Source: Bilabrum cf. latius (taxonomy: Eukaryota). Taken from it: a DNA stretch of 64,000 nt. The notes beneath the pieces are model-generated. The model did no database searches. It was given only the letters and a program-made list of their open reading frames with translations, and was not told where the DNA came from. Where the stretch lies: NCBI GenBank assembly GCA_965178125.1, contig OZ237738.1, positions 310,001 to 374,000 of the forward strand. The letters are read 5' to 3'. Shown piece after piece: positions 1 through 64,000 of this stretch. The translations under genes and the position numbers were made by a program. Position 1 is the first letter of the stretch, and the number at the start of each line of letters is the position of its first letter.

Positions 1-3000
1 GTTCACCAGTGGTGCTGAGGTGAGGCAGGTGCTTCGGGTGCGAGGGCAAAGCGGGCTGGACTTCGAGAGCCTGCCTGACTATGACACGACACTGTCAACT
101 GCGGACCCGCGCTGGCCCACTGAGCCTGTGTCTAGAGCACACAAGATCACCTTGAATGTGGAGGACGCCTCGGGGTCTGGCACTTTCGTGGTGGACCTAC
201 CTCTGAGAGATGCCAACGAGGAACCCACTGTGACCGCTAGCCTGAACATCGTGGCCGAGGATGCCCCTGTTGGCACCGTGGTTGGCACTGTTGTTGTGGT
301 GGATCCCGATGCTGGGGACAGCTACGAGGTCCAGGCTACTGTTGCGAACTACGATCAGCTGTTCTCATTCAACGCAGAGACGCAGGAGATTGTGCTGGAG
401 GGTGAGCTGGACTACGAGCGTGAGCAGTTCTACAGCCTGTCTGTGACTGCCACTGACTCAGGCGGTCTGGTTGGGCAAACGACTGTGAGCATGGGTGTGA
501 CGAACGTTAATGACATCACCATCGATGACGTGCAGGGCGAGTTGCCGCTGAGCACGGACGGATCCTCTGCGATCGAGGTGGTCGGCACTAACCTGGGATA
601 CTTCAACACATCCAAGAACCCCGACATCAAGGTGTCCTTCGGCCCGCTCGGTGACATCGAGCGCTTCCAAGCGCGTGACTGCGTTGTTACCACGATCAAC
701 ACCAGGATCCGCTGCGCCTCCACAGATGAGGGTTTCGGGGCCAATTTGCGAGTGCGGGTCCAAGTGGGCGAGCACGTAAGAATCTCAGAGGCAGATATCA
801 CTGTGAGCTTCGCGCCCCCCGTCCTGAACTCAACCGTGATGACCGCGGACCTGCCAGGCAGTGGGGGAGGTACCTTCACCATCCGCGGTACTGGCTTCGG
901 GCCGTTGGGTGCTGTCGGTCTCAACAACGCGCGCTCTGCCTTGCAGGTGGTGTATGCCCCTAGCTGGGACACGAGTGGGTACACGTACACTGGCCGGGGC
1001 TGCGCGGTGACTGTGGCCCACACTGAAGCAGAGTGCACCACGGGCGAGGGCTTCGGCGCCTCAAACTGGGTGATCCTTCAAGTGGCGGATGCAAGTGTGG
1101 AGGAGAGCCGCCGAAGCACCGATTCGCAGACGCTCCGGTCAACGACACTGGATGACGCCATCAGGTTTGCTGCCCCTGTGGTGACCGACCTGCAGACCCC
1201 GTCCCAGACCGGGGGCCAACTGAGCACGGCAGGCCGCCAGCTCATCTCGATCTAGGGTAGGAACCTCGGCCGCTTCAAGGCATTCGGAGATGAGACGGCC
1301 CAGTCCCAGCAGCCTGGTCTCTTCCCTGCAGCTGGGTCTGGGGACTGTCCTCGCGGGTGGTCTGCATGCTCTCATGTGTACTCGCAGGGTGTGGCCAGCG
1401 CGCTTGGCTCCACTGCGGGCATGTATCCGACCGAGTCTGACTCCATGGTGCCGCGGGTGTCAGCCGCAACCCCGCCGGGGAGTAGCTCCGATGGTGCGGT
1501 GGGCTAGCCGATGCACCCTGGCATCATCTCGGTGACCTATGGGTATTTGCCGAACGGGACCACCCTCGCCGAGGCTGAGTCCATGATCTCGCAGTACAAC
1601 ACCGACCGACGGTCTAGCGTGGACTCTGCCACTGCAGCAAAGATGACCGATATCTTGCCCCCCAGCCTCAGTGCCCCGCTCTCTCGATTTAGGCCCACCT
1701 GCCTTGTCCTGGTTGCCCACACCATGCTGCAGTGCGAGACTGTGCCCGGCTATGGTGCAGGCGTAGTGTTTGTCGTGCGTGTGGGAGGCTTGATTTCATT
1801 GGTGCAGGAGGAGTCGCCGTTCACCAGCTACATAACACCGAGCGTGTCTGGTGTCACTGGTGACGGGGCATTCAACGCTTCGACTCGCGGGTCGCAACTG
1901 GTGCTGATCTCAGGTGCACAGTTAGGGTCGCGCGACCTGCAGCCCGTGACCAGGGTCCGTTACGGTCCCTACGACCCGTCGAACTCGCCCGCCATGAGTC
2001 GCACGGAAGGTCTCAGCCTTGAATTCATCGCCGTGGATTGTGAGGTGGGCACGGACCAGCAGCAGATCCGATGCCTGACTGCACCTGGTGCAGGCCGCGG
2101 CCACTGGTGGCAGGTGCGAGTTGGCAACCAGTGGAGCCCCGTATTCGATGCAGCGTCTTCGTATGCCGCGCCGAGCATCATCGGGTTTGAGGGCGATGGT
2201 GCCCGCGATGCTTCCACGCGCGGTGGACAGGTCGTCACGGTGATGGGCGCCAACCTGGGTCCCACCACTGCTGACATCGACCGCGTATTCTACAAGGCCG
2301 TGAGCACTGTCGGCCCCGATGTGCCCCAGGGCAACGATACTGATGGTGATGAGGGCGACGAAACTCCCATCGAAGACCTCACTCCCGCTGAGAGACTGGC
2401 CGTGGTGGAGTTCGAGGCGGTCGGGTGCCAGATGACCAAGGCCCACGAGGAGCTCAGGTGTGTGACCGCCCCCGGTGTCGGTCGTACCCTCGAGTGGACC
2501 GTGATCGTGCGTGAGCAGAAGAACGAAGATCCTGTGACCAGCTATCATCCCCCGACAGTGCGGGCAGCCACGTCCTCTGCCGGAGACCAACAGCAAGCCG
2601 GTATGGGCTGGCTGCGTGCCGAGTCGTATGCCGCAGAGGTCCGCGCGCTGGACTTGCTGTACAAGGGGTGTGGGGCGTCAACTGGGCGCGTGGTCAACGG
2701 ATCCTCTGTATCTGGCTCTGACGACAGCGTGGTTGCAGGCGGCTCGAACCAGCCTGCATCCGTGCTTCGCGCCCAGCTGATGAGCTCGGACGGTGGACAG
2801 AGCGTGGTGATCGATGGCCAGCACTTCGGTCCTGCCACCACCCCTGGTCCTTTCCTCGAGGCCGTGTACTACGGGGCGAGTGGGTCTGAGTACGCTGCCG
2901 CTGATTGCACCCTGGTGGACCACAACCAGATCACGTGCTAGACGGTGCCGGGCATCTCGCCCATGTCAGCCGATGGCGGTGCCAACTGGCGGGTGTCCAT

Positions 3001-6000
3001 CGCTGGACGCATTTCATCGCCGTCGTTGCTCACTGCCGCATACGCACCCCCTGCGTTGCGCAGCGTGCATCCCAGGCTGCTGCCCACTCGTGGTGGGCAA
3101 GTGGTGACGATCGTCTCGACCGATCTGGCGCTAATGGACTCGGACTCTGACGTGACATTCGCATTCTCCCTTCCGTCTGGGGCTGCTGTGGAGGTGCAGC
3201 CCCTTGCGCCTGCGGCTCTGGCTGCTTACCCGACTGTGAGTGCTCCCACTTCGCAGCAGCTGGCTAACTGGGGATACCCTGGATATGGGGAGCCCGTGGC
3301 TGCCGGTGCTGGTCTTCGATATCCTCTGATCAACGAAGATGTGGCACGTCAGGCGCTGGTGGCCCAGCTCAACAGCGCTGGGTCCACCCTGTCTTGCGAC
3401 GCGGGTGCCATCGGGGCTGTGGCTACCTCGCTGCACGTGCTGTTTGCGATCTCACCAGAAGGTGCCGGTGCCAATGTTCCAGTGTCGGCTCAGGTGGTAT
3501 CTACCGCTGGATCTGGTCGTGGTGCTGCCGCTCTCGGGGTGCAGTCTCTGTCGGCCCCTGCCAGCTTCGAGGCACCCGCTATCCGAGCGCTCAATCCCCG
3601 GCCTGATTCGGAGCTTCCTGGCTTCACACGGCTCGACATTGTGGGTAGCAACTTCTGCAGTGCGCAGCGGACTGTTGACAACCCGACCGGGTGCGGTCGG
3701 CTGTATGTGTCCAGCAATGTTGGCATCGCTGAGTCTGACTTTGGCCCCGAGCACGAGGTCACGGCGATCGTGTGGGGTCATGACGCTGTGGTGGCCCGCA
3801 CGCCGCACACACAGGGCGCCATCATGATCGTCGCTGGCGGGCAGTCCTCGGGTAAGGTTACGTTCACCGAGATTGCGCCAGTGTTCGGCCGCAACGGCCA
3901 GCAGTCGTTCGAGGGCCAGGAGTTTAGCCCGGCTGGTGGCGATGAGATCACGGTGGAGGCGTGCAACTTGAGGGATGGAGAAACCACCGTGCTTGTGGGT
4001 GACACGGAGGCTACCTGCGGCAGCGTGTCGGTCATCTTCACTCCTACCAACAGCAACAACTCCGCGTGCGCCGAGCCCACCCACGCCATCACGTGTACCA
4101 CGCCGCCTGGTGTCGGTGCCGAGGTGCCGGTGGTGATCAAGGTCGGTGACCTCACCTCTGAGAGCATCATTACCCCGGATGCGGGCAACTCGTCCAGGCG
4201 TTTGTCAGCAGAGACGGGTGCATCCATTGCCTACGGCAGGCAGCTCTCTACCCATCGCGGCCGTCGGCTTGCCATTTCGTGCGCAGACAGCGGCGCCCCG
4301 TGCCTCACGTATGCGGCCCCGATCGTGCAGGAAGTGCAGTTCGCTCCAGAGGATGCCAGCAACCCGGGCACATATCTCGACTACGAGCGTGTGGATCGCG
4401 TGGTCGGCGGCACGGACATGGAGCTCGTTATGCCGACGAGGCCTGGCATGGTCCGCATCGTGGGCATGAACTTCGGGCCAAGGGGTACCGTCGAGTTGGA
4501 GCCGCCGACGTCTGGCCCTTCGTTTGCTGCTGCCGTGTTCCCTCCCAATGTGGACACGCCCACCTGGTCCAACGCGATGGTGGCCTTCCGCAAGCATGGT
4601 GGCGAAGGCAGGGGCTTCCGGTTCAGGCTGTTCCAGGGCCAGCCCAACACTGGTGATGATGTGTACGGTGTGCAAGAGCCCAGCTCTCCTGGTCGAATCG
4701 ACTTCCACCACAACGCTCCCACCATAGGCGTGGCCTCGCCTGCCCGCGTCCCTACCACGGGCGGCTCCATCGTGCTGGCAGGCGACCACTTCGGTCGCTT
4801 CCAACCTGGTACCGCCGTGCCTACCGTGACCATCTCCTGGCCTGGGGCAGCATCCGCGCAGACTTGCTCGGTCACTGCACCGCTCCTGACTGAAGACGCT
4901 CACAGTGTCATCCGCTGCGACGTACCCGAGGGCCAGGGATCCGACGTTGTGGTGACTGTGACTGTTGGTGGTGTTGCGACCTCGTCCGCGCCAGGCTCCG
5001 CATTCCGGTACAACTTCCCCTTCCCTCGCGTGCTGTCACCCCCCACTGCCTCCACAGAGGGCGGTGAGAAGATCGTGATGCACGGTGACGACTTTGGCAT
5101 CTCGGGTGCCACTGTGGTGTTCCAGCGGCGGCAGGCGCCTGGTGCTCCGTTGGAACAGCTGCTGGTGCCCACGATGAACGTGTCAGCCCACAACCATTCA
5201 ACCATCGTGTTCGATGTTCCAGAGGGGCAGGGCCTGGGCTGGAGCGTGGGTGTCCGCGTGGGAGAGCAGTTCTCGTTGGACGACCCAGTGCAGCAGAGCA
5301 GCCCGCTACTGTTCGACTACGCCCCTCCTCGTGTTTTCTCGGTGCGGCCTGGCACCGGTCGCACGATCGGTGGGTACGACCTCATCATCGAGGGATCCAG
5401 TTTCGGTGTCTCCGGGGCCCGCGCCCTCATTGGCGGGCGCTCCTGCGAGCTGCTGCCGCTGGGCGGGTCCCAGGCTGCAGCCGATGCCATCGCAAGCTCC
5501 GGTGGGGGTGGGTTGCCGCCAGCTGCGATTCCAGCACACTCACACACTCGTCTGGTGTGCTCAGCCCCGGCTGGCATGTTCCCGAACCAATCCGTGGTGG
5601 TGATTGCCGCTGATGGCAGGTCCAGCCCTGCCGAGACAGTGTTCTTCCACTACGACCCGCCGGTCACGACTGGCGTATTCCCGAACCCGCCCGACGCCGA
5701 GGGCGAGGAGATCTCGCTGTTGGGCATCAACTTTGGCGTGACCGAGACGCCCGTCAGCATCAACGTGGGCGGGCTTGAGTGCGAAGACGCCGAGTGGCAG
5801 GCCGATGACGAGCTGACCTGCTCACTGCCAAGGCACCGCGCGGGCCACAAGAATCTGACCGTGACTGTGGCAGGCTAGACGAGTCACTTCGAAGAGCGCG
5901 ACTACCGCATCCGGCTGCAGCTCATGTGCGCCAAGGACTACTACGGACAGGACGGAGAGTACTGCCTGCAGTGCCCCGATGGTGCCGAGTGCCCCGGTCG

Positions 6001-8624
6001 CCTGGACGAGCCCTACGCCATCGAGGGCTGGTTCCGACTGACCCACTAGAACGGCTTCTTCGCGCCCGACGAGGCCAACCCTGAGAATGAAGTGTGGACT
6101 TGGCAGCCGAGCGCCCGCTGCCACCCCGAGCGCCGCTTCACGCGCACCAACTGCTCAGAGTTCGTGGCTTGCCAGCCCGCCGAGGCTTGCCTGGGCAACA
6201 ACGTGTGTGCTGATGGATACGAGGGTGTGCGCTGCGCCTCTTGCGCAGAGGGCACGCACTACCGCATCAACGGCTTCTGCGAGGAGTGCCCGGACAACCC
6301 ATGGCTGCTGTTCCTTGCCCTGATCGCTGCCGCATGCGTGGCTGGTGGCGCTGCGTACGTGCTCAACTCCAAGAACGTGAACCTGGCATTCATCAGCGTG
6401 AGCTAGCGCTTTGATCTCCTCGTCGTATCGTCCTTGCTTCTTGTATATTTAGCATACTTCCCTTTCAATTCTGTCCTTGTGCCGCTACCATCTCGCAGAT
6501 CGGAATCGACTACTTCTAGGTGCTTGCGATCTTCGCCTCTGCTCGCATCGCCTGGCCCGAGCTGATCCGGCAGATGTTCCAGATCATGTCCGCCTTCAAC
6601 CTCAACATCGAGCTTACGGCTCCGGAGTGCGTGGTGCCGTCGCTCGCGTACCAGGGCAAGTGGTTCGCGTTCATGGTTCTGCCGCTGCTGGTGGCTGTCT
6701 TCTTCGGTATCCTTCACGTTATCAAGCTCGTGTACAAGCGCTGCGTGCTTGGCCACACGACCAATTTGAACGGCCACCTTCCTCAGCTGATCTCCGTGCT
6801 CCTGGTGTTCGGATACGTGGCTTGTGAGTCCTCTCCCTTGTTGCATCCTATCTCGTGATTGGCCCATTTCGGCTAGAAGCCTGCTAGTACTTGCATCTCA
6901 TGCTATCCTTTGAATTTTTTTGTTCGCCCCCGCCACAAATCACAGACCTGATGCTGTCTCGCTTCACTCTGGACGTGTTCAACTGCCAGCGCATCGTGGG
7001 CGAGGATGGCAGCAACCCTGACACGGCCAGGTACATGGGCGGCCAGACTGACATCGAGTGCTACGAGGCCGGTGGCACGCACCTGACACTGCTGCCTTTC
7101 GCCATCATCGCATTGATCGTGTACATTATCGCGTTCCCAGTGTTCATCGGGTACTTGCTTTGGAGCAACAAGAAAATGGTCAAGCGCGACCAGCTGTCCC
7201 GTGCTCGCGACGAGCCCGAGACCAGGGAGCGTCTTGGCAACGATGGGTACGAGTTCCGCAAGAAGTTCTCGCGCATGTACCAGTTCTTCAAGCCTGGCAA
7301 GTGGTACTGGATACTGGTGCTTTTCGCCCGCAAGTTCGCACTGGCGCTGACCAGCCTCATGTTCGCTACTGTCCCGTCCTACCAGCTGGCCATGAGTCTG
7401 CTCGTGCTGTTCATCGGGTACACGCTGCAGACCAAGCACGAGCCCTACATGTCGCCCAGCGACCACAAGCTGGTGCTGGAGGAGCATGCCATGAAGGCCC
7501 GGTATTCTGACATGCACGCCAAGATCGAGGCCCAGCATCGCGACCAGATGCGTCGCAACCGTGTCCGTTCGGCACCGGCGGGCGGCAACGGCTGGTCCGC
7601 TGCAGAGGCTCAGAAGCAGGCTAGTCACATGATCTCGTCTGCCAGTCTGTACTTCCTGTCGTACAACGGACTTGAGAGCACGCTGCTGTTCTGCGCTGTG
7701 CTCCTGTGCCTGTCTGGCCTCATGTTCGAGAGCGACCGTTTCGCCTCATCGGGTCAGAACACCGTGGAGCGTGACACCCTCACGTACCTTGCGCTGCTGA
7801 TCATCTTCAGCTCGATCGTCTACTGGCTTTCGGTGGTATTTATCGAGATCTTCATCGTCTTCCAGCCCGAAGCAGCCGCAAACTGCTTCGGCGAGACGGA
7901 GGAGCAGAAGAAGCGCCGGGAGGAGAAGACCATGGCTGGTGTGAAGCAGGGCAAGACCGCTCGCAAAGCAGGCATCACCAAGGATGGGGACTTCCAGATG
8001 GGCGCGGGTACTGCTGCAGGATTCGCACCCGAGTCAGGCAGAGACGGCGACGCTGATGCCCAGACCCAGTTCCACAACAACCCGCTCGTTGCCAAGATGA
8101 GCATGCGCAGCATGAACGTTGATGACCTTGATCCCAGCACCACCCGAAGCGTTGGAGGGCTAACCCTGACTGATATCGTGCGTGGTGACAAGCCGCCTGC
8201 TCCTGAGCAATGGGCCAGTGTGCAAAGCCTTGTGCAGGGCATGCTGGACGATTACGACGCTTTGAGGGCAGACCGCTTGGAATCTGCCCACAAAGAGGAG
8301 CAGGCGAAGGTAATGAGTGAGCGCCACGCAGCGGGGGCCAAGGCGGCCAGGCGTAAGTCTGGCATTGCCTTTGCGCCTAAGCGCGCCGACAGTGGCACGG
8401 ATGACGTTGTACATGGTGGTGCAGGTGGGGGCTCCTCGAAGGTCAAGAACCCAATGGCTGCCAGCCGGTCAGGTGCGGGCTCCAGCACCACTTCCGCCAA
8501 GTTCGGCAGGGCCCAGGGCCTCCGGGGACTGCGAAAGGACCAGAAGTCCTCGATGGCTGCCAGAAGGGCAGCGGCTAAGGGTGGGGCCGCTGAGTCTGCT
8601 TCGTCCGGGGATGCTGGAAAGTGA
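1..8624 (+). CDS. Giant cell-surface multi-pass membrane protein, copy 1 (5'-partial): cadherin repeat(s), many IPT/TIG-like repeats, Cys-rich region, multi-TM region, cytoplasmic tail; ~2,800 codons in window
   Basis: ORFs 20-1255, 1511-2941, 2945-5878 and 6092-6406 share one frame, separated only by TAG (1253, 1505, 2939, 5876, 6047). Introns 6398-6498 and 6824-6945 (GTGAG...CAG) join them to 6520-6858 and 6891-8624, with another TAG at 6517. Ends TGA 8622-8624. Cadherin motifs DANEEP, EDAPVGTVVG, DPDAG, LDYERE, ATDSG, VTNVND. Repeated G.N(L/F)G ... C.T.PG.G ... V.V(G/A)xQ.S TIG-like units. Confidence 0.88.
2620..8096. repeat. Left arm of a long inverted repeat (>=5.4 kb); partner at 58524-64000
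   Basis: Position p maps to 66620-p (2945/63675, 5878/60742, 6891/59729), so there is no net indel; scattered substitutions only. Confidence 0.95.
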
Positions 8625-8979
8625 ACAGGACGTGTTCTTCAGCAGCTTTGAAGGATGCGTGGAACCTCATGGATGAATTCCTGCCTGAATTTGATTGTGA
8701 TTCCTGGCTCGGGTTCGTGAAATGCGTGTTCTGCTTCGTGACCAGCGGATTGATTCCGATCGCAGCATGTGTGGCGTGTTTGGCCCTTGGCTTCAAGCCG
8801 ATGGCCTAGCTCGCAAATCACTACTGCATCGGTACTTGTCATTCTGCGTCCGATTCTAGCTCACAAAGCTTGCTGGACATTGACTAGTGATTGCTAATTT
8901 TCAACCGTTTTGCTAATTTGCGTTGTTACTCTACTTTGCTCTGAACAACCACTATTCGAGACGCAGCCCACCTCAAAAA

Positions 8980-11900
8980 TCACTGTTGCACATCTAGCAA
9001 CAGTGGACTCCCAGTGACATCTGCAGCCCTTGGATACAGGCTTGGTGCACTCAGCACCTAGAATTCTTCACAGGACCCTTGCCGACCCCCAGTGCACCTC
9101 CTTGCCTCTACTCGTAGCATAGAAGCAGCGCATGGCCGGTCAGCGGTAATCGGCCCTGCTTCATTGGCGCTATCTCGACCCCAAAGTAGTGCGATTTCAT
9201 ATGCCTATCCTCCAATCAGGCGCACCCCTCCTGCTGCTGGGCTGACCGGCGAGGAATCATGAACTGCGGGAGCCGCAGCCTTAACGCTACTTGGCCATGT
9301 CATATTGTGACTAGCGGTCGATTGAGCGCTGTCAGCCACTGGTGCTAGTGGATACCCAATCAGCAACTTGGCAGCATGGCCCGCTGGTGCGACAGCCCTG
9401 AACTCCCAGTCACCCCCTTCGCTGTACCCTGGACGGAACCAACCTGACCACCTTGCCGAGCCCACATCAGGTCCTATCATCGCAATCCCTGCCGCGCTGG
9501 TTCCGCATGCGTCAGGTAGACTCTATTGCCCAGCTGCCCAGGCCTCGAGGGCGGGATTCTATACGTCGCCCCCTCCGACGAATCGCCGTGGAAGCACGGC
9601 CCACTCCATGGAATGAGCAAGCGGTGCAGCAGAGGTGTCCGGAGTAGCTTCTATGAATGGAAAAGAGATATCCTCCGGGGCCGCTCTTGCAACTCCAGCA
9701 AGGCCATGGCCGCCCGCAGCACGTAACACATCTCCAGAGAGCAGCAAGACTCGGACCACGTACCTTCCGTCTCTTGGTGGGGCGATCCGAACGTCATAAG
9801 TACCCTACGAGGAGGGCTGACCGCCGCCTCTCGGCGACACAATCCCGGCACCAGTCCAACCGCCATACCTGCCTGCGCCCCCGACCCGCACTGCGATCAC
9901 GTCATCCCACGGGAGGGGATAGGTGGGAAGAGCCTCGCCAGCGTAAGGCAGTATGTTCTCATCAACAGGCCTTGCAAGCGCACGGCGATTTCCAAATGAG
10001 TCTCCGGCAACGGCGACAAAGTGCACTGCGCTTGGCTGTGCACCCGCTTCGCCATTTCCAGCCGCACCAGCCAACACAGAGTCAGCTCGGGCATCTGCAC
10101 CTAGCGAAGGTGGAATGATGCTTAGTGGATCCGATCCATTTAAGCGGATCGCAGACCAACCAACACTTGCACTGGCGACGAGATCAGATGCTTCAGTCCC
10201 GCTCCGCCTGCCCTGACCGTCAAGGGCTAGCCTAGCCGCTCGCAATGCCTCGCGCACGTCCACTGTGGGAGTGCTGTTGAATCCACCGAGCGCTGTCCCT
10301 GCCGGGTGCGCCAGAGATGGCAGCACCAGCATACGATAAGCGCCGGTTGACGGGGTGACTCCCCCCACCGAGACATCAACTTCATACTCACCTGCCACGG
10401 TAACATTGGCGCTCGCCAGATACCGCCCGGCGATACCGTCGGACCCGCCGACCAATCCAGCAGAGCTTGCAGCATCAATGACTTGCTGCACCGACAGCAC
10501 AGAGGGCTGTACCTCAATATCCTCACGAGCAAGCAAGACATTATTGGTCGCGGTTCCGCCTAATTCAATTCCGGGCGCGGCACTGAAAGTATCCAGGGTT
10601 GACGGCGTCGGTGCGCCCGAGCTCGGAGTAGTCCCTGGGATGAGAGAAAGGCGGGCAGAGGCACCACCAGAGGCAGCCTGCGTGAGATTGTTCCCGCCTG
10701 CATCTACTCCCTAGATCGCAAAGACAGTGCCTCGCCCAGCGACAGCGAGGGAGAGGCCTTGCCCCCACGCAAGCGACCTGCCAGCTGCTCTACCCGTGGC
10801 AACATTCAGCTTGAAAGGACTGCCTGGCACGCGCACTCGCTGGCGCACATTCTCGACCGTCACAGGCGGAGCCAGGACGTCTGGAATTTCGTAAGCTACG
10901 AGAACTTCAAGCCAGAATTGACCCGCAGTGTGTGGCGTATAGCTGACGGTCCACACCGCCCCGGCACTGCCACCAGACCTCCGCGCAGTAGCAACCTGTC
11001 TCCCAGCAACGGCATTAACTGAGCCTGGTTCGATGCGATTTCCGGCAGCGTCGAAAGCAGGCTCAAGTAGCACGGTAAGCACAGTCGCATCGGTCCAAGA
11101 CGACCCGTTGTCTTGTCGGGTCCAGCTGCCAGCTCCGTTGCGAAGCGGGTTTCCGAACCTGTCTCGCACCTCGACTTCGAACGAAGTCGGCACGTCTACC
11201 GTGGCAGAGTGCAGCGCTTCTCCTCGCGCCTGCGAGGAGGGTCCGTCAGGATACGCTGGAGCTGTCTCCAGCTCGAACCCGGACACCCCCGCTGCCCCGG
11301 CGCACGAAGGAGTTGGGCGACTCAGCCACTCGAAAGGCACTGGGTGGAGCGCACTCTCCACGGCATCGTCCGCCGACTCGCTTATTCCGCGGGGGGTGAC
11401 TGCAGCCTCAAGTAGGGACGTGTTTGCCTCTGCCAATCGCAGCCTGATCCAGTCAAATGCAGCCACTGACTTCATACTGCGCCGTGCTACAGAAGATGTG
11501 TATGTCACGGCGATTGGCAGGTATGGAGCATGGTCGGGTTGCTGGCGAACAGAAGCACGGGGCGACTGCTACGTAGGACCGGTTTCATTGCCTGCAAGAT
11601 GAAGCATCACTACGCTGCCATCATTCTGAACAGGAGCTGGGTACGTTGTGCTCTACAACGAGGATCCCGTGATCGCAGGCAAGCGGCGGCCCGGCTCGAC
11701 CCATCCCGCTACTCTGCTAAGAGAAAGTGCACCTCCGATAGCAACAGTGACTTCCGCGCCACTAGCCGCCTAAACCTCCACAATGAAGCCATCTGACGCA
11801 GGTGGCATCCTCAACCAGCCGTCCCACCGCACAGTTGTCGAGCCACGGTCCGCGAACGCATTCCATCCGCTTTCTCCGTCCGCGATGGACTTAAAGAGTC

Positions 11901-14900
11901 CATCTGCACCGTTTGCATTGGTGGCGTCTGCCAAACCAATAGCACGGGGGCCACACATGCCCCAAGCCGTGGTTACAGCTCCCCGTACCTCCTCTACACG
12001 AGCCGCATTTGCATTGATTCCGTGCAGCCGGTGCAGGCCGCAAGACTGATCGGCCGCGCGAGCCATGGCGTTGGCAGTCTTGCGGGCCTGGTCCTCTACT
12101 CCCGCATCCACCTCAGTTCCAGCCCCAGGGCGAGCATACACTCGGCGGGCGAGACCTCCGTTCATGGGGGCCCCGGGCAGCGCAGCCAGACCCTGATCGT
12201 GGCTGTGTGCCAGAAGCGGGATCACTGCGCTCCTTGGTGAGGCATCCAGCGGCAGGTATGTGGCCTGTACTACCGCGCCAGGGTTGGTGACATTTGCCGC
12301 GATATCCTAGTACAGCGAGCTGCCAGGCAGTGAGGCAAAACCCGACCGAGAGCCAGGACAATCGATTGGGATGGTACTTGAGTTCGGGTCCAACAATGGC
12401 GCCAGCGGCAGGAAAGGGATGATTGTAGCACCAGCAACCGCCTGCGCACCACACGCGGCGGCGAGAGACTCAACTGTACCGATTGAATCGCTCTAATTGT
12501 AGAAATGCTGCAGTGCAGAGCCTCCACCACTGATAGCAAGCAGCCATGCCGCGGGCACAGGACCAGATGCCGCGTCAGCAATGGCCCGATTAGCTCCGCT
12601 CAGGCTAGAAAAGAGGCCAGAGACACCTTCAGCAGTCGGAGGCACCATGCCGTGCCCTTGTACTTGGGCAGAGAGGGCGGCTCGGCACGATGCTGAAACG
12701 TCTCCAAAACGAGGCGCGGTCCCAAGCATGCCACCTACAGCCACCATATCAAGCCGCGCGAGATCCTATCGGGTACCTGTCCCAGCGGCCCCGGCTGCAC
12801 GCGCGGCTGCTGCTGCCACTGCAGCTCTACCACTAGGCATGTCACTGCCAACGGTGGATGGCAGTCGTATCAGAGCGAGCCTTTCTGCTTCAGTTGGCGA
12901 ACGGTCCGCCTCCACATCGTTCCCAAAGGCGTCTCTAAGCCGAAGTAACACTCGGTGAGGCTCGCCAGCTGGCAAGGGAGCAGTGCCATTTGCCGACCAA
13001 GAGATATTCTACGACGGATCTATGCTTGACAAGCCCACTCCTGCACCCCACGCAATGCTGCGTCTCGAGTCCACAGCTCCAGACCGAACAGTGACCTCTC
13101 GCATCGAGCCAGAATCGCCAGGCTTCCCTCCTCCCGAAACGGGCAGTCCATGGACGGTGACATTGAGTTGGTACCGTCCAGCCACGGATGCATTATATTG
13201 CAGTACCCAGGCTAGCGGCCGCCATGCGCCAGGCCCCATGCCTCCATCAAACACGCTAAAGGCAGATAAGGCCCCGTCATCTGAGGCTGCGTGGCTCCCC
13301 AGGGCGCGCAACACAGTGCATTGAATTGCAGGTACCTCCGATTCTCTGCCGCGCCACTTACCGTGGGCAGCCTCTACGATGGCAAGGGAACAGCCGACAG
13401 CCGCGCGCGCTGCGCTGGTCGAAAAAATCGCGCCTGGACTGCCAATGGGCAGCCTCTGCCCACGCGCCGCTTCCAGTGCATCTGCAACATGCCCAGCACC
13501 CTGCTCTCGAAGCGAGCGCGAGGCAGCAGCAGCGGGGATCAGGCCTGCCTCGGCAGCCGCAGCAACTCCCAGGGCCCACGCAGACGCGTTGATGCGCGAA
13601 GCATGTTGCATATTCTCTTGCTGGTATGCGGGTAAAGTAGACGCAGGTGCAATCGCGCTACCCCCGACAGATGCATTCGTCTCGTAGGAATCTGCACCAT
13701 AGCTGATCGCTTCACGCGGGATGAAAGGAGTCGGGTTGCCAGCGGCATCGCGAGGCTGCAGCAGCAAGCTAGATGCAAGCCCCGCTATTGCCTGCGATAC
13801 GCCCGTTCCAGCCACCACTGACGCAAACGAATCCGACGGGCCGGGCACAACCAGGGCGGGGTATGGTCCCTCATTTGATGCTGGCTCCAGCTCCGACTCA
13901 TCAGGAGACGGTATGGCAGACCATGCTGCGGCGGCCTAGGCACCTTGTGCCACGCCCCTCGCTTCCACGTCTGCTTCACCTGCGCGCCTTGGCACTACGC
14001 TGACCAACAGCAGCGGAGCTGCATTCTACGTGTAGTTCTGGCCACCGCTGTAGGCTGCAGCAGATTCGTCAGCAGGCGCACCTCGAATGCCTGAAGAGAC
14101 CGACAGGGCGATGCTCTCCGCCTCATCAAGGTAGGCCCCGGTCGACCCCTCCTGGGCAGCGGCTCCCCGCATGTCGAGATCGGTCGAGTTGGCATCCGCC
14201 ATGGCAGGGCCTGCGGTGAATCGTACATCCTCTTCTCGGTCGGGAGATGACGCTGAAACTACGACTCGCAGGGCAGCGCCCGCTCCGGCGGAGAGTATCG
14301 TGCCCACCCTGTGCCTTGCGTTTCCAAAGGCATCTCTGGCGAGCACCACAGCGGTATTCCTCAAAGAGGCTACGAGAAGGAGCGGGACGGCGGCGGTAGG
14401 TAGTGGTCGGGCCAGCCGGGTGGGCTGCAACACGAGCTACCTCGGCTCAAGTGGCCCCGGGTCTACTCGAATCTCAAACGGGGAAGACCGCACTGGCATG
14501 CCTCCAACGGAAACGTGCACCAGCGTCAGACCAGCCCTTCTAGCGACAAAGGCACCCCCATATAGGGCTCGCACAGCAGCCGCTGCGCACGCATCGAGAG
14601 CAGCGTCATCCCACGGACCCTGGCTTAGACCTGACTGTCGCAGCAGCTCGGCCTCCCAGCACGACTCGCTTTCGGGGCCGACTTGCGTGTCCGCTTCAAG
14701 GGTACTGACTGCTGCAAGAACCTCCGCAGGTCGCATGGACGCCGCAAGCGCGAGGGAACCCAACGCCCACCGCTGCGCATCTGCTGACCTCGCAGCCTCA
14801 TCGTCTGTAGAAGCCGCCTTCACCAAACCCAGGGAGGCCAGTCTCGCGTCAAGAGCAGCATTGGGGTGCCTCGCAGCGCCCTCTGACCCGTTTCCAGCGG

Positions 14901-17900
14901 CAGGCAGGAGTCCCAATCGGTCAGCAACAGATATGGGAAGTAGCGTTGCGGATGCCGTCTGCTTACCGCCCCTGTGAGCAGCTCGCACCGTGACCGGTTG
15001 GTCCCACCGTCGAATCCCAAGCAGGCTCATTGGCACCTGGTACGGAAGTCTATGCCTCGCTGGCGATTCGGTAGGCTCAAACGGAACCGGGTTTCCGGCT
15101 TGGTCACGAACCAAGGCTGCAACCAGCGCAGGGAAACCAGCCGTGGCTGCACCGGTGCCGGGCCCACCTGCGTCAGACTGCGCAGCCACCGGCTCGCCTG
15201 GCAGTACCTCCAGATCGAATGGGCTGCCTGCCGTCTCGGCCCACCAGGCATCCCCTTGCAGCTCCTCATCGGCCACGAATGACTCGGGTGGGGCAAACGG
15301 GTCCTCATCGACATCTCCAGAGGCACCAAGCACGAGGGCATCATCCCGTTGCTCCCACCAGGCGCGTCGTCTGGACCCTGTAAGCAGCTGCACGTACAGG
15401 AGGTACCGACCGGTCCTCGGCGGCGTCCACACGGCCACATGCCTGCAAATGTCGGCATCGAAGGTGACTCGCGCAGTCACCGCACCAGGGAGCGACGCAA
15501 GCGCTGCCCCACGAGCCGCATCACTCAGTGCATCACCGACCAAATCAGGAATCACTCTCAAGGGAGGTGCACGATCACCAGCCGTGGCCTGCAGACCGGG
15601 AGACAGGTCAGTGACGTTGTCCGCGACGGCAGCCGGCACAGCTACTACCCGGAACACATCTCCCCGTCCCAGCTCCAACCGGTCGCTACCACCGACATCG
15701 CGCGAACTGATCCAAACCTTCGACTCCTTGCCCGCCACAGCAAACCTCAGCCCCAGTCCCTGCGCTTGGGACCCCCCTAGACCCAGCGCGGGCGATGCAG
15801 CTCCAGTCCCCGCTGCTGGCCCCTGGCCTTGCAAGCTCTCCCAGCGACCCTCCTCGCCTATCGAGGGGCCTAGGAGGCCGCGCGCCGCCTCTCCGGCCGC
15901 AGCAGCCGGTCCAGCGGAAACGGCGAGTGGCGCGGGACTGCCAGCCAGCGGCCAAAGCGCCCACATAGAATCGGCCGGCACGGCCATCCGGGCATACGAG
16001 CCCGCCACAAGCATTCCAGCAGCCGCTGCATTCTCCCTGCTTGTCGGCACGCCCAGCGAAGAGCCGGTGCCTCCCAACTGGGCATTCACTGCTGCAAGCC
16101 CTCCAACTGCTTCCCTGGCTGCTGCAAGCGATAACCCTAGCGCAAAGGCCAAGCGGTTCGCCCCGTCAGCGAGCCCAGAGGAGGCATTGAGCGGCTGCAA
16201 GCTGTCTGCCAGAGTTGCGGTGCGTGCTCCAACCAATGGGCTGTCTCTCGCCTGCAGTACGTCGCCGTACCTGCGCCCAGCCCCGGCAGCGTCACGTGCG
16301 GCCAGTGCGGGAAGGAATCGAGTTGGAACGGCCCACTCTAGCCTGCAAGCGGAATGCTGGTGGCCGGTGCCTCTCCATTCTAGACGAACATCGTGCAGCT
16401 GACCGGGCTTGAGACGGACGAGTGCTGCCGCATCCGCCAGAGGGCGCCTGTCACCGTGCCGAAGGAACGAGTTGGACCACGCGCGAGCAGGCACCTTATG
16501 CATACCAACAGACTACCCAGGGGCACCGCGTGCGCTGGCGTCTAGAGCCAGCTACTCCCGCGGGTCAGCAAGCTGGACTGTCTCGGGCTCGCCCGCATAT
16601 GCCCTGCGCGCAGCAGTGGCCGCTCCAGCCATGGGTAGCGTCGGCCCGGTTGCCATGCTGAGCCGACCATCCGGCTGCATGCCATTCCACATGGAACCCC
16701 GGCCAGCCGCACCCTCCGCCGCACTCACCGCGCCCCAAGCATCGATCACAAGACGGCCGTCGATCCAGAGTCGCGCCTAATCACCGACACCTGCAGACAC
16801 AAACACGGCCACTTCAACGCCATCTTGACTATCCCAATCCCGCTCCAGCGAGCTGGCCACCCCTGTGCCTAGACTGCTCCACGTTGGCCCCAGCAAAGCG
16901 GCCCAGTCGCTTGCGTTGGCACCGTTGTCGCCGAGGCCGGCCTCCTCTCCTGCATCCCCTGCCCACGGGAGCTCGATCCTGCCCCACCACTTTGCAGACT
17001 GCACCTGGTTACTGCCAGGCCGAGCACCTCGCTGGGAGTGGCGAGTTGCCGGAGAAGCCGCAGCAGGGCCCTCTTCCCACGTGTGGTTCACGCCATGCTC
17101 TGAACGCGCTACAACGATCGGCCCCTGCAACGATGTGCCCGCGTAGTACTCGGCTCGGAGCGCACCTCTCTAGGCCTAGAACACCCTAAGCTCCTGCTGG
17201 CCGCTCACAGGCGGTGGCACCAAAGCTGCATACAGGTTTGGATCTGCAGCGCCGCTGCCCAGACTGGGTACTGGGACAGCGGTGGCATTCGCGGTGACAG
17301 CAATGGCTGCGGCGCGGGCTGCTTCTCGCCTCTATGCAAGGACCCTCGCCAGCGCGGCTTCCACCTCGTTCGCCGTCGAGTTCGGTGATAGAGCTCCAGA
17401 TGCGATTAGGTCCCGGCCAGCCTGCGCTGGATCTACAAATATCCCCGGGAGCTGTCCGAGCGCATCATCACTGCTGCTGCGCTCCAGCTACCCGGCCCGA
17501 AGCAAGCCACCAGCGCTCGGAACCTCCCCGGTGTCGCCCGATGCGACAAACCCACTCGATAGCCCATGAGCCCAGCCGCTCCTCCACCTGTGAGCAAATC
17601 GCTTCGCAGCAGCCTCTGACCACGCGGGAGCCCAAAGTGATTCTGCGCTGGACACTGGCCCGACAACCATTCCAGGCTAGCCAGACCAGCCCCCGCCGGC
17701 CCCCGGATCGCTAGATCCACTAAACTCTCCAACTGTACCACCACCGAGGTACAAACCGCCAAACTCTTCCCGTTGCCAAACGGAGCCTTCTTCGTCTCCA
17801 AACGAGTCACCTGCCTCGTTCGACCCAGTCAAGTCGCTGCTGCTGCTGCTGCTTGGTTCAACGTTGTGCCAGCCAGAACCTCTCGTGCCATCGCTTGATG

Positions 17901-20900
17901 CGTCCAGCTGCTGCCACGCAGCGGGTTTGGGCAACCTGCCGCTATTAGCCGCAGCCATCGGTGCGATCTCGGAGGAGGCACCGATTGCAGCCCTGGCGCT
18001 TCCTGCAGTGATAGCTGCACCAGCCGCGCTAGCAGTCATGGCAGCGGACGGCAGGGACCCCCAAGCCTCTGCCCCAGCTACCGGTATACCGGCTGCATCC
18101 AGGCCCAGGCCAGTCCCATGGGCGGCCGCAGAATCTGCCAGGCTAGGGGCTGGCCTTCCCCCCCAGGAGCCCACCGAGCCCGCGAGCCTTCCATCTCCAG
18201 GTCGCACGGTGCCTGCATTGGACTATCGCGGAACCCGAGGCCACACCTCAACCAGATACACAGCACCACCGGCCTGCACACCACCCACGGGCCCCCCTGC
18301 AGCTGTTATTGACTGAGCTTCAGCTCCTGCAACGGGCCGGGAGGCACCTCCCGCGTCTCCAGGCAGCGCGCAGGCACCTGCGCGCGCTGAATCCAATCGA
18401 GGCCGCCTCCTACCGGCAAGGTCACCGGCAAGGATGCCACCGTTGGCGGCAGCAGCTGCCCTGTCCACCCTTGGCGCCGCACGGGCATGCACTGCTACTG
18501 CTAGCGGTAGCACGGCCTGCGCCCGCACCACGGCGTTGGCATCTCCTCGGAGCCTGACGTCCTGCAGAGCCCCTCGCGGCCCAGCTGCAGAGCTGCCTTC
18601 CCGCAATCCCAGCACACTGCGACCCTCTGCGCCAGCGAGGGCCTCTTCTGTCTCTACCGCATCAATTGCTTGGATCCCACGTGCCGTCCAGTCTGGGAGG
18701 TTTGCACCGCTAGGACCACCGTCGCTGTAGTGGTCCATGGTCCAAGCAAACGGTGTGTGCCCCCCAGCAGCCTCGAAGACGCTGCATGCCGGCACGGGCC
18801 GCCCCACATCGTCTTCGATGATTCTCACCACCGCACTGGACTGGGGCCCGACCCAGGCCCCTCCAGTAGCGTCTGACAGCTCCAGGATGGCCGTCTCGTT
18901 GCCCTCTACCTCGAGATCGTCGTGCAGTGCCAGCAGGATGCTAGCACTGACTACGCCATCTTCAAGCACGATACGACGGCTGCTACCATCTCTGGATGCC
19001 CACCCGCCCCCGGACTGTCCACCAGAGAGCCCTGCCGACCGCCAGCTGAGGTCAGCAGGCGAAGCAGCTCTGTCCTCGATCTCAGAAGGTTGCGCGAGGC
19101 TTCCCTCGGCGAACAGCCCTCCGCGACGAGCAGCCGCTCCGGCGCCTCCGCTGCCAGCTCCAAGGGAAGAGGACGATGACCCGATCTGCGAAGCGGACAC
19201 GTACCGAATCCTGGCTGATACGCTCACGCGGCCCAGCCCACCGCCCGTCCGACGCAGGGCCACCCGCAGCAATCGGTCGTCTTCTCGAGCGGCCCACCCG
19301 TCCGAAGCCCACTCGATCGCGCCTGGGTTCCCACAGACAGAGTGTGACTCTGGCGCAGGGCCGCATCTCCAGGATCCGTCCCCCTCAAGTCCCTCGGAGC
19401 AAGCGAGAGCCCTGGCCCAAAGAGGAACGGATGATCCACCGGCGTCTTGAGCGGCTTGCCCCGCCTGTCTCCGCCGCTACAAGAAATAGGGCAGGCTCAG
19501 CTCGGCTGCGATCTGCCCTGTGGCGTTGTTTGCCGTGGGGTGCTCCAAGCCTGCAGGCAGGGGGTCCGGTACCCTGCCGTCTTCTCGCGCGAGTGCCAGA
19601 GTGTGCCTCGCATCAGCTACTGCTTCTCGCAAGGACGAAAGCCCCGAGCTCACTCCACGCGCTGTATAGGCCCGCGTAGCCTCCAAGTACGGGTCCCTGT
19701 ACCCGTGCGCCCTACCCAGCGAACCAAAACCGCCTCCTTCCCCGCCACTCCCGGAGGCACTCATCGCCGCGCCAGGTCCGCTGGGCTCAAACGCAGCGCC
19801 CGAAGCAGCATCATCCTCCCAGCCAGCGCCCACGCGCAGCTGATACTCCGGTGGATACACGGCTCTGTGCCCCTCGATCCCATCTCCGCTGCCACTCGCA
19901 TGCCTCTGTGCGGCCGCCCTTCTCCTGAGCACCTCCGGCAGCATCATGCCGGACGGCGGTGAGCCGTCCCTCAGCAGGTCATCCAGCCCGAGGTTCGGCA
20001 CCAAGGGCTCGTCAGTGCCAATCACACCAACGTATGTGTTGCCGAGCGGGGCGTCGGGTCCGACTGGTCCAGGCCCCACTCCGCTGTGTCCTGTTGGGAC
20101 TGGAGGCGGCCACTGGCCCAGGAACGGCAGTGGTGCCTGAAAGCCAGGGTCGGAAGGCTACCACCCGGATGCCTCCAGCTCAGTGCCGCCAACTACCGGT
20201 GTGGAGTCCCCACCGAAGCCCCTCAGGTCCATCCGGCCACCGAAGGCTCCTTGCACCTGCCCGTACGCCCGCTGGCCTACCTGAGGGCCGGGCCAATCTC
20301 CGCGGGCGTACTGCAGCAGCGTCTCGTTGAGAGCGAACGGGAGAGGGATCACGCCCGCTTCAGCAAGGGCACCCGCAGCTGCTCTCGGGTGCTTGGTCGT
20401 GAGAAAGAAGGGCTCCGCCTGCTCGAAGGCAAGGGCGTCTTGCGTGCCGAAAGGCAGCCTGCGGGACAGCTGCCTCGTGTACTCGTCGAATGGCAGAGGA
20501 GAGTCGCGGGCCCTGCGGCCACTTCTGCGGATGCTGAGCAGCAGCGGATCCGCGCAGGCGGTGCACTCCGAGGCGGTGCATTCCGAGCACCTCGGGTCGT
20601 GCACCGCGCACGATACTGCGAGAGAGGTGAGTGGGCAACGAAACGGCGCAAAGTAGGATGCGGTGCAATGATGATCGGATGGGCCGCCTTAAGAATCATG
20701 CACTAGTCTCGGCGCGATACAAGTCAGCATGAATACCGCGCGATGACGACCGAGCGCCGGTCCGCAATGCTCACCGCAAGCTTGTGTGCCGTTCGGCCCC
20801 TGCCCGTCCGCAAGAAAGTACCCGTCCACGCAACGGACGCAGCTTTCTAGGCTGCACGCCACGCACAGGGGATCGAACAGGGGGCACACTTGCACGGAGC

Positions 20901-21615
20901 AGTCCTCCCCCGTTCTGTGGGGCTCGCACTAGCACTACCCTGTGGCATAGTCGCAGGAGCCTGCTCCCGAGCATCCGTTCGGGCAGTGCACCTTGGGCAC
21001 GCAGGTGCCCACCGACGTGGCATTGAGCTGTGTGCCGTTGGTCGTGCCAATTGCGACATCATCTTGCACGATTCCACTGGCTTCCTGGCGCGTTGCAGAG
21101 GCGTTGTCTTGCCTGAAGTGTGTCGGGGCGCACTGGTCGCAGGACTGGCCCGCGTATCCTTCAAAGCAGAAGCACGTCCCGGAGCGGCGGTCACAGTAGC
21201 CTGCTCTAGAGGACGTGCAGAAATAAAGTCCATCCTAGCCTTGTCCGTGCCCAAGAAACGAGAGAAACGAAGCGTCGCCCATTGCAGCGAGCTCGTCCTG
21301 ACTTGCCTGGACCATGCCTGGGCATCGCTGCCGAGGCCTTACGCCGTCGTAGATATTTGGCTGTGTCACGGTCAATGGGGACCCTGGGTTTACTCTGACG
21401 CGCCTCGGGTCGCTAGCATTATTTCGCCTGCCTACAAATCCGGGATCGTACGCCTCAAAGTCAGCCGAGGCCCGTAGCTCAGTCTGGTTCTGCCTTTCAT
21501 AGTCATGGATTCTATACGCCAGCGTTGTTGCACTCAGACAATAAAATGCGCATAAATTGATCAGAATTGACAAACTCGCAGCTATTTGACTTCCTCGAGC
21601 TGCATCATGAGGCAT
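8980..21615 (-). CDS. Giant secreted protein (~4,160 aa): signal peptide, EGF-like and Cys-rich repeats, Calx-beta domain, filamin-like Ig repeats with PA14-like domains
   Basis: ATG 21615 with hydrophobic leader (SLSILINLCAFYCLSATTLA). Intron 20616-20774. Exon 8980-20615 is one frame interrupted only by TAG (~27, plus 3 in exon 1). Ends TGA 8980-8982 after GSPLLLDVQQ. Motifs: CPNGCSGAGSCDYATG*C*C (EGF); LRRTGGGLGRVSV...DDLEVEGNETAILEL (Calx-beta); RD..GN / GSPF.L.V (filamin-like); AEYY...SAKWWGRI...D*ARLWIDGRLVIDAW, VRWDGWL, SARWSGWF (PA14-like). Confidence 0.85.
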
Positions 21616-21913
21616 CTTGCCGTTGGAAGCGATGCTAGGATTCAGAGCAGCCTGTATTCCCTTTCACGAACGAATTGAAATACGTCGGTCTGGTATTAGA
21701 CAAGCCGTACTATAAAGTATTACGGCAAGGCTGATGGTGTCGAATTGAGTGCTGTGTATCTTGTACGAGGACACCATCGCGGCGGCGTTGAAACGACTAA
21801 AAGCACGCTGTACAAATTTTCAAAATACAGAGTTTTGGGCTTGGGAGCTGCAGAGGCCGGTGCGCAACTTGGTGCGGTCCAGTGCACAACAAAGGTCTTC
21901 AGATGCTAGCAAA

Positions 21914-24084
21914 TCATGTCAAAACCACTGAGGTGCCCCCAGGCAGCTTGCCCTCGACACCCCTCCGAACGTACGACTTGACATTCTGCGGTGCAGCCAG
22001 GATCTGCTGCGAAGCCACGTGCAGCACCTCAAGCTTTCTGAGGTTCGTGATATTACTGGGGAGCCGCAGGTGCGCCATGTCAGCCAGTATCAGCCTCCTC
22101 ATCTCGGCACACCCCAGCCCGATGCTGTTCGGCAGGTCTCTCAGCTCCCGGTTGCCAGACAGATCCAAGTCCCGCATGCACACCAGCCGGCCCATCTTCT
22201 CCGGCAGCAGCAGCAGGCTGTTCGCCGACAAGTTGAGCATGGTCAGGTTGGTCATGGCCGTAATGCTCTGAGGCAGCGCCGCGATCTTGTTGCCTTGCAG
22301 CAGCAGCGTGTCCAGCTCGGGGAGGGAGCAGATCGAGTCCGGGATCGTCATGAGCTTGTTGTGGCTCAGGTCCATCGTCACCAGGGACTGGAACCCGCCG
22401 AATGAGTCTTCCAGGTGACCCAACCCGTTGTGCTGCATCGTCAGCGTCCTCAGCTCGGGCACGATCCAGCGCTCAAACGGACGGAGACCGCCGTCCCCTG
22501 GATCGCGAAAGCTGCCTAGCTGCCTGTCGTCCCTGGCCGCGAGCCCTGCTGGGGCCGCACTCGCGCCACTGGCCGCACCCCCGCCCGCCGCACCCTTCCC
22601 GGAATCGGCTCCGGGTCCGTCGACCGTGATGCCCTCGTCATACCTGGCTGCCTCCATGGCCTGCCTCAGCTGCTTGCGCTCCTTCTTGCCCGCATCGTAG
22701 TGGGCCGTTCGCCGAGCCTTCTCCCTTGCCATCATTTCGTCGTGAGTGGCGCTCCGGGATCGGGCCGCGAGCACGGCATGCAGGGTCACGGGTCGCCCGA
22801 ACCTCTCGTCGCCTGCCCTGGCGCCCGCGGCCCAATTCGGATTCAGCATCACGTCCAATGGGGGCGGCCCGCGGGCCGTGGCCTCGCCATACCTAGCCCC
22901 CGCTCGATGGCTCGCCAGCGCCCCCCTGGCTGACTCTAGCCCCTCCTTGCTCTCTCCCGCGCCCGCCTGCGCCCTCGCGCGCCGCCCCCCGCGCCCCTTC
23001 CGCGTGGCCACCGGGATGGACTGCGCGTCTGGACCTGGACCGCCTGCCGCACCCGCACCCGCACCCAGTGCCGCGCTGCCCTCTTCCACTGTGGGAAAGG
23101 TCAGCAGCCTTGCGTCTCCAATGAAGGTCGAGGGCAGGACCCTCAGGTAGTTTCCAGCCAGGGCAAGGTTCTCCAGGCTGGGTAGGCTGCGCAACAGGGT
23201 CGGGTCCAGGGGCACTGCGAGGCGATTCATTTCCAGGGACAGCACCTTGAGCTGGACGAGCCCGTCAAAGGTGCCGCTTCCGATGTGCTCGATGCGGTTG
23301 TGGGCGAATATGGCCTTGCGGAGCGATCTCAGCTGGTGGAAGGAGCTCGGGATTTCCGACAGCAGGTTGTAGTCCGCCTGCAGGGTTCGGAGCTTGCGCA
23401 ACTCGCTCAAACCCTCTGGCAGCTCCCGCAGCAGATTCTGCGAGACTGGATCGCAGGCAAGCGGCTGGGCGAGCAGGTGAAGATTGCAAACGCCACAGAA
23501 CGTCAGGCGTTCGATCGTCTCCGGATGGCATCAATAGTGAAGTTCTCACGTGTGAAATATCAAGATGTGTCAATGATGTGCACCTGCGGCTTGAAAAGAC
23601 AAGACTAGACGGGCATGACAGCAATAGATATTGCCCAATTCGCCTGAACGCCCACGCCGAGCTGCCGAACTCACTTGCTGATTCCATCCGGAATTTCTGT
23701 TAGCTCGTTCTACTAGATCCGCAAATATCGTAATTTCTTTGGGAAATGCTGGGGTAGCTCGGCAATCTTGTTGTTGGAGAGGTCTACCACCTCGAGCGAC
23801 CACAGCTAGCTAAATGACCTTGGGAGCGTTCGGATCGCATTCGTGTGAGCAATCAAGGTCTTAAGATCTGCTAGAGTGCATAATGAGCTCGGAAGCTGTT
23901 CAAAGGCGTTTAATGAAACATCTACTGTGAGACTATCGCCCATTTGAGCAACCAGCGCTGCCGGCAGCTTGCCAAGACCCAGTCCCCGCGCAATGAACGC
24001 ATCTCTAGCCCTGACAACGCCCTCCAGATCGCCTCGTACCGCAGCTTTTTGCCTTGCTTTGTCTATGGAGGCTGCGGTTCCCAT
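21914..24084 (-). CDS. Leucine-rich repeat protein with putative N-myristoylation site (~655 aa)
   Basis: Starts MGTAAS at 24084. LxxLxLxxNxL repeats throughout. Introns 23584-23674 and 23438-23549 keep the LRR register (KCTSLTHLDISH|NLLRELP). In-frame TAG at 23806 and tandem TAGTAG at 23710-23715. Ends TGA 21914-21916. Confidence 0.88.
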
Positions 24085-24300
24085 GTTTGCGATATGAATG
24101 CAAGTTGCCGCAACGGAATGCAAGCGGAACCAGCCAGGTTCGCATCGCGCGGCGCCACTGAGACCAGGTGGTCGCTGACTTGCCTCTCGGGTCCCTGGGG
24201 TCCAGCCCCGTTGCAAGGCTCTTGTGCCGGTCGGACCACCTGCGCTACAGCGGCTTTTCCCGATGTAGCACCATCTCGGGTCCTCCTTAGATGCACTAAA

Positions 24301-27300
24301 TCACGCCAGCCCAAAGCCGCTGTCCTCCAAGCTCGCAACAGCAACCCGCAGCCTCCGCTCCACTTCGGATTGGTCGCTCAAGTCCGGCATGTCCACCCGG
24401 GAGAAGCACGTGTGTGCCACAGGCAGCGAAGCAGAGCTCGCCCCGCCTTTCTTCTGGAACTTTATCGGCCGATCTGGCTCCGGCAGCGCGCTGGATGCGG
24501 TTGCAAACAGCAAAAATCGCCTGGCCTCCACCTCGGAGAAGCTCCTCACCACCCCAAGGACGGCCTCCTTCAATCCCCCGCCTGAAGAGAAGCCACGGAA
24601 GGACAGGCGCTCTGCCACCTCTGCACCCGTGACTTTTTGCCTCCCTGCAACGATCTGCATCAGCTCAGTCCACCTGAAGAGCCTCAGATGAGCCTGGATG
24701 GGCAGAAACTGAAACCCCTTCCGTATGGCCTGCAGCGCTGCCCTGCGGCAACCCACCACGCGGGTCTCGGCAAATGCAGCGCAATACAGCTTTACGTTGG
24801 CAGCGGTTACGGGCCCTGAACTAGGCACCTTGCTGCAGACCGAGCCCGGGGGATGCCCACCCGCAGGTGCAGCCAGGTCCTCAAACTCGAGGCCCACAGC
24901 CTGCAGGTACTGATCGTCAGCCGCCAAAAGGTTGTGGAGGTTCTGGGCGGCGCGAGGGTCGAAGGCCGTGTAGTCCTCCATGGTGGCAGTTTCGGCCCCC
25001 GCGATAAACCTGAACACCGCAGGGTTGAATCGCAGTGGCAGCCTCACGTCATCGTATATGCTCTTCGCGAGCAGCCGCCCCACGGCCTCGTACTGATCCA
25101 GTCGGGAGGCTCGGGGAGCGGCGCCTGACGGAAGCTATCCATCTTCCAGCGGAAGGTACGTCGGATCCGCTGTTCCGTCCGTGTCTACCGCCCTCAAGAA
25201 TAGCTTCGGGGCTCCGCTGCTAGAGGCCGCGCGATCCCCTTCTCCTTCGCCCTCCGCGGAGACGGGGGCGCACAGGCCATCGAAGGTGAGCTGATACATC
25301 TCTCGCGTGAGCCCGCGAGCGTCTGCCCCTGCCTCTCCCTCGAACGCAACCTGGAAGTCAGCCAGCAGCTCCTGCGATGTCATTTTCATCACCTCCCGCA
25401 GAGTGTCTCTGGCTGCGGTGCGTCTTCGAATGCGCATGCTGCACTGCTTGAACTTCTCCCTCGTGTGCAGCAGGTCCATGAACTCGTTCAGAGCGGCGAT
25501 CTTTAGGTGAGTTCGCTCGTCTGCATCGGATCTAGATCGTTCCATTTGCGCGGGTCCTAGGCCAGCAATACTGATGCTTGACGAGCCCCCTCGCAAGCTG
25601 GTGGGCATCGCAGGCCTGCCTGCATATCGAAACACGTCGTGTTGTGTGCATTCGTATGCTCTCAGTCGCGCGGTGGGGTCTCGTTTCATAGCATCACGCA
25701 GTATTCCTTGCAATGCCTGCGCTTCGGGTGGCAATGAGGCCTACGAACTACTAGTACTCGCAGACGGCCACGAACCGGCAGCTGTGCCGCCAGAGGAACC
25801 ACCCGATGCACCGGAGACGGGCGGCCAGGTCTGCTGCAGCCTCACGGAGTCCGCACTTGTCCCTAGAAATGGTATGCTCCCAAAGATGGCAGCATGCATC
25901 CAAGAGGCACATCTCCAAATGTCCGAAGCAGCAGTGCCGCCGGGAGCTCCTAGCAGCAGCGGGGTACTCGCCATCCCCGCGCCGTACACAGCCTAGATAT
26001 CATCTAAACATGCGCCGTGCTGCGAGTTAACGTGTCCACTGCCTTTTCTGGACGAGCATACGCTAGCGTCCTCCGCGGCGCCCCGCTGCATAAATCCGCT
26101 CGTGGATGCCCACTCGGGGTGCGACCCACTTGCAGGTGTGGCGATCGACAGACCAGCGTCGATCCCGGTCGCATCCAGCAGGTCAGATTCCGACATTCTA
26201 GAGTCGTGCTGCCCACCTGCTTGGGCTGCACCATCAAGCGCGCCAGCATGCAGCCGGCCACTCGGCTCAGCCCTTGCGACAGCTCGCGGCTCATCCGAAC
26301 CGGCACGAGACCCAGCCATTGCATTGAGTCTCTTTGCAGCCGTCCGTGCCTTGAGAAGATCTTTTTCAGGTGCTGCCAGAGCCCTCTCGGGCGGCAGGTG
26401 ATCGTCCCTGCACAGCCCACCTGGGACGGCAGGCAGCCTGATCGCAGGCTACAAGAGAGCCCCGACTTGCATTACGATTAAGGCGGGGTCCTCGCTCTCC
26501 GAGGAGTTGCTACCGACTGCACCTGCTCCAGATGCAGGGCCAGGACCCGCGTTGTCGGCATCCGTAAAGAGCACTCGCTCGTCTTCCGCGACCTCGATGG
26601 AATCAAGACTGGCGCAACCAAACAAGGACCTCGAGTGCAGAACGTGCAATAGCCCAAAGATCCTTCTAAAAACGTCCAAAACGCGCCCAAGGGGCCATCC
26701 ACACGCGCATCGTACGCTCTATGCAGAGGTTTGGCATGCTGCTGGCCCAGATCCGCATAACGACTCGAGAATGGCTCGGCTAGATGCAGATAGTGCTCGG
26801 CGCGTTGGAACTGCCAGCCACTCCCGCAGGGTTAAGCCTACCATTCCGGCGGGAAGAGGCAGAGATGGCAGAATTACCATTACTCGCGGAGGCCCAGCCA
26901 ACGAATTCGCATGCTTCTCAGAGTTTGAGCTCTCGCTACCATCCGGTGCCCTCCCACCCTCGCTTCGACCACCTGCCCGTGCTGCACTGCCGTCTACCCC
27001 ATCTCTCGGAACGTGCGGCAGCTGTTCGATCAAGTGATCTGGGACGTCTTCCTTAAGAAGGACAACAGCGGCGGGTGCAACGATGTTAGTGGGATCAGCT
27101 GCCGCCAATTCCGCGGCAACTCGGATCGCGCTAGCACCCGCCGTTGCTCCCAGGCGGTGTGGCACAATCGGGAAAGACCAGGCATACAACCCACGCCTAG
27201 GACTGCATCGACCAACGCCGGCCATCTGCGCGGACGCTCGGCCAGTTGGAGTCTGCGATGCTGGATTGCCCGCACTCCCCAACGGCGAATCTGCCCCGGA

Positions 27301-28791
27301 CGGCAAGCAATCCTCAGCTTCGACCCCGGACGTGATCACTGCAGTAGCGGCGGCCGCAAGAGCATCAACCACCCATCCTGCAGCATCACCCTTGACCCTT
27401 AGCTGCAAAGTGCCGTCCGCGCGCTCTCCCAGCACCTCTAAGCTGTCCGGTGCTGCATCAGACACGGACTCGTCCCGAGAGGCGGTCTCCGGACCATCCA
27501 TGCACAGCTGCACGAGCGCCTTGGGGAGCGTCCCGGGATCCAGCCAGGCAGCCCCTGCCTCTGATGCAGCCTATCGAAATATGTGCACGCACTCGCCCCA
27601 TCCGCTCGCGTCTCCTGGCTGCCCCGCGCCACGCCCACCTGCCTGCGAGGTCATGGTCCCAGCTGTGGCTGCCACCAGCTGCATGGCTTCCTCTCTCTCC
27701 TGGTACTCTTGGATGACCCGCTGCATCTCGGCGTTCCTCTCTCGAAGCTGCGAAGGGGAAAACAAGACACGAAGAGCACGAAAACGGTTGCGCCTGGTTT
27801 AGTACAAGGTTGGCAGCCTGCTCGGATACGCGGCGGAAATTTATCATAAAAACACCCCCCTTGCATCAGCCATGCAATCTGCCCCGCATCTCACCCCTGA
27901 CAGCTCGTCCTATAACGCAGGGTCATGACTGTGCAATCCAACCGTGCCCATGTGGTGGTGCATGGGATGCGAAATGTGCTATGTTGATTGTGTCTGCAAC
28001 CGCATGAGGTCTCTGTTCTAGCTCTCATTTCCATCGAACGGATACGGTTGGCTTGCCGCCGGGGCCGAGGGGCTGGGCATCTCCGAAACCGTGGGCGATT
28101 CAAGGTCTTCCAGCGCCTGCATTGCTTCGTCTTGCGCCTGCTCAGCTGCCGATCGAGCGCCAAGGGCTACCGCGGGGCCCAGCATGCCGAATCGGTCCGT
28201 TGCGGCACCGTTGCCATCCACCACCAGCACGCCAGAATTGGTGCCAAGTCCCGGCAAATGAATTTGGTCCCGCTAGGCTCGTTCCATGGCAGCCCTGGAA
28301 AAGCTCGGTGGTGGTGGACCTGTCCCTCCAGCTGCCGCCCAAGCTCTTTCACCGGCACCAGCAGGGTCTGCCGCCAACGCTGCGTTCATAGCATCCCCCG
28401 GAAGATCCGTCGGTACTGATGGCAACTCAATTAGTTCAGTATGATCCTATTGCGGCTGTGGCTGCGACCCCTCGGGGCCCATTGGAGCGGGGAATGTACC
28501 AGGATGTTGGGGACCAAAGCCCGGGATCTGGGTACCAGCAGCCCTTCCAGATACTGTCCCCGTCAACATACTCGATTTAATTAATTCTGCTCTCGACATC
28601 AGATTCGAGCATTCTTTCCTGATCAATGCGCCGATCCTTGGATCCGGGAGAGCTCGGCCACCGTCCAGAAATAATTGAATCGCCTCTAGCATATTATTAT
28701 ACGCCGATAGTACGCTGCCAGCCGCTTCTTTTACTCCGGCCTATTCAACTAATCTAAACGCTCTGTCAATTTTATCTCTCGCGCTTGACAT
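24301..28791 (-). CDS. HECT-domain E3 ubiquitin ligase with N-terminal MIT domain and central degenerate kinase-like region (~1,447 aa)
   Basis: N-terminus AFRLVE*AGVKEAAG...EAIQLF...IRKECSNLMSRAELIK (MIT). HECT: VAFEGEAGADARGLTREMY, GRLLAKSIYD, FLLFATAS, LPVAHTCFSRVDMP (catalytic Cys), ending GFGLA-TGA at 24301. Intron 27748-27894. All other breaks between same-frame ORFs are TAG. Confidence 0.88.
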
Positions 28792-28945
28792 GTCGCTGGA
28801 CTGTGGCGAAACCGGCCTCTGGAATTCGTGAGGAAAACGAACCCAGATTTGAACGTTCGCTGCGGGTTTGCTTTGGCCATCTTGTGGGCGCCTGGAATTC
28901 ATCTCAAATTTACTCAAGGCGAGAAATTTCCAAGCTACATCAGTG

Positions 28946-30003
28946 TCAACCCTGATCGCTTGCTGTCTGCAAGCTCGGCTCGCTGCTTGCATGCGTCGGG
29001 ATGTACATGCGTTGCAGCAAGCGCAGGACGCGCGGCGCTGCCACCCTCCTTCCCATCGCAACTGGATCAGTCCGTGCGACAGCTCCACTGCCCTGCGAAG
29101 CGGCAAGGAGAGCATGCAGGGCCCTTGGACAGGCCTCGCTGCCCCATCGCAAGAAACCGTCGTCCTACGACTCACCACGGGCAGCTCTGGCCAGCGCCTC
29201 TGATCCGCCTTTCCTACGCTTCGGCTTCATCGATGCTCCGAGCCTCGCGCCGGTGTTGCCATTGATGGCTGCCAGGAATGGCGCATCGTCTGAGAGCCCA
29301 AGCAGCCGGTCCTGGGGCGTAAGCCTGCGGCGGAAAGTCGGTCCTTGTCCTGGTCCTTGTCCTGGTCTCGGTCTCGGTATCCCGTTCGTGCCATTGAGAG
29401 GGGCTTCGCTCACCTGCGTCAACTCGGCAATGTTGCTCGTCGGTTCACGCGTACCTGTGCCCGAGCTAGTCGCTGCCCCTGCCCCTGCTGCTGCTGCTAG
29501 TGCCCTACTCGAGGACGCCAGAGCCCCACCCCTGCTTCGCTTGGCACCAATGGCCGCGTGCTGCAGGCCACTGTGAGCGAGTGCAGGGCCTGGTGCTAGC
29601 TTTTGACTCTTACGCTCACAACTGTCAGTATGGGCAGCCGTTCCAGAGTGTTTCATTCCCGTAGCGTTTGTCTGAGCATCACTGGAAGGCTCCAGCCATG
29701 CCAGCAGCGCAGCGGGTGCCACAGACCACAGCGTGCCCCCAGGCCACGGCCTCACCTTGGGCCGGCTCTAGCTGCTTTCAGAAGCACTCTTTGGCGCAGT
29801 ATCTCCGCCTGTGCCCATAGACCTTGAGGCTTTGCTTGCGGGGAACCGGTACGACACCGCAACCATGTCTGGTAGGCAGCTCACTGGGGAAGGTATCACC
29901 ACTGTCTGTGGGTCGGGACGGAGAGCTGTCGGCTGCAACCGCTTGACAGTATCAACCAGTAGTCTACATGCATTAGGTGCATCAGTGACACCCCTGCTAT
30001 CGT

Positions 30004-30065
<62 letters not shown>

Positions 30066-30592
30066 GTGGAGGTGCAATCAGAAGAGCCAACATCAGCTGC
30101 AGCCGGCTGTCCAACTGAACCATTCACCACTCTGCCTCTATCTGGGCGCTGCATACTCTACAGTCCCTGCACTGCCATCGCACGAGCAAGAATGCCTCGG
30201 CTAAGAGCTTCTGCGTAGGATTGAAGAACATCTTTGAGCGTGACATCACCAGCATTAGCACCAGCACCAGTACCAGCACCAGTACCAGCACCAGCACCAG
30301 CACCAGCACCAGCACCAGCACCAGCACCAGCACCAGCACCAGCACCAGCACCAGCACCAGCACCAGCACCAGCACCAGCACCAGCACCAGCACCAGCACC
30401 AGCACCAGCACCAGCACCAGCACCAGCACCAGTACTCAGCAAATTGTTCCCTGACCCGCTCGCCGTGGGGCCCCCTCCCACCCCTCCAGTATCTCCTGCA
30501 TCGGGGTGATCAGCCATGACGATGACAGAGCGAAGCGGCAGCAGCACCATCCGGCCCTGTCCCTGTCCCTGTCCCATGGCCACGTCTCCCTA

Positions 30593-30644
<52 letters not shown>

Positions 30645-31258
30645 ATGGCCACGTGTCCCTGCAGCCCCTCGAGGCACCATGCAACCAGCTTGTCGCTGCA
30701 GCTCAGGCATCGGCTGCGGCGCTCCGGAGGAATGTCGGAGCGGCCAGGCTTGAGCCTGCTTACACCCAAGGTCTGCCAATCCCTCGTGTCGGGCGGAGCC
30801 CCTGTGTTACTCGTGATTGCGGCAGCGGCGCCGGCGGCGCAAGGTTGACATTGCGGGGAGCCGGTCCAGTTGTACCTGGATGGGTCCTTCAGGAGGCGGC
30901 GCAAAGAGCAATCCCCGCATGGAGACTCACTCACTACAAAGTGCATAGAGCAGCTTTGGAGATGTTCGAACAGCTTGCTAGATCGACGGCTGCATCGCGC
31001 GAGAGCCACGACGAGCGAATGCTAGCAAAGAGCTTCAGCATGGCAGTCACTGAGCACACCGTCTTTGTGCTTAATGACTGTTTCATGACTGGGGCATCGG
31101 TTCCCGACACCTATGGCGCACACAATGGGATCTCGCCTGTCCGGATGCGTCGCGACAAGCGCGGCGAACACGCTCCAAGAATCTACGGGCACCGAGTGCC
31201 TTCCACGGAGTCTACTATAAGCTTCTAAAGAGGCATGAACGATGGCTTTATAATGCAT
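28946..31258 (-). CDS. ADAT1: tRNA-specific adenosine deaminase ADAT1/Tad1-like (A_deamin domain, no dsRBD seen) with low-complexity insertions (~770 aa)
   Basis: Motifs [55 protein letters not shown]. One frame joined through TAG at 31022, 30590, 30158, 29768, 29165. Ends TGA 28946-28948. Confidence 0.8.
30005..30064. repeat. (GCT)n microsatellite, ~20 units; encodes poly-Ser (AGC) in the ADAT1-like frame
   Basis: Pure trinucleotide run seen directly. Confidence 0.95.
30259..30432. repeat. (CACCAG)n hexamer array, ~29 units; encodes a Gly-Ala dipeptide repeat in the ADAT1-like frame
   Basis: Seen directly, with a few TACCAG variants (Gly-Thr). Confidence 0.95.
30555..30658. repeat. (CCCTGT)n hexamer arrays in a duplicated block; encodes VAM-(Gly-Gln)n twice, with one unit carrying TAG instead of CAG
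   Basis: Minus strand reads GTG GCC ATG (GGA CAG)n GGA TAG GGA GAC GTG GCC ATG (GGA CAG)3. Confidence 0.93.
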
Positions 31259-31391
31259 AGCAGTGCATTATTGCAACGTACATTCGGGGCTGACTTTCGG
31301 CAGTTGCACCTGGCCACGAGCGAACCTTCCCGAGCCTGCGAATACAGCGCGGCATATTGGCTCCACAAGAATCTACCTTGGGTTTTTTCCC

Positions 31392-34355
31392 ATGGACACG
31401 TCAGCATAGGCCCCAGTTCGAAGCCCCATGGGGGCTGCAGCGGCTGCAAGGTCAACAGGATCGAGTTCAACGGACTCTCTTTTTGCTGCCGTTGCTCAGG
31501 CTCACGGCCACGATGATCCGATATCTGCGATAGAAACAAGCCCATTGTCCGGCCAAGCAATTGCTACTGGAGACGAAGCCGCGTGTATCAGGCTTTGGCG
31601 CGTCGGTCGGCCGGCCCCCCTCAGCAAACTTCGAGGAGGCAAGCGTGCGATTCGCAGCTTGCGATTTTCTCCAGATGAGCTTTGGCTGTCGGCCGGAGAC
31701 GCCGGTGGCTCTATTGCTTGTTTTGATCTAACTCGAATGCAGAGGTCGGCGATTTTACGCGGGCATGCGGCCTGTGTCCGCGACATGAGGTGGCACCCGA
31801 TGAATGCGACCGTGCTAGGTTCGAGCGGGGACGACAAGCTGGTTCGCATGACAGACGCCAGAAGCTCAAAAGAGTTTATAGCTTACAAAGGCCATAGCGC
31901 CCCGGTTGGTCCGATCCAGTTCAGCCCGGACGGCAGGTGGATTGCCTCAGGAGCGGACGACGGCGAGGTGCGCGTGTGGGACCTGACTGCCGGCAAGTGC
32001 ATTTCCCACTCGAGTGTGCACGATAATAGCATCGTCTCTCTCGATTTCCATCCACGCGAGCTCGCGCTGCTTAGCGCTTCTGCAGATCGCACGGTGTGCC
32101 TCTGGGGCATGGCACCGTTCGCCCCGAAACTACGGTCTTCCGCTCTGTCCTCGGCTCCCGTGTCTGCTGCCTTCATCGCGGGGGGCGAGGCGGCTGTCGT
32201 GGTCGGTCGAAGGTTCGTTCGCGTGCTTGGCATGTAGCAGCAAGGGTCTGATGCCGCGCCTGCCCAAGAGGCAGAGTCAGGTCCTGCATCAGGATCAGGG
32301 CGAGTCCTGCAGTCCGCCCCACAGGGCCCAGAGCCCGCATTCTTGTCCGCAGCAGGAGTAACGAGCCCCGAGGCGGCAGATCAGAGCTCAGACTCAACTT
32401 CGAGACCCCGATCGTTCACGCGTGCGACCGCCGTGGCCCTCGATTCGGTGCCTGTCCCATGGCGGTGCGACCCCGTTTCCGTATGGATCGGCAAAGACGC
32501 TAGGAGGACGAGGGTCTCGACGTTTCGCGGCAGCGAAGCGGCAGCAGGTGGCAAGGGACTGTTCGGCTGCATGGTGAATGGCACTCCGCAGAGGGGGTAC
32601 TTTCGGTCTTGGCTCGCAGACTGTCGCTCCCTTGCCCCGTTCAAGTCGTCGGCGGACGCGGTTGTAGATTCAAGCCTTGGTGCGGCGGTGGGAGCGGCGG
32701 GCTCGAAGAAGCAAGTGCGTCCAGTCGTTGGAAAATCTAGCAGCGATGGTATTCACAACCCAGTTGCAGCAGTGAGCTCCTCTACAACTCCAGGATCGAG
32801 CTCACGCGGCATGAATTCACCCCCTGCAGCCGCCAGCCCTGCAGCATAGAAACCGAGTCGATCAACTACGCCGCCTTTGGAACAGTACGCAGCAGTCGCT
32901 TCCTCGAAGCGATCTGCATCGCCGCTGGTCTCGCCTAGTAGATCTGCAAGTAGAGGCGGATTCGGACCAATAGAAAATAAGGTAGGGCGCACTTCCACGA
33001 GTACTGGGGCCGGGATTCGATTAGACACGCCGCCAGCTGAGCACCTTGAAAATGCAGAGCGCGACACGAGCAAGTCCAGTGCAGACTCGTCGGCGAACGC
33101 GCCTCGCATGGCGTTGAGGAGGCCACCCACAGCGATCGAGGTGAACATCGCGGGGCCCAGCATCGTGTTCGAAGAGTCTCTCGGCTTCGTGCCCTCGCAG
33201 CGGCACGAGAGTGTAGGCCTGCGACCTCAGGACTTCCTTCCAAGGCCTGGGTCTGCCGCAGCGCTGGGCGCCACTGGCGGAGGTAACCCCAGGTTGAGGC
33301 AGAGTCTTGCCTCACTGCGACAGGCAGGCAAAGCAGGGGCACCTGGTGGCAGCAAGCGCCGCCCAGATCAGTCCAGGGCGGCCTCACGAGCTGCTGCAGC
33401 TGGGAAGGTAGCTCGCAGGCCAGCGAGGAGCGGCCTTGCACCGAGGCCGCGAGGCGTCCAGGACGAGAGGCCGCCCTGGCGCAGCGTATTGGACGATAAC
33501 GACGACGAAATGTCGGGGAGCGGAGCAATGGGGCAGGGCGAGGGCAAAGAAGACGACGAAGGGGGCAGACCCGGTGGGCACGACGTCAGGCCTGCCAAGC
33601 TGCTCGGACTCACCAGTCAGCTGGACTCGTTCTCTGCAGCAGGCCCATTGCGCGGAGCTGCTGCCATGGCGGGTGCGAGAGCGCCTCATGACGGCCTGCA
33701 GCTGCTGACCGGCAGAGGAAGCAGCACTCTGCAAGGCGTGCTCAAGGACCGCCTAGCGAGCGTCAAGGTAGCAGCAGCTCACTGGGTTGCCGGTAACGTG
33801 ACCGAAGCCTGGCAAGCAGCAACGTCGAGCGGAGACATTGCGCTTGCGACCGATTTTATCGACCACGTCAGGCTTGGCTCCGGTGGGGCATCCCTTGAGG
33901 CTCTCGTTCGCGTGCTAGCCGTGGCTCGTGGGGCCTTTCAGGAGGCCGTCCCGCGCTTCGTGCAGTCGTCCGTGAAGTGCTCGCGCAGGCTGCTGTCGGC
34001 GTTTGCTCCTCTCATCGCTGAATGCATCGACCGTGGGGAGCTGCCGGAGGAATTGGAGGACGACAGGGACCTCAGCGGGGCACGGAGGGTCCGGATCGCG
34101 GCGAGGGCCGTCCGTCGCGCGGCTGCCCTGCGACCAGCCCTTGTCATGGCTGCCCAGCGCGGCGTGGTGCCGGGCGCTGGACACGCAGATGGTGCGAGGC
34201 CGCAGTCTTCGCGCCGCACCCTGCCAAAGGGGGCCATTCAAGAGTGCAAGAGGGCGCTGGCGGTGCTGGACGCGCAGCCGTGGTGGAGCGGTCAAGCAGC
34301 CGGCGCCCTCCGGTCTGATGTTGCCGAATTTGTGGCAGCCGCGCTTGACGAGTGA
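31392..34355 (+). CDS. KATNB1: Katanin p80 WD40 subunit (~987 aa)
   Basis: N-terminal WD40 repeats (YKGHSAPVGPIQFSPDGRWIASGADDGEVRVWDLTAGK, LDFHPRELALLSASADRTV). C-terminal con80-like segment (TLQGVLKDRLASVKVAAAHWVAGNV). Same-frame ORFs joined via TAG at 32235 and 32847. Start at 31392 (one TAG at 31407) or 31428. Ends TGA 34353-34355. Confidence 0.85.
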
Positions 34356-34499
34356 TCTCGTTTCGTGAGCCGGTGCATCGATGAATGGAGGGGAAGCTTG
34401 GAACACCTAACGTTGCCTTCTGGCTTCGCAATCATAATCAGACACATGCGCCCTACGCGCGCTAAACGTCTGGAGCAAACGCGTGATGACCGAACCAGC

Positions 34500-36392
34500 T
34501 CAGCCGTAGATCCCCCCGTCTTCCTCACCGTCCTCCCCGTCCCCCTCCTCCTCGTCGCCCCCCTCAGGCTCGAGCAAACCCACCAGCAACGCTCTGGCCC
34601 GGTCATACTTCTGGGTCAGAGCGCCCATGTCTCGCCGGAACGCTCCATCGAGCTCCTGCACCATCGTCTCCAATTCCTCCGCGCTCTTGGCCTTCAGGTC
34701 CTCCTCATCCACGGAGTAAATGTCGCGAGGCACCTTCCCGCCCGCGGAACCCTTGGGCTCCTCGCCGTGCCTGAACTGCGCCATGTACGCCGGTCGTGAG
34801 CTGGGCGCGGGCGCGTCCATGGCCGCCATCGTGCCCTGCTCCTCCGCCCCCTTCCGCCGCTGGTACGGCCCCGTGCCCACCATGACGAGGGTTCCCGGAG
34901 CCCCGCCTCCACCGCCCGATTGCCTGGGCCCCGTGCCCCAGGCCTCCTTCATCACCTTACCCTTCTAGATGACCGTCCCGTCCGCGTACTTGATCGTCTT
35001 GCCGCGCAAGGTCGCTAACTTAGACCGCAGAGTTCCAACTTTCATGGTGCCATCCGCCGCCACCTCCTGGCCAAGTCCGCCGGCACCACCTCGTGCGGCT
35101 TCGCCGTCGCCAGCACCTCCCCCTTCCTCGTCCTCCTCGGCGTCCTCCTCCAGCATCTCGGCGTCTTCCTGCCTCGCTGCGTCGATGGTGGGCAGGTGCT
35201 CCTTCACCAGGGCCTTGAGCACGTCCGACTTGCCGCCGTTCTCTTTCAGCCGCTTGGCCGCCTCGGCGCAGAAGGGGTGTTCAAGGAGCACCCTCACCTT
35301 GGTGCGGCGCTCCGGGTCCTTCTGCAGGCACTGCCGCAGGAAGTCGTTGAAGTCCTTCGACCACGCGTCGGGCGCGCGGACGGTGGGAGGCGGCTTGTTG
35401 GGGATCATGAAGAGTGCTCGCATGGGGTGCACGTCGGCGTACGGCGGCTCCCCGTCTGCCAGCTCGATCAAGGTGCAGCCAAGCGACCACACGTCGGCTG
35501 GGAAACTGTATCCGGATTCCTGAATCAGCTCTGCGGTATTGTAGAAGACATTTTACAGAAGGTCGGGGCAAGCTGGTGCTCTTTAATCCATCGATCATGC
35601 TGTCGCACAGCTCGCTATCGAGCACTGGCAGGGCGACTTTCGGATGGCGCGGGGTCCTTACCTGGTGCCATCCAGAACGGGGACCCAATGGTAGTATTTC
35701 GTTTCGAGAAGCTGTTCTGTAGCTAAGCAGACACCCCAAAATCAGCCTGCGTTCGGAAGTGGCTTGATGGTTCACGCGCTCGCACTGGGAGCAGCAATCC
35801 ACTGGATAGTTTCGTCCAATTCATCGCTATCTCACAAGCTTGGCTTCACCAGAGCTAGACAGCAATACATTGCCACATTTAAGGTCCCTATGAATGAGCT
35901 TCTTGGAGTGCAAGTACTCCAGACCCAGAAGAATCGCAGCCGTTGTCTCCTTTATCTGATCTTCGTTGAAAGTTACATCGCAAATGGCCATCAGATCTGA
36001 GGCCGATCCTGCCGCGCAGTATTCCATGACAATCTGCAGTAAAATAAATGCAATTCGCTACTGAATGGGTCAAAACGCGGGCGTGACTCTGGACTTCCAA
36101 GCATTGGCAGCGGTTCGCTTACCCAAAGATCCTGCTCCTGCACGAAAGCACCTCTGTATGACACCACAAATTTGCTGTTGCACTATTTTAGAATCTGAAT
36201 TTCCTTCACGAGCTCATCAATATCAGTTTCCAGTGGGATTACCTTGATCGCTACTTCGGCCCCCGTACCTTTCTCAACCGCGCTGTATACTTCTCCATAG
36301 GACCCTTCCCCCAGTCTCTCGACAAGGTCAAAGAGCTCCACTGGATCCTCAGTAGACACGCCAAGCCTTTCACGGGCATCATCGGAAGCCAT
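34500..36392 (-). CDS. STE20-family MST/Hippo-like Ser/Thr kinase with C-terminal SARAH-like helix (~527 aa)
   Basis: LGEGSYGEV, VAIK, EIQILK*C, IVMEYC, IHRDLKCGN, ADFGVSA*L, KRNTTIGSPFWMAPELIQE, ADVWSLG, HPMRALFMIP. Introns 36034-36122, 35747-35835, 35531-35661. TAG at 36183, 35723, 34965. Ends TGA 34500-34502. Confidence 0.93.
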
Positions 36393-36516
36393 AGTTCTTG
36401 TCAAAAGTAGGAATAATCCATCCATTCCATTAATAGTAACGTTTTGTTTCGGAGTTGATTAAAAAATCAGCGTTTTGTCTCAACGGGTAGGACGCCTACT
36501 GCTAGTACGGTAAAAG

Positions 36517-38584
36517 ATGGCGACCGAAGAGTTTGAGAGGGATATTGGTGTCTCAAAACCCGATGTCTCTTAGATTGCCAGAAAGCACATCGCCCCTGAT
36601 CTGACCTTGGAGTCATTAAAAAAACGCAAGTCCGACCTCCTGCAACCGGGAGCCAAGCTGTCTGTGCCAACACAGGGACAGAGAAACTTGTACAAGCACG
36701 GGAACAAGAAGTATGCGCGTTCACAGGGAGCATCAAGCGAAGCGGAGCAAAGCAGAATGCTTGAAGCAGTCATGCAGTGAGATCAGTGGACTCCAATACG
36801 TATCAATAAAGCTGCAATCGCGCATCAATATCATTTGATTCTATTGTGGTACTTGATACTGCAGTTGGGACCCTAGCAGCGGCCTCGATGGGCTAATCCA
36901 TGGGAAGCCAGCAGCGAGAAATCCGCTCGACAGCATTGTGTCTCTGGCGAAGGGTGGCAATGCAGGTTCTGGAACCCTTGGGGATACTGCAGCGTTTCAT
37001 GCAGCATCTGAAGACCACGGCAAGACTGGTGCTGGCTCTAGCGGCCAAGTAAGCGCCGCACCTGGGTCTGTGCCGCAGGTGCCGGCCCACCTTCGCCACT
37101 TGTTCGACGTGGACCCGTACTCGAGCGACTACACGCCGGGCTCCCTGTCAATTGCAATGGCGGAACATGGTTTACTTGGAGCGGGTGCAAGTATTCCACC
37201 CGGGGGGCGGCATCATGCTGGGCAGTCCTCATCGGCAGCCGCGACTTCAACCTGGCAAGACCGGGGCGCTGCAGCGGAGGGGGGCATGCCTCGATCGCTG
37301 ACGGCAGACGGACTTCTAGGGGGCAAGGCCGAAGGCGCATCCACAGCGGGCAGATTACCAACTTTGCCACAATCTACGCAGCTGCGGGGCGCGGTTACAG
37401 ATGACATGACGCCGCAGCCAAGAGGAGTGCCCGCGCGCTCCATACACGACCCAGCTGGTCGGCAGTACCACAGCGCAGACAGGTCCACTTCGCCTATAGT
37501 TTCCCGTGCAGCCTCAGCCGGGCCTATTCGTCATGCAAAAGGTCAGTCAAAAGGTCAGTATTCTTCGTTTGGCATCAAGCACCCCGGCGACCACCCTCAG
37601 CCTGTGCTCGATGCAGGTGGTAGTGGTAGGGCAATAGGCACCTCGCCCGGAGGATGGCGGTCCAATGCTGGACCTAGAATCGGGCTTGCCACCCCGGGCG
37701 AAGCTGCAGCTCTAGAACCGCTTCACGTGCCCGGATCAGGTACACGGGAAGGTAGACAGGTCTTGACGGGCATGGGAAGCAGGCAAGGTGCGCGAGGGCT
37801 GCTTGGCACCGCAGGCTCCACACGCAGCCGCACTGGCAGCGGGTCGCGAGGTGCTCCGGGACTGGGCCAGCTCCTGGACGCCAATCCTGCCTCGCTCGGG
37901 CCTCCCCTCTCTCAATAGGGGCAGTCCAGATCCGGTACTCGGCTGGGTTCTACGCGAGGCGGGCAAGCTCGGGGGTCTAGGCGGAGGCTCGACGCCCTTG
38001 CTGGCACGGTGTCAAATGCGTATGGCACTGGTCAGGGCGCGGTTGGGCCGGTGGGGCCCCGCAAAATGCAGCAGAGAGCAAGGCAGAGGTAGAAGGCCAG
38101 AAGGGGTGGTCTTCGTGGTCGAGGTCGAGGCAAGGGTAGGAAAGGCCGCGAGAGAGGACAAGGAGGGCTGCAGGATAAGGGAGTATTCGGGGGCGGGCTC
38201 GACGAGAGCGAGTACGTGTATATGCCCGAGTCACGGATGGCGCGAGCCAGGCTACAGGAAGAAGGATTGCTACCTTTGGAGGGCCAGGACAGGCCAGGGG
38301 AAGCATACGAGCCCCCAAGGGACATGGTCACGAGCGGTGATGACACGGCAGACGGCAGGCTTGAGCCGGACCTTCAGCGCACTGCTAGGCAATTCGCTGC
38401 TGGTACAGAGGTTGCTAGGCTGCGAGAAGCGCTACAACTCAGCAGAGACAGCTTAGCTACAAGCAATGCCTTCATTCAATCAACGGCTGGGGAATTCATG
38501 GCGGAGCGGCTGGATGAGCGGCTCAGCCGCCGTCGCCCAGTTAACTAGTCTTAGAGTGTGGCAACTGGCAGCGTGGTTTCATGA
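36517..38584 (+). CDS. Hypothetical low-complexity (G/S/R/A-rich) protein, ~659 aa
   Basis: ATG 36517. Phase-consistent intron 36777-36864. ORFs 36938-37918 and 38216-38548 are in one frame, linked through TAGs. First non-TAG stop is TGA 38582-38584. No recognisable domain. Confidence 0.65.
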
Positions 38585-38723
38585 TCGTGTGCTCTTAACT
38601 TGGGACGTGGTGGCTTATCGAGACGAAAATAATAAGCATACCATTTCTGTTCATCTTCGCATGTTCAAACACCGACGGTGACTGCGATCCGGATTCCGGA
38701 TTCCGGAACCCCACCATGACCAA

Positions 38724-41700
38724 TCAGCTCGCACCACCAGTCGCAGCGCCACCACTGGAGGCAGCTTCACTGCTCTCGGCATGGCCGCCACATTCCCCAG
38801 CAGGCAACTCAAAGGTGTCACAGTGCGCAGCATAGACAGCATCCTTGACGATGCTACAATCAGACTCTTGCAGCCGCTTCAGGCCCAAATTGAACACCAG
38901 CCTGCCGCCCGAGAGCAAGTTCAGCGGCGTCTGGTTGCCCAGGACCTCCATCACGACGCAATAAAGCGTCATGGTCATCTTCGGACTAAACGGTGTAGCC
39001 ACGCTCCTTGAGTCTGGCAGCTCTGCTTCAAGAAGCCAGTCCAACCACGGCGCTGCGATCGGACACATAGCGGCCACGACGGGCGTGAATAGGCCAAGCT
39101 TCTCGAGCAGCTGATACTCAGGACGGCCGTAGTACAGCTGGATCATGAGCCACCAGCTGTGGCGAACTTCAGCAAGTTGAGACCTCACTTGGTGCAGCAA
39201 GTCAGCGCCCGATGGACAAGTCGACTCAGCTGCTCCGGCACCAGAGGCTGCACCGGCCTGCCCTTCCTCATTCTCGCCATCCTTGCACAGCACCATGGCG
39301 AGAAGGGAGAGCGCCATGGGCGCATCCTGAAGCCCCTTTTCAGATGTGTACGACAGCAAACGCTGAACCAGGCTATCTCTGACCTGATCGCGAAACTCGG
39401 CATAGGAGATCCTCTTCTCGCAGACTACAAATCCTAGCGGTTCGCCAGTCTCCTTTCGGTGCTTCTCCCCGGCCTCGTGGGCAGAAATGAACGCATCCAG
39501 GTCATCAACGGCTGGCAAACACGGCAATTGTGCCCAAGCACTATCTTCACTGGCATTGCTCGAAGCCACAGCCTCTCTTGCAACTTCTGCAGCTTCGTTC
39601 AGCAAGAGCACAAGGCCTAGCATGAATGCTACAGAGCAGTCACAGAGCGCGTCCATCTGCCGCAGCCCCTCGGCCAGCAGCGGCACATAACCCAACTCAA
39701 TAGCCTAGCGCAAGTACTTGGACCTTATCGCCTTGGTCGATGCGCTCAGGGTCGCAGTCACCACCGTTACACCCGCCTGCAGCATGCACATCCAAGACGT
39801 GAGTCTTCGGTCTACTCTGGCGACAAAGAGCAAGCACCTCTGCGACAGAAGCAAACTCTACTCCAGGACTTCTTCCTTGGACAAAGTGCCTGCTACAGCG
39901 GTGATAAACTCAGAGAGGGTTGGAATCGTCTCGGCTATGTCCAAAGTGTGGGCACGATGAGCCGCGAGTGCAGTTTCGCCAGCTGCAGTGCCTCTGGCAA
40001 CCCGCGTCAAGTCAGATAGAGCTGCAAGGGATGGAGCCTCCTCGTCAAAAATACCCCTAGCAGGCGATCCAGCTAGATACTGGGACAGGCGAAGCCTGTG
40101 CATTGCAGCGTATGCGATCGGGCCGGAGACTAGCGCTCCAGGCCTGGCTGCAGCGACGCTGCTGTCATCGGTTTCACCCGCATCGCAATTTTGTGACGCA
40201 ACGCATGCGATATGAACGCCTCGCATGCCAGATTCGACATGCTAAAACATGCCAACACAAGTGCAGTCAGTAAGCTAGAACATCTTGCGAAGGAGATCGG
40301 TGCCACGAATCTTTTTCAGGACGTCCCTGTGCTCCCATGCCCCCCAGATAGCCATGCAGGACACATTAATCCAGTCCCGGTAGGCACCGCTGGCTTCTCG
40401 AGTGTGCGTTGCAGTAGTTGTCCACCGGAGGTCTGCCTCCCGAGGGCAAATCAACTCGCGAGGGACCTGATCCAGTGGTACTCCACGGGGCAACATGTCA
40501 GCCAATGACCTCGGTGCTGCTGCTGATGCGGCCTGCCGTTCAAGCCCACCAGTTTTGGGCTCTGTTCCACGAAAATTGTGGCCCCAAGCACGCTCTGAGG
40601 CAAAAATACGGTTTTCTTCGTGCAGCTGCAAGATGCGAGCATGCCTTTCATCGATTTCTCTGCATAAATCGAACTATCCTAGCCCAGCTTGCTGCCCTTC
40701 GCAGCAAGCATCTAGCAAGATCCGTCGAGTGCCAGGATCAGATAGAAACACCGCAATGAAATTCACCTGAGACAATGATACCCTGGCAGGCCAGAACAAG
40801 TCCATCACGCTCGTATCTAGCACAGTCGACCGCGAAATGCACTTGCTGAGGACGGGCACGTTTCCTGTCGCGGTGCGACCATGGGCCGAGTTACAGACCG
40901 CTAAACCATATATGGGAAGCATCGATAGTCTCACCAGAATATCGCTATTTTCAGATATCTGCACATCATGCGTGCGGGCACTTGCGTCCTCTAGGCTAGC
41001 GAAGAGCCCCCTTGGAATCGTTGCAAAGTAGCTCTATGGATCATCGCTGGGGCCGCATCCAATGGCGTACCTTGCAAACTGAACTGCAAAAAACCCAACC
41101 TACTTTGGATCTGACTCGGCCATAGCAAAGTTGTCTCTGATCTGTTCAAGAAGTATGCGTATTTCGGTGTCCGCATCTGCTCCCCCACCATGCGACATGT
41201 CAGGCTTCTCCTTGGTCGCTTGGATCCATCGGTCCGCTGACTCTACGAATTGAGCGATTGCTTTCGCCACTGGCTCCATAGCAAGACCCAGCCTGTCAAT
41301 TTTCTCATCATCCGCCGAATCGACGATTCCGCGAAGCTCAGCAGCCGCCCGTTGTAGGGCGCCCCCACGAGCGTCGTACTCATCCCGCGCAGCCAACGAC
41401 GCCCTGAATGACCCCATGAGCAACCTCAGAAGTCGATACATTCGGGATCGTTCAAATCTGCATTGCATCAAGCTCGTTACAAAATACGCGAGCATATGCC
41501 AATCCGCAAGACCAATAATGGCCGCCTGACCGACAGCGTGTGCCATCTGGTCTGATGTTTCAACGCCAATACCCGGCAAAGCAAGTCTTGAGCAGCCCAT
41601 CGCAGCCAACTGGTAGATTCTCTGTCGGAGCAGCTCCGGCTTTGTGGGTCCCAGGTCAATCTGGTCAAGGAAGGACTCGGACATGTCCACGCCTGGCTTC

Positions 41701-44700
41701 CAGGCTTGAGCAGATCCTTTGAGTACCTCTAGCTTCGCAAGCAGTGGAGCCAGCGCTTCCTACTCGATTTCTGAGTTCTCTAAGACAGCTGCAATGCTCT
41801 CCAACCCAGTGGATACCTGCCCCAGCTGCTCAGCAGTCGAGGCAAGCAGGCGATCCAAATTGGACGATCTCAACGTTTCTAAGGTTGCCAAGCCGGGATC
41901 GGTGCATTCGCCTGCGCCAATGCCCCTGAACGGCATCAAGTCTGTGATGATCCACTAGAATACCTCCGGGTTGCACGAAGGGTGTAGGAGAGTCGCATTC
42001 ATTCTAAACTGGCGGCAGGCATCCGCAGCTGCATCCGGAGAAAGCTCACGGAGCGAGTTGAGATAAGCAGCCGTAATCTTGTGAAGCCGACTCCTGCCAG
42101 GACCGTTGAACGTGTCCGCCCACGCTAGCCTCCGCAACGGAATGCCAATAATCCTCCTGCGGTCAGTTTCAACCCCACTCGTAGTGTATGCGTCGACTAC
42201 AGCCATATACAAAGCCTGGCGCATGATAGGAGGGGCAATAGATCCGAATACAACCGGTCCATCCGTGCTTGTGCTGGAGGATGCACCTTCAGCTGTTGGC
42301 CCTCCAAGAAGCGAGTTCACCTGAATTTCAAGCCACTGCTGGACAGGCAATCCGAGGCAACGCTCTGACACGGTCCCCCAGCGCTCATGCAGAGATACTA
42401 GCTCGTGGCTGCATGCCTCACTTATGCCCCAGCTTAAGGACTCGTCCGACGGCCCTCGTCCGCACCTCGACGAAAACTCTCTCACCGCCGTAGACTCCGG
42501 GGGCAATCCGACTGGCGAATTCAGGAAGAACATCATTAGAGCAAATGCCTGGAAGCTGGGGAGACCCTCGGCCTCACCGAGCATCCACACAGCCTCCGCG
42601 AACTCAGGAGCTGCTAGCCTACACTGTGAGGGCATCTCGCCGCTCTTCATTAGGTCCTTGACCTGGCCAATCATCCTTGCAAGTGGCTTAGATACGGCAC
42701 CGGCAAGCTCCTTTGTCATTGGCAGTGTGGAAGCGCCCAATTTAGCTGTGCTTGCAGAAGACCTGCCTGCGTCGGCAAGCCTTGCGGCTGCCTCGAAAGC
42801 GTGCATGGCTGCCAAGTCCAAAGCACAAGCATCCTTTCCCTGATCACGCACCAGGACCTGAGGCCTCCGACCTGGCTTGAGATGCGGCAATGCCATTGCC
42901 GTGAGCTGCACCGACCGCGATGCCTTGATGCAGTCTTCTACAGTGGCCAGTTCGCCAACCTGAGCACCGATATTGACAGCAATGTGCTGTTTACCAGCCT
43001 CTTTGCTGATGAAGTCTTCAGGGTCCATGAATCCGCCGCAGTCAAACCCGTGCTCCAACAATACCGAATCGATTGCTTCAGCAGGCTCGGGGATGCCAAG
43101 CTCTGTGCCTGCCTCGGCTTCTTGCTCCATCTACTAAAGCTCAGCTTCGGGTAATTCGGGCGCGTACATGCCCATGACCGTGTTAACAGCGTGCTGATGC
43201 ACTAGCTATGTGTTGCGGTAGGCTGCCTCTACTGTTGCTTCAAGACTTGCACACAGGTCCACTTCAGAACCAATGAATGCGGTCAGCGGCCGCATCACGG
43301 GGTCATCTGCGCCGACAGAAACTCCTTCAGGCATGTCAGCGAGGGGGGACTCGCTTGTTCCAAGGTAGCAAATGGCCCGAGACCGAGCTACAGCGGAAAA
43401 TTCCACCATTTGGCTGACGACATGCTGCAGCTGCTGCAAGACAAGGAAACGCACAAGGCTGGGCCTTTCATTGTGAAAAAAATGGGGAGGCGATGCAGAC
43501 ATTGAGACCACTACCGTAGGCCGACCGATCCATCGGACGTGGACACGAATCTCAAGCGGCGACATGAGATTCGCCATTGCTACAGCTATACCACACGTGA
43601 AGTAGCCAGGACCGGTCATGCCCTCACGTGCTTGCAAGCGTGAAGCAAGTCCAGCGAGGGACAAACCAGCCTAAATTCCTTTCATTATACTTCCATGCAC
43701 CTCGATAGATCTCTATAGAAGTGCGTGAGCATGGGATCCCCGACTGACATCTGCTTGGAGCACCTTGCGGTTGGTTGCGGCTGTGGTTCGTCGCTAGGTA
43801 GCCACGATCCACGCTTGCAGAGTCCTCATCGCCTACGCAGCATCCATATCGCCTGCAAAGATCAGAGCGAGTACGCCTCTCAATGGCTCAACACGCTCTA
43901 ACACGCGGGCAAAGCCTCGATGAAGCTATCTCCGATCTGCGTATAGTTCAACTGAATCTGTCAGAGTGATAGAGTCCGCACCTACCTCTGCTAGAGGCGG
44001 AAATCCACCTTCGACTGGGCTATTCGCTGCACAAAGCACCAGTATTACTGCCAGCTTGGCCTCGACTCCTGCGGGCCAGCCACTCTTGTAGAGAGTCACA
44101 GCTATCTGGTGCCGTGGATACTAGTCCAAATCACGAGAGCTTCCTAAAGGACTTGTCTAAAGCGTTAACGCATCGCTGGCCTGAAAATTTAGCTTGCCAG
44201 TCCGACGCAAACCAGATTCCGTGCTTGGGATGTTCCCAGCATCCCAGTGAGGCGGGAGCTTTGCAGCGGTTGAAGTCTAGCTGAACCATCCAGGCCTCAC
44301 CCGAACACTTCCTTTTCCGGCTGCACACCATTGCATCTGGTAGCAGTTGGATGACTACTATGCGCTGCATGCGGCTGATGTTCTAGGCAATGAATCACTC
44401 CACCGATACTACGGCGGGCGGTACGGCTTGTCGGGACCAGTGGAGCCTGCTGGATCTCCCGACAACTGCAGCAACATCCTCTAGCAAACAGGGATAAACT
44501 CGGGAAGCTCCATGCCGCAAACCTAAAGTGATGGAATCCTGCTCCACTCCCTTGCCAGGCTCGCTGGCTCCTCACCATCAGGAGAAGGGTTTTTACCAAG
44601 CCAGACGATACCGCCAGCGTCCTGCACGTCAGCGGGGCCACATGACAGCGCAGCGTCGACAAGGTCAGCGAAAACGGGTGGACTGATCTCATTACTTTGC

Positions 44701-47700
44701 ACCACATGCTGTGAAAAAGACATGATCTAGCCAGAGACGCCTACCGCAAGAGACAATTCTGCAAAATCCATCAGCTGCTCGAACGAGCAGCACTCCAGAG
44801 GAGCCTATGCAAGAAGCTAGCACTCGTCCAGCAAAGTCGAGGCAGCATCTTTGTCTACATCGGTTGAGTCTAGAATTGCCAACAAATACTCAGCAACTCG
44901 AACGCTCGAAGATGCAGCCGGCAAGTCCGCTGGCTCGTCAACCGGAATTTGAAACCGTAAGGTCTTCGAGGCTGCGCCCAGCTTTCCGACTTCAGGAAGT
45001 TGCGAGCTGTTTTGGCCAGAAAGACTGCTCAAGGTACAGCAGGCTCGCATCATAAATGCCTGCGAGGTGTACCCTCGCTTGCCTCGGCCTTCTGCGTCTG
45101 GAGCATTCCATGAACACCCCAACTAGCTCATCCAGTCCACGTACGGTGCTTCGCCGTCCGGCATGCGTTCAACTGGATTCTCCAAACCGTTGATAGGTCC
45201 TTCCGAGGGGTGCACTTGAAAGTACAGACCCGATTGTTTGATCGCTGGGTGCATGAATCCGCTTTTTCGGTCCTCAAACGTACCCCGAAGAACACCGACG
45301 GCGAATCGGCTGATCAGCGTACTTACGCTGATACCAACGACCGCTGAAACTTGCGCAGATTCGACGCCAAAGCTGCTGAAATCCATTGGAGCAACATTGA
45401 GTAGCTGCATGGCAATTTGCCACTCGATCGATTCGTACACGTCTGCACGATGCGCTAGCGTTCGGAGAGCAGCTGCAAATGTTGCGTCTGCTGGCAATTC
45501 TGGGCTTACATCAGAGCCCATCATCGCCGCGAAACCAGCAATCTCAGCCCTGAAGTCTGGTGCTATTTCAGCAGCACTCTCCAAAGAGTCTGCTACGTGC
45601 ATATCACCAGCACCTGCTCCTGATGCTGCTGCCCTCCCACCCCGACCCATTGCACCCGAAAGACGAGCCGACTCAAGCTTGGACGCAGCGTCTGCCTCAG
45701 ATTTGCTGCTACCGCTCAGGCATGCCCGCGCGGATGCCATATTCACTACGCGATATAGCCGTGATTCTAGGGGCACCTGCCTTTCGGCTACGTCAAGTTC
45801 CAGAAGCAGAGAAATGGCCAAGCCAATCGTCTCGGCCTGCTGCTCAGGTATGTACGGTCGATGCATCCGCGCTCGGTATTTAGACGCGTGTTCCTCTGGA
45901 TTCTAGATCGCCACCGAGTTCAGCTGCAAGTCAAGAGCTAGCATCGTCATTGCAAGGGCACTGCGAAGCATGCCAGTCCTGTGGCCCATGGCTTCGCTAG
46001 GTACGACGGCAGTTGGCTTCCTCGACGATTCGTACCTGCTCTTCGCCTCTCTTGCCAGCTGGTCTGCCCTGCTATCATCATCGCCAAGCATTACTGCAGC
46101 GGGGACTCGCACGTCCTTTCCCGCGGGAATGTGAAGGCTCGCATCCCCTCTTGCAGAGCGGCATGCTTCTCTGTAGCTCCTTCGCGCGGCTCGAGCTGCC
46201 ACGAGCAAAGCACTGCAGTGCTGCTAACCGTGAAGCTGCGCACTGTTTAGGCCATCTACAGCAACCCATGATCGCCATGGAGAACCATCGTGTCCTTCTG
46301 TTCGCTCCAAAATGCCTGAAATTGTATCGATGTGCGTCCCAGAGTTGCACACTTGCCCAACACCAAGGCTGCTTGCGTCATTCCAAGTAGACCTGGCATA
46401 CTCCTCCGAGACTGGTGCATCCGCATCGATCTTGCACTTCTCGAGGCCTTCGGCTACAAACACTTCCAAGGGCTGCGCAAGAGCCTCAATTGAGCGCTAG
46501 CACGCAGCAAGGGACGCCGAAGGAGAGGGAGCAAGCAGGCCCATGACCTCAAAGAGGCGGGACTTCATCTCGGACATAATCCAAAGTGGAGGCTGCGAGC
46601 TTGCAGCCATTTCAACGAGCTGAGCACTCGTTGGGCGGCCTGTGGACCATGAAATTGCAATGCTGTCCTAGCTAGTCGATGGGCGTGGAAGGTCAAGGCA
46701 CAAAAAGCCTGTCTCAGCCGCAAACACGTCTTCTCCAACCACGCGGTCGAAGGCGCGCAAGCCAGCGTAGAAGCCATCGTAATGCCTCGCATGCAATTTT
46801 GTACAAGCTTGGAGACATTCTGCTACTTCGGCAACTAGTGCAGCTGCAGTCTCCGTTTCACGAACGCCAAAATATTTCCCGTGAGGCGATGCTGGATAGT
46901 CCTAGGCTCCGCAACGAGCCAGAGTCAAAGCGAGCTCAAGTCGAGAGGAAGCACTCTCAAGGCTACCTCGTCCGTGCAAAGCATCGCAACAGGCTGCTAT
47001 TTCCACTTGCAGCTGTACCTTAGCTTTAATTAGGTCATCATTTATTGTCGGGAAGCATTGGTCCACTTGAATCATCGCGGCCAACCTCAATGGGTGCCTA
47101 GGACCGAGGGTTGCTGTTGCTATGGAGAGAGCGACCAAAGATGCCTACAATGCAGTGTTTAGGGGCACATCATCAGGCTATGGCTCAGCTAGACTCTACG
47201 CCCGTGCAGCAGGAAGCAACGAAAGCATGCCACCTTTGTACAGCTCTTGCATATTGCTGGGGCCACTGGCCTTGGGAATGGACACTGCGCGAAGCCTCGC
47301 TTCCACGTCGTGGGCTGGGAGACACGATAACTCGCCTGGGCATCTGGAAGGCAACCTAGCTTCGGAATCATCAAGCGGTCGTCGAGAAGAGGTGATCTGT
47401 ATACTACGCAGCGCCTCCTGCATCGACAGCGGTTGCCCATGCCTATCGTCCTTCTCCACGTGGGATTGTAACGCAGCGAGAGATGCAGCCGCATGCCGGC
47501 AAGCGTGAATCTCGCCATGCAAACTCAGAGAGAGTCTCAAAGGATCGCTTGCATCGCCTAGTTCAGGCAATAGTGCATCCGAAGATAACATCTTTTCTCG
47601 AGACAAACGAGCGATGCCGCTGTCGTCAAACACAAATGGCGAATTTGCCACGGACTTTCCGAGTGTTCGCTGCAGGCCAGAGAGCCAACTCTACGCCTTT

Positions 47701-50700
47701 AGTCGGCTCTTAAGAAGCGACTCAGAATCGCTGATGGCCTCCGGCTTGTGACGAGCCACCAACGCAATAAACTGAATCCCGGCAGCTCGCACCCACCTCG
47801 AGACGTAGTCCCGATCCTCCATCCGTTGCTACCTTCGCCTCGCCGCGAAACTGTCAGGGCTCTGCTGTGGGGCCACGCACACATTTGAGAATTGGTTGAC
47901 TACTTCGCGTAGCTCTGGGCCGCAAATTTGACCTTCCTTGCGCAAGTATCGCGCCAGCTGCAGCAAGAGCGACACTGTGGTGTGTGGGTTGCTGGACTTT
48001 GGGGGTGCCACATGCAGCAAGGCTTCACGAATAATCCGAACGGCTGTCGGAGTGGCTCCAAGTCTGGCGTACACGTCGGCATGCGCAGCCAGGAAAGCCA
48101 CAGACAGACCACTGTGGTCAGCCGGGACGGCGCTGTGGAGCTTTGACTCGAAGGCGCCCTCACTTTCTGCTAGCGACTCCAGTGCTTGGTTAACACGGGG
48201 GTCTACGACCGTGGATTTTGATGTTTGATGCCCAGGAAACGGAGCACCGCATCGCAAAAGGAGGGGGTTGGCAAGTTGGGCCCCCAGCGGCGTTGAAATC
48301 TGCTCTAGGCTAGTCTAGGTTGCGGCCTCAGGTGCCCGGTCCATCTGCAAATGAAGTGCAATCATGGTGTGGTTAACTTCAGAGGCAAACGTAGACAACG
48401 GAGCACTGCTGAGCAAGCCAGTGCTAGGATATGTCTCATACGTGTGCATGATATCGGCTGCCACTCGCAGGTTGCGTGGATGGTATACCAGGACTGAGCG
48501 ATGCTTCCACGGCTTCATCTCGAATGAGGGTGACAGCTGCTGAGCGCCGTAGTCGGCAAACACGAGATCTGCATCGATACCCAGCTCTTTGCCGCATGGT
48601 GACTCTGCAGCTTCTAGAATTAAAGCAGCAGCTGCTGCCTCTATCGGAATTGCGTCAAATGCCGCTTGCTTGTCAGCGACGACGTCAAGCACGTCCTTTC
48701 CGTTCTTCTTTTCGAGCGCCTTGCGCAGCAGAGGAAAGTAATGGCCGTCAACAAGGTCTAGCGCAGAAAGAGCCTCCAATTGTCTGGGAGTAAGCGACTC
48801 GATAGCACCAGCTTGGACTTCAGACCGCCCAGGGAGGTCTGGAGCCAACGATGGAAGCGGTGGTGCTTCTGGAGAGCCATCGCTGTTCAGCAGCCTGCTG
48901 TTCCCAACGAAGGCAAACCGTAGCACTTCTTGGCGCTGCTGAGAGAGGCAGAATGCATGCAGCAGCCTCTGCCGGTTTTCTGCCACCTAAGCGGGAGAAA
49001 AGGCGACTTGAACCGGCAGGCCGTGCTCGTCCTTCGTCTTTCCTCCTATCTCGCCGGCATGTAGCCTGACGAAGTGGACGTCATTAGAGTTCATTTCCTC
49101 GAGCACTGCGTCCTATTCTGTTGGGTACAAGTAGGACGCCGGTGCTCCTGGCTTTTCTCCAGCAAACATTCCAGCCAGTCCACCCATGCTCCCGACCGGC
49201 ATGCCTCCTGCCTCACGCATGGAAGCCCTGCTCGCTTCCAGTTGTTGCAGGCGCTAAAGAATAGCTGCCGGCGGGGCTGATAGCTGCCCTGAATCTTCAG
49301 ATAGAGGGTGTGGCTTGGCTCCAGGCATGTACTTAGCATCTGGAAGGAACCGTCGAGTCCCGATACGAGCCAGCTGGTTTGAAGCGGTGCGATCCAGGTA
49401 CTGCTAGAGCTCCCTGGAGGGCTCGCAGTCCATCCTACGCAGGATGTCGCGGCAGAGCAAGCGGCCATGGAGAATGGACCGCGGGTCGAATCCAGGCTCC
49501 TGCTCATCCTTGTCCAGGCTACAAACGCTTGATGCCTCCGCCAGATTATGACAGTCATACATGGCAGCAATAGCATGCTTTAGGGTGTGTGACCAGAACT
49601 CGGATGGGGTGATCAGCCCGCCAAGCACCTTCGTGCAAAGCGCTTCGTCGGCAGCAGAATCTAACCCTCGTCCCATGCCCAGCTGCCTGAGCAACTCGGC
49701 TATGCGGCCGCTCGCGCCGGCCTTGCCCGTTGCCTCCCGCGCCAACATATATGAGACGGGACCGAGAGTAGCCGGGTCCCTCTTGTTGTCGTCCAGCTCA
49801 AATAACCAGTACATTGCCTGCATTGCGGCCTCCTCCGATCGCTCCATGATCTGCAGCACTATCTCGTCTGGAACGTCCATACAACCTGCTGGTGACACCG
49901 CGCGCTGCTCGGCCATCAGGTGGTCGACAGCAAACTGTTTGATGCAGCTCTCAGGTGATTGTACCGCAGAAAGGACACTAGGGTGGGGTCCCACTCCCCC
50001 CCACTCATTGATAGGATGCTCGAATGCGAGCGACTTCTCGAGCCTGGCACGCACTCGCAGAACCTCGTCATCCTCCGTCGGTGGATCGCAGGACCCGGCC
50101 CCCGATGCAGCACCACCACCGCTGGTACTGGCACTAGCAGCAGCCACAGACTCCTCGTGGTCGGCTGCGCTACCGCTCACGTCTAAATCACTGCTTTTAG
50201 CCGCGCTGATCTCTTCTTTGAGTCGCGCAAGTAGGCCAGGGTGACGACGCTGAACGGCCTCCCAGGCAGATTCCCGCGTTGCCTTACGCTGCCGGGGGAG
50301 TTTCCAGAACGGCATTCCCCAGGCCTCTCGCATGCCTTCCTGCAGCGCCTTGCGCTTGGCCTCCTCATTCAGGCCCAGCGTCTCCCGAGCAGCCCGCACT
50401 TGCCTCCGCATCTCTGTCCGGGACACCTCGATGCACACCTCGGCCAGCAATTCGGCCACCATGGCACGCAGTATTGTCATTCGCACGTGCGGTTTCACGC
50501 ACTATGAACGAACCAAGCCCATATAGCGGACTGGCAGCCCGAACTTTCGCAGTATGCGAAACACAAAATCGGTGGTGTGGTTGGCAGAGGGCATGGCTTC
50601 GAAGGTGCGGGCTGCCAGGCACACAGCGAGGGTGATGAGGCGCTTCCGACGCGGGGCCAAGCCCTCGTCGAACTTGTCGCACTCTTCATCGTTCTTCTTC

Positions 50701-51954
50701 TACTCGTCACTGCCGTCTGGATGCAAGCGCCACGGGTGTGCGAATGCCTCGTGGAGCGGGTGCGAGGGCGTGTCTCGGATGTACTCCGTTGCGGTCTTGT
50801 TGATACCCCTGGGCACTGCGTAGAGATCCGTGAGCTCCTTCAGCGCAGCTTTGCAGGATGCAATCGGGCTTGCACGACCGTACACGCTGGCCTTCTTAGC
50901 GGCACCCGGACCGGCGGCAGCGCCAGCACCGCTGCTGGCGCCTGCCTTGGATCCTCTGGCTGGCGGCATGTCTGGCTCGCCGGAAGAACCCTCATCGTCC
51001 TTTTCCAGCTTCTGCTTGGTGATAAGCATGCAGAATGCCCTTGCCTCCACCTCTTCGAGGCCGTACTCTCCCAGATTGGGTAGCGCGCCGTGAACCCTCA
51101 TGTGCGCAAGCTAGTCCAGGATGATGGCAAGGTCAACTTGCTGCCTGTCTTTGTGCAGCAGCCCGCATGCACGCGTAAAAATTGGATCCTCTGGGATGAG
51201 GCTGCTCGCAGTCAGCGTCCTCTTGGCTCCGGATTGCGTGTCTGCCACAAGGACGCGCCGGTCTGCCCTTGAGCTGTTGTAGAGCAGGCTCCTTGAGACC
51301 GAGGCGAGCTCTCGGAGAGTGCTCTTTCCTACATCTGAGCTTATAAACGCATGGCGTGCTCGCTCTGACCACGGCATCGGATGCCCTGCGTGCTGGCCGC
51401 AGGTTGCGAACGTGTCAACGCCTGGAGCCTCGACCAGTGTTGCGGAAACCATTGGCACGGGAAATTTGAAGCACTCAGAGAGCAGCAGCTGCGTCTTAGG
51501 GACTGCTGGTTGACAAAGTGCCCCACACGATGATATGCCTGCGACGAATTACTTCAAGTGAGGTGATCAATGCCAGTACTCCAATCAGAATGGTACTGCA
51601 ACATAGTTCCAGGGCAAGCCAACAACTCACGGAGCTTTTCTTGCGCCATCTTGCTCCGGACCTCGTACAATGGCGCGTTTAATGAGAATAACGCCAATCC
51701 AGATCCCTGCAGTGCTTGGGCAAGCGGTGAAGCCGCAAATTAGCTGGGAAGCATCAAGATCTCAGTGACAGCCAGCCTGGTTCGAGTCTCACTTTATAGC
51801 AAACACCACCCTGAGTTCGACCTTTGCTTGCTCCAAGCAGTTCAAGACATATAATGTCGTACATACTGTCCCTTGACTAGGTCGTTGCTTCCATAATGAG
51901 TCGCCCCGCTGTGCGACCCAACTCCGATGGATCCAGGACCTCCCCTTCCACCAT
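38724..51954 (-). CDS. Giant protein (~4,350 aa) with divergent Clu (clueless/TIF31)-like N-terminal part and TPR-like helical repeats
   Basis: Nineteen listed minus-strand ORFs between 38724 and 51458 are in one frame. Every internal ORF end is TAG and the gaps contain only TAG (~48 in total). Ends TGA 38724-38726. Introns 51707-51792 and 51539-51630 are phase-consistent. The Clu-like call rests on weak resemblance (RKFGLPVRYMGLVRS*C..VRMTILRAMVAE; ATLGPRHP), so the product is less certain than the gene. Confidence 0.72.
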
Positions 51955-52119
51955 AGTGTGAGGAGAAATTATTCTGTGCCTATCCCACCGAGTCATCGCA
52001 CGATAATACTTCTTATTAAACTACTACGCGCCAAACATTGGCCAAATGGTCTTTGATGGGGCGTTGGCGAAGGGAATAGCAAGGAGCGGTGATCGCGTTC
52101 TGGACATTTTTAGCTCCGG

Positions 52120-53881
52120 ATGTTGGGTATGCATTGCACGGTACTGCTATCATTGTGGCAAAAACCTGGGTTTCGTGCAGTAATTCCACATGTCAGATGT
52201 ACTAGAGTACATTTCATAGTTAGAAGCTGATGATAGTGTTCGGCTTGCGCTAGAGGACGCCCTTTTCGCCATTAACGGCGCTCTGCATGTGTACACACCC
52301 AGGGAAATCGTCTTTAGTTTTAACGGCGGGAAGGACTCTACGGTAGTCCTGCACTGTCTTCGAGCGGCCTGCTACCAGAGAAGCTAGGGCAAGTCTAGTC
52401 TTAGCATGCAGGATTTTCGTTTTGTGTACTTTGAAGACCCTGATGAATTTCCTGAGGTGTTGAAGTTTATGGAGGACTGCTGTCGGGACTATGATATATC
52501 GATTGAGAGACTGCCCGAATTTAAAATAGGAATATCATAGTTATTGGCTGATGGTGTTGTCAGAGCAGTTTTGATCGGCACTCGAAGAGGTGATCCGGAT
52601 GGAGGTAAGCGACCAGTTTGATGCATTCTTGAGACGCTAGCCCTGCTACAATACATGCATGTTTGTTGTAGAATTGTTCATCATGTCAAACATCCTTGCA
52701 ATATCGCAGCAAACATCGGTATTTTCTAGCCAACATCGCCGGGGTGGCCGCCAATGATGCGGGTGTCGCCGCTGCTCGAGTGGGATTACGGGCAGATATG
52801 GAGGTTTCTCAGAGAGGCCAAGCTGCCCTATTGCAAGCTCTACGACGATGGTTACACCTCTCTCGGTTCTGTTTCTACGTCGAAGCCAAACCCCTCTTTG
52901 CTTGTGCCTCCTGGATCCGCACCAGTCGTTCTGCCTGGCGAGGCCGGGGCTGTGGCCCCCGGCACTCACCTGCCCGCGTACATGCTTGGAGACGGAGAGC
53001 TCGAGCGCGCCGGCCGAGTCAAGCGATCATCCAAACCAAAACGAAGAACTGGATCTTAGGCTGCCGCCAGCCCAGCCTCCGGCGACGGTTCCGACCGCAA
53101 GTCAAGTGGCACTGCTGCCTCGAGCGATACAAAGGCCTCGTGCAGTGCCAGCGCTGCGCCTGAAACTAGCGGGTACCCTGCAAAGTCTGGTCGGGCGAAT
53201 GGTGGTGCATCTGCACATGCCACAGACCCTTCTTCGTCTCGGGCCGCTGCGGGTAGGGCAGACACTTTGTCCACCGTGCCGTTGTTTCGACGGCAGTCTT
53301 CGTACGACCCGGGCGAGGACAGAGACGCTGCAGGAAGCGATGTATCGAGTGATGGAGAGTTGGACAACTTGGCTGCTGCGAAACTCCCGTCAGGCGTGCT
53401 TGCTAGGGATAGGAAAGACCCTGGATGCGTGGCGCTGGCTCACGCTCTGGGGCGGCAAGATTTTGGAAGCTTGGGTCTGCCTGCACTTGGCTGGGCGGCA
53501 GTGTCAGTCCGAACAAGCACATCTGCATCGTCGACCAGCCCGTCGGCAGCCGAGGTGTGTTTCACTGTACCCGTGTCCTCGGTTGCGTCCAAAGAGAGCG
53601 TTGAGGCATGCGTGGTGCAGCTGCTGCAAGCTCCACGTCCGCAAGGCGGTGCAGCTGGTAGCCAAGCGGATGGCGCGGGACATTCTTCAGCTGCTACCGG
53701 GAGTAGGGCAGGACCTGACTGGGGATCCATGTCGGTGACTGCCAATAGACAGACCATGCGGCGCATGAGTGGTTCTACAGATGGTGGGAGCCTCGCGGCA
53801 GCCGTCGAGGAGGGCAGTCCAGATGGTCCGGATTGGGTGGTTGACGTTGTCGTTGGGCCAGCATCGGCCGCGAGCACATGA
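52120..53881 (+). CDS. FAD1: FAD synthetase (FMN adenylyltransferase, PAPS-reductase fold) with C-terminal extension (~528 aa)
   Basis: SFNGGKDSTV, DEFPEV, IGTRRGDP, F*PTSPGWPPMMRVSPLLEWDYGQIWRFL, YCKLYDDGYTSLG, NPSL, ERAGR. A 7-nt first coding exon (ATGTTGG), then introns 52127-52196 and 52605-52709. Five in-frame TAG. Ends TGA 53879-53881. Confidence 0.88.
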
Positions 53882-54008
53882 CATGATTTCGGCCTAAATT
53901 AGTACAGTACTGCAAACCAATTGTGGCGGCGGATCAGTCAAGTATCAAAGCAATTTTGTGAAGGGATATAGATGCTAACCGATGAAACTTCTTTCTTGTG
54001 CCCTTGCC

Positions 54009-55655
54009 TTAACACTCCGAATGCCCAGCGTCTTGCATGACGATGAAGCCGATTCCCAGAGCAGGCATGCTAAACGGCTCGTCGGCGGGGCGCCGACGCG
54101 GAGACAGATCTGGCAGCGACCCATCAGGCAGCAAGTGCAGGTCTGGGCCATCATTCAGAGCCGCGAATCGGGCCTCGCGAGGATCCCTCTGGGTCGCATC
54201 CACACTTGGTGTCAGCAACCACTCAAGCCAATCTGTGTCCTTCAGCCCTTTAGAGGTGGCCTTCACTGCTTCGCCCCCGCCATCCACTTGGATTTGTACG
54301 GTTTCAGTCAACGTGTTCAGCAGCATCAAGGTCACAGATCCCTTATTGTAGCCCCCCGCAGGAGCCCTGCCGCCACCGGAGCAGAAGGCATAGGCCAAGA
54401 CCGGGGGTTCCCCGTCCCCTCGTGCAAATTGCTGCCCACTCATGGACACCGAGGCTCTCAGCACGGAGGCCCCCGCGGTCATCTTGAATAGAATGCTCAC
54501 CCAGTAGTCGACTGCGACTGGATATGGCGCTGAATCGGGACCGGCATGGACCGCAGGTTGCACGAAACCAAAGTGCTGCGAGTACAGGTTCCACCTTGAA
54601 TGCATCCTTAGCCCAGCTGCCGACGTCTGGCCGAGAGAAGCAACGTAGAAGAACGCGTTGGCGAACCCGACCATGTCTGGTCCGTCCATGTCGTAGCACG
54701 AGTTAGTCTCTGTCAGCTGCAGCGCCACACCGGCTTGCTGCAGCCCAGTGCTCTGCCACTGGCGCCAGCACTCGCTGGCGTTGGCATGCAGGTCATTCAG
54801 CCACACAGACTGTCGCAGCCACGTTGAACTAAACATTTCTTCGTAGTACTGCGAATGGTTCTTGCACGTACGGGCGGGGTACGAGTGGTAGTTAAAGGCT
54901 TGCAGGAACGGCCTCGTGCCTTCCATAAACGCCGCTGAGGTCTCGTCGCACATGTCAGTGGAGGGCCCTTGCAGCTCCGGCCGGCTAGCATTGCTGGTTG
55001 TGCCGGTGCCCCAAACTGAATCAAAGACCTTGCTAAGCTCCAGATAGTCGCGAATATTCGTCGACATGTTGATGTGTAGAGATCGGGTGAGCTCGTTTCC
55101 CATCTCCACGCCCTGCAATCGGCCTGAGCTTGCCCGTTCAGGATGGTCGTGGAACCATTCGAGCAAATACTTGGTGTTCGTTGAGTCCCACGAACCACTG
55201 CAAGTCCAATTCTACGGACCTCCGCACTTTCTCCCGTACAGCTCGTTCACATCGAAAACGAGATCAAAACCCGACGACTCCGTGAAGTTCAGCAATACAT
55301 TCATGTCGGAGCTGCTGAAAATCTTGTCTCTGTACGGCCAGTAGCTCTGCAGCTGCGCCTTACTGCCGCCAGAATCTCCCAGCGAATAGTTCGTCCAATC
55401 CCCGGATATACCTCCAACACGAAAGAATGCCGGAGATAGAGACGACGCGACTTTCTGGAAGATTGGGTTACTCAGCGTACTGGTTGTGCTTAGAAAGCTG
55501 TACATCTCTTCGCCAATGGAAACGAAGCGCGGGTCCAGATGTGCGATTTTTTTGCCAACTGCAACTGCAGCCCGCCGGTGAGCCGATGCAGGGCTGGATG
55601 GGCGCGGTTCAGACGCCGCAGCAGCACACACTACAAGAGTCAATAATGCTAGCAT
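54009..55655 (-). CDS. Secreted/lysosomal glycoside hydrolase family 79 (heparanase-like beta-glucuronidase), 548 aa
   Basis: Signal peptide MLALLTLVVCAAAAS. Motifs LDPRFVS, LSPAFFRVGG, GFDLVFDVNEL, GSWDSTN, EMGNE (acid/base), NYHSY, LTETNS (nucleophile), DYWVSILFK, AYAFC, FSMPALGIGFIV...C. One TAG at 55212. Ends TAA 54009-54011. Confidence 0.88.
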
Positions 55656-55773
55656 TGTTTTTGCCCTGACTTCAATGGAATGTGCTGTGTTTTGCCGTGA
55701 TATTGAAGCAAACTTGCCGGTTGCAACGCCTGTAGCTGCGGCGCGTCATTTCGACACAAAGCAACCTGCGAAC
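55656..55773. promoter_or_regulatory. Putative bidirectional promoter between the GH79 and sulfatase genes
   Basis: Only 118 bp separate the two divergent ATGs. No specific element identified. Confidence 0.5.
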
Positions 55774-57470
55774 ATGAATGGCGGAGCTAAAGCCTGGATA
55801 GCAGCCATCATATCAGTATGCATGTCTGGCGAGGTCGCTGGCTCAAGGCCAAACCTCGTGTACGTACTGATGGACGATACGGATGTCATGTTGGGATCTG
55901 ATAAAATGCTGAAGAAAGGCCGAGAACTGGTGGCAGACGAAGGAGCTCTATTTGAACAGGTGTGATAAGTCAATTTTTCGTCTGAATTTCCTCGACCCTG
56001 CGATGTTGGGACGGATACTACATTGTTGGCTCCGAGCTTGCTGCCATTTCGCAGTTTCGAACGCTGTCGCCAAAATGCACCCCAAGCCGGACCGGATAGC
56101 TGGCCGGGCGCCACTACCACAATGTGCGTCCAAATGGAGGAAGTGGCGGAGATCCGCCAGGGACGGGAAGAGGCCTGAACCAAACAACGATGTTCGAGCC
56201 AGATGCACTTTTTCCCATGCTCCACTCCAACGGATACTGGACCTCTATCGTCGGCAAGGTCCACAACGACCAGGCGAGCTTTTTGTGCAAGCCAAAGAAC
56301 GACACTGCCCCCTTCACGCACGTCCACACGGCGTGCAGGCCGTGCGGTGGCTACTGGCGCACGCAGTACACGGTCAAGCAGGTCGGCGAGAGCGTCCCCC
56401 GCCTCGTGGAGCTGAACGCGACAGACTGGAGCACCTACTCCGAGGGTCAGTTCGGTAATGCCTCCATTAAGTTCATGCGAGAAGCAGTGGCGGCGAAGCA
56501 GCCTTTCTTCGCCTACATTGGCACGACGGGTCCGCACCTCCCGTCCATCCCGGCGCCCTGGCACCTACCCGAGGTCAACAGCTGGAATGTGACCGCACCG
56601 CGACTCCCAAACTTCAACCAGCACTACCCCGATCACCACCCAATGGTTGCCGATGCCCCGGTGGTTGATCCTGACAAGGTTCATTTCATGGACGAGCACT
56701 ACCGCGACCGGCTAGGCACGCTGCTCTCCATCGACGACCTCATCGCCAACGTGGTCCACGAGCTAGAGTCCCTCGGGGTCCTTGACAATACTTATATCAT
56801 CGTTTCTTCCGACCATGGCTATCACATCGGCAATTGGCGCATTCCCATGGAGAAGATGTGGCCCTACGAAACAGACATCCGCATCCCGGCCTACATGCGC
56901 GGACCAGGCATTCCCGCAGGACAGCGCATTCGCTCAATGGCAATGAACCTCGACATCCTGCCCACATTCCTGGACCTGGCGGGCATTCCATTGTCTCCGG
57001 AGTACGACGGACGCAGCCTTGTACCTCTTGTGAAGGGCTCGGAGGCTGAGCGCAAGGCAGCCGCGGACGGATGGCGCACGCGCACTGTGATCGCATTCGC
57101 CGAGGGAGCCACTCAGGAGTGGGGTCACACTTCAATCTCAAACGGGACGATCTCCGACCCGTAGAGTACTTCGGTGCCACCGCTCAAGTCGGACTCTGGC
57201 AAGACATACCTCTTCGATGACCCGGCCAACCAGTGGAGAATGCTGAGAGTGGCCAATACCTCCCACAACGTGTCGTACGTCGAGTGGGACCCGGTGTTCC
57301 TCTTCGAGAAGATCGCTTTCCATGCCTTCTATGATCTGAACAAGGATCCGTACGAGCAGGAGAACCTGTACCAGCAGCTGCCCACGGACCAGCAGCGCAT
57401 CTGGCACGAGGAGCTGGATCGCGAGTTTACTTGCCGCGGTCATCACGGGACTCGAACGGACTGCTCCTGA
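55774..57470 (+). CDS. Secreted/lysosomal Cys-type (formylglycine) sulfatase, N-acetylglucosamine-6-sulfatase-like (~533 aa)
   Basis: Signal peptide. Motifs RPNLVYVLMDD, CTPSRTG*LAGRHYHN, GYWTSIVGKVHN, GPHLP, TLLSIDD, LDNTYIIVSSDHGYHIG, KMWPYETDIRIP, NLDILPTFLDLAG, FYDLNKDPYEQENL. Intron 55960-56054. TAG at 56097 and 57162. Ends TGA 57468-57470. Confidence 0.9.
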
Positions 57471-57995
57471 GCAGCACCATGACTAGGTTACTTGATCCCA
57501 TTTCGTGTTAAGTATCACCCGGAAATGGATATAGCTCGCGGTGTAGCTTTGCTGGACGGTAATCAATTCGATGCACTTTGATTCTCTGGTGTTCTCGGGC
57601 GGGTGCATGGGCTGGAACCGACGTTCCAGTCCCCCTAGAACAAGTGGTGTTCACAGACATGGCATAGTATTTGTAGTGAGTATGAAAACCGAAGAGAAAC
57701 AATGTCACCTAAGCAAAGTGGGGCGGATAAACGATAAGCAACGACTCAACTGCCTACAAGGTTCACCGTGATGCATCCGATGGCTGCGGTTCCCCAGGGC
57801 GGCCTTCAGCGCCTAGCGCCAAGGGCACACTCCCTGTCTACATGCTGCCGATCCCATCTGGTATAACCTCTAGCGAGTGCGTCAGAGCTGCGTATCGAAG
57901 CCCCGTCTCCCACGCGGAGCACTCGAAGGTGCCCCGTCTTCAAATTTTATGTTTTGATAAAAATATACTCGGACCCACTCCCTGGCTCGACGTGC

Positions 57996-60900
57996 TCACA
58001 CGCTTGCCCCGGCATCCGCGGCGGCGGCCCCTCCCTTGGCCGCTGCAGCTGCCTTGGCCGCTGTCCGCCTGGCAGCCATCGAGGACTTCTGGTCCTTTCG
58101 CAGTCCCCGGAGGCCCTGGGCCCTGCCGAACTTGGCGGAAGTGGTGCTGGAGCCCGCACCAGATCGGCTGGCAGCCATAGGGTTGACCACCTGGCTGCCT
58201 GCGCCGCGACCCATTACGGCAGCATCAGACCCAGCATGAGTTCGCTGGGGCGCAAATGCCATGCCAGACTTCCTTCGGGGCGCCTTCGATCCCCGCCCCT
58301 CGCTCTGTGCCTTGGCTTGCTCCTCTGATTGCATGGCAGCCAGCCGGTCAACCCGAAGCGCCTCGTTGTCGTCTAGCACGCCCTGCACCAGCTCCCTCAC
58401 GTTATCCCATTGTCCCGGTGCTGGAGGCTAGCCTCCGTTTAGGATCTCCGTCAGGGTCAGCCCACCGACGCTGCGTGTCGCGGCAGGATCCACGGAACCG
58501 GCGTCCAGAGAGCGCATGCTAGCCTTGGCAACGAGCGGGTTGTTGTGGAACTGGGTCTGGGCATCAGCGTCGCCGTCTCTGCCTGACTCTGGTGCGAATC
58601 CAGCAGCAGTACCCGCGCCCATTTGGAAGTCTCCATCCTTGGTGACGCCTGCTTTGCGAGCGGTCTTGCCCTGCTTCACACCAGCCATTGTCTTCTCCTC
58701 CCGGCGCTTCTTCTGCTCCTCCGTCTCGCCGAAGCAGTTTGCGGCTGCTTCGGGCTGGAAGACGATGAAGATCTCGATGAACACCACCGAAAGCCAGTAC
58801 ACGATCGAGCTGAAGATGATCAGCAGCGCAAGGTACGTGAGGGTGTCACGCTCCACGGTGTTCTGACCCGATGAGGCGAAACGGTCGCTCTCGAACATGA
58901 GGCCAGACAGGCACAGGAGCACAGCGCAGAACAGCAGCGTGCTCTCAAGTCCGTTGTACGACAGGAAGTACAGACTGGCAGAGGAAATCATGTGATTGGC
59001 CTGCTTCTGAGCCTCTGCAGCGGACCAGCCATTGCCGCCTGCCGGTGCCGAACGGACACGGTTGCGACGCATTTGGTCGCGATGCTGGGCTTCGATCTTG
59101 GCGTGCATGTCAGAATACCGGGCCTTGATGGCATGCTCCTCCAGCACCAGCTTGTGGTCGCTGGGTGACATGTAGGGCTCGTGCTTGGTCTGCAGCGTGT
59201 ACCCGATGAACAGCACGAGCAGACTCATGGCCAGCTGGTAGGACGGGACAGTAGCGAACATGAGGCTGGTCAGCGCCAGTGCGAACTTGCGGGCGAAAAG
59301 CACCAGTATCCAGTACCACTTGCCAGGCTTGAAGAACTGGTACATGCGCGAGAACTTCTTGCGGAACTCGTACCCATCGTTGCCAAGACGCTCCCTGGTC
59401 TCGGGCTCGTCGCGAGCACGGGACAGCTGGTCGCGCTTGACCATTTTCTTGTTGCTCCAAAGCAAGTACCCGATGAACACTGGGAACGCGATAATGTACA
59501 CGATCAATGCGATGATGGCGAAGGGCAGCAGTGTCAGGTGCGTCCCACCGGCCTCGTAGCACTCGATGTCAGTCTGGCCGCCCATGTACCTGGCCGTGTC
59601 AGGGTTGCTGCCATCCTCGCCCACGATGCGCTGGCAGTTGAACACGTCCAGAGTGAAGCGAGACAGCATCAGGTCTGCGATTTGTGGCGGGGGCAAACAA
59701 ACAAATTCAAAGGATAGCATGAGATGCAAGTACTAGCAGGCTTCTAGCCGAAATGGGCCAATCACGAGATAGGATGCAACAAGGGAGAGGACTCACAAGC
59801 CACGTATCCGAACACCAGGAGCACGGAGATCAGCTGAGGAAGGTGGCCGTTCAAGTTGGTCGTGTGGCCAAGCACGCAACGCTTGTACACGAGCTTGGCA
59901 ACGTGAAGGATACCGAAGAAGACAGCCACCAGCAGCGGCAGAACCATGAACGCGAACCACTTGCCCTGGTAAGCGAGCGACGGCACCACGCACTCCGGAG
60001 CCGTAAGCTCGATGTTGAGGTTGAAGGCGGACATGATCTGGAACATCTGCCGGATCAGCTCGGGCCAGGCGATGCGAGCAGAGGCGAAGATCGCAAGCAC
60101 CTGGAAGTAGTCGATTCCGATCTGCGAGATGGTAGCGGCACAAGGACAAAATTGAATGGGAAGTATGCTAAATATACAAGAAGCAAGGACGATACGACGA
60201 GGAGATCAAAGCGCTAGCTCACGCTGATGAATGCCAGGTTCACGTTCTTGGAGTTGAGCACGTACGCAGCGCCACCAGCCACGCATGCGGCAGCGATCAG
60301 GGCAAGGAACAGCAGCCATGGGTTGTCCGGGCACTCCTCGCAGAAGCCGTTGATGCGGTAGTGCGTGCCCTCTGCGCAAGAGGCGCAGCGCACACCCTCG
60401 TACCCATCAGCACACACGTTGTTGCCCAGGCAAGCCTCGGCGGGCTGGCAAGCCACGAACTCTGAGCAGTTGGTGCGCGTGAAGCGGCGCTCGGGGTGGC
60501 AGCGGGCGCTCGGCTGCCAAGTCCACACTTCATTCTCAGGGTTGGCCTCGTCGGGCGCGAAGAAGCCGTTCTAGTGGGTAAGTCGGAACCAGCCCTCGAT
60601 GGCGTAGGGCTCGTCCAGGCGACCGGGGCACTCGGCACCATCGGGGCACTGCAGGCAGTACTCTCCGTCCTGTCCGTAGTAGTCCTTGGCGCACATGAGC
60701 TGCAGCCGGATGCGGTAATCGCGCTCTTCGAAGTGACTCGTCTAGCCTGCCACAGTCACGGTCAGATTCTTGTGGCCCGCGCGATGCCTTGGCAGTGAGC
60801 AGGTCAGCTCGTCATCGGCCTGCCACTCGGCGTCTACGCACTCAAGCCCGCCCACGTTGATGCTGACGGGCGTCTCGGTCACACCAAAGTTGATGCCCAA

Positions 60901-63900
60901 CAGCGAGATCTCTTCGCCCTCGGCGTCGGGCGGGTTCGGGAATACGCCAGTCGTGACCGGCGGGTCGTAGTGGAAGAACACTGTCTCGGCAGGGCTGGAC
61001 CTGCCATCAGCGGCAATCACCACCACGGATTGGTTCGGGAACATGCCAGCCGGGGCTGAGCACACCAGACGAGTGTGTGAGTGTGCTGGAATCGCAGCTG
61101 GCGGCAACCCACCCCCACCGGAGCTTGCGATGGCATCGGCCGCAGCCTGGGACCCGCCCAGCGGCAGCAGCTCGCAGGAGCGCCCGCCAATGAGGGCGCG
61201 GGCCCCGGAGACACCGAAGCTGGATCCCTCGATGATGAGGTCGTACCCACCGATCGTGCGACCGGTGCCAGGCCGCACCGAGAAAACACGAGGAGGGGCG
61301 TAGTCGAACAGTAGCGGGCTGCTCTGCTGCACTGGGTCGTCCAACGAGAACTGCTCTCCCACGCGGACACCCACGCTCCAGCCCAGACCCTGCCCCTCTG
61401 GAACATCGAACACGATGGTTGAATGGTTGTGGGCTGACACGTTCATCGTGGGCACCAGCAGCTGCTCCAACGGAGCACCAGGCGCCTGCCGCCGCTGGAA
61501 CACCACAGTGGCACCCGAGATGCCAAAGTCGTCACCATACATCACGATCTTCTCACCGCCCTCTGTGGAGGCAGTGGGGGGTGACAGCACGCGAGGGAAG
61601 GGGAAGTTGTACCGGAATGCGGAGCCTGGCGCGGACGAGGTCGCAACACCACCAACAGTCACAGTCACCACTACGTCGGATCCCTGGCCCTCGGGTACGT
61701 CGCAGCGGATGACACTGTGAGCGTCTTCAGTCAGGAGCGGTGCAGTGACCGAGCAAGTCTGCGCGGATGCTGCCCCAGGCCAGGAGATGGTCACGGTAGG
61801 CACGGCGGTACCAGGTTGGAAGCGACCGAAGTGGTCGCCTGCCAGCACGATGGAGCCGCCCGTGGTAGGGACGCGGGCAGGCGAGGCCACGCCTATGGTG
61901 GGAGCGTTGTGGTGGAAGTCGATTCGACCAGGAGAGCTGGGCTCTTGCACACCGTACACATCATCACCAGTGTTGGGCTGGCCCTGGAACAGCCTGAACC
62001 GGAAGCCCCTGCCTTCGCCACCATGCTTGCGGAAGGTCACCATCGCATTGGACCAGGTGGGCGTGTCCACATTGGGAGGGAACACGGCAGCAGCAAACGA
62101 AGGGCCAGACGTCGGCGGCTCCAACTCGACGGTACCCCTTGGCCCGAAGTTCATGCCCACGATGCGGACCATGCCAGGCCTCGTCGGCACAACGAGCTCC
62201 ATGTCCGTGCCGCCGACCACGCGATCCACACGCTCGTAGTCGAGGTATGTGCCCGGGTTGCTGGCATCCTCTGGAGCGAACTGCACTTCCTGCACGATCG
62301 GGGCCGCATACGTGAGGCACGGGGCGCCGCTGTCTGCGCACGAAATGGCAAGCCGACGGCCGCGATGGGCAGAGAGCTGCCTGCCGTAGGCAAGGGATGC
62401 ACCCGTCTCTGCTGACAACCGCCTGGACGAGTTGCCCGCATCCGGGGTGATGATGCTCTCAGAGGTGAGGGCACCGACCTTGATCACCACCGGCACTTCG
62501 GCACCGACACCAGGCGGCGTGGTACACGTGATGGCGTGGGTGGGCTCGGCGCACGCGGAGTTGTTGCTGTTGGTAGGAGTGAAAATGACCGAGACGCTGC
62601 CGCAGGTAGCCTCCGTGTCACCCACAAGCACGGTGGTTTCTCCATCCCTCAAGTTACACGCCTCCACCGTGATCTCGTCGCCACCAGCCGGGCTGAACTC
62701 CTGGCCCTCGAACGACTGCTGGCCGTTGCGGCCGAACACTGGCGCAATCTCGGTGAACGTGACCTTGCCCGAGGACTGCCCGCCAGCGACGATCATGATG
62801 GCGCCCTGTGTGTGCGGCGTGCGGGCCACCACAGCGTCATGACCCCACACGATCGCAGTGACCTCGTGCTCGGGGCCAAAGTCAGACTCAGCGATGCCCA
62901 CATTACTGGACACATACAGCCGACCGCACCCGGTCGGGTTGTCAACAGTCCGCTGCGCACCGCAGAAGTTGCTACCCACAATGTCGAGCCGTGTGAAGCC
63001 AGGAAGCTCCGAATCAGGCCGGGGATTGAGCGCTCGGATAGCGGGTGCCTCGAAGCTGGCAGGGGCCGACAGAGACTGCACCCCGAGAGCGGCAGCACCA
63101 CGACCAGATCCAGCGGTAGATGCCACCTGAGCCGACACCGGGACGTTGGCACCGGCACCTTCTGGTGAGATCGCAAACAGCACGTGCAGCGAGGTAGCCA
63201 CAGCCCCGATGGCACCCGCGTCGCAAGACAGGGTGGACCCAGCGCTGTTGAGCTGGGCCACCAGCGCCTGACGTGCCACATCTTCGTTGATCAGAGGATA
63301 TCGAAGACCAGCACCGGCAGCCACGGGCTCCCCATATCCAGGGTATCCCCAGTTAGCCAGCTGCTGCGAAGTGGGAGCACTCACAGTCGGGTAAGCAGCC
63401 AGAGCCGCAGGCGCAAGGGGCTGCACCTCCACAGCAGCCCCAGACGGAAGGGAGAATGCGAATGTCACGTCAGAGTCCGAGTCCATTAGCGCCAGATCGG
63501 TCGAGACGATCGTCACCACTTGCCCACCACGAGTGGGCAGCAGCCTGGGATGCACGCTGCGCACCGCAGGGGGTGCGTATGCGGCAGTGAGCAACGACGG
63601 CGATGAAATGCGTCCAGCGATGGACACCCGCCAGTTGGCACCGCCATCGGCTGACATGGGTGAGATGCCCGGCACCGTCTAGCACGTGATCTGGTTGTGG
63701 TCCACCAGGGTGCAATCAGCGGCAGCGTACTCAGACCCACTCGCCCCGTAGTACACGGCCTCGAGGAAAGGACCAGGGGTGGTGGCAGGACCGAAGTGCT
63801 GGCCATCGATCACCACGCTCTGGCCACCGTCCGAGCTCATCAGCTGGGCGCGAAGCACGGATGCAGGCTGGTTCGAGCCGCCTGCAACCACGCTGTCGTC

Positions 63901-64000
63901 AGAACCAGATACAGAGGATCCGTTGACCACGGGCCCAGTTGACGCCCCACACCCCTTGTACAGCAAGTCCAGCGCACGGACCTCTGCGGCATACGATTCG
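57996..64000 (-). CDS. Giant IPT/TIG / Cys-rich multi-pass membrane protein, copy 2 (5'-partial; paralog of 1-8624)
   Basis: ORFs 63679-63966, 60742-63675, 60214-60528, 59762-60100 and 58428-59729 are near-identical to copy 1. Introns 60122-60222 and 59675-59796. TAG at 63679, 60742, 60571, 58428. Ends TGA 57996-57998. Confidence 0.88.
58524..64000. repeat. Right arm of the long inverted repeat; runs off the window end
   Basis: Reverse complement of 2620-8096, including both introns. Confidence 0.95.

Follow-up and report, generated by a model that had tools for sequence, protein, structure and literature searches.

UAG as a probable glutamine codon, with UGA and UAA as stops, in a GC-rich and intron-poor eukaryotic locus

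Genes and features of the window

The window, that is, the whole 64,000-nucleotide stretch of DNA analysed here, is approx. 60% GC and carries genes with very long exons and short GT..AG introns. RNA contigs establish seven introns, and one more (20616-20774) was inferred from its GT..AG ends. The left end is occupied by an IPT/TIG-rich giant membrane protein gene (2..8624, forward strand), which is cut at the window start and ends in TGA. Its long exon frame (2-6565) precedes a multi-pass membrane part (6828-8624), in which the segment 6951-8621 gives a weak TRP-channel-like match. At least five in-frame TAG codons belong to this gene; the open frame 2-6565(+) comprises 2187 codons with 6 TAG. 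An inverted copy (57996..64000, reverse strand) lies at the right end, where it is cut at the window end. The right copy is 96.7% identical to positions 2620-8580, and five TAG positions are common to both copies.

The second gene (8980..21615, reverse strand; Filamin and EGF_laminin matches) encodes a giant protein, either secreted or located at the surface, in which laminin-EGF and filamin repeats occur; the gene ends in TGA. Its open frame 8980-20688(-) spans 3902 codons with 27 TAG, the main exon being 8980-20615. The inferred intron measures 159 nt and holds an in-frame TAA (20689-20691); once the intron is removed, the Cys-rich reading is continuous. The first exon, which contains three TAG codons, runs to a Met near 21615. 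The sole ARAGORN call in the window, a tRNA-Gly(CCC) at 9871-9947, falls inside this filamin-repeat ORF, is without Rfam support, and was taken as false.

Four further genes follow on the reverse strand. The leucine-rich-repeat (LRR) protein gene (21914..24085; LRR_8) ends in TGA and has a long exon (21914-23530) without TAG; its first exon (approx. 23675-24085), delimited in a three-frame reading by a Met near 24085 and a GTGAGT donor at 23674, carries three. Thus, the original prediction that every gene contains TAG holds for this gene as well, by virtue of its first exon. The HECT ubiquitin ligase gene (24301..27798) has six in-frame TAG codons, and its HECT domain (E 2.7e-43; match to positions 35-305 of the 306-position profile) extends to the residue that immediately precedes the TGA. 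An MIT-domain protein gene (27844..28800; match E 1.2e-6, just below the Pfam cut-off) also contains six in-frame TAG codons, and its TGA stop is directly followed by TAA. The adenosine-deaminase gene (28946..31267; ADAT/ADAR-type, A_deamin), with five in-frame TAG codons, encodes long GQ, GA, and Ser tracts of microsatellite origin.

The katanin p80 gene (31254..34355, forward strand), composed of a WD40 propeller and a con80 domain, has three in-frame TAG codons and ends in TGA. It is followed by an MST/STE20-type protein kinase gene (34500..36398, reverse strand) with exons at 36398-36123, 36033-35835, 35745-35662, and 35530-34500, the introns between which are absent from RNA contigs; two of its three in-frame TAG codons coincide with conserved Gln residues in the kinase domain. 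A gene without an assigned function (36510..38584, forward strand) contains four in-frame TAG codons and an intron (36777-36864) that is removed in an RNA contig. The largest gene is an orphan (38724..51791, reverse strand), for which neither a Pfam family match nor, in a metagenome scan, a relative was found. Its exon 38724-51537 comprises approx. 4270 codons with 47 in-frame TAG; the open frame 38724-51548(-) extends to 4274 codons, and two introns (51538-51629 and 51706-51791) lie upstream.

The remaining part of the window contains three enzyme genes. The FAD synthase gene (52622..53881, forward strand), of the PAPS_reduct-type FMN adenylyltransferase kind, has its last exon from 52708 and ends in TGA; one TAG lies in the exon, and a second TAG of the open frame sits in an intron (52603-52707). 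The GH79 heparanase-like gene (54009..55745, reverse strand), with one in-frame TAG, ends in TAA a few residues past the end of the heparanase alignment, at the expected C-terminus. The N-acetylglucosamine-6-sulfatase-like gene (55986..57470, forward strand) carries two in-frame TAG codons, one of them inside the active-site signature CTPSRTG[TAG]LAGRHYHN. The identities previously named for the HECT ligase, katanin p80 (WD40 and con80), the kinase, and the FAD synthase (PAPS_reduct) are all backed by Pfam or PDB. No eRF1 gene is present within the window.

In-frame TAG codons in DNA and in spliced contigs

Code statistics were derived from 19 hand-set coding segments (approx. 18,980 codons), in which 114 TAG but neither TAA nor TGA codons occur in frame. 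In the same segments, the off-frame expectation, scaled from two non-coding frames, is 143 TAG, 67 TAA, and 378 TGA. Thus, TAA and TGA are excluded from the coding frames, whereas TAG is not; its frequency in the gene models is approximately that expected for an unconstrained triplet. These counts bear out the earlier statement that TAG, without TAA or TGA, occurs in frame. TAG accounts for approx. 15% (114/763) of the Gln-type codons, next to 484 CAG and 165 CAA. Moreover, the 4274- and 3902-codon frames are open only when TAG is read as sense, with TAA and TGA as the only stops. Six further TAG codons, three each in the first exons of the LRR and filamin-repeat genes, lie outside the count of 114, so that the total reaches approx. 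120 across 14 gene models. The original prediction gave more than 100 TAG codons in 13 genes.

Contigs from four sources were compared with the window. X1 is a near-identical DNA run, and X5, X7, and X8 come from studies other than that of X1. Contigs of X5, X7, and X8 lack seven GT..AG introns that are present in the window DNA and thus derive from RNA. Their RNA nature is inferred from the spliced joints, as no listed run is recorded as RNA; in particular, X5 is labelled 'RNA? (probably DNA)' and was taken as RNA on the basis of its spliced joints and of contig ends that coincide with gene boundaries. Two X5 contigs (38662-45638 and 45652-51537) differ from the window by no letter, all 47 TAG codons of the orphan giant gene included. 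Across positions 33001-53000, X1, X5, X7, and X8 carry the same bases as the window at all TAG codons; just two differences were listed (33650 and 45636), neither of them at a TAG site. The contigs are collinear across the TAG codons, while true introns are removed. Since the 47 TAG codons remain unchanged in spliced contigs, editing, splicing-out, and miscalls are excluded for the giant gene.

Meaning of UAG and weighing of alternatives

The residue encoded by UAG was deduced from conserved alignment columns. In the kinase, the TAG of exon 1 stands opposite the Q of human STK4 'IMQQCDS' (Ala in L001, a metagenome locus described below), and the TAG of exon 3 opposite the Q of 'DFGVAGQL'. At the third kinase TAG (exon 4, residue 188), all three of the closest homologues have Q, whereas all six distant ones have Lys. 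In the sulfatase signature, Q is found in each of the 15 closest orthologues that cover the TAG position; among the 120 matches listed, the column contains W (34), I (32), Q (18), L (14), gaps (13), and other residues (9), with W, I, or L belonging to more distant sulfatases. In the FAD synthase, TAG aligns with conserved Gln in homologues; at the TAG column of residue 36, human FLAD1 has Ser.

Comparison with relatives points in the same direction. Codon pairs between the window and L001 in conserved context are CAG/TAG, TAG/CAG, or TAG/CAA in three of four cases; ten further TAG pairs, located in poorly conserved stretches, show assorted residues. For the giant gene, a relative with 85-91% identity has Q at four of seven TAG columns, far above the background Gln frequency, and A, Y, and K at the other three. 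At one site of the IPT/TIG paralogues, TAG in the right copy corresponds to AAG in the left copy. The GH79 TAG gives no residue information because its loop is absent from human heparanase.

With regard to termination, 13 of the 14 gene ends are TGA, one (GH79) is TAA, and none is TAG. UGA is the main stop, with no in-frame TGA against 378 expected. For UAA, the absence of in-frame TAA (67 expected) and the single gene end in TAA, a small sample, are likewise consistent with a stop. Frame statistics, spliced RNA, conserved Gln columns, and the 14 gene ends all agree with the originally proposed assignment, in which UAG specifies Gln while UAA and UGA terminate (NCBI table 15). We conclude, with a probability of approx. 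0.9, that the window represents nuclear DNA from a GC-rich (approx. 60%), intron-poor eukaryote that reads UAG as Gln and uses mainly UGA, together with UAA, as stops.

Four alternatives to this assignment were considered. The proposal that the TAG codons are untranslated, as pseudogene lesions, CAG miscalls, RNA-edited sites, or unrecognised introns, has a negligible probability, and nothing was found in its favour: decay would also yield TAA and TGA, neither of which occurs in frame, and the contigs run collinearly across the TAG codons with true introns removed. Moreover, DNA and RNA-derived contigs are identical at every TAG in 33001-53000, which refutes the proposal for that part; no TAG there was found to be edited, spliced out, or a miscalled CAG. 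It is very unlikely that UAG is a sense codon for another residue (Lys, Leu, Glu, Ser, or Tyr). Such a meaning would fit the Lys that distant kinases have at one TAG column, the TAG/AAG pair between the IPT/TIG paralogues, and the hydrophobic residues of distant sulfatases at the signature position, and UAG is recorded as Leu, Ser, or Glu elsewhere (PMC11687900). However, the best-conserved columns are Gln, including both kinase motifs and the sulfatase column in its closest orthologues, and the codon pairs with L001 and the Q columns of the 85-91% relative favour Gln as well.

The possibility that both UAA and UAG encode Gln (table 6), UAA being merely rare in a GC-rich genome, is highly improbable. 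It is true that the two codons usually change jointly (PMC11687900), that TAA closes only one gene in the window, and that the TAA at 20689-20691 splits two same-frame coding stretches. Nevertheless, with 114 TAG and a CAA:CAG ratio of 165:484, approx. 39 in-frame TAA codons would be expected in approx. 18,980 codons, and there are none. The TAA at 20689 lies inside the 159-nt GT..AG interval, whose excision restores the Cys-rich reading, and the TAA of GH79 stands where heparanase ends. An ambiguous UAG, mostly sense and a stop in some contexts, as known for Condylostoma, karyorelicts, and, with UAA, Blastocrithidia, is equally hard to credit. Such codes do exist, and only 14 gene ends were sampled; but within this small sample no gene ends in TAG, so that the reassigned codon is not seen to terminate genes as in Condylostoma and the karyorelicts, and TAG is spread throughout the genes, near their 3' ends too.

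Comparison with known codes, relatives, and possible origin

Reassignment of UAG to Gln is an already known, though rare, kind of change. The table 15 lineages named below are probably AT-rich or otherwise unlike the window genome. Those given in PMC11687900 are Iotanema spirale (Fornicata) and the ciliates Protocruzia tuzeti, Hartmannula sinica, and Trochilia petrani; like the window, they assign UAG alone to Gln and keep UAA as a stop. Nuclear codes that give UAG and UAA separate meanings are few; the same paper counts approximately nine lineages. In contrast to the window, with UGA at 13 of 14 gene ends, the table 15 ciliates favour UAA as a stop (PMC11687900). As far as the sequence allows, the window appears to combine the features of table 15: in-frame UAG in conserved, expressed genes, Gln columns, a UAA stop, and a UGA stop.

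In table 6 codes (many ciliates, hexamitid diplomonads, oxymonads, and some ulvophyte green algae), a stop has been captured for Gln as here, presumably via a mutated tRNA-Gln; UAA is sense in these codes, whereas the window has no in-frame TAA next to 165 CAA codons. UAG is uncoupled from UAA, as in the window, in an uncultured rhizarian and phyllopharyngean MAGs (UAG = Leu) and in Scotinosphaera (Ser), according to PMC11687900, and in ciliate PL0344 (UAG = Glu, UAA = Lys), according to PMC10553269. These Leu, Ser, and Glu reassignments differ from the window, where conserved columns give Gln. Bacteriophages with code 15 (crAss-like and others) read TAG as Gln, as here (PMC9523058); theirs are phage genomes, whereas the window has spliceosomal introns, katanin p80, a HECT ligase, and an MST kinase.

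The use of in-frame TAG is common to relatives of the window organism. L001 is a syntenic metagenome locus with 51-86% protein identity that also contains in-frame TAG and includes an orthologue of katanin p80 and a homologue of the gene 36510..38584; no tRNA genes were found in it. The closer relative (85-91% identity) has the same in-frame TAG habit as the window. Labelled homologues give an inconsistent taxonomic signal. For the sulfatase, identity is 57% to Salpingoeca urceolata, 56% to Lacrimia lanifica, and 52% to a Picozoa SAG; for the kinase, it is 42% to a cluster with a Symbiodinium sp. KB8 entry and 40% to a transcriptome entry with the GECG01 prefix. The search with the katanin p80 WD40 region returned only generic WD40 proteins, which are of no use for taxonomy or for TAG columns.

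Decoding of UAG would require a tRNA-Gln with the anticodon CUA, pairing with UAG but not with UAA, and a putative eRF1 with poor recognition of UAG that retains recognition of UAA and UGA. In a GC-rich genome with UGA closing almost every gene, few UAG stops would have existed, and capture of UAG may thereby have been eased. A tentative reading, to which we give somewhat less than even odds, is that UAG was reassigned to Gln independently in an undescribed GC-rich, intron-poor, non-ciliate clade without close labelled protein sets, that the change is shared by three or more related taxa (the window organism, the 85-91% relative, and L001), and that it is coupled to a near-exclusive UGA stop. 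A full-text literature search found no matching published report. If this reading is true, the clade would be a natural test of lone UAG capture once GC pressure has left few UAG and UAA stops; a lineage of high GC content that terminates almost solely at UGA would offer a mutational background unlike that of ciliates preferring UAA. Moreover, split meanings of UAG and UAA bear on how eRF1 and suppressor tRNAs separate codons that usually change together.

Database ORF calls made with the standard code for the same or near-identical organisms break exactly at the TAG sites of the window. In particular, P0257 stops at residue 187, before the TAG at 188; P0001 and P0134 stop at 392, before the TAG at 393; and P0121, P0122, and P0127 stop before the TAG columns 443, 886, and 643, respectively. 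Since standard-code calling breaks proteins at every TAG, table 15 is needed whenever this clade is annotated or binned from metagenomes.

In-frame TAG codons and termination signals

The eukaryotic DNA of the 64-kb window has a GC content of 55-66% and encodes Pfam families that include HECT ligase, katanin p80 (WD40 and con80), protein kinase, a GH79 heparanase-like enzyme and sulfatase, together with PAPS_reduct of FAD synthase, LRR, A_deamin, filamin repeats, laminin-EGF and MIT. When standard stops are applied, the largest frames are 978 codons long; with TAA and TGA as the only stops, open frames extend to 4274 codons with 47 TAG (38724-51548, minus strand), 3902 codons with 27 TAG (8980-20688, minus strand) and 2187 codons with 6 TAG (2-6565, plus strand). 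Across 19 coding segments (~18,980 codons), TAG occurs in frame 114 times and neither TAA nor TGA occurs at all, versus 143 TAG, 67 TAA and 378 TGA expected from the two off-frames of these segments. Thus, TAA and TGA have been purged from coding frames, and TAG occurs at roughly the frequency of an unconstrained triplet. In these segments, TAG makes up ~15% of TAG, CAG and CAA codons combined (114, 484 and 165, respectively); its share of Gln-type codons is uneven, being ~25% in the giant orphan gene (38724-51791, minus strand), ~6% in the IPT/TIG gene and zero in the long LRR exon. Three further TAGs lie in the first exon of the filamin-repeat gene and three in that of the LRR gene (21914-24085, minus strand), so that all 14 gene models carry in-frame TAG (~120 in total), as originally noted for every gene in the window.

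The retention of UAA and UGA as stops, also predicted, is borne out at the gene 3' ends (TGA at 13 of 14, TAA at one, TAG at none), where stop choice is strongly biased to TGA. In particular, the HECT domain extends to the last residue before its TGA, and the GH79 gene terminates at TAA a few residues after the heparanase alignment stops. Within the filamin-repeat gene, a TAA (20689-20691) falls between two coding stretches that share a frame. This TAA sits in a 159-nt interval (20616-20774, minus strand), bounded by GTGAGC (donor) and CAG (acceptor), which we infer to be an intron, as its excision yields a continuous Cys-rich reading. Because the length of this putative intron is a multiple of three and it contains an in-frame TAA, the flanking exons mimic one frame split by a single TAA, a trap for tests of TAA as a sense codon.

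TAG sites in probable RNA-derived contigs

The stretch 40001-50000 is present in eight public sequencing runs, four of which were compared across 33001-53000. In run X1, DNA collinear with the window, a single 27-kb record spans the whole 20 kb with zero differences, so that the window sequence may come from this run. Contigs of X5, X7 and X8, which belong to other studies than X1, are missing seven intervals, each bounded by GT..AG (or CT..AC) (35531-35661, 35746-35834, 36034-36122, 36777-36864, 51538-51629, 51706-51791 and 52603-52707). Since X5 contigs moreover end at gene boundaries and their depth varies gene by gene, the contigs of all three runs are read as RNA-derived; this origin is taken from the pattern, the automatic molecule-type label being a guess only. 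Over 38662-45638 and 45652-51537, X5 has zero other letters and covers all 47 TAGs of the giant gene. The only differences listed in 33001-53000, at 33650 and 45636, do not fall on TAG codons. RNA editing, splicing-out and CAG miscalls are therefore excluded for 33001-53000, and TAG is retained in the RNA-derived contigs there.

Amino acid at UAG and related codes

In the MST/STE20-type kinase (34500-36398, minus strand), the exon 1 TAG aligns to the second Q in the 'IMQQCDS' of human STK4 and the exon 3 TAG to the Q of 'DFGVAGQL' in STK3/STK4; at residue 188 (TAG, exon 4), the three closest homologues, with 61-64% identity, have Q and six distant ones have K. The sulfatase TAG lies within the active-site signature CTPSRTG[TAG]LAGRHYHN, where, among the matches listed, the 15 closest orthologues covering the site (52-60% identity) all have Q and more distant sulfatases W, I or L (in the 120 listed: W 34, I 32, Q 18, L 14, gap 13, other 9). 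At those TAG columns of the giant gene where fragments 85-91% identical to it carry a sense codon, the residues are four Q, one A, one Y and one K, and FAD synthase residue 36 (TAG) is CAA in L001, a metagenome contig from a more distant relative, and Ser in human FLAD1. The GH79 TAG falls in an insertion relative to heparanase, with no homologous residue to compare. Taken together, the conserved columns point to Gln, in agreement with the predicted assignment; the non-Gln cases are single-base neighbours of TAG or fall at variable positions.

The pattern is that of NCBI table 15 (UAG as Gln, UAA and UGA as stops). The predicted decoder is a tRNA-Gln(CUA), which would read UAG and not UAA, a logic set out in PMC11687900, and eRF1 would have lost UAG recognition. 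Rfam found no tRNA in the window at the gathering threshold, so the sole ARAGORN hit, tRNA-Gly(CCC) (9871-9947, minus strand), which lies inside the filamin-repeat coding frame, is probably a false call. No tRNA was found in L001 (9342 nt).

Reassignment of UAG alone to Gln has been described in Iotanema spirale, Protocruzia tuzeti, Hartmannula sinica and Trochilia petrani, and a few other lineages decode UAG as Leu, Ser or Glu (PMC11687900); this kind of code change is therefore already known. A full-text literature search covering few subscription papers returned no report of UAG as Gln in a GC-rich non-ciliate, which with that coverage counts as weak evidence, and the chances that the code of this lineage is so far unreported are about even.

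Relatives, the giant gene and further features

Relatives with more than 60% identity comprise metagenome or run-derived fragments only; labelled homologues are distant and taxonomically inconsistent. Database fragments called as standard-code ORFs, both near-identical ones and those of the 85-91% relative, terminate at the residue immediately preceding a window TAG (P0257 before TAG 188, P0001 and P0134 before TAG 393, P0121 before column 443, P0122 before 886, P0127 before 643), the outcome expected of standard-code gene calling on a genome in which TAG is sense. L001 (57% GC) shows synteny with the window, with FAD synthase, the unknown gene, kinase and katanin p80 (51-86% protein identity), and carries its own in-frame TAGs; of its four long frames, three terminate at TGA and one at TAA. 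In conserved context, window/L001 codon pairs are CAG/TAG, TAG/CAG, TAG/CAA and TAG/GCC, the exchanges with CAG and CAA again favouring Gln; ten more TAG pairs lie in poorly conserved stretches with assorted residues. In-frame use of TAG is shared by both relatives.

The giant gene (~4270 codons) has no Pfam family and 12 matches only among 1.84 billion representatives, seven of them the 85-91% fragments (66-248 residues). In L001 (1869-2550), the unknown gene and FAD synthase lie ~700 bases apart and no such gene stands between them; accordingly, the giant gene may have been inserted recently or may have moved.

By eye, the C-terminal tail of the kinase (34500-35100, minus strand) has a helical end resembling a SARAH-type dimerisation tail; Pfam detected no such domain there at E 0.001. 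The A_deamin (tRNA/RNA adenosine deaminase-like) gene (28946-31267, minus strand) contains long in-frame microsatellite tracts, whose products are (GQ)n and (GA)n repeats and a stretch of ~25 Ser residues. The IPT/TIG membrane-protein gene occurs at both window ends as an inverted duplication (2620-8580 versus 58052-64000; 96.7% identity over 5945 aligned bases), with ~49 kb between the copies. Five TAG positions are common to both, and one site differs, being AAG in the left copy (8190) and TAG in the right (58430).

Follow-up and report, generated by a model that had tools for sequence, protein, structure and literature searches.

Does TAG end translation in the organism from which this DNA derives, or does it specify an amino acid, and if so, which amino acid and with which codons remaining as stops? 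The question is raised by the gene for a Ste20 kinase of the MST/Hippo type (positions 34500-36392, minus strand) in a 64-kb stretch of DNA, referred to here as the window. Three TAG codons (codons 70, 164, and 373) lie in frame within this gene, and no other stop codon is encountered until a TGA. A sequence-only reading of the locus had proposed that the first two of these TAG codons occupy hallmark Gln positions of Ste20 kinases and that TAG encodes Gln rather than Leu, Glu, Tyr, or Trp. The analyses presented here suggest that nuclear UAG has likely been reassigned to sense, most probably to Gln, and that UAA and UGA still terminate translation. The TAG at codons 70 and 164 are probably ordinary Gln codons of an expressed and spliced kinase gene.

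Structure of the Kinase Gene

The kinase gene comprises four exons that form a spliced coding sequence of 527 codons, with TGA as codon 528 (Table 1). The Pfam family Pkinase was found on all four exons in consecutive segments of the profile (positions 2-73 in exon 1, 75-139 in exon 2, and 169-262 in exon 4). Human STK4 and STK3 (MST1/2) were the best solved-structure matches both for exon 1 (residues 14-90; E = 3e-23) and for exon 3, the 28 residues of which match end to end (E = 6e-8). MST1 and MST2 are the Hippo kinases and belong to the GCK-II subfamily of Ste20 kinases.

Like STK4 and STK3, the kinase encoded in the window has HRDLK, DFG, and WMAPE motifs, and its C-terminus contains a putative SARAH-like helix. 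Mst1_SARAH was the sole family match for its last 86 residues (E = 0.0025) and, unlike in STK4/STK3, this match falls under the Pfam cut-off (18.2 versus 23.1 bits); the same family was detected above the cut-off, at 24.4 bits, in the relative P0006. A further difference from STK4/STK3 is a long acidic and Gly-rich linker with a lineage-specific motif, LRGKTIKYADGTVIQKGKV, that was otherwise identified only in environmental relatives.

The positions and translations reported by the sequence-only reading for the first two TAG codons are exact. On the minus strand, codon 70 stands within GAA ATT CAG ATT CTA AAA TAG TGC AAC AGC (EIQILK-TAG-CNSKFVVSY), and codon 164 stands within GCT GAT TTT GGG GTG TCT GCT TAG CTA CAG (ADFGVSA-TAG-LQNSFSKRNT). 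It had also been held that a stop at these sites would truncate the kinase ahead of its catalytic loop. This applies to codon 70, but the loop (HRDLK) lies at approximately codons 138-142, and the TAG at codon 164 follows it, directly behind DFG. The catalytic loop, the C-lobe, and the SARAH-like tail are all encoded downstream of in-frame TAG.

TABLE 1. Features of the window that bear on the reading of TAG and TAA, with the codon at the corresponding kinase position of L001, a syntenic environmental relative.
Feature	Position	Strand	Description	Codon in L001
Kinase exon 1	36123..36392	-	Codons 1-90; ATG, glycine loop GEGSYGEV, VAIK lysine, helix C	
TAG codon 70	36183..36185	-	EIQILK-TAG-CNS	GCC (Ala)
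Intron 1	36034..36122	-	89 nt, GT..AG	
Kinase exon 2	35836..36033	-	Codons 91-156; catalytic loop HRDLKCGN	
Intron 2	35747..35835	-	89 nt, GT..AG; contig joint 35745/35835, cut shifted one place right	
Kinase exon 3	35662..35746	-	Codons 157-184 plus one base; DFG, activation segment	
TAG codon 164	35723..35725	-	ADFGVSA-TAG-LQN	CAG
Intron 3	35531..35661	-	131 nt, GT..AG	
Kinase exon 4	34503..35530	-	C-lobe, acidic and Gly-rich linker, SARAH-like C-terminal helix	
CAG codon 251				TAG
TAG codon 373	34965..34967	-	GTVI-TAG-KGK	CAG
Kinase TGA stop	34500..34502	-	Codon 528	TGA, likewise after GGIYG
(GGACAG)x8 then GGATAG	30585..30640	-	In frame in deaminase-like ORF; TAG in CAG slot	
TAA of GH79 (heparanase-like) gene	54009..54011	-	Codon 579, at homologous C-terminus	

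TAG Within Coding Sequences of the Window

When all three standard stops are applied, the longest open reading frame (ORF) in the window is 979 codons long; when TAG is read through and TGA and TAA are retained as stops, the longest is 4275 codons. With TGA as the sole stop, one ORF in the window extends over 4228 codons and carries 30 in-frame TAG, and another extends over 4281 codons and carries 47. Across 15 coding segments (16,875 codons), 109 TAG, 0 TAA, and 0 TGA were counted in frame, the absence of TAA being partly circular because the segments were trimmed where TAA occurred. In-frame TAG were present in 13 of these segments. As an off-frame control, the two remaining frames of these segments yielded 272 TAG, 130 TAA, and 709 TGA among 33,720 triplets, such that the frequency of TAG in frame (109/16,875) is similar to that off frame (272/33,720). 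Collectively, TAG accounts for 15.8% of putative Gln codons in the window.

Domains recognized among the ORFs in the window include HECT, katanin p80 WD40 and con80, an ADAT/ADAR-type deaminase, GH79 (heparanase-like), cadherin, TIG, filamin, EGF, LRR, and MIT. The HECT ORF carries six TAG upstream of its catalytic HECT domain, and its alignment continues through the final residue of HUWE1 (GFGLA), after which a TGA follows. We conclude that the reassignment of TAG to a sense codon in the window organism is real and well supported.

TAA and TGA as Probable Terminators

Given that TAG is read as sense, UAA might have been reassigned along with it. The commonest variant of this kind is UAR->Gln, according to the excerpted text of PMC11687900, and such a code (NCBI table 6 type) would fit the window if in-frame TAA were missing merely through GC-richness. 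TAA is scarce throughout the window (199 and 191 on the two strands), and only one gene end, that of the GH79 gene, supports TAA as a terminator. However, codons ending in A are not uncommon in frame: CAA accounts for 27% of CAA+CAG, the equivalent shares are 30% for GAA, 21% for AAA, and 14% for TTA, and other A/G codon pairs range from 14 to 53%. If TAA also encoded Gln, the CAA:CAG ratio of 160:423 would predict approximately 41 in-frame TAA, and even the lowest share, that of TTA, would predict approximately 18 alongside the 109 TAG; none were observed.

Independent support for TAA as a stop is provided by the off-frame control, in which TAA is present 130 times, and by the positions of the seven TAA that fall within TGA-to-TGA ORFs. 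All seven are explained as non-coding. Five fall no further than codon 76 of an ORF, ahead of plausible starts, and one is located inside a frame-keeping GT..AG intron of 159 nt (20774-20616). With respect to the GH79 gene, the alignment with the human heparanase chain reaches residue 381 of the 387 in that chain, opposite residue 573 of the query, which suggests that the TAA at codon 579 most likely ends this gene. As judged from these sequence comparisons, TAA appears not to have been reassigned and to remain a stop, and it is unlikely that UAA and UAG both encode Gln in this organism. The retention of UAA as a stop was absent from the sequence-only reading and is the more interesting point.

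Identity of the Residue Encoded by TAG

L001 is a metagenome contig of 9,342 bp (57% GC) that carries the same three neighboring genes as the window. Its kinase exons 1-4 are 83%, 89%, 96%, and approximately 70-73% identical to those of the window, where exon 4 was compared over 352 columns up to the common C-terminus GGIYG. The L001 kinase also contains an in-frame TAG, and TAA and TGA are absent from the aligned coding stretches. Three of the four kinase TAG pair with CAG, two of them being TAG in the window and the third TAG in L001 (Table 1), and the flanks of all three pairs are identical or near-identical. The remaining TAG, codon 70, stands opposite an Ala codon; GAG, GAA, AAG, and AAA are opposite none of the four. 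The codon-373 column additionally has Gln in P0004 and P0005. We judge these reciprocal TAG/CAG pairs to be stronger evidence for Gln than the hallmark columns on which the sequence-only reading relied.

To tally residues at the TAG columns, 165 homologs were aligned, and a homolog was counted if at least 5 of 12 flanking residues were identical. At the column of codon 164, Gln was present in 74 of 100 homologs, with Glu (11), Val (6), Lys (3), Thr (3), Leu (1), Ser (1), and Arg (1) making up the remainder. At the column of codon 70, Gln was present in 22 of 60 homologs, followed by Lys (10), Glu (7), Asp (4), Arg (4), Ser (3), Gly (3), Asn (2), Ala (2), Leu (1), Thr (1), and Val (1). The column of the L001 TAG included Lys (39), Gln (34), and Arg (26) among 158 homologs. 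When amino acids were ranked by mean BLOSUM62 score, Gln was first at columns 70 and 164 and second after Lys at the column of the L001 TAG. Summed over the three columns, the mean score was 6.84 for Gln, 3.29 for Glu, and 3.22 for Lys, and scores for Leu, Tyr, and Trp were negative at each column.

These results bear out part of what had been claimed from the kinase motifs. An alignment to STK3/STK4, which had been suggested as a check, places Gln at both columns in the human proteins. Of the two columns described as hallmark Gln positions, that of codon 164 deserves the description, whereas that of codon 70 is mixed and is occupied by Ala in the closest ortholog. Residues at columns 70 and 164 are Lys and Gln in P0006 and Asp and Lys in P0007, the next-closest relatives. 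Non-Gln residues at both columns of close relatives, which had been named as counter-evidence, are thus found in P0007 and not in the closest ortholog, L001 (Ala and Gln). The conclusion that TAG encodes Gln stands because of the reciprocal pairs with L001 and the BLOSUM62 scores, even though column 70 is weak.

Outside of the kinase, the deaminase-like ORF contains a hexanucleotide repeat in which eight GGACAG units are followed by GGATAG (Table 1), and this is what would be expected if the C of a Gln codon had mutated to T. Against Gln, a TAG in the same ORF, in the region of the conserved DCHAE motif, aligns with an Arg of human ADAR2 (HAEIISRR). Five TAG are unchanged in an inverted duplicate that is 96% identical, and the single TAG difference between its copies is TAG/AAG; the duplicate thus contributes little on the identity of the residue. 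Eight TAG in the katanin-like and neighboring ORFs could be paired with L001 and have Arg, Ala, Glu, Leu, or Gly opposite TAG, in weakly conserved stretches where only 4-10 of 16 flanking residues are identical. TAG in the HECT, MIT-domain, and GH79 ORFs and in the EGF repeats fall at unaligned, inserted, or variable positions and are uninformative as to identity. For the giant ORF at 38727-51566, neither a relative within the protein length range of 2354-7490 residues nor a Pfam family was found, and its 47 TAG columns could therefore not be scored; an iterated search for an internal alignment of the TIG repeats returned only the seed and its duplicate.

The Arg and AAG matches, together with the mixed residues at column 70 (Lys, Glu, Asp, and Arg among the 60 homologs), are the observations that would favor another residue. 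Of the alternatives, Glu and Lys are the likeliest, ahead of Arg, Leu, and Ser. UAG encodes Leu, Ser, or Glu elsewhere, as described in the excerpted text of PMC11687900. Nonetheless, the CAG pairs in the kinase, the predominance of Gln at column 164, and the summed BLOSUM62 scores argue against any of these residues, and we regard such an assignment as distinctly improbable. Gln is most likely the residue encoded by TAG and is the best-supported reading among Gln, Leu, Glu, Tyr, and Trp.

Gene Ends, Splicing, and Expression

Context-dependent stops with dual meaning are known in Condylostoma and Blastocrithidia, for other codons. By analogy, TAG could be sense within genes and a stop at some gene ends, and only three gene ends in the window were checked by homology: two are TGA (kinase and HECT), one is TAA (GH79), and none is TAG. 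However, homology ending at a TAG was not found among the ORFs in the window, and an ORF with a domain of the FAD-synthase type continues beyond the TAG at codon 146 for approximately 270 codons without TGA or TAA. A dual meaning of TAG is considered very unlikely on this evidence, although, with three gene ends compared, TAG may be an occasional terminator.

The three kinase introns that had been inferred from sequence were recovered in contigs of three runs, X5 (from study P2) and X6 and X7 (from study P3); these contigs skip precisely the segments listed in Table 1 and join the exons with no other letter changed. The segments begin with CT and end with AC on the plus strand, corresponding to GT..AG on the gene strand. 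The evidence comes from contigs rather than reads, the RNA label of runs X5-X7 is a guess by the tool, and X7 was marked as a probable DNA run. In X1, a DNA run that is collinear with the window, the kinase introns are present. A search of runs identified three that contain approximately 65% of the words of the stretch searched, and DNA runs that contain the whole of it; four runs were compared with the stretch, and none of the listed runs containing it is on record as RNA.

Contigs that join the exons with zero differences indicate that TAG is retained in the spliced product, in agreement with the expectation that the mRNA keeps these codons (with the RNA label as qualified above), and UAG-to-CAG editing was not seen in X5-X7. 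The spliced contigs of all three runs terminate 1-2 nt upstream of the kinase ATG, which is a weak hint as to the affiliation of the organism. That the TAG are untranslated, whether through a pseudogene, an assembly error, or UAG-to-CAG RNA editing, is barely credible in view of the spliced contigs from two studies that retain TAG, the spread of TAG over nearly all coding segments with no accompanying TGA or TAA, and the presence of TAG at another position of the L001 kinase; no evidence that favors this explanation was found.

Comparison With Known Genetic Codes

The code deduced here, in which UAG alone is reassigned, resembles that of Iotanema spirale, a member of the Fornicata in which UAG encodes Gln and UAA and UGA are stops, with UAA the primary one (Panek et al., 2017; PMC5304391, as excerpted). 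In both cases UAA is kept as a terminator and UAG has a meaning separate from that of UAA. The two differ in that UAA is the main terminator in Iotanema, whereas two TGA and one TAA were identified at the homology-checked gene ends of the window, the DNA of which is 55-67% GC. From sequence, no evidence was found for a fornicate affinity of the window organism.

The same code variant, UAG->Gln with UAA kept, is attributed in the excerpted portion of PMC11687900 to the ciliate Protocruzia tuzeti and to two phyllopharyngean ciliate lineages, and it is stated there to have arisen independently several times. The composition and gene content of the window do not look ciliate, to judge from 60% GC, intron-free ORFs of 12 kb, and GT..AG introns of 89-159 nt. 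More broadly, cases in which UAG has a meaning apart from UAA include, in the same excerpts, an uncultured rhizarian (Leu), Iotanema (Gln), Scotinosphaera (Ser), Protocruzia, several phyllopharyngean ciliates, and one ciliate with Lys and Glu (PMC11687900). UAR->Gln codes are reported for many ciliates, Ulvophyceae, Hexamita, Streblomastix, and Amoeboaphelidium protococcarum (excerpts of PMC11687900 and PMC6299283), and reported UAG/UAR->Gln variants are also covered in the excerpted part of PMC9161772. The window shares with these UAR codes (NCBI table 6) the reading of TAG as Gln. In contrast to these lineages, where TAA is sense, TAA is missing from all 16,875 in-frame codons of the window and probably ends the GH79 gene. 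Taken together, the window probably represents a further case of a known but rare type of reassignment.

By analogy with known systems, UAG but not UAA would be decoded by a tRNA-Gln dedicated to it, with anticodon CUA, and eRF1 would have lost recognition of UAG while keeping recognition of UAA and UGA. In Iotanema spirale, a T32G change in the GTS motif of eRF1 has been proposed to account for lost UAG recognition, according to the excerpted text of PMC5304391. Neither a tRNA(CUA) nor an eRF1 gene is located in the 64-kb window, where the only tRNA prediction was an ARAGORN call of tRNA-Gly(CCC) and no Rfam match was obtained.

Affiliation of the Window Organism

Features of the window point with good probability to nuclear DNA of a GC-rich (55-67%), intron-poor eukaryote. 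More tentatively, the window organism and the source of L001 may belong to an undescribed lineage outside of the ciliates and fornicates, in which UAG and UAA were decoupled independently, and in which this code is common to both. Two weak hints toward SAR were noted. The EGF repeats of the 4,227-codon ORF best match tubular mastigoneme proteins (PDB 9ufe; E = 7e-8), and the tubular mastigoneme proteins so matched are from a stramenopile. Moreover, the nearest named relative is a 90%-cluster mate of P0007 labeled Stk3 [Symbiodinium sp. KB8]. A search with the katanin-like WD40 domain yielded matches dominated by bacterial and fungal WD40 proteins, which were useless for taxonomy. In the open PMC and bioRxiv literature, we found no case of UAG->Gln in a stramenopile or labyrinthulid, and otherwise only the cases already described above were retrieved.

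Implications

Gene calling under the standard code breaks the genes of the window. Kinase exon 4 is represented among public predictions by two separate halves, P0003 and P0143, split at the TAG of codon 373, at which P0003 stops exactly. Likewise, the two ORFs of approximately 4,200 codons would be reduced to dozens of pieces under the standard code. A GC-rich organism that terminates with TGA would also be an unusual setting for the reassignment of UAG. Each independent case of this kind is a test of whether a tRNA with a CUA anticodon allows UAG to evolve independently of UAA, and each also shows the changes in eRF1 that accompany such a separation.

Deaminase-Like and Giant ORFs

A TAG codon at 31022-31024 on the minus strand, within an ADAT/ADAR-type deaminase, pairs with an Arg of human ADAR2 in the alignment. 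Among the TAGs located in conserved motifs, it is the only one at odds with Gln. In-frame microsatellites at 30100-30640 of the same strand encode long Gly-Gln, Gly-Ala, and Ser runs that separate the two halves of the catalytic domain of this ORF.

Two giant ORFs were identified on the minus strand. The longer was assigned to no Pfam family, and a comparison with proteins of 2354-7490 residues yielded no relative; it is therefore considered to encode a giant orphan protein. The second includes a single in-frame GT..AG intron (159 nt; 20774-20616). The best match of its EGF repeats was to tubular mastigoneme proteins (PDB entry 9ufe; E 7e-8), which weakly hints at a stramenopile affinity. ARAGORN called a tRNA-Gly(CCC) within this ORF on the same strand (9871-9947); this is probably a false call because no tRNA was detected there by Rfam at the gathering score.

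Coordinates of the giant ORFs
Feature	Position	Strand
Giant ORF, 4,280 codons, 47 TAGs	38727-51566	-
ORF, 4,227 codons, tenascin-type EGF repeats and filamin repeats	8983-21663	-

Inverted Duplication

Positions 2620-8580 and 58052-64000 comprise an inverted duplication with 96.4% identity over 5,970 aligned bases, and this may represent either a palindromic segment spanned by the window or two diverged copies. The duplication carries the C-terminal part of a cadherin/TIG ORF (2,187 codons) and a multi-pass membrane ORF (598 codons). Five TAGs are common to both copies and one differs (AAG at 8190 versus TAG at 58430).

Kinase Predictions and Transcripts

Two public standard-code protein predictions, P0003 and P0143, divide the last exon of the MST/Hippo-type kinase (34503-35530) between them at the TAG at codon 373. 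P0003 has the C-terminus ...GTVI, while P0143 corresponds to residues 193-342 of this exon.

Spliced kinase contigs from three sequencing runs (X5, X6, and X7, the last being flagged as probably DNA) all reach a 5' limit at 36393-36394, which places their ends 1-2 nt before the start codon of the kinase (ATG at 36392); none of them has a loose end. This pattern points either to a 5' UTR that is very short or to a break in the graph at a shared leader. Over 34400-36500, these runs contain identical spliced kinase transcripts under two organism labels, both of which differ from the label of the DNA runs, suggesting that the organism from which the window derives may live with other organisms or in their cultures.

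Follow-up and report, generated by a model that had tools for sequence, protein, structure and literature searches.

UAG as a probable glutamine codon, with UAA retained as a stop, in a GC-rich stretch of eukaryotic DNA

The window (the whole 64-kb stretch of DNA that was analyzed) has a GC content of 0.55 to 0.67 and holds, among others, genes for an MST/Hippo-type kinase, a sulfatase, a HECT ligase, an FAD synthase, an ADAT1-like protein, and a heparanase-like protein of family GH79. The GH79 gene lies on the minus strand (positions 54009 to 55655) as a single exon of 548 codons plus the stop, starting from an ATG at 55653 to 55655 and matching Pfam family PF03662 (E = 6.5e-10 in a Pfam search). 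It carries one in-frame TAG (55212 to 55214, minus strand) and ends in TAA at 54009 to 54011 (minus strand; TTA on the plus strand), directly after GFIVMQDAGHSEC, so that the protein closes with ...GHSEC. Homologues share 33 to 44% identity with it over 91 to 93% of the length. The C-terminal Cys is invariant in the five aligned sequences, and the four database homologues end 1, 3, 6, and 7 residues after it. The gene thus terminates at TAA where the family ends, as a sequence-only reading of the same DNA had proposed. Read-through would add 24 residues up to the next in-frame stop, a TGA at 53934 to 53936 (minus strand; 25 codons past the TAA), and this extension has a counterpart in none of the four homologues aligned.

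Sequencing runs X6 to X8 were taken as RNA from the GT..AG joints that they contain and DNA run X1 lacks; no run is recorded as RNA, and as contigs they inform on splicing and not on transcript ends, strand, or expression level. One such contig (X6; 53979 to 55670) is colinear across the GH79 TAA, with no differences and no splice joint there. These observations support the view that UAA terminates at least one expressed, conserved gene. The case for UAA as a stop consists of this one locus and the lack of in-frame TAA in the window. Downstream of the GH79 TAA, the contigs stop at differing positions (53979, 53939, and 53897).

Across 16 coding segments (17,368 codons), we counted 115 in-frame TAG codons and no TAA or TGA. 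The two zeros arise by construction, because the segments were defined as open under TAA and TGA stops; the weight therefore lies on the existence of such frames, the longest of which (4,275 and 3,903 codons) are open only when TAG is read. Treating TAG as sense raised the longest open reading frames from 979 codons to 4,275, 3,903, and 2,188, and brought the total in frames of at least 200 codons to 38,482 codons, compared with 18,559 when all three triplets were stops. Freeing TAA instead of TAG gave 21,494 codons in such frames and left the longest at 979. In their other two frames, these segments contain 56 and 74 TAA. Among the genes with in-frame TAG codons are those for the kinase, the sulfatase, the GH79 protein, the FAD synthase, and the ADAT protein.

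Two giant genes on the minus strand contain many of these codons. The last exon of an orphan gene (38724 to 51537) spans 4,270 codons with 47 in-frame TAG and no TAA, up to a TGA at 38724 to 38726. RNA-type contigs (38662 to 45638 and 45652 to 51537) match it with no differences, and the gene has two spliced 5' introns. At full length, the orphan protein found no match at an E value of ≤0.001 among 1,548 candidates of 2,350 to 7,480 amino acids, which makes its 47 TAG sites unusable for residue identity. The last exon of a filamin-repeat gene (8980 to 20615; approximately 3,876 codons) has 27 in-frame TAG and ends in TGA.

The sequence-only reading had reported no in-frame TAA in any coding frame. 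The count of 0 in 17,368 codons agrees with this, although one apparent TAA had been overlooked, at 20689 to 20691. It is the only TAA in frame between two coding open reading frames of one gene, the EGF/filamin giant gene, and falls in a 159-nt GT..AG segment at 20616 to 20774 (minus strand; GTGAGC...CTCTCGCAG, that is, GTGAGC...TCGCAG). The GC content at third codon positions (GC3) is 0.52 within this segment, compared with 0.75 and 0.78 in the flanks, and its boundaries match those of four RNA-supported introns, all of which end in GCAG. We infer that the segment is an intron carrying an in-frame TAA. TAA is present in all four RNA-supported introns, one of which is the 105-nt intron of the FAD synthase gene (52605 to 52709, plus strand).

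Within the window, the evidence supports UAG being a sense codon and UAA not being one. This excludes NCBI table 6, the code of ciliates, dasycladaceans, and hexamitins in which both UAR codons encode Gln: UAG = Gln is common to both, but the window shows no UAA read as Gln. The sequence-only reading, which had rejected table 6, is thus borne out by the absence of TAA from the 17,368 codons and by the TAA end of GH79. If both codons were reassigned after all (as in table 6 or with a dual UAA like that of Blastocrithidia), GC pressure would have to keep TAA out of the genes, and GH79 would run on to the TGA at 53934 to 53936. Of the three triplets, TAA is the least frequent in the window (390 on both strands, versus 991 TAG and 1,692 TGA), a single TAA end is available, and the frame beyond it stays open for 24 codons. 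However, judged by the balance of A and G in other codon pairs that end in a purine, 21 to 43 in-frame TAA codons would be expected where none was seen: 43 from the ratio of CAA to CAG (the probability of observing zero being ~1e-19) and approximately 21 from the counts of TTA and TTG. CAA itself occurs 162 times in the same coding segments. Dual reassignment is also at odds with the GH79 homologues, all four of which end no more than 7 residues after the aligned Cys, and with base composition, as GC falls to 0.42 in the 60 nt 3' of the GH79 TAA, similar to the drop after other stops. We therefore regard it as very unlikely.

With UAG alone taken as sense, the residue at TAG was sought in alignments with homologues. 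In the MST/Hippo-type kinase (minus strand), the TAG in exon 1 (36183 to 36185) aligns with the Q of ...IMQQCDS in human STK4/STK3, and the TAG in the activation segment (35723 to 35725) aligns with the Q of DFGVAGQL in the same proteins. Both are conserved Q positions, and Q stands opposite each of them in all five alignments shown. In the sulfatase (plus strand), the TAG within the CTPSRTG-x-L motif (site 38; 56097 to 56099) corresponds to Q in all four nearest homologues (P0006, P0012, P0048, and P0057) and to W, I, L, F, or T in more distant ones. The second sulfatase TAG (codon 393 of the open reading frame; 57162 to 57164) corresponds to Q in two of the six homologues that cover the site (P0007 and P0009). 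A first reading of TAG as Leu had come from one PDB alignment, which placed Ile at the third position after the sulfatase CxPSR motif; it was dropped on the Gln matches in the kinase and in the nearest sulfatases.

Comparison with a relative at 84% amino acid identity (locus L001, the source of protein P0007) points the same way, since the window TAG is CAG in the relative at three of four sites. These are both sulfatase sites and a TAG in the gene TM2 (58428 to 58430, minus strand), which is AAG in the paralogue TM1 (8190 to 8192). The ADAT1-like gene contains a coding repeat at 30533 to 30658 (minus strand), (GGA CAG)x8 GGA TAG ... (GGA CAG)x3, in which the TAG at 30590 to 30592 occupies the Gln slot of the (GGACAG)n unit. 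Over 14 genes, the share of TAG among Gln codons falls with rising GC3 (Spearman rho = -0.77; P = 0.0013), and the share of CAA does likewise. In its usage, TAG resembles a synonym of CAG with lower GC.

Other sites gave other residues: L and E in the human enzyme opposite the FAD synthase TAG sites, R in ADAR2 opposite the ADAT site, and Y, N, G, and G in homologues opposite the GH79 site. These non-Gln matches fall at variable positions. The TAG at codon 888 of the HECT gene is not covered by the aligned blocks and gives no information. Judged from the aligned residues, TAG most likely encodes Gln.

Most of the evidence tying TAG to Gln amounts to a C/T difference, and we therefore considered whether the in-frame TAG codons are not translated as such but are edited to CAG in the RNA, or are assembly errors or pseudogene lesions. 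No support for this was found. The spliced RNA-type contigs of X6, X7, and X8 retain every genomic TAG that they cover, and the sole difference is a C>G at position 45636, found in one contig of depth 2.5. Nor does the pattern resemble decay: all 115 supposed lesions are the same one of the three stop triplets, and the frames that contain them run for thousands of codons. Relatives have TAG elsewhere in the same genes. Editing or lesions are thus extremely improbable as an explanation.

The relatives use the same code. L001 has six in-frame TAG codons. Like the non-Gln sites above, most of them do not point to Gln: opposite the six, the window has AGG (twice), GAC, TGG, TCG, and CAG (once each). 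One of the six lies in the sulfatase 27 codons before the stop, and the conserved ...ELEREFGCKGHYGKATDCS tail comes after it. Protein P0005 (97% identity) is a prediction made under the standard code, and this fragment ends exactly one residue before the window TAG at 57162 to 57164. When related loci were searched for from P0007, L001 was the only close one among 80; the other 79 were at 23 to 31% identity. L001 lacks the C terminus of GH79, as the gene is split over contig ends there, and it adjoins a fragment of the TM gene. A protein-atlas look-up of the TM protein gave TRP-channel-like clusters of mixed taxa, with recognition below threshold, and no lineage was derived from it.

The 14 gene ends in the window comprise 13 TGA, 1 TAA, and 0 TAG. 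When an inverted duplication whose copies are 96.4% identical is counted once, 12 TGA and 1 TAA remain, the count reported by the sequence-only reading for 13 genes. Homologues fix three of these ends, and none of the three is a TAG: the TAA of GH79, the TGA of the HECT ligase (24301 to 24303, minus strand; right after GFGLA, which aligns with the final residues of HUWE1 HECT chains), and the TGA of the sulfatase (57468 to 57470, plus strand; right after ...TDCS). P0006 and P0054 also finish with the corresponding ...DCS, and the sulfatase stop is TGA in L001 as well. From the match of these HECT and sulfatase C termini to the ends of their homologues, TGA is taken to be a stop.

A context-dependent UAG, like that of Condylostoma and karyorelicts, would be sense inside genes and a stop near mRNA 3' ends, and some of the genes counted under TGA would then end at an upstream TAG. 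Three genes have TAG 10 to 26 codons before TGA where no homologue fixes the C terminus: unk576 (10 and 12 codons), MIT (22 codons), and the filamin gene (26 codons). At the overall rate of 115 in 17,368 codons, however, approximately 2 of the 14 genes would be expected to carry a TAG within 26 codons of their end, and 3 were observed. Further evidence against such a code comes from the homologue-fixed ends, none of which is a TAG, and from the L001 sulfatase, whose late TAG precedes a conserved tail. In a test for ambiguous use as stop and sense (as in Condylostoma, karyorelicts, and Blastocrithidia), with a small sample, TAA and TGA were never in frame and TAG was never at a homologue-fixed end. 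We consider context dependence unlikely, although unk576, MIT, and the filamin gene may each end at a TAG.

The sequence-only reading had attributed the UGA bias to GC pressure or to weaker UAA termination. Off-frame TAA and TGA in the coding segments number 130 and 706 (15.6% TAA). Base composition therefore leads one to expect approximately 16% TAA, or about 2 TAA among 13 stops, and the probability of at most 1 of 13 is 0.38. GC pressure is sufficient, and weak UAA termination is not required. That UGA outnumbers UAA as a stop is a consequence of the GC-biased composition and is uninformative on the quality of UAA termination. The stops sampled come from 13 to 14 genes and include one TAA.

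A code of this kind would be expected to involve changes in a tRNA and in the release factor. From established knowledge of such codes, a tRNA-Gln(CUA), which would pair with UAG and not with UAA, would probably have arisen from tRNA-Gln(CUG) by a single anticodon change. By the same reasoning, eRF1 would have lost or weakened its recognition of G at the third position after UA but would still accept UAA and UGA. The sequence-only reading had also called for an eRF1 that rejects UAG, and PMC5304391 gives rejection of the reassigned codon as what is normally expected of such codes. An Rfam scan of the 64-kb window returned no RNA families, and ARAGORN predicted one tRNA-Gly(CCC) in it (9871 to 9947), within a coding exon and without Rfam support. 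The scan of L001 returned no tRNA gene, and there is no eRF1 gene among the genes of the window.

Taken together, the window is very probably nuclear DNA of a GC-rich, intron-poor eukaryote whose cytoplasmic code is NCBI table 15 (UAG as Gln, with UAA and UGA as the only stops), under which its genes translate cleanly. Table 15 ("Blepharisma nuclei; some phages: TAG=Q") is formally the same code, but a table is not a lineage, and nothing here points to ciliates. Such a split between UAG and UAA is rare, with a few cases already described in other protists. To our knowledge, UAA and UAG were believed before 2017 to be reassigned only jointly, and the published cases of UAG = Gln that we know of are AT-leaning organisms with UAA as the main stop.

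One such case is the fornicate Iotanema spirale, for which PMC5304391 describes UAG = Gln, with UAA and UGA as stops and UAA as the primary one, and reports an eRF1 change (T32G in the GTS motif). As in the window, UAG alone has become Gln and UAA is kept, on the basis of in-frame UAG at conserved Gln sites; the data described there are transcriptomic and UAA is the main stop, whereas the window is genomic DNA with short GT..AG introns and UGA at 13 of 14 gene ends. PMC11687900 gives UAG = Gln only for the phyllopharyngean ciliates Hartmannula sinica and Trochilia petrani and for Protocruzia tuzeti. In these three species, as in the window, UAA is not reassigned, and UAG was judged there not to serve also as a stop. 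In the two phyllopharyngeans, 93.5 to 100% of C-terminal alignments end at UAA (PMC11687900); the window differs from them in being long multigene DNA with high GC and UGA-dominant termination. UAG is likewise decoupled from UAA, with UAA and UGA still stops, in the rhizarian exLh (UAG = Leu; 56 UAA to 15 UGA stops; PMC5304391) and in Scotinosphaera (UAG = Ser, as cited in PMC11687900). The window fits Gln and not Leu or Ser, given the kinase sites, the four nearest sulfatases, and CAG at three of four sites in L001. A full-text literature search, with most subscription journals outside it, returned no lineage that reassigns UAG alone and is either GC-rich or dominated by UGA stops.

The chances seem evenly balanced that the window represents an undescribed GC-rich, intron-poor lineage in which the UAG-to-Gln-only code arose independently of fornicates and ciliates. 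If so, it would be the first such lineage with UGA, and not UAA, as the main terminator, and its eRF1 would be a natural variant that rejects UAG and terminates efficiently at UGA as well as at UAA. A gene for tRNA-Gln(CUA) would also be present in its genome; Pánek et al. predicted such a gene for codes of this kind but, with transcriptomes as their data, had no means of seeking it in their two organisms. Each additional lineage that splits UAA from UAG indicates that the termination and decoding machinery can distinguish the two, and a GC-rich, UGA-stopping organism would offer a contrasting background for establishing which eRF1 and tRNA changes are necessary. Standard-code annotation of this genome and its relatives cuts genes at each TAG, as the P0005 and P0007 fragments already show, and reannotation of such genomes under table 15 is called for. 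Besides the window, public data already contain no fewer than two relatives, with protein identities of 97% and 84%.

GC content across the 64-kb window runs from 0.55 to 0.67, and large genes are densely packed on both strands. With TAA, TAG, and TGA all treated as stops, open reading frames (ORFs) of at least 200 codons summed to 18,559 codons, the longest being 979. When only TAA and TGA were treated as stops, the sum was 38,482 codons, and the longest frames reached 4,275, 3,903, and 2,188 codons. Freeing TAA in place of TAG changed next to nothing (21,494 codons; longest, 979). Most of the long frames were named by Pfam: IPT/TIG-cadherin, filamin repeats with laminin-type EGF ahead of them, LRR, HECT ligase, MIT-domain protein, ADAT/ADAR-type deaminase, katanin p80, MST/STE20 kinase, FAD synthase (PAPS reductase fold), GH79, and sulfatase. 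The much longer frames, together with the Pfam names on most of them, therefore show that TAG codes for an amino acid.

We counted codons in 16 coding segments (17,368 codons), from which we excluded one member of a duplicated pair of genes, the short exons of the kinase, and gene starts that were uncertain. In frame, there were 115 TAG and no TAA or TGA codons, while the two off-frames held 56 and 74 TAA and 299 and 407 TGA codons. The zero counts follow from the choice of frame; what matters is that frames running to thousands of codons exist and stay TAA free, yet each off-frame has about 65 TAA. Were TAA synonymous with TAG and used at the CAA/CAG ratio (162:429), 43 would be expected (probability of none, ∼1e-19); at the ratio of the most G-biased pair, TTA/TTG (46:256), we calculate about 21. 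These counts, with the TAA end of GH79 described below, uphold the code proposed in the sequence-only reading (UAG sense, UAA and UGA stops). Its statement that no coding frame contains TAA is correct for the segments but omitted a TAA at 20689 to 20691, in frame between the EGF and filamin ORFs of a single gene. The surrounding 159 nt start with GTGAGC and end with CTCTCGCAG, resembling at both ends four RNA-supported introns (all four ending in GCAG). Their GC3 is 0.52, versus 0.75 and 0.78 in the flanks, and excision fuses ...GTQAC in frame to VSCAVHDPRCSEC.... From these features we infer that the stretch is an intron. TAA is present in all four RNA-supported introns.

Introns are scarce and short in the window. 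We saw five (86 to 159 nt), at 51539 to 51630, 51707 to 51792, 52605 to 52709, 55960 to 56054, and 20616 to 20774, starting with GTGAG, GTAAG, or GTGTG and ending in GCAG (CGCAG in four, TGCAG in one). The first four (92, 86, 105, and 95 nt; GC content of 0.42 to 0.56, lower than most coding DNA) were skipped at GT..AG sites by contigs of sequencing run X6 and partly by those of X7 and X8, and were retained in a DNA-type contig of run X1. The spliced contigs differed from the window by a single mismatch, a C>G change at window position 45636 carried by one X7 contig with a depth of 2.5. They appear to be RNA derived, the kind of run being the tool's guess; if so, the mRNAs carry the TAGs unedited. 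One expressed gene of >4,270 codons (38724 to 51800, minus strand), with two short introns at its 5' side, is an orphan: Pfam assigns it no domain, and none of 1,548 scored candidates of 2,350 to 7,480 amino acids proved homologous. Its TAG density (11 per 1,000 codons) is the highest among the large genes.

The GH79 gene, on the minus strand, has 548 codons in one exon, with its ATG at 55653 to 55655 and one in-frame TAG; its frame ends ...GFIVMQDAGHSEC, followed by TAA at 54009 to 54011. The alignment with four database homologues (33 to 44% identity, 91 to 93% query coverage) runs to the very C terminus, where all five sequences share an invariant final Cys; the homologues terminate 1, 3, 6, and 7 residues past it. 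Human heparanase likewise ends one residue after a Cys. Reading through the TAA would add 24 residues up to a TGA at 53934 to 53936, a tail with no counterpart in the four homologues. An X6 contig (53979 to 55670) spans the TAA with no splice joint, so the codon is not removed by an intron. UAA is thus a stop here, as had been claimed. FAD synthase and GH79 are convergent, with 127 nt separating their stops (53881 to 54009). RNA-type contigs end 16 to 62 nt past four of the five stops covered and 222 nt past that of the sulfatase; the 3' untranslated regions may therefore be very short, although contig ends are no proof of transcript ends.

Among 14 gene ends, 13 are TGA, 1 is TAA, and none is TAG, in line with the reported dominance of UGA; two of the TGA ends belong to the copies of an inverted duplication, leaving 13 independent genes, the same number as in the sequence-only reading. 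Three ends are fixed by homologues: the GH79 TAA, the HECT TGA (GFGLA aligns with the very end of HECT chains of HUWE1), and the sulfatase TGA (...TDCS matches the ends of homologues P0006 and P0054). The strong UGA bias had been suggested to reflect GC pressure or weaker UAA termination. Off-frame counts predict a TAA share of 15.6% of TAA plus TGA, at which the probability of at most one TAA in 13 ends is 0.38. Composition thus predicts the UGA excess, and there is no hint of weak UAA termination, which is not needed as an explanation. In three genes (encoding unk576, MIT, and filamin), a TAG lies 10 to 26 codons ahead of the TGA and may be the true stop, as no homologues fix these ends; from the in-frame TAG rate we calculate about two genes with such a late TAG, versus three observed. 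In L001, a relative's contig that encodes the sulfatase homologue P0007 (84% protein identity), the conserved tail of this enzyme is retained 27 codons past a TAG, which is evidence against position-dependent termination by this codon. The MIT-domain gene has tandem stops, TGA then TAA, at 27843 to 27848 (minus strand).

TAG very probably encodes Gln. Two kinase-domain TAGs face the Q of ...IMQQCDS and the Q of DFGVAGQL in human STK4/STK3, each matching Q in all five alignments shown. Sulfatase relatives were found by a search of 1.84 billion representatives. At the TAG in CTPSRTG-x-L, the four nearest homologues covering the motif (P0006, P0012, P0048, and P0057; 49 to 58% identical in the alignment used) all have Q; the residue in more distant sulfatases is W, I, L, F, or T. 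An early hint of Leu/Ile, from one PDB alignment at this CxPSR+3 site, did not survive the Gln evidence. The second sulfatase TAG faces Q in P0007 (84% identical) and P0009, A in P0006, S in P0013 and P0054, and N in P0050; the P0005 fragment (97% identical) ends exactly one residue short of it, which is where a gene call under the standard code would stop. Window TAGs align with L001 CAG at three of four sites and GAC at the other, and the six TAGs of L001 align with window CAG, AGG, AGG, GAC, TGG, and TCG. In the ADAT-like gene, TAG occupies the Gln slot of a repeat, (GGA CAG)x8 GGA TAG. The deaminase domain of this ADAT1-like gene (29900 to 30700, minus strand) is broken up by long low-complexity runs, (GQ)n, (GA)n, and poly-Ser, encoded by microsatellite-like repeats. 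At a TAG of TM2, the paralogue TM1 has AAG. The share of TAG in CAG+CAA+TAG drops as GC3 rises (rho = −0.77; P = 0.0013; 14 genes), as would be expected of a low-GC synonym. The sites not pointing to Gln are at variable positions (GH79, with Y, N, G, and G in homologues; FAD synthase, L and E; ADAT, R). No residue other than Gln recurs.

The matching code is table 15 ("Blepharisma nuclei; some phages: TAG=Q"). Decoupling of UAG from UAA was first shown by Pánek et al. in 2017 (PMC5304391), with UAG=Leu in the rhizarian exLh (stops, 56 UAA and 15 UGA) and UAG=Gln in Iotanema spirale (primary stop, UAA). McGowan et al. in 2024 (PMC11687900) describe Hartmannula sinica and Trochilia petrani as UAG=Gln species (UAA at 93.5 to 100% of C-terminal alignments), add Protocruzia tuzeti, report UAG=Leu in TARA ciliate metagenome-assembled genomes, and cite UAG=Ser in Scotinosphaera. 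From these published cases, this kind of code is already established. The window is a compositionally contrasting further case: unlike the known ones, it combines high GC, long multigene DNA, and spliceosomal introns, and its main stop is UGA. The full-text literature searched, with most subscription journals outside it, reports no GC-rich or UGA-dominant UAG-only lineage. Following PMC5304391, a tRNA-Gln(CUA), one anticodon change from tRNA-Gln(CUG), would read UAG and not UAA, and the eRF1 N domain would have weakened recognition of a third-position G. What the window itself shows is how the codons are used, with a single gene ending in UAA and the others in UGA. Neither the tRNA gene nor the eRF1 gene lies within the 64 kb, and Rfam found no RNA families there. 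A tRNA-Gly(CCC) called by ARAGORN (9871 to 9947, minus strand) sits in a filamin-repeat coding exon, has no Rfam tRNA match at the gathering threshold, and is probably a false positive.

In-frame TAGs occur in L001 as well, where the sulfatase and TM genes end in TGA. The code is therefore common to a small clade already in public data, where its proteins are truncated gene calls, a practical reason to reannotate the clade with table 15. The GH79/sulfatase/TM neighborhood recurs on L001 (1 to 4682), in a form that is either rearranged or misassembled: the two contig ends, which overlap in sequence, each hold part of GH79, and the C-terminal part, without its last ∼64 residues, continues into a fragment of a TM gene. 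The inverted duplication at both window ends (2620 to 8580 versus 64000 to 58052; 96.4% identity over 5,970 nt) contains two genes, one TIG/DUF7630 receptor-like and one for a multipass TM protein. The TIG part common to both copies keeps four of four TAGs in each, and the C termini of TM1 and TM2 have diverged (71 of 599 amino acids differ).
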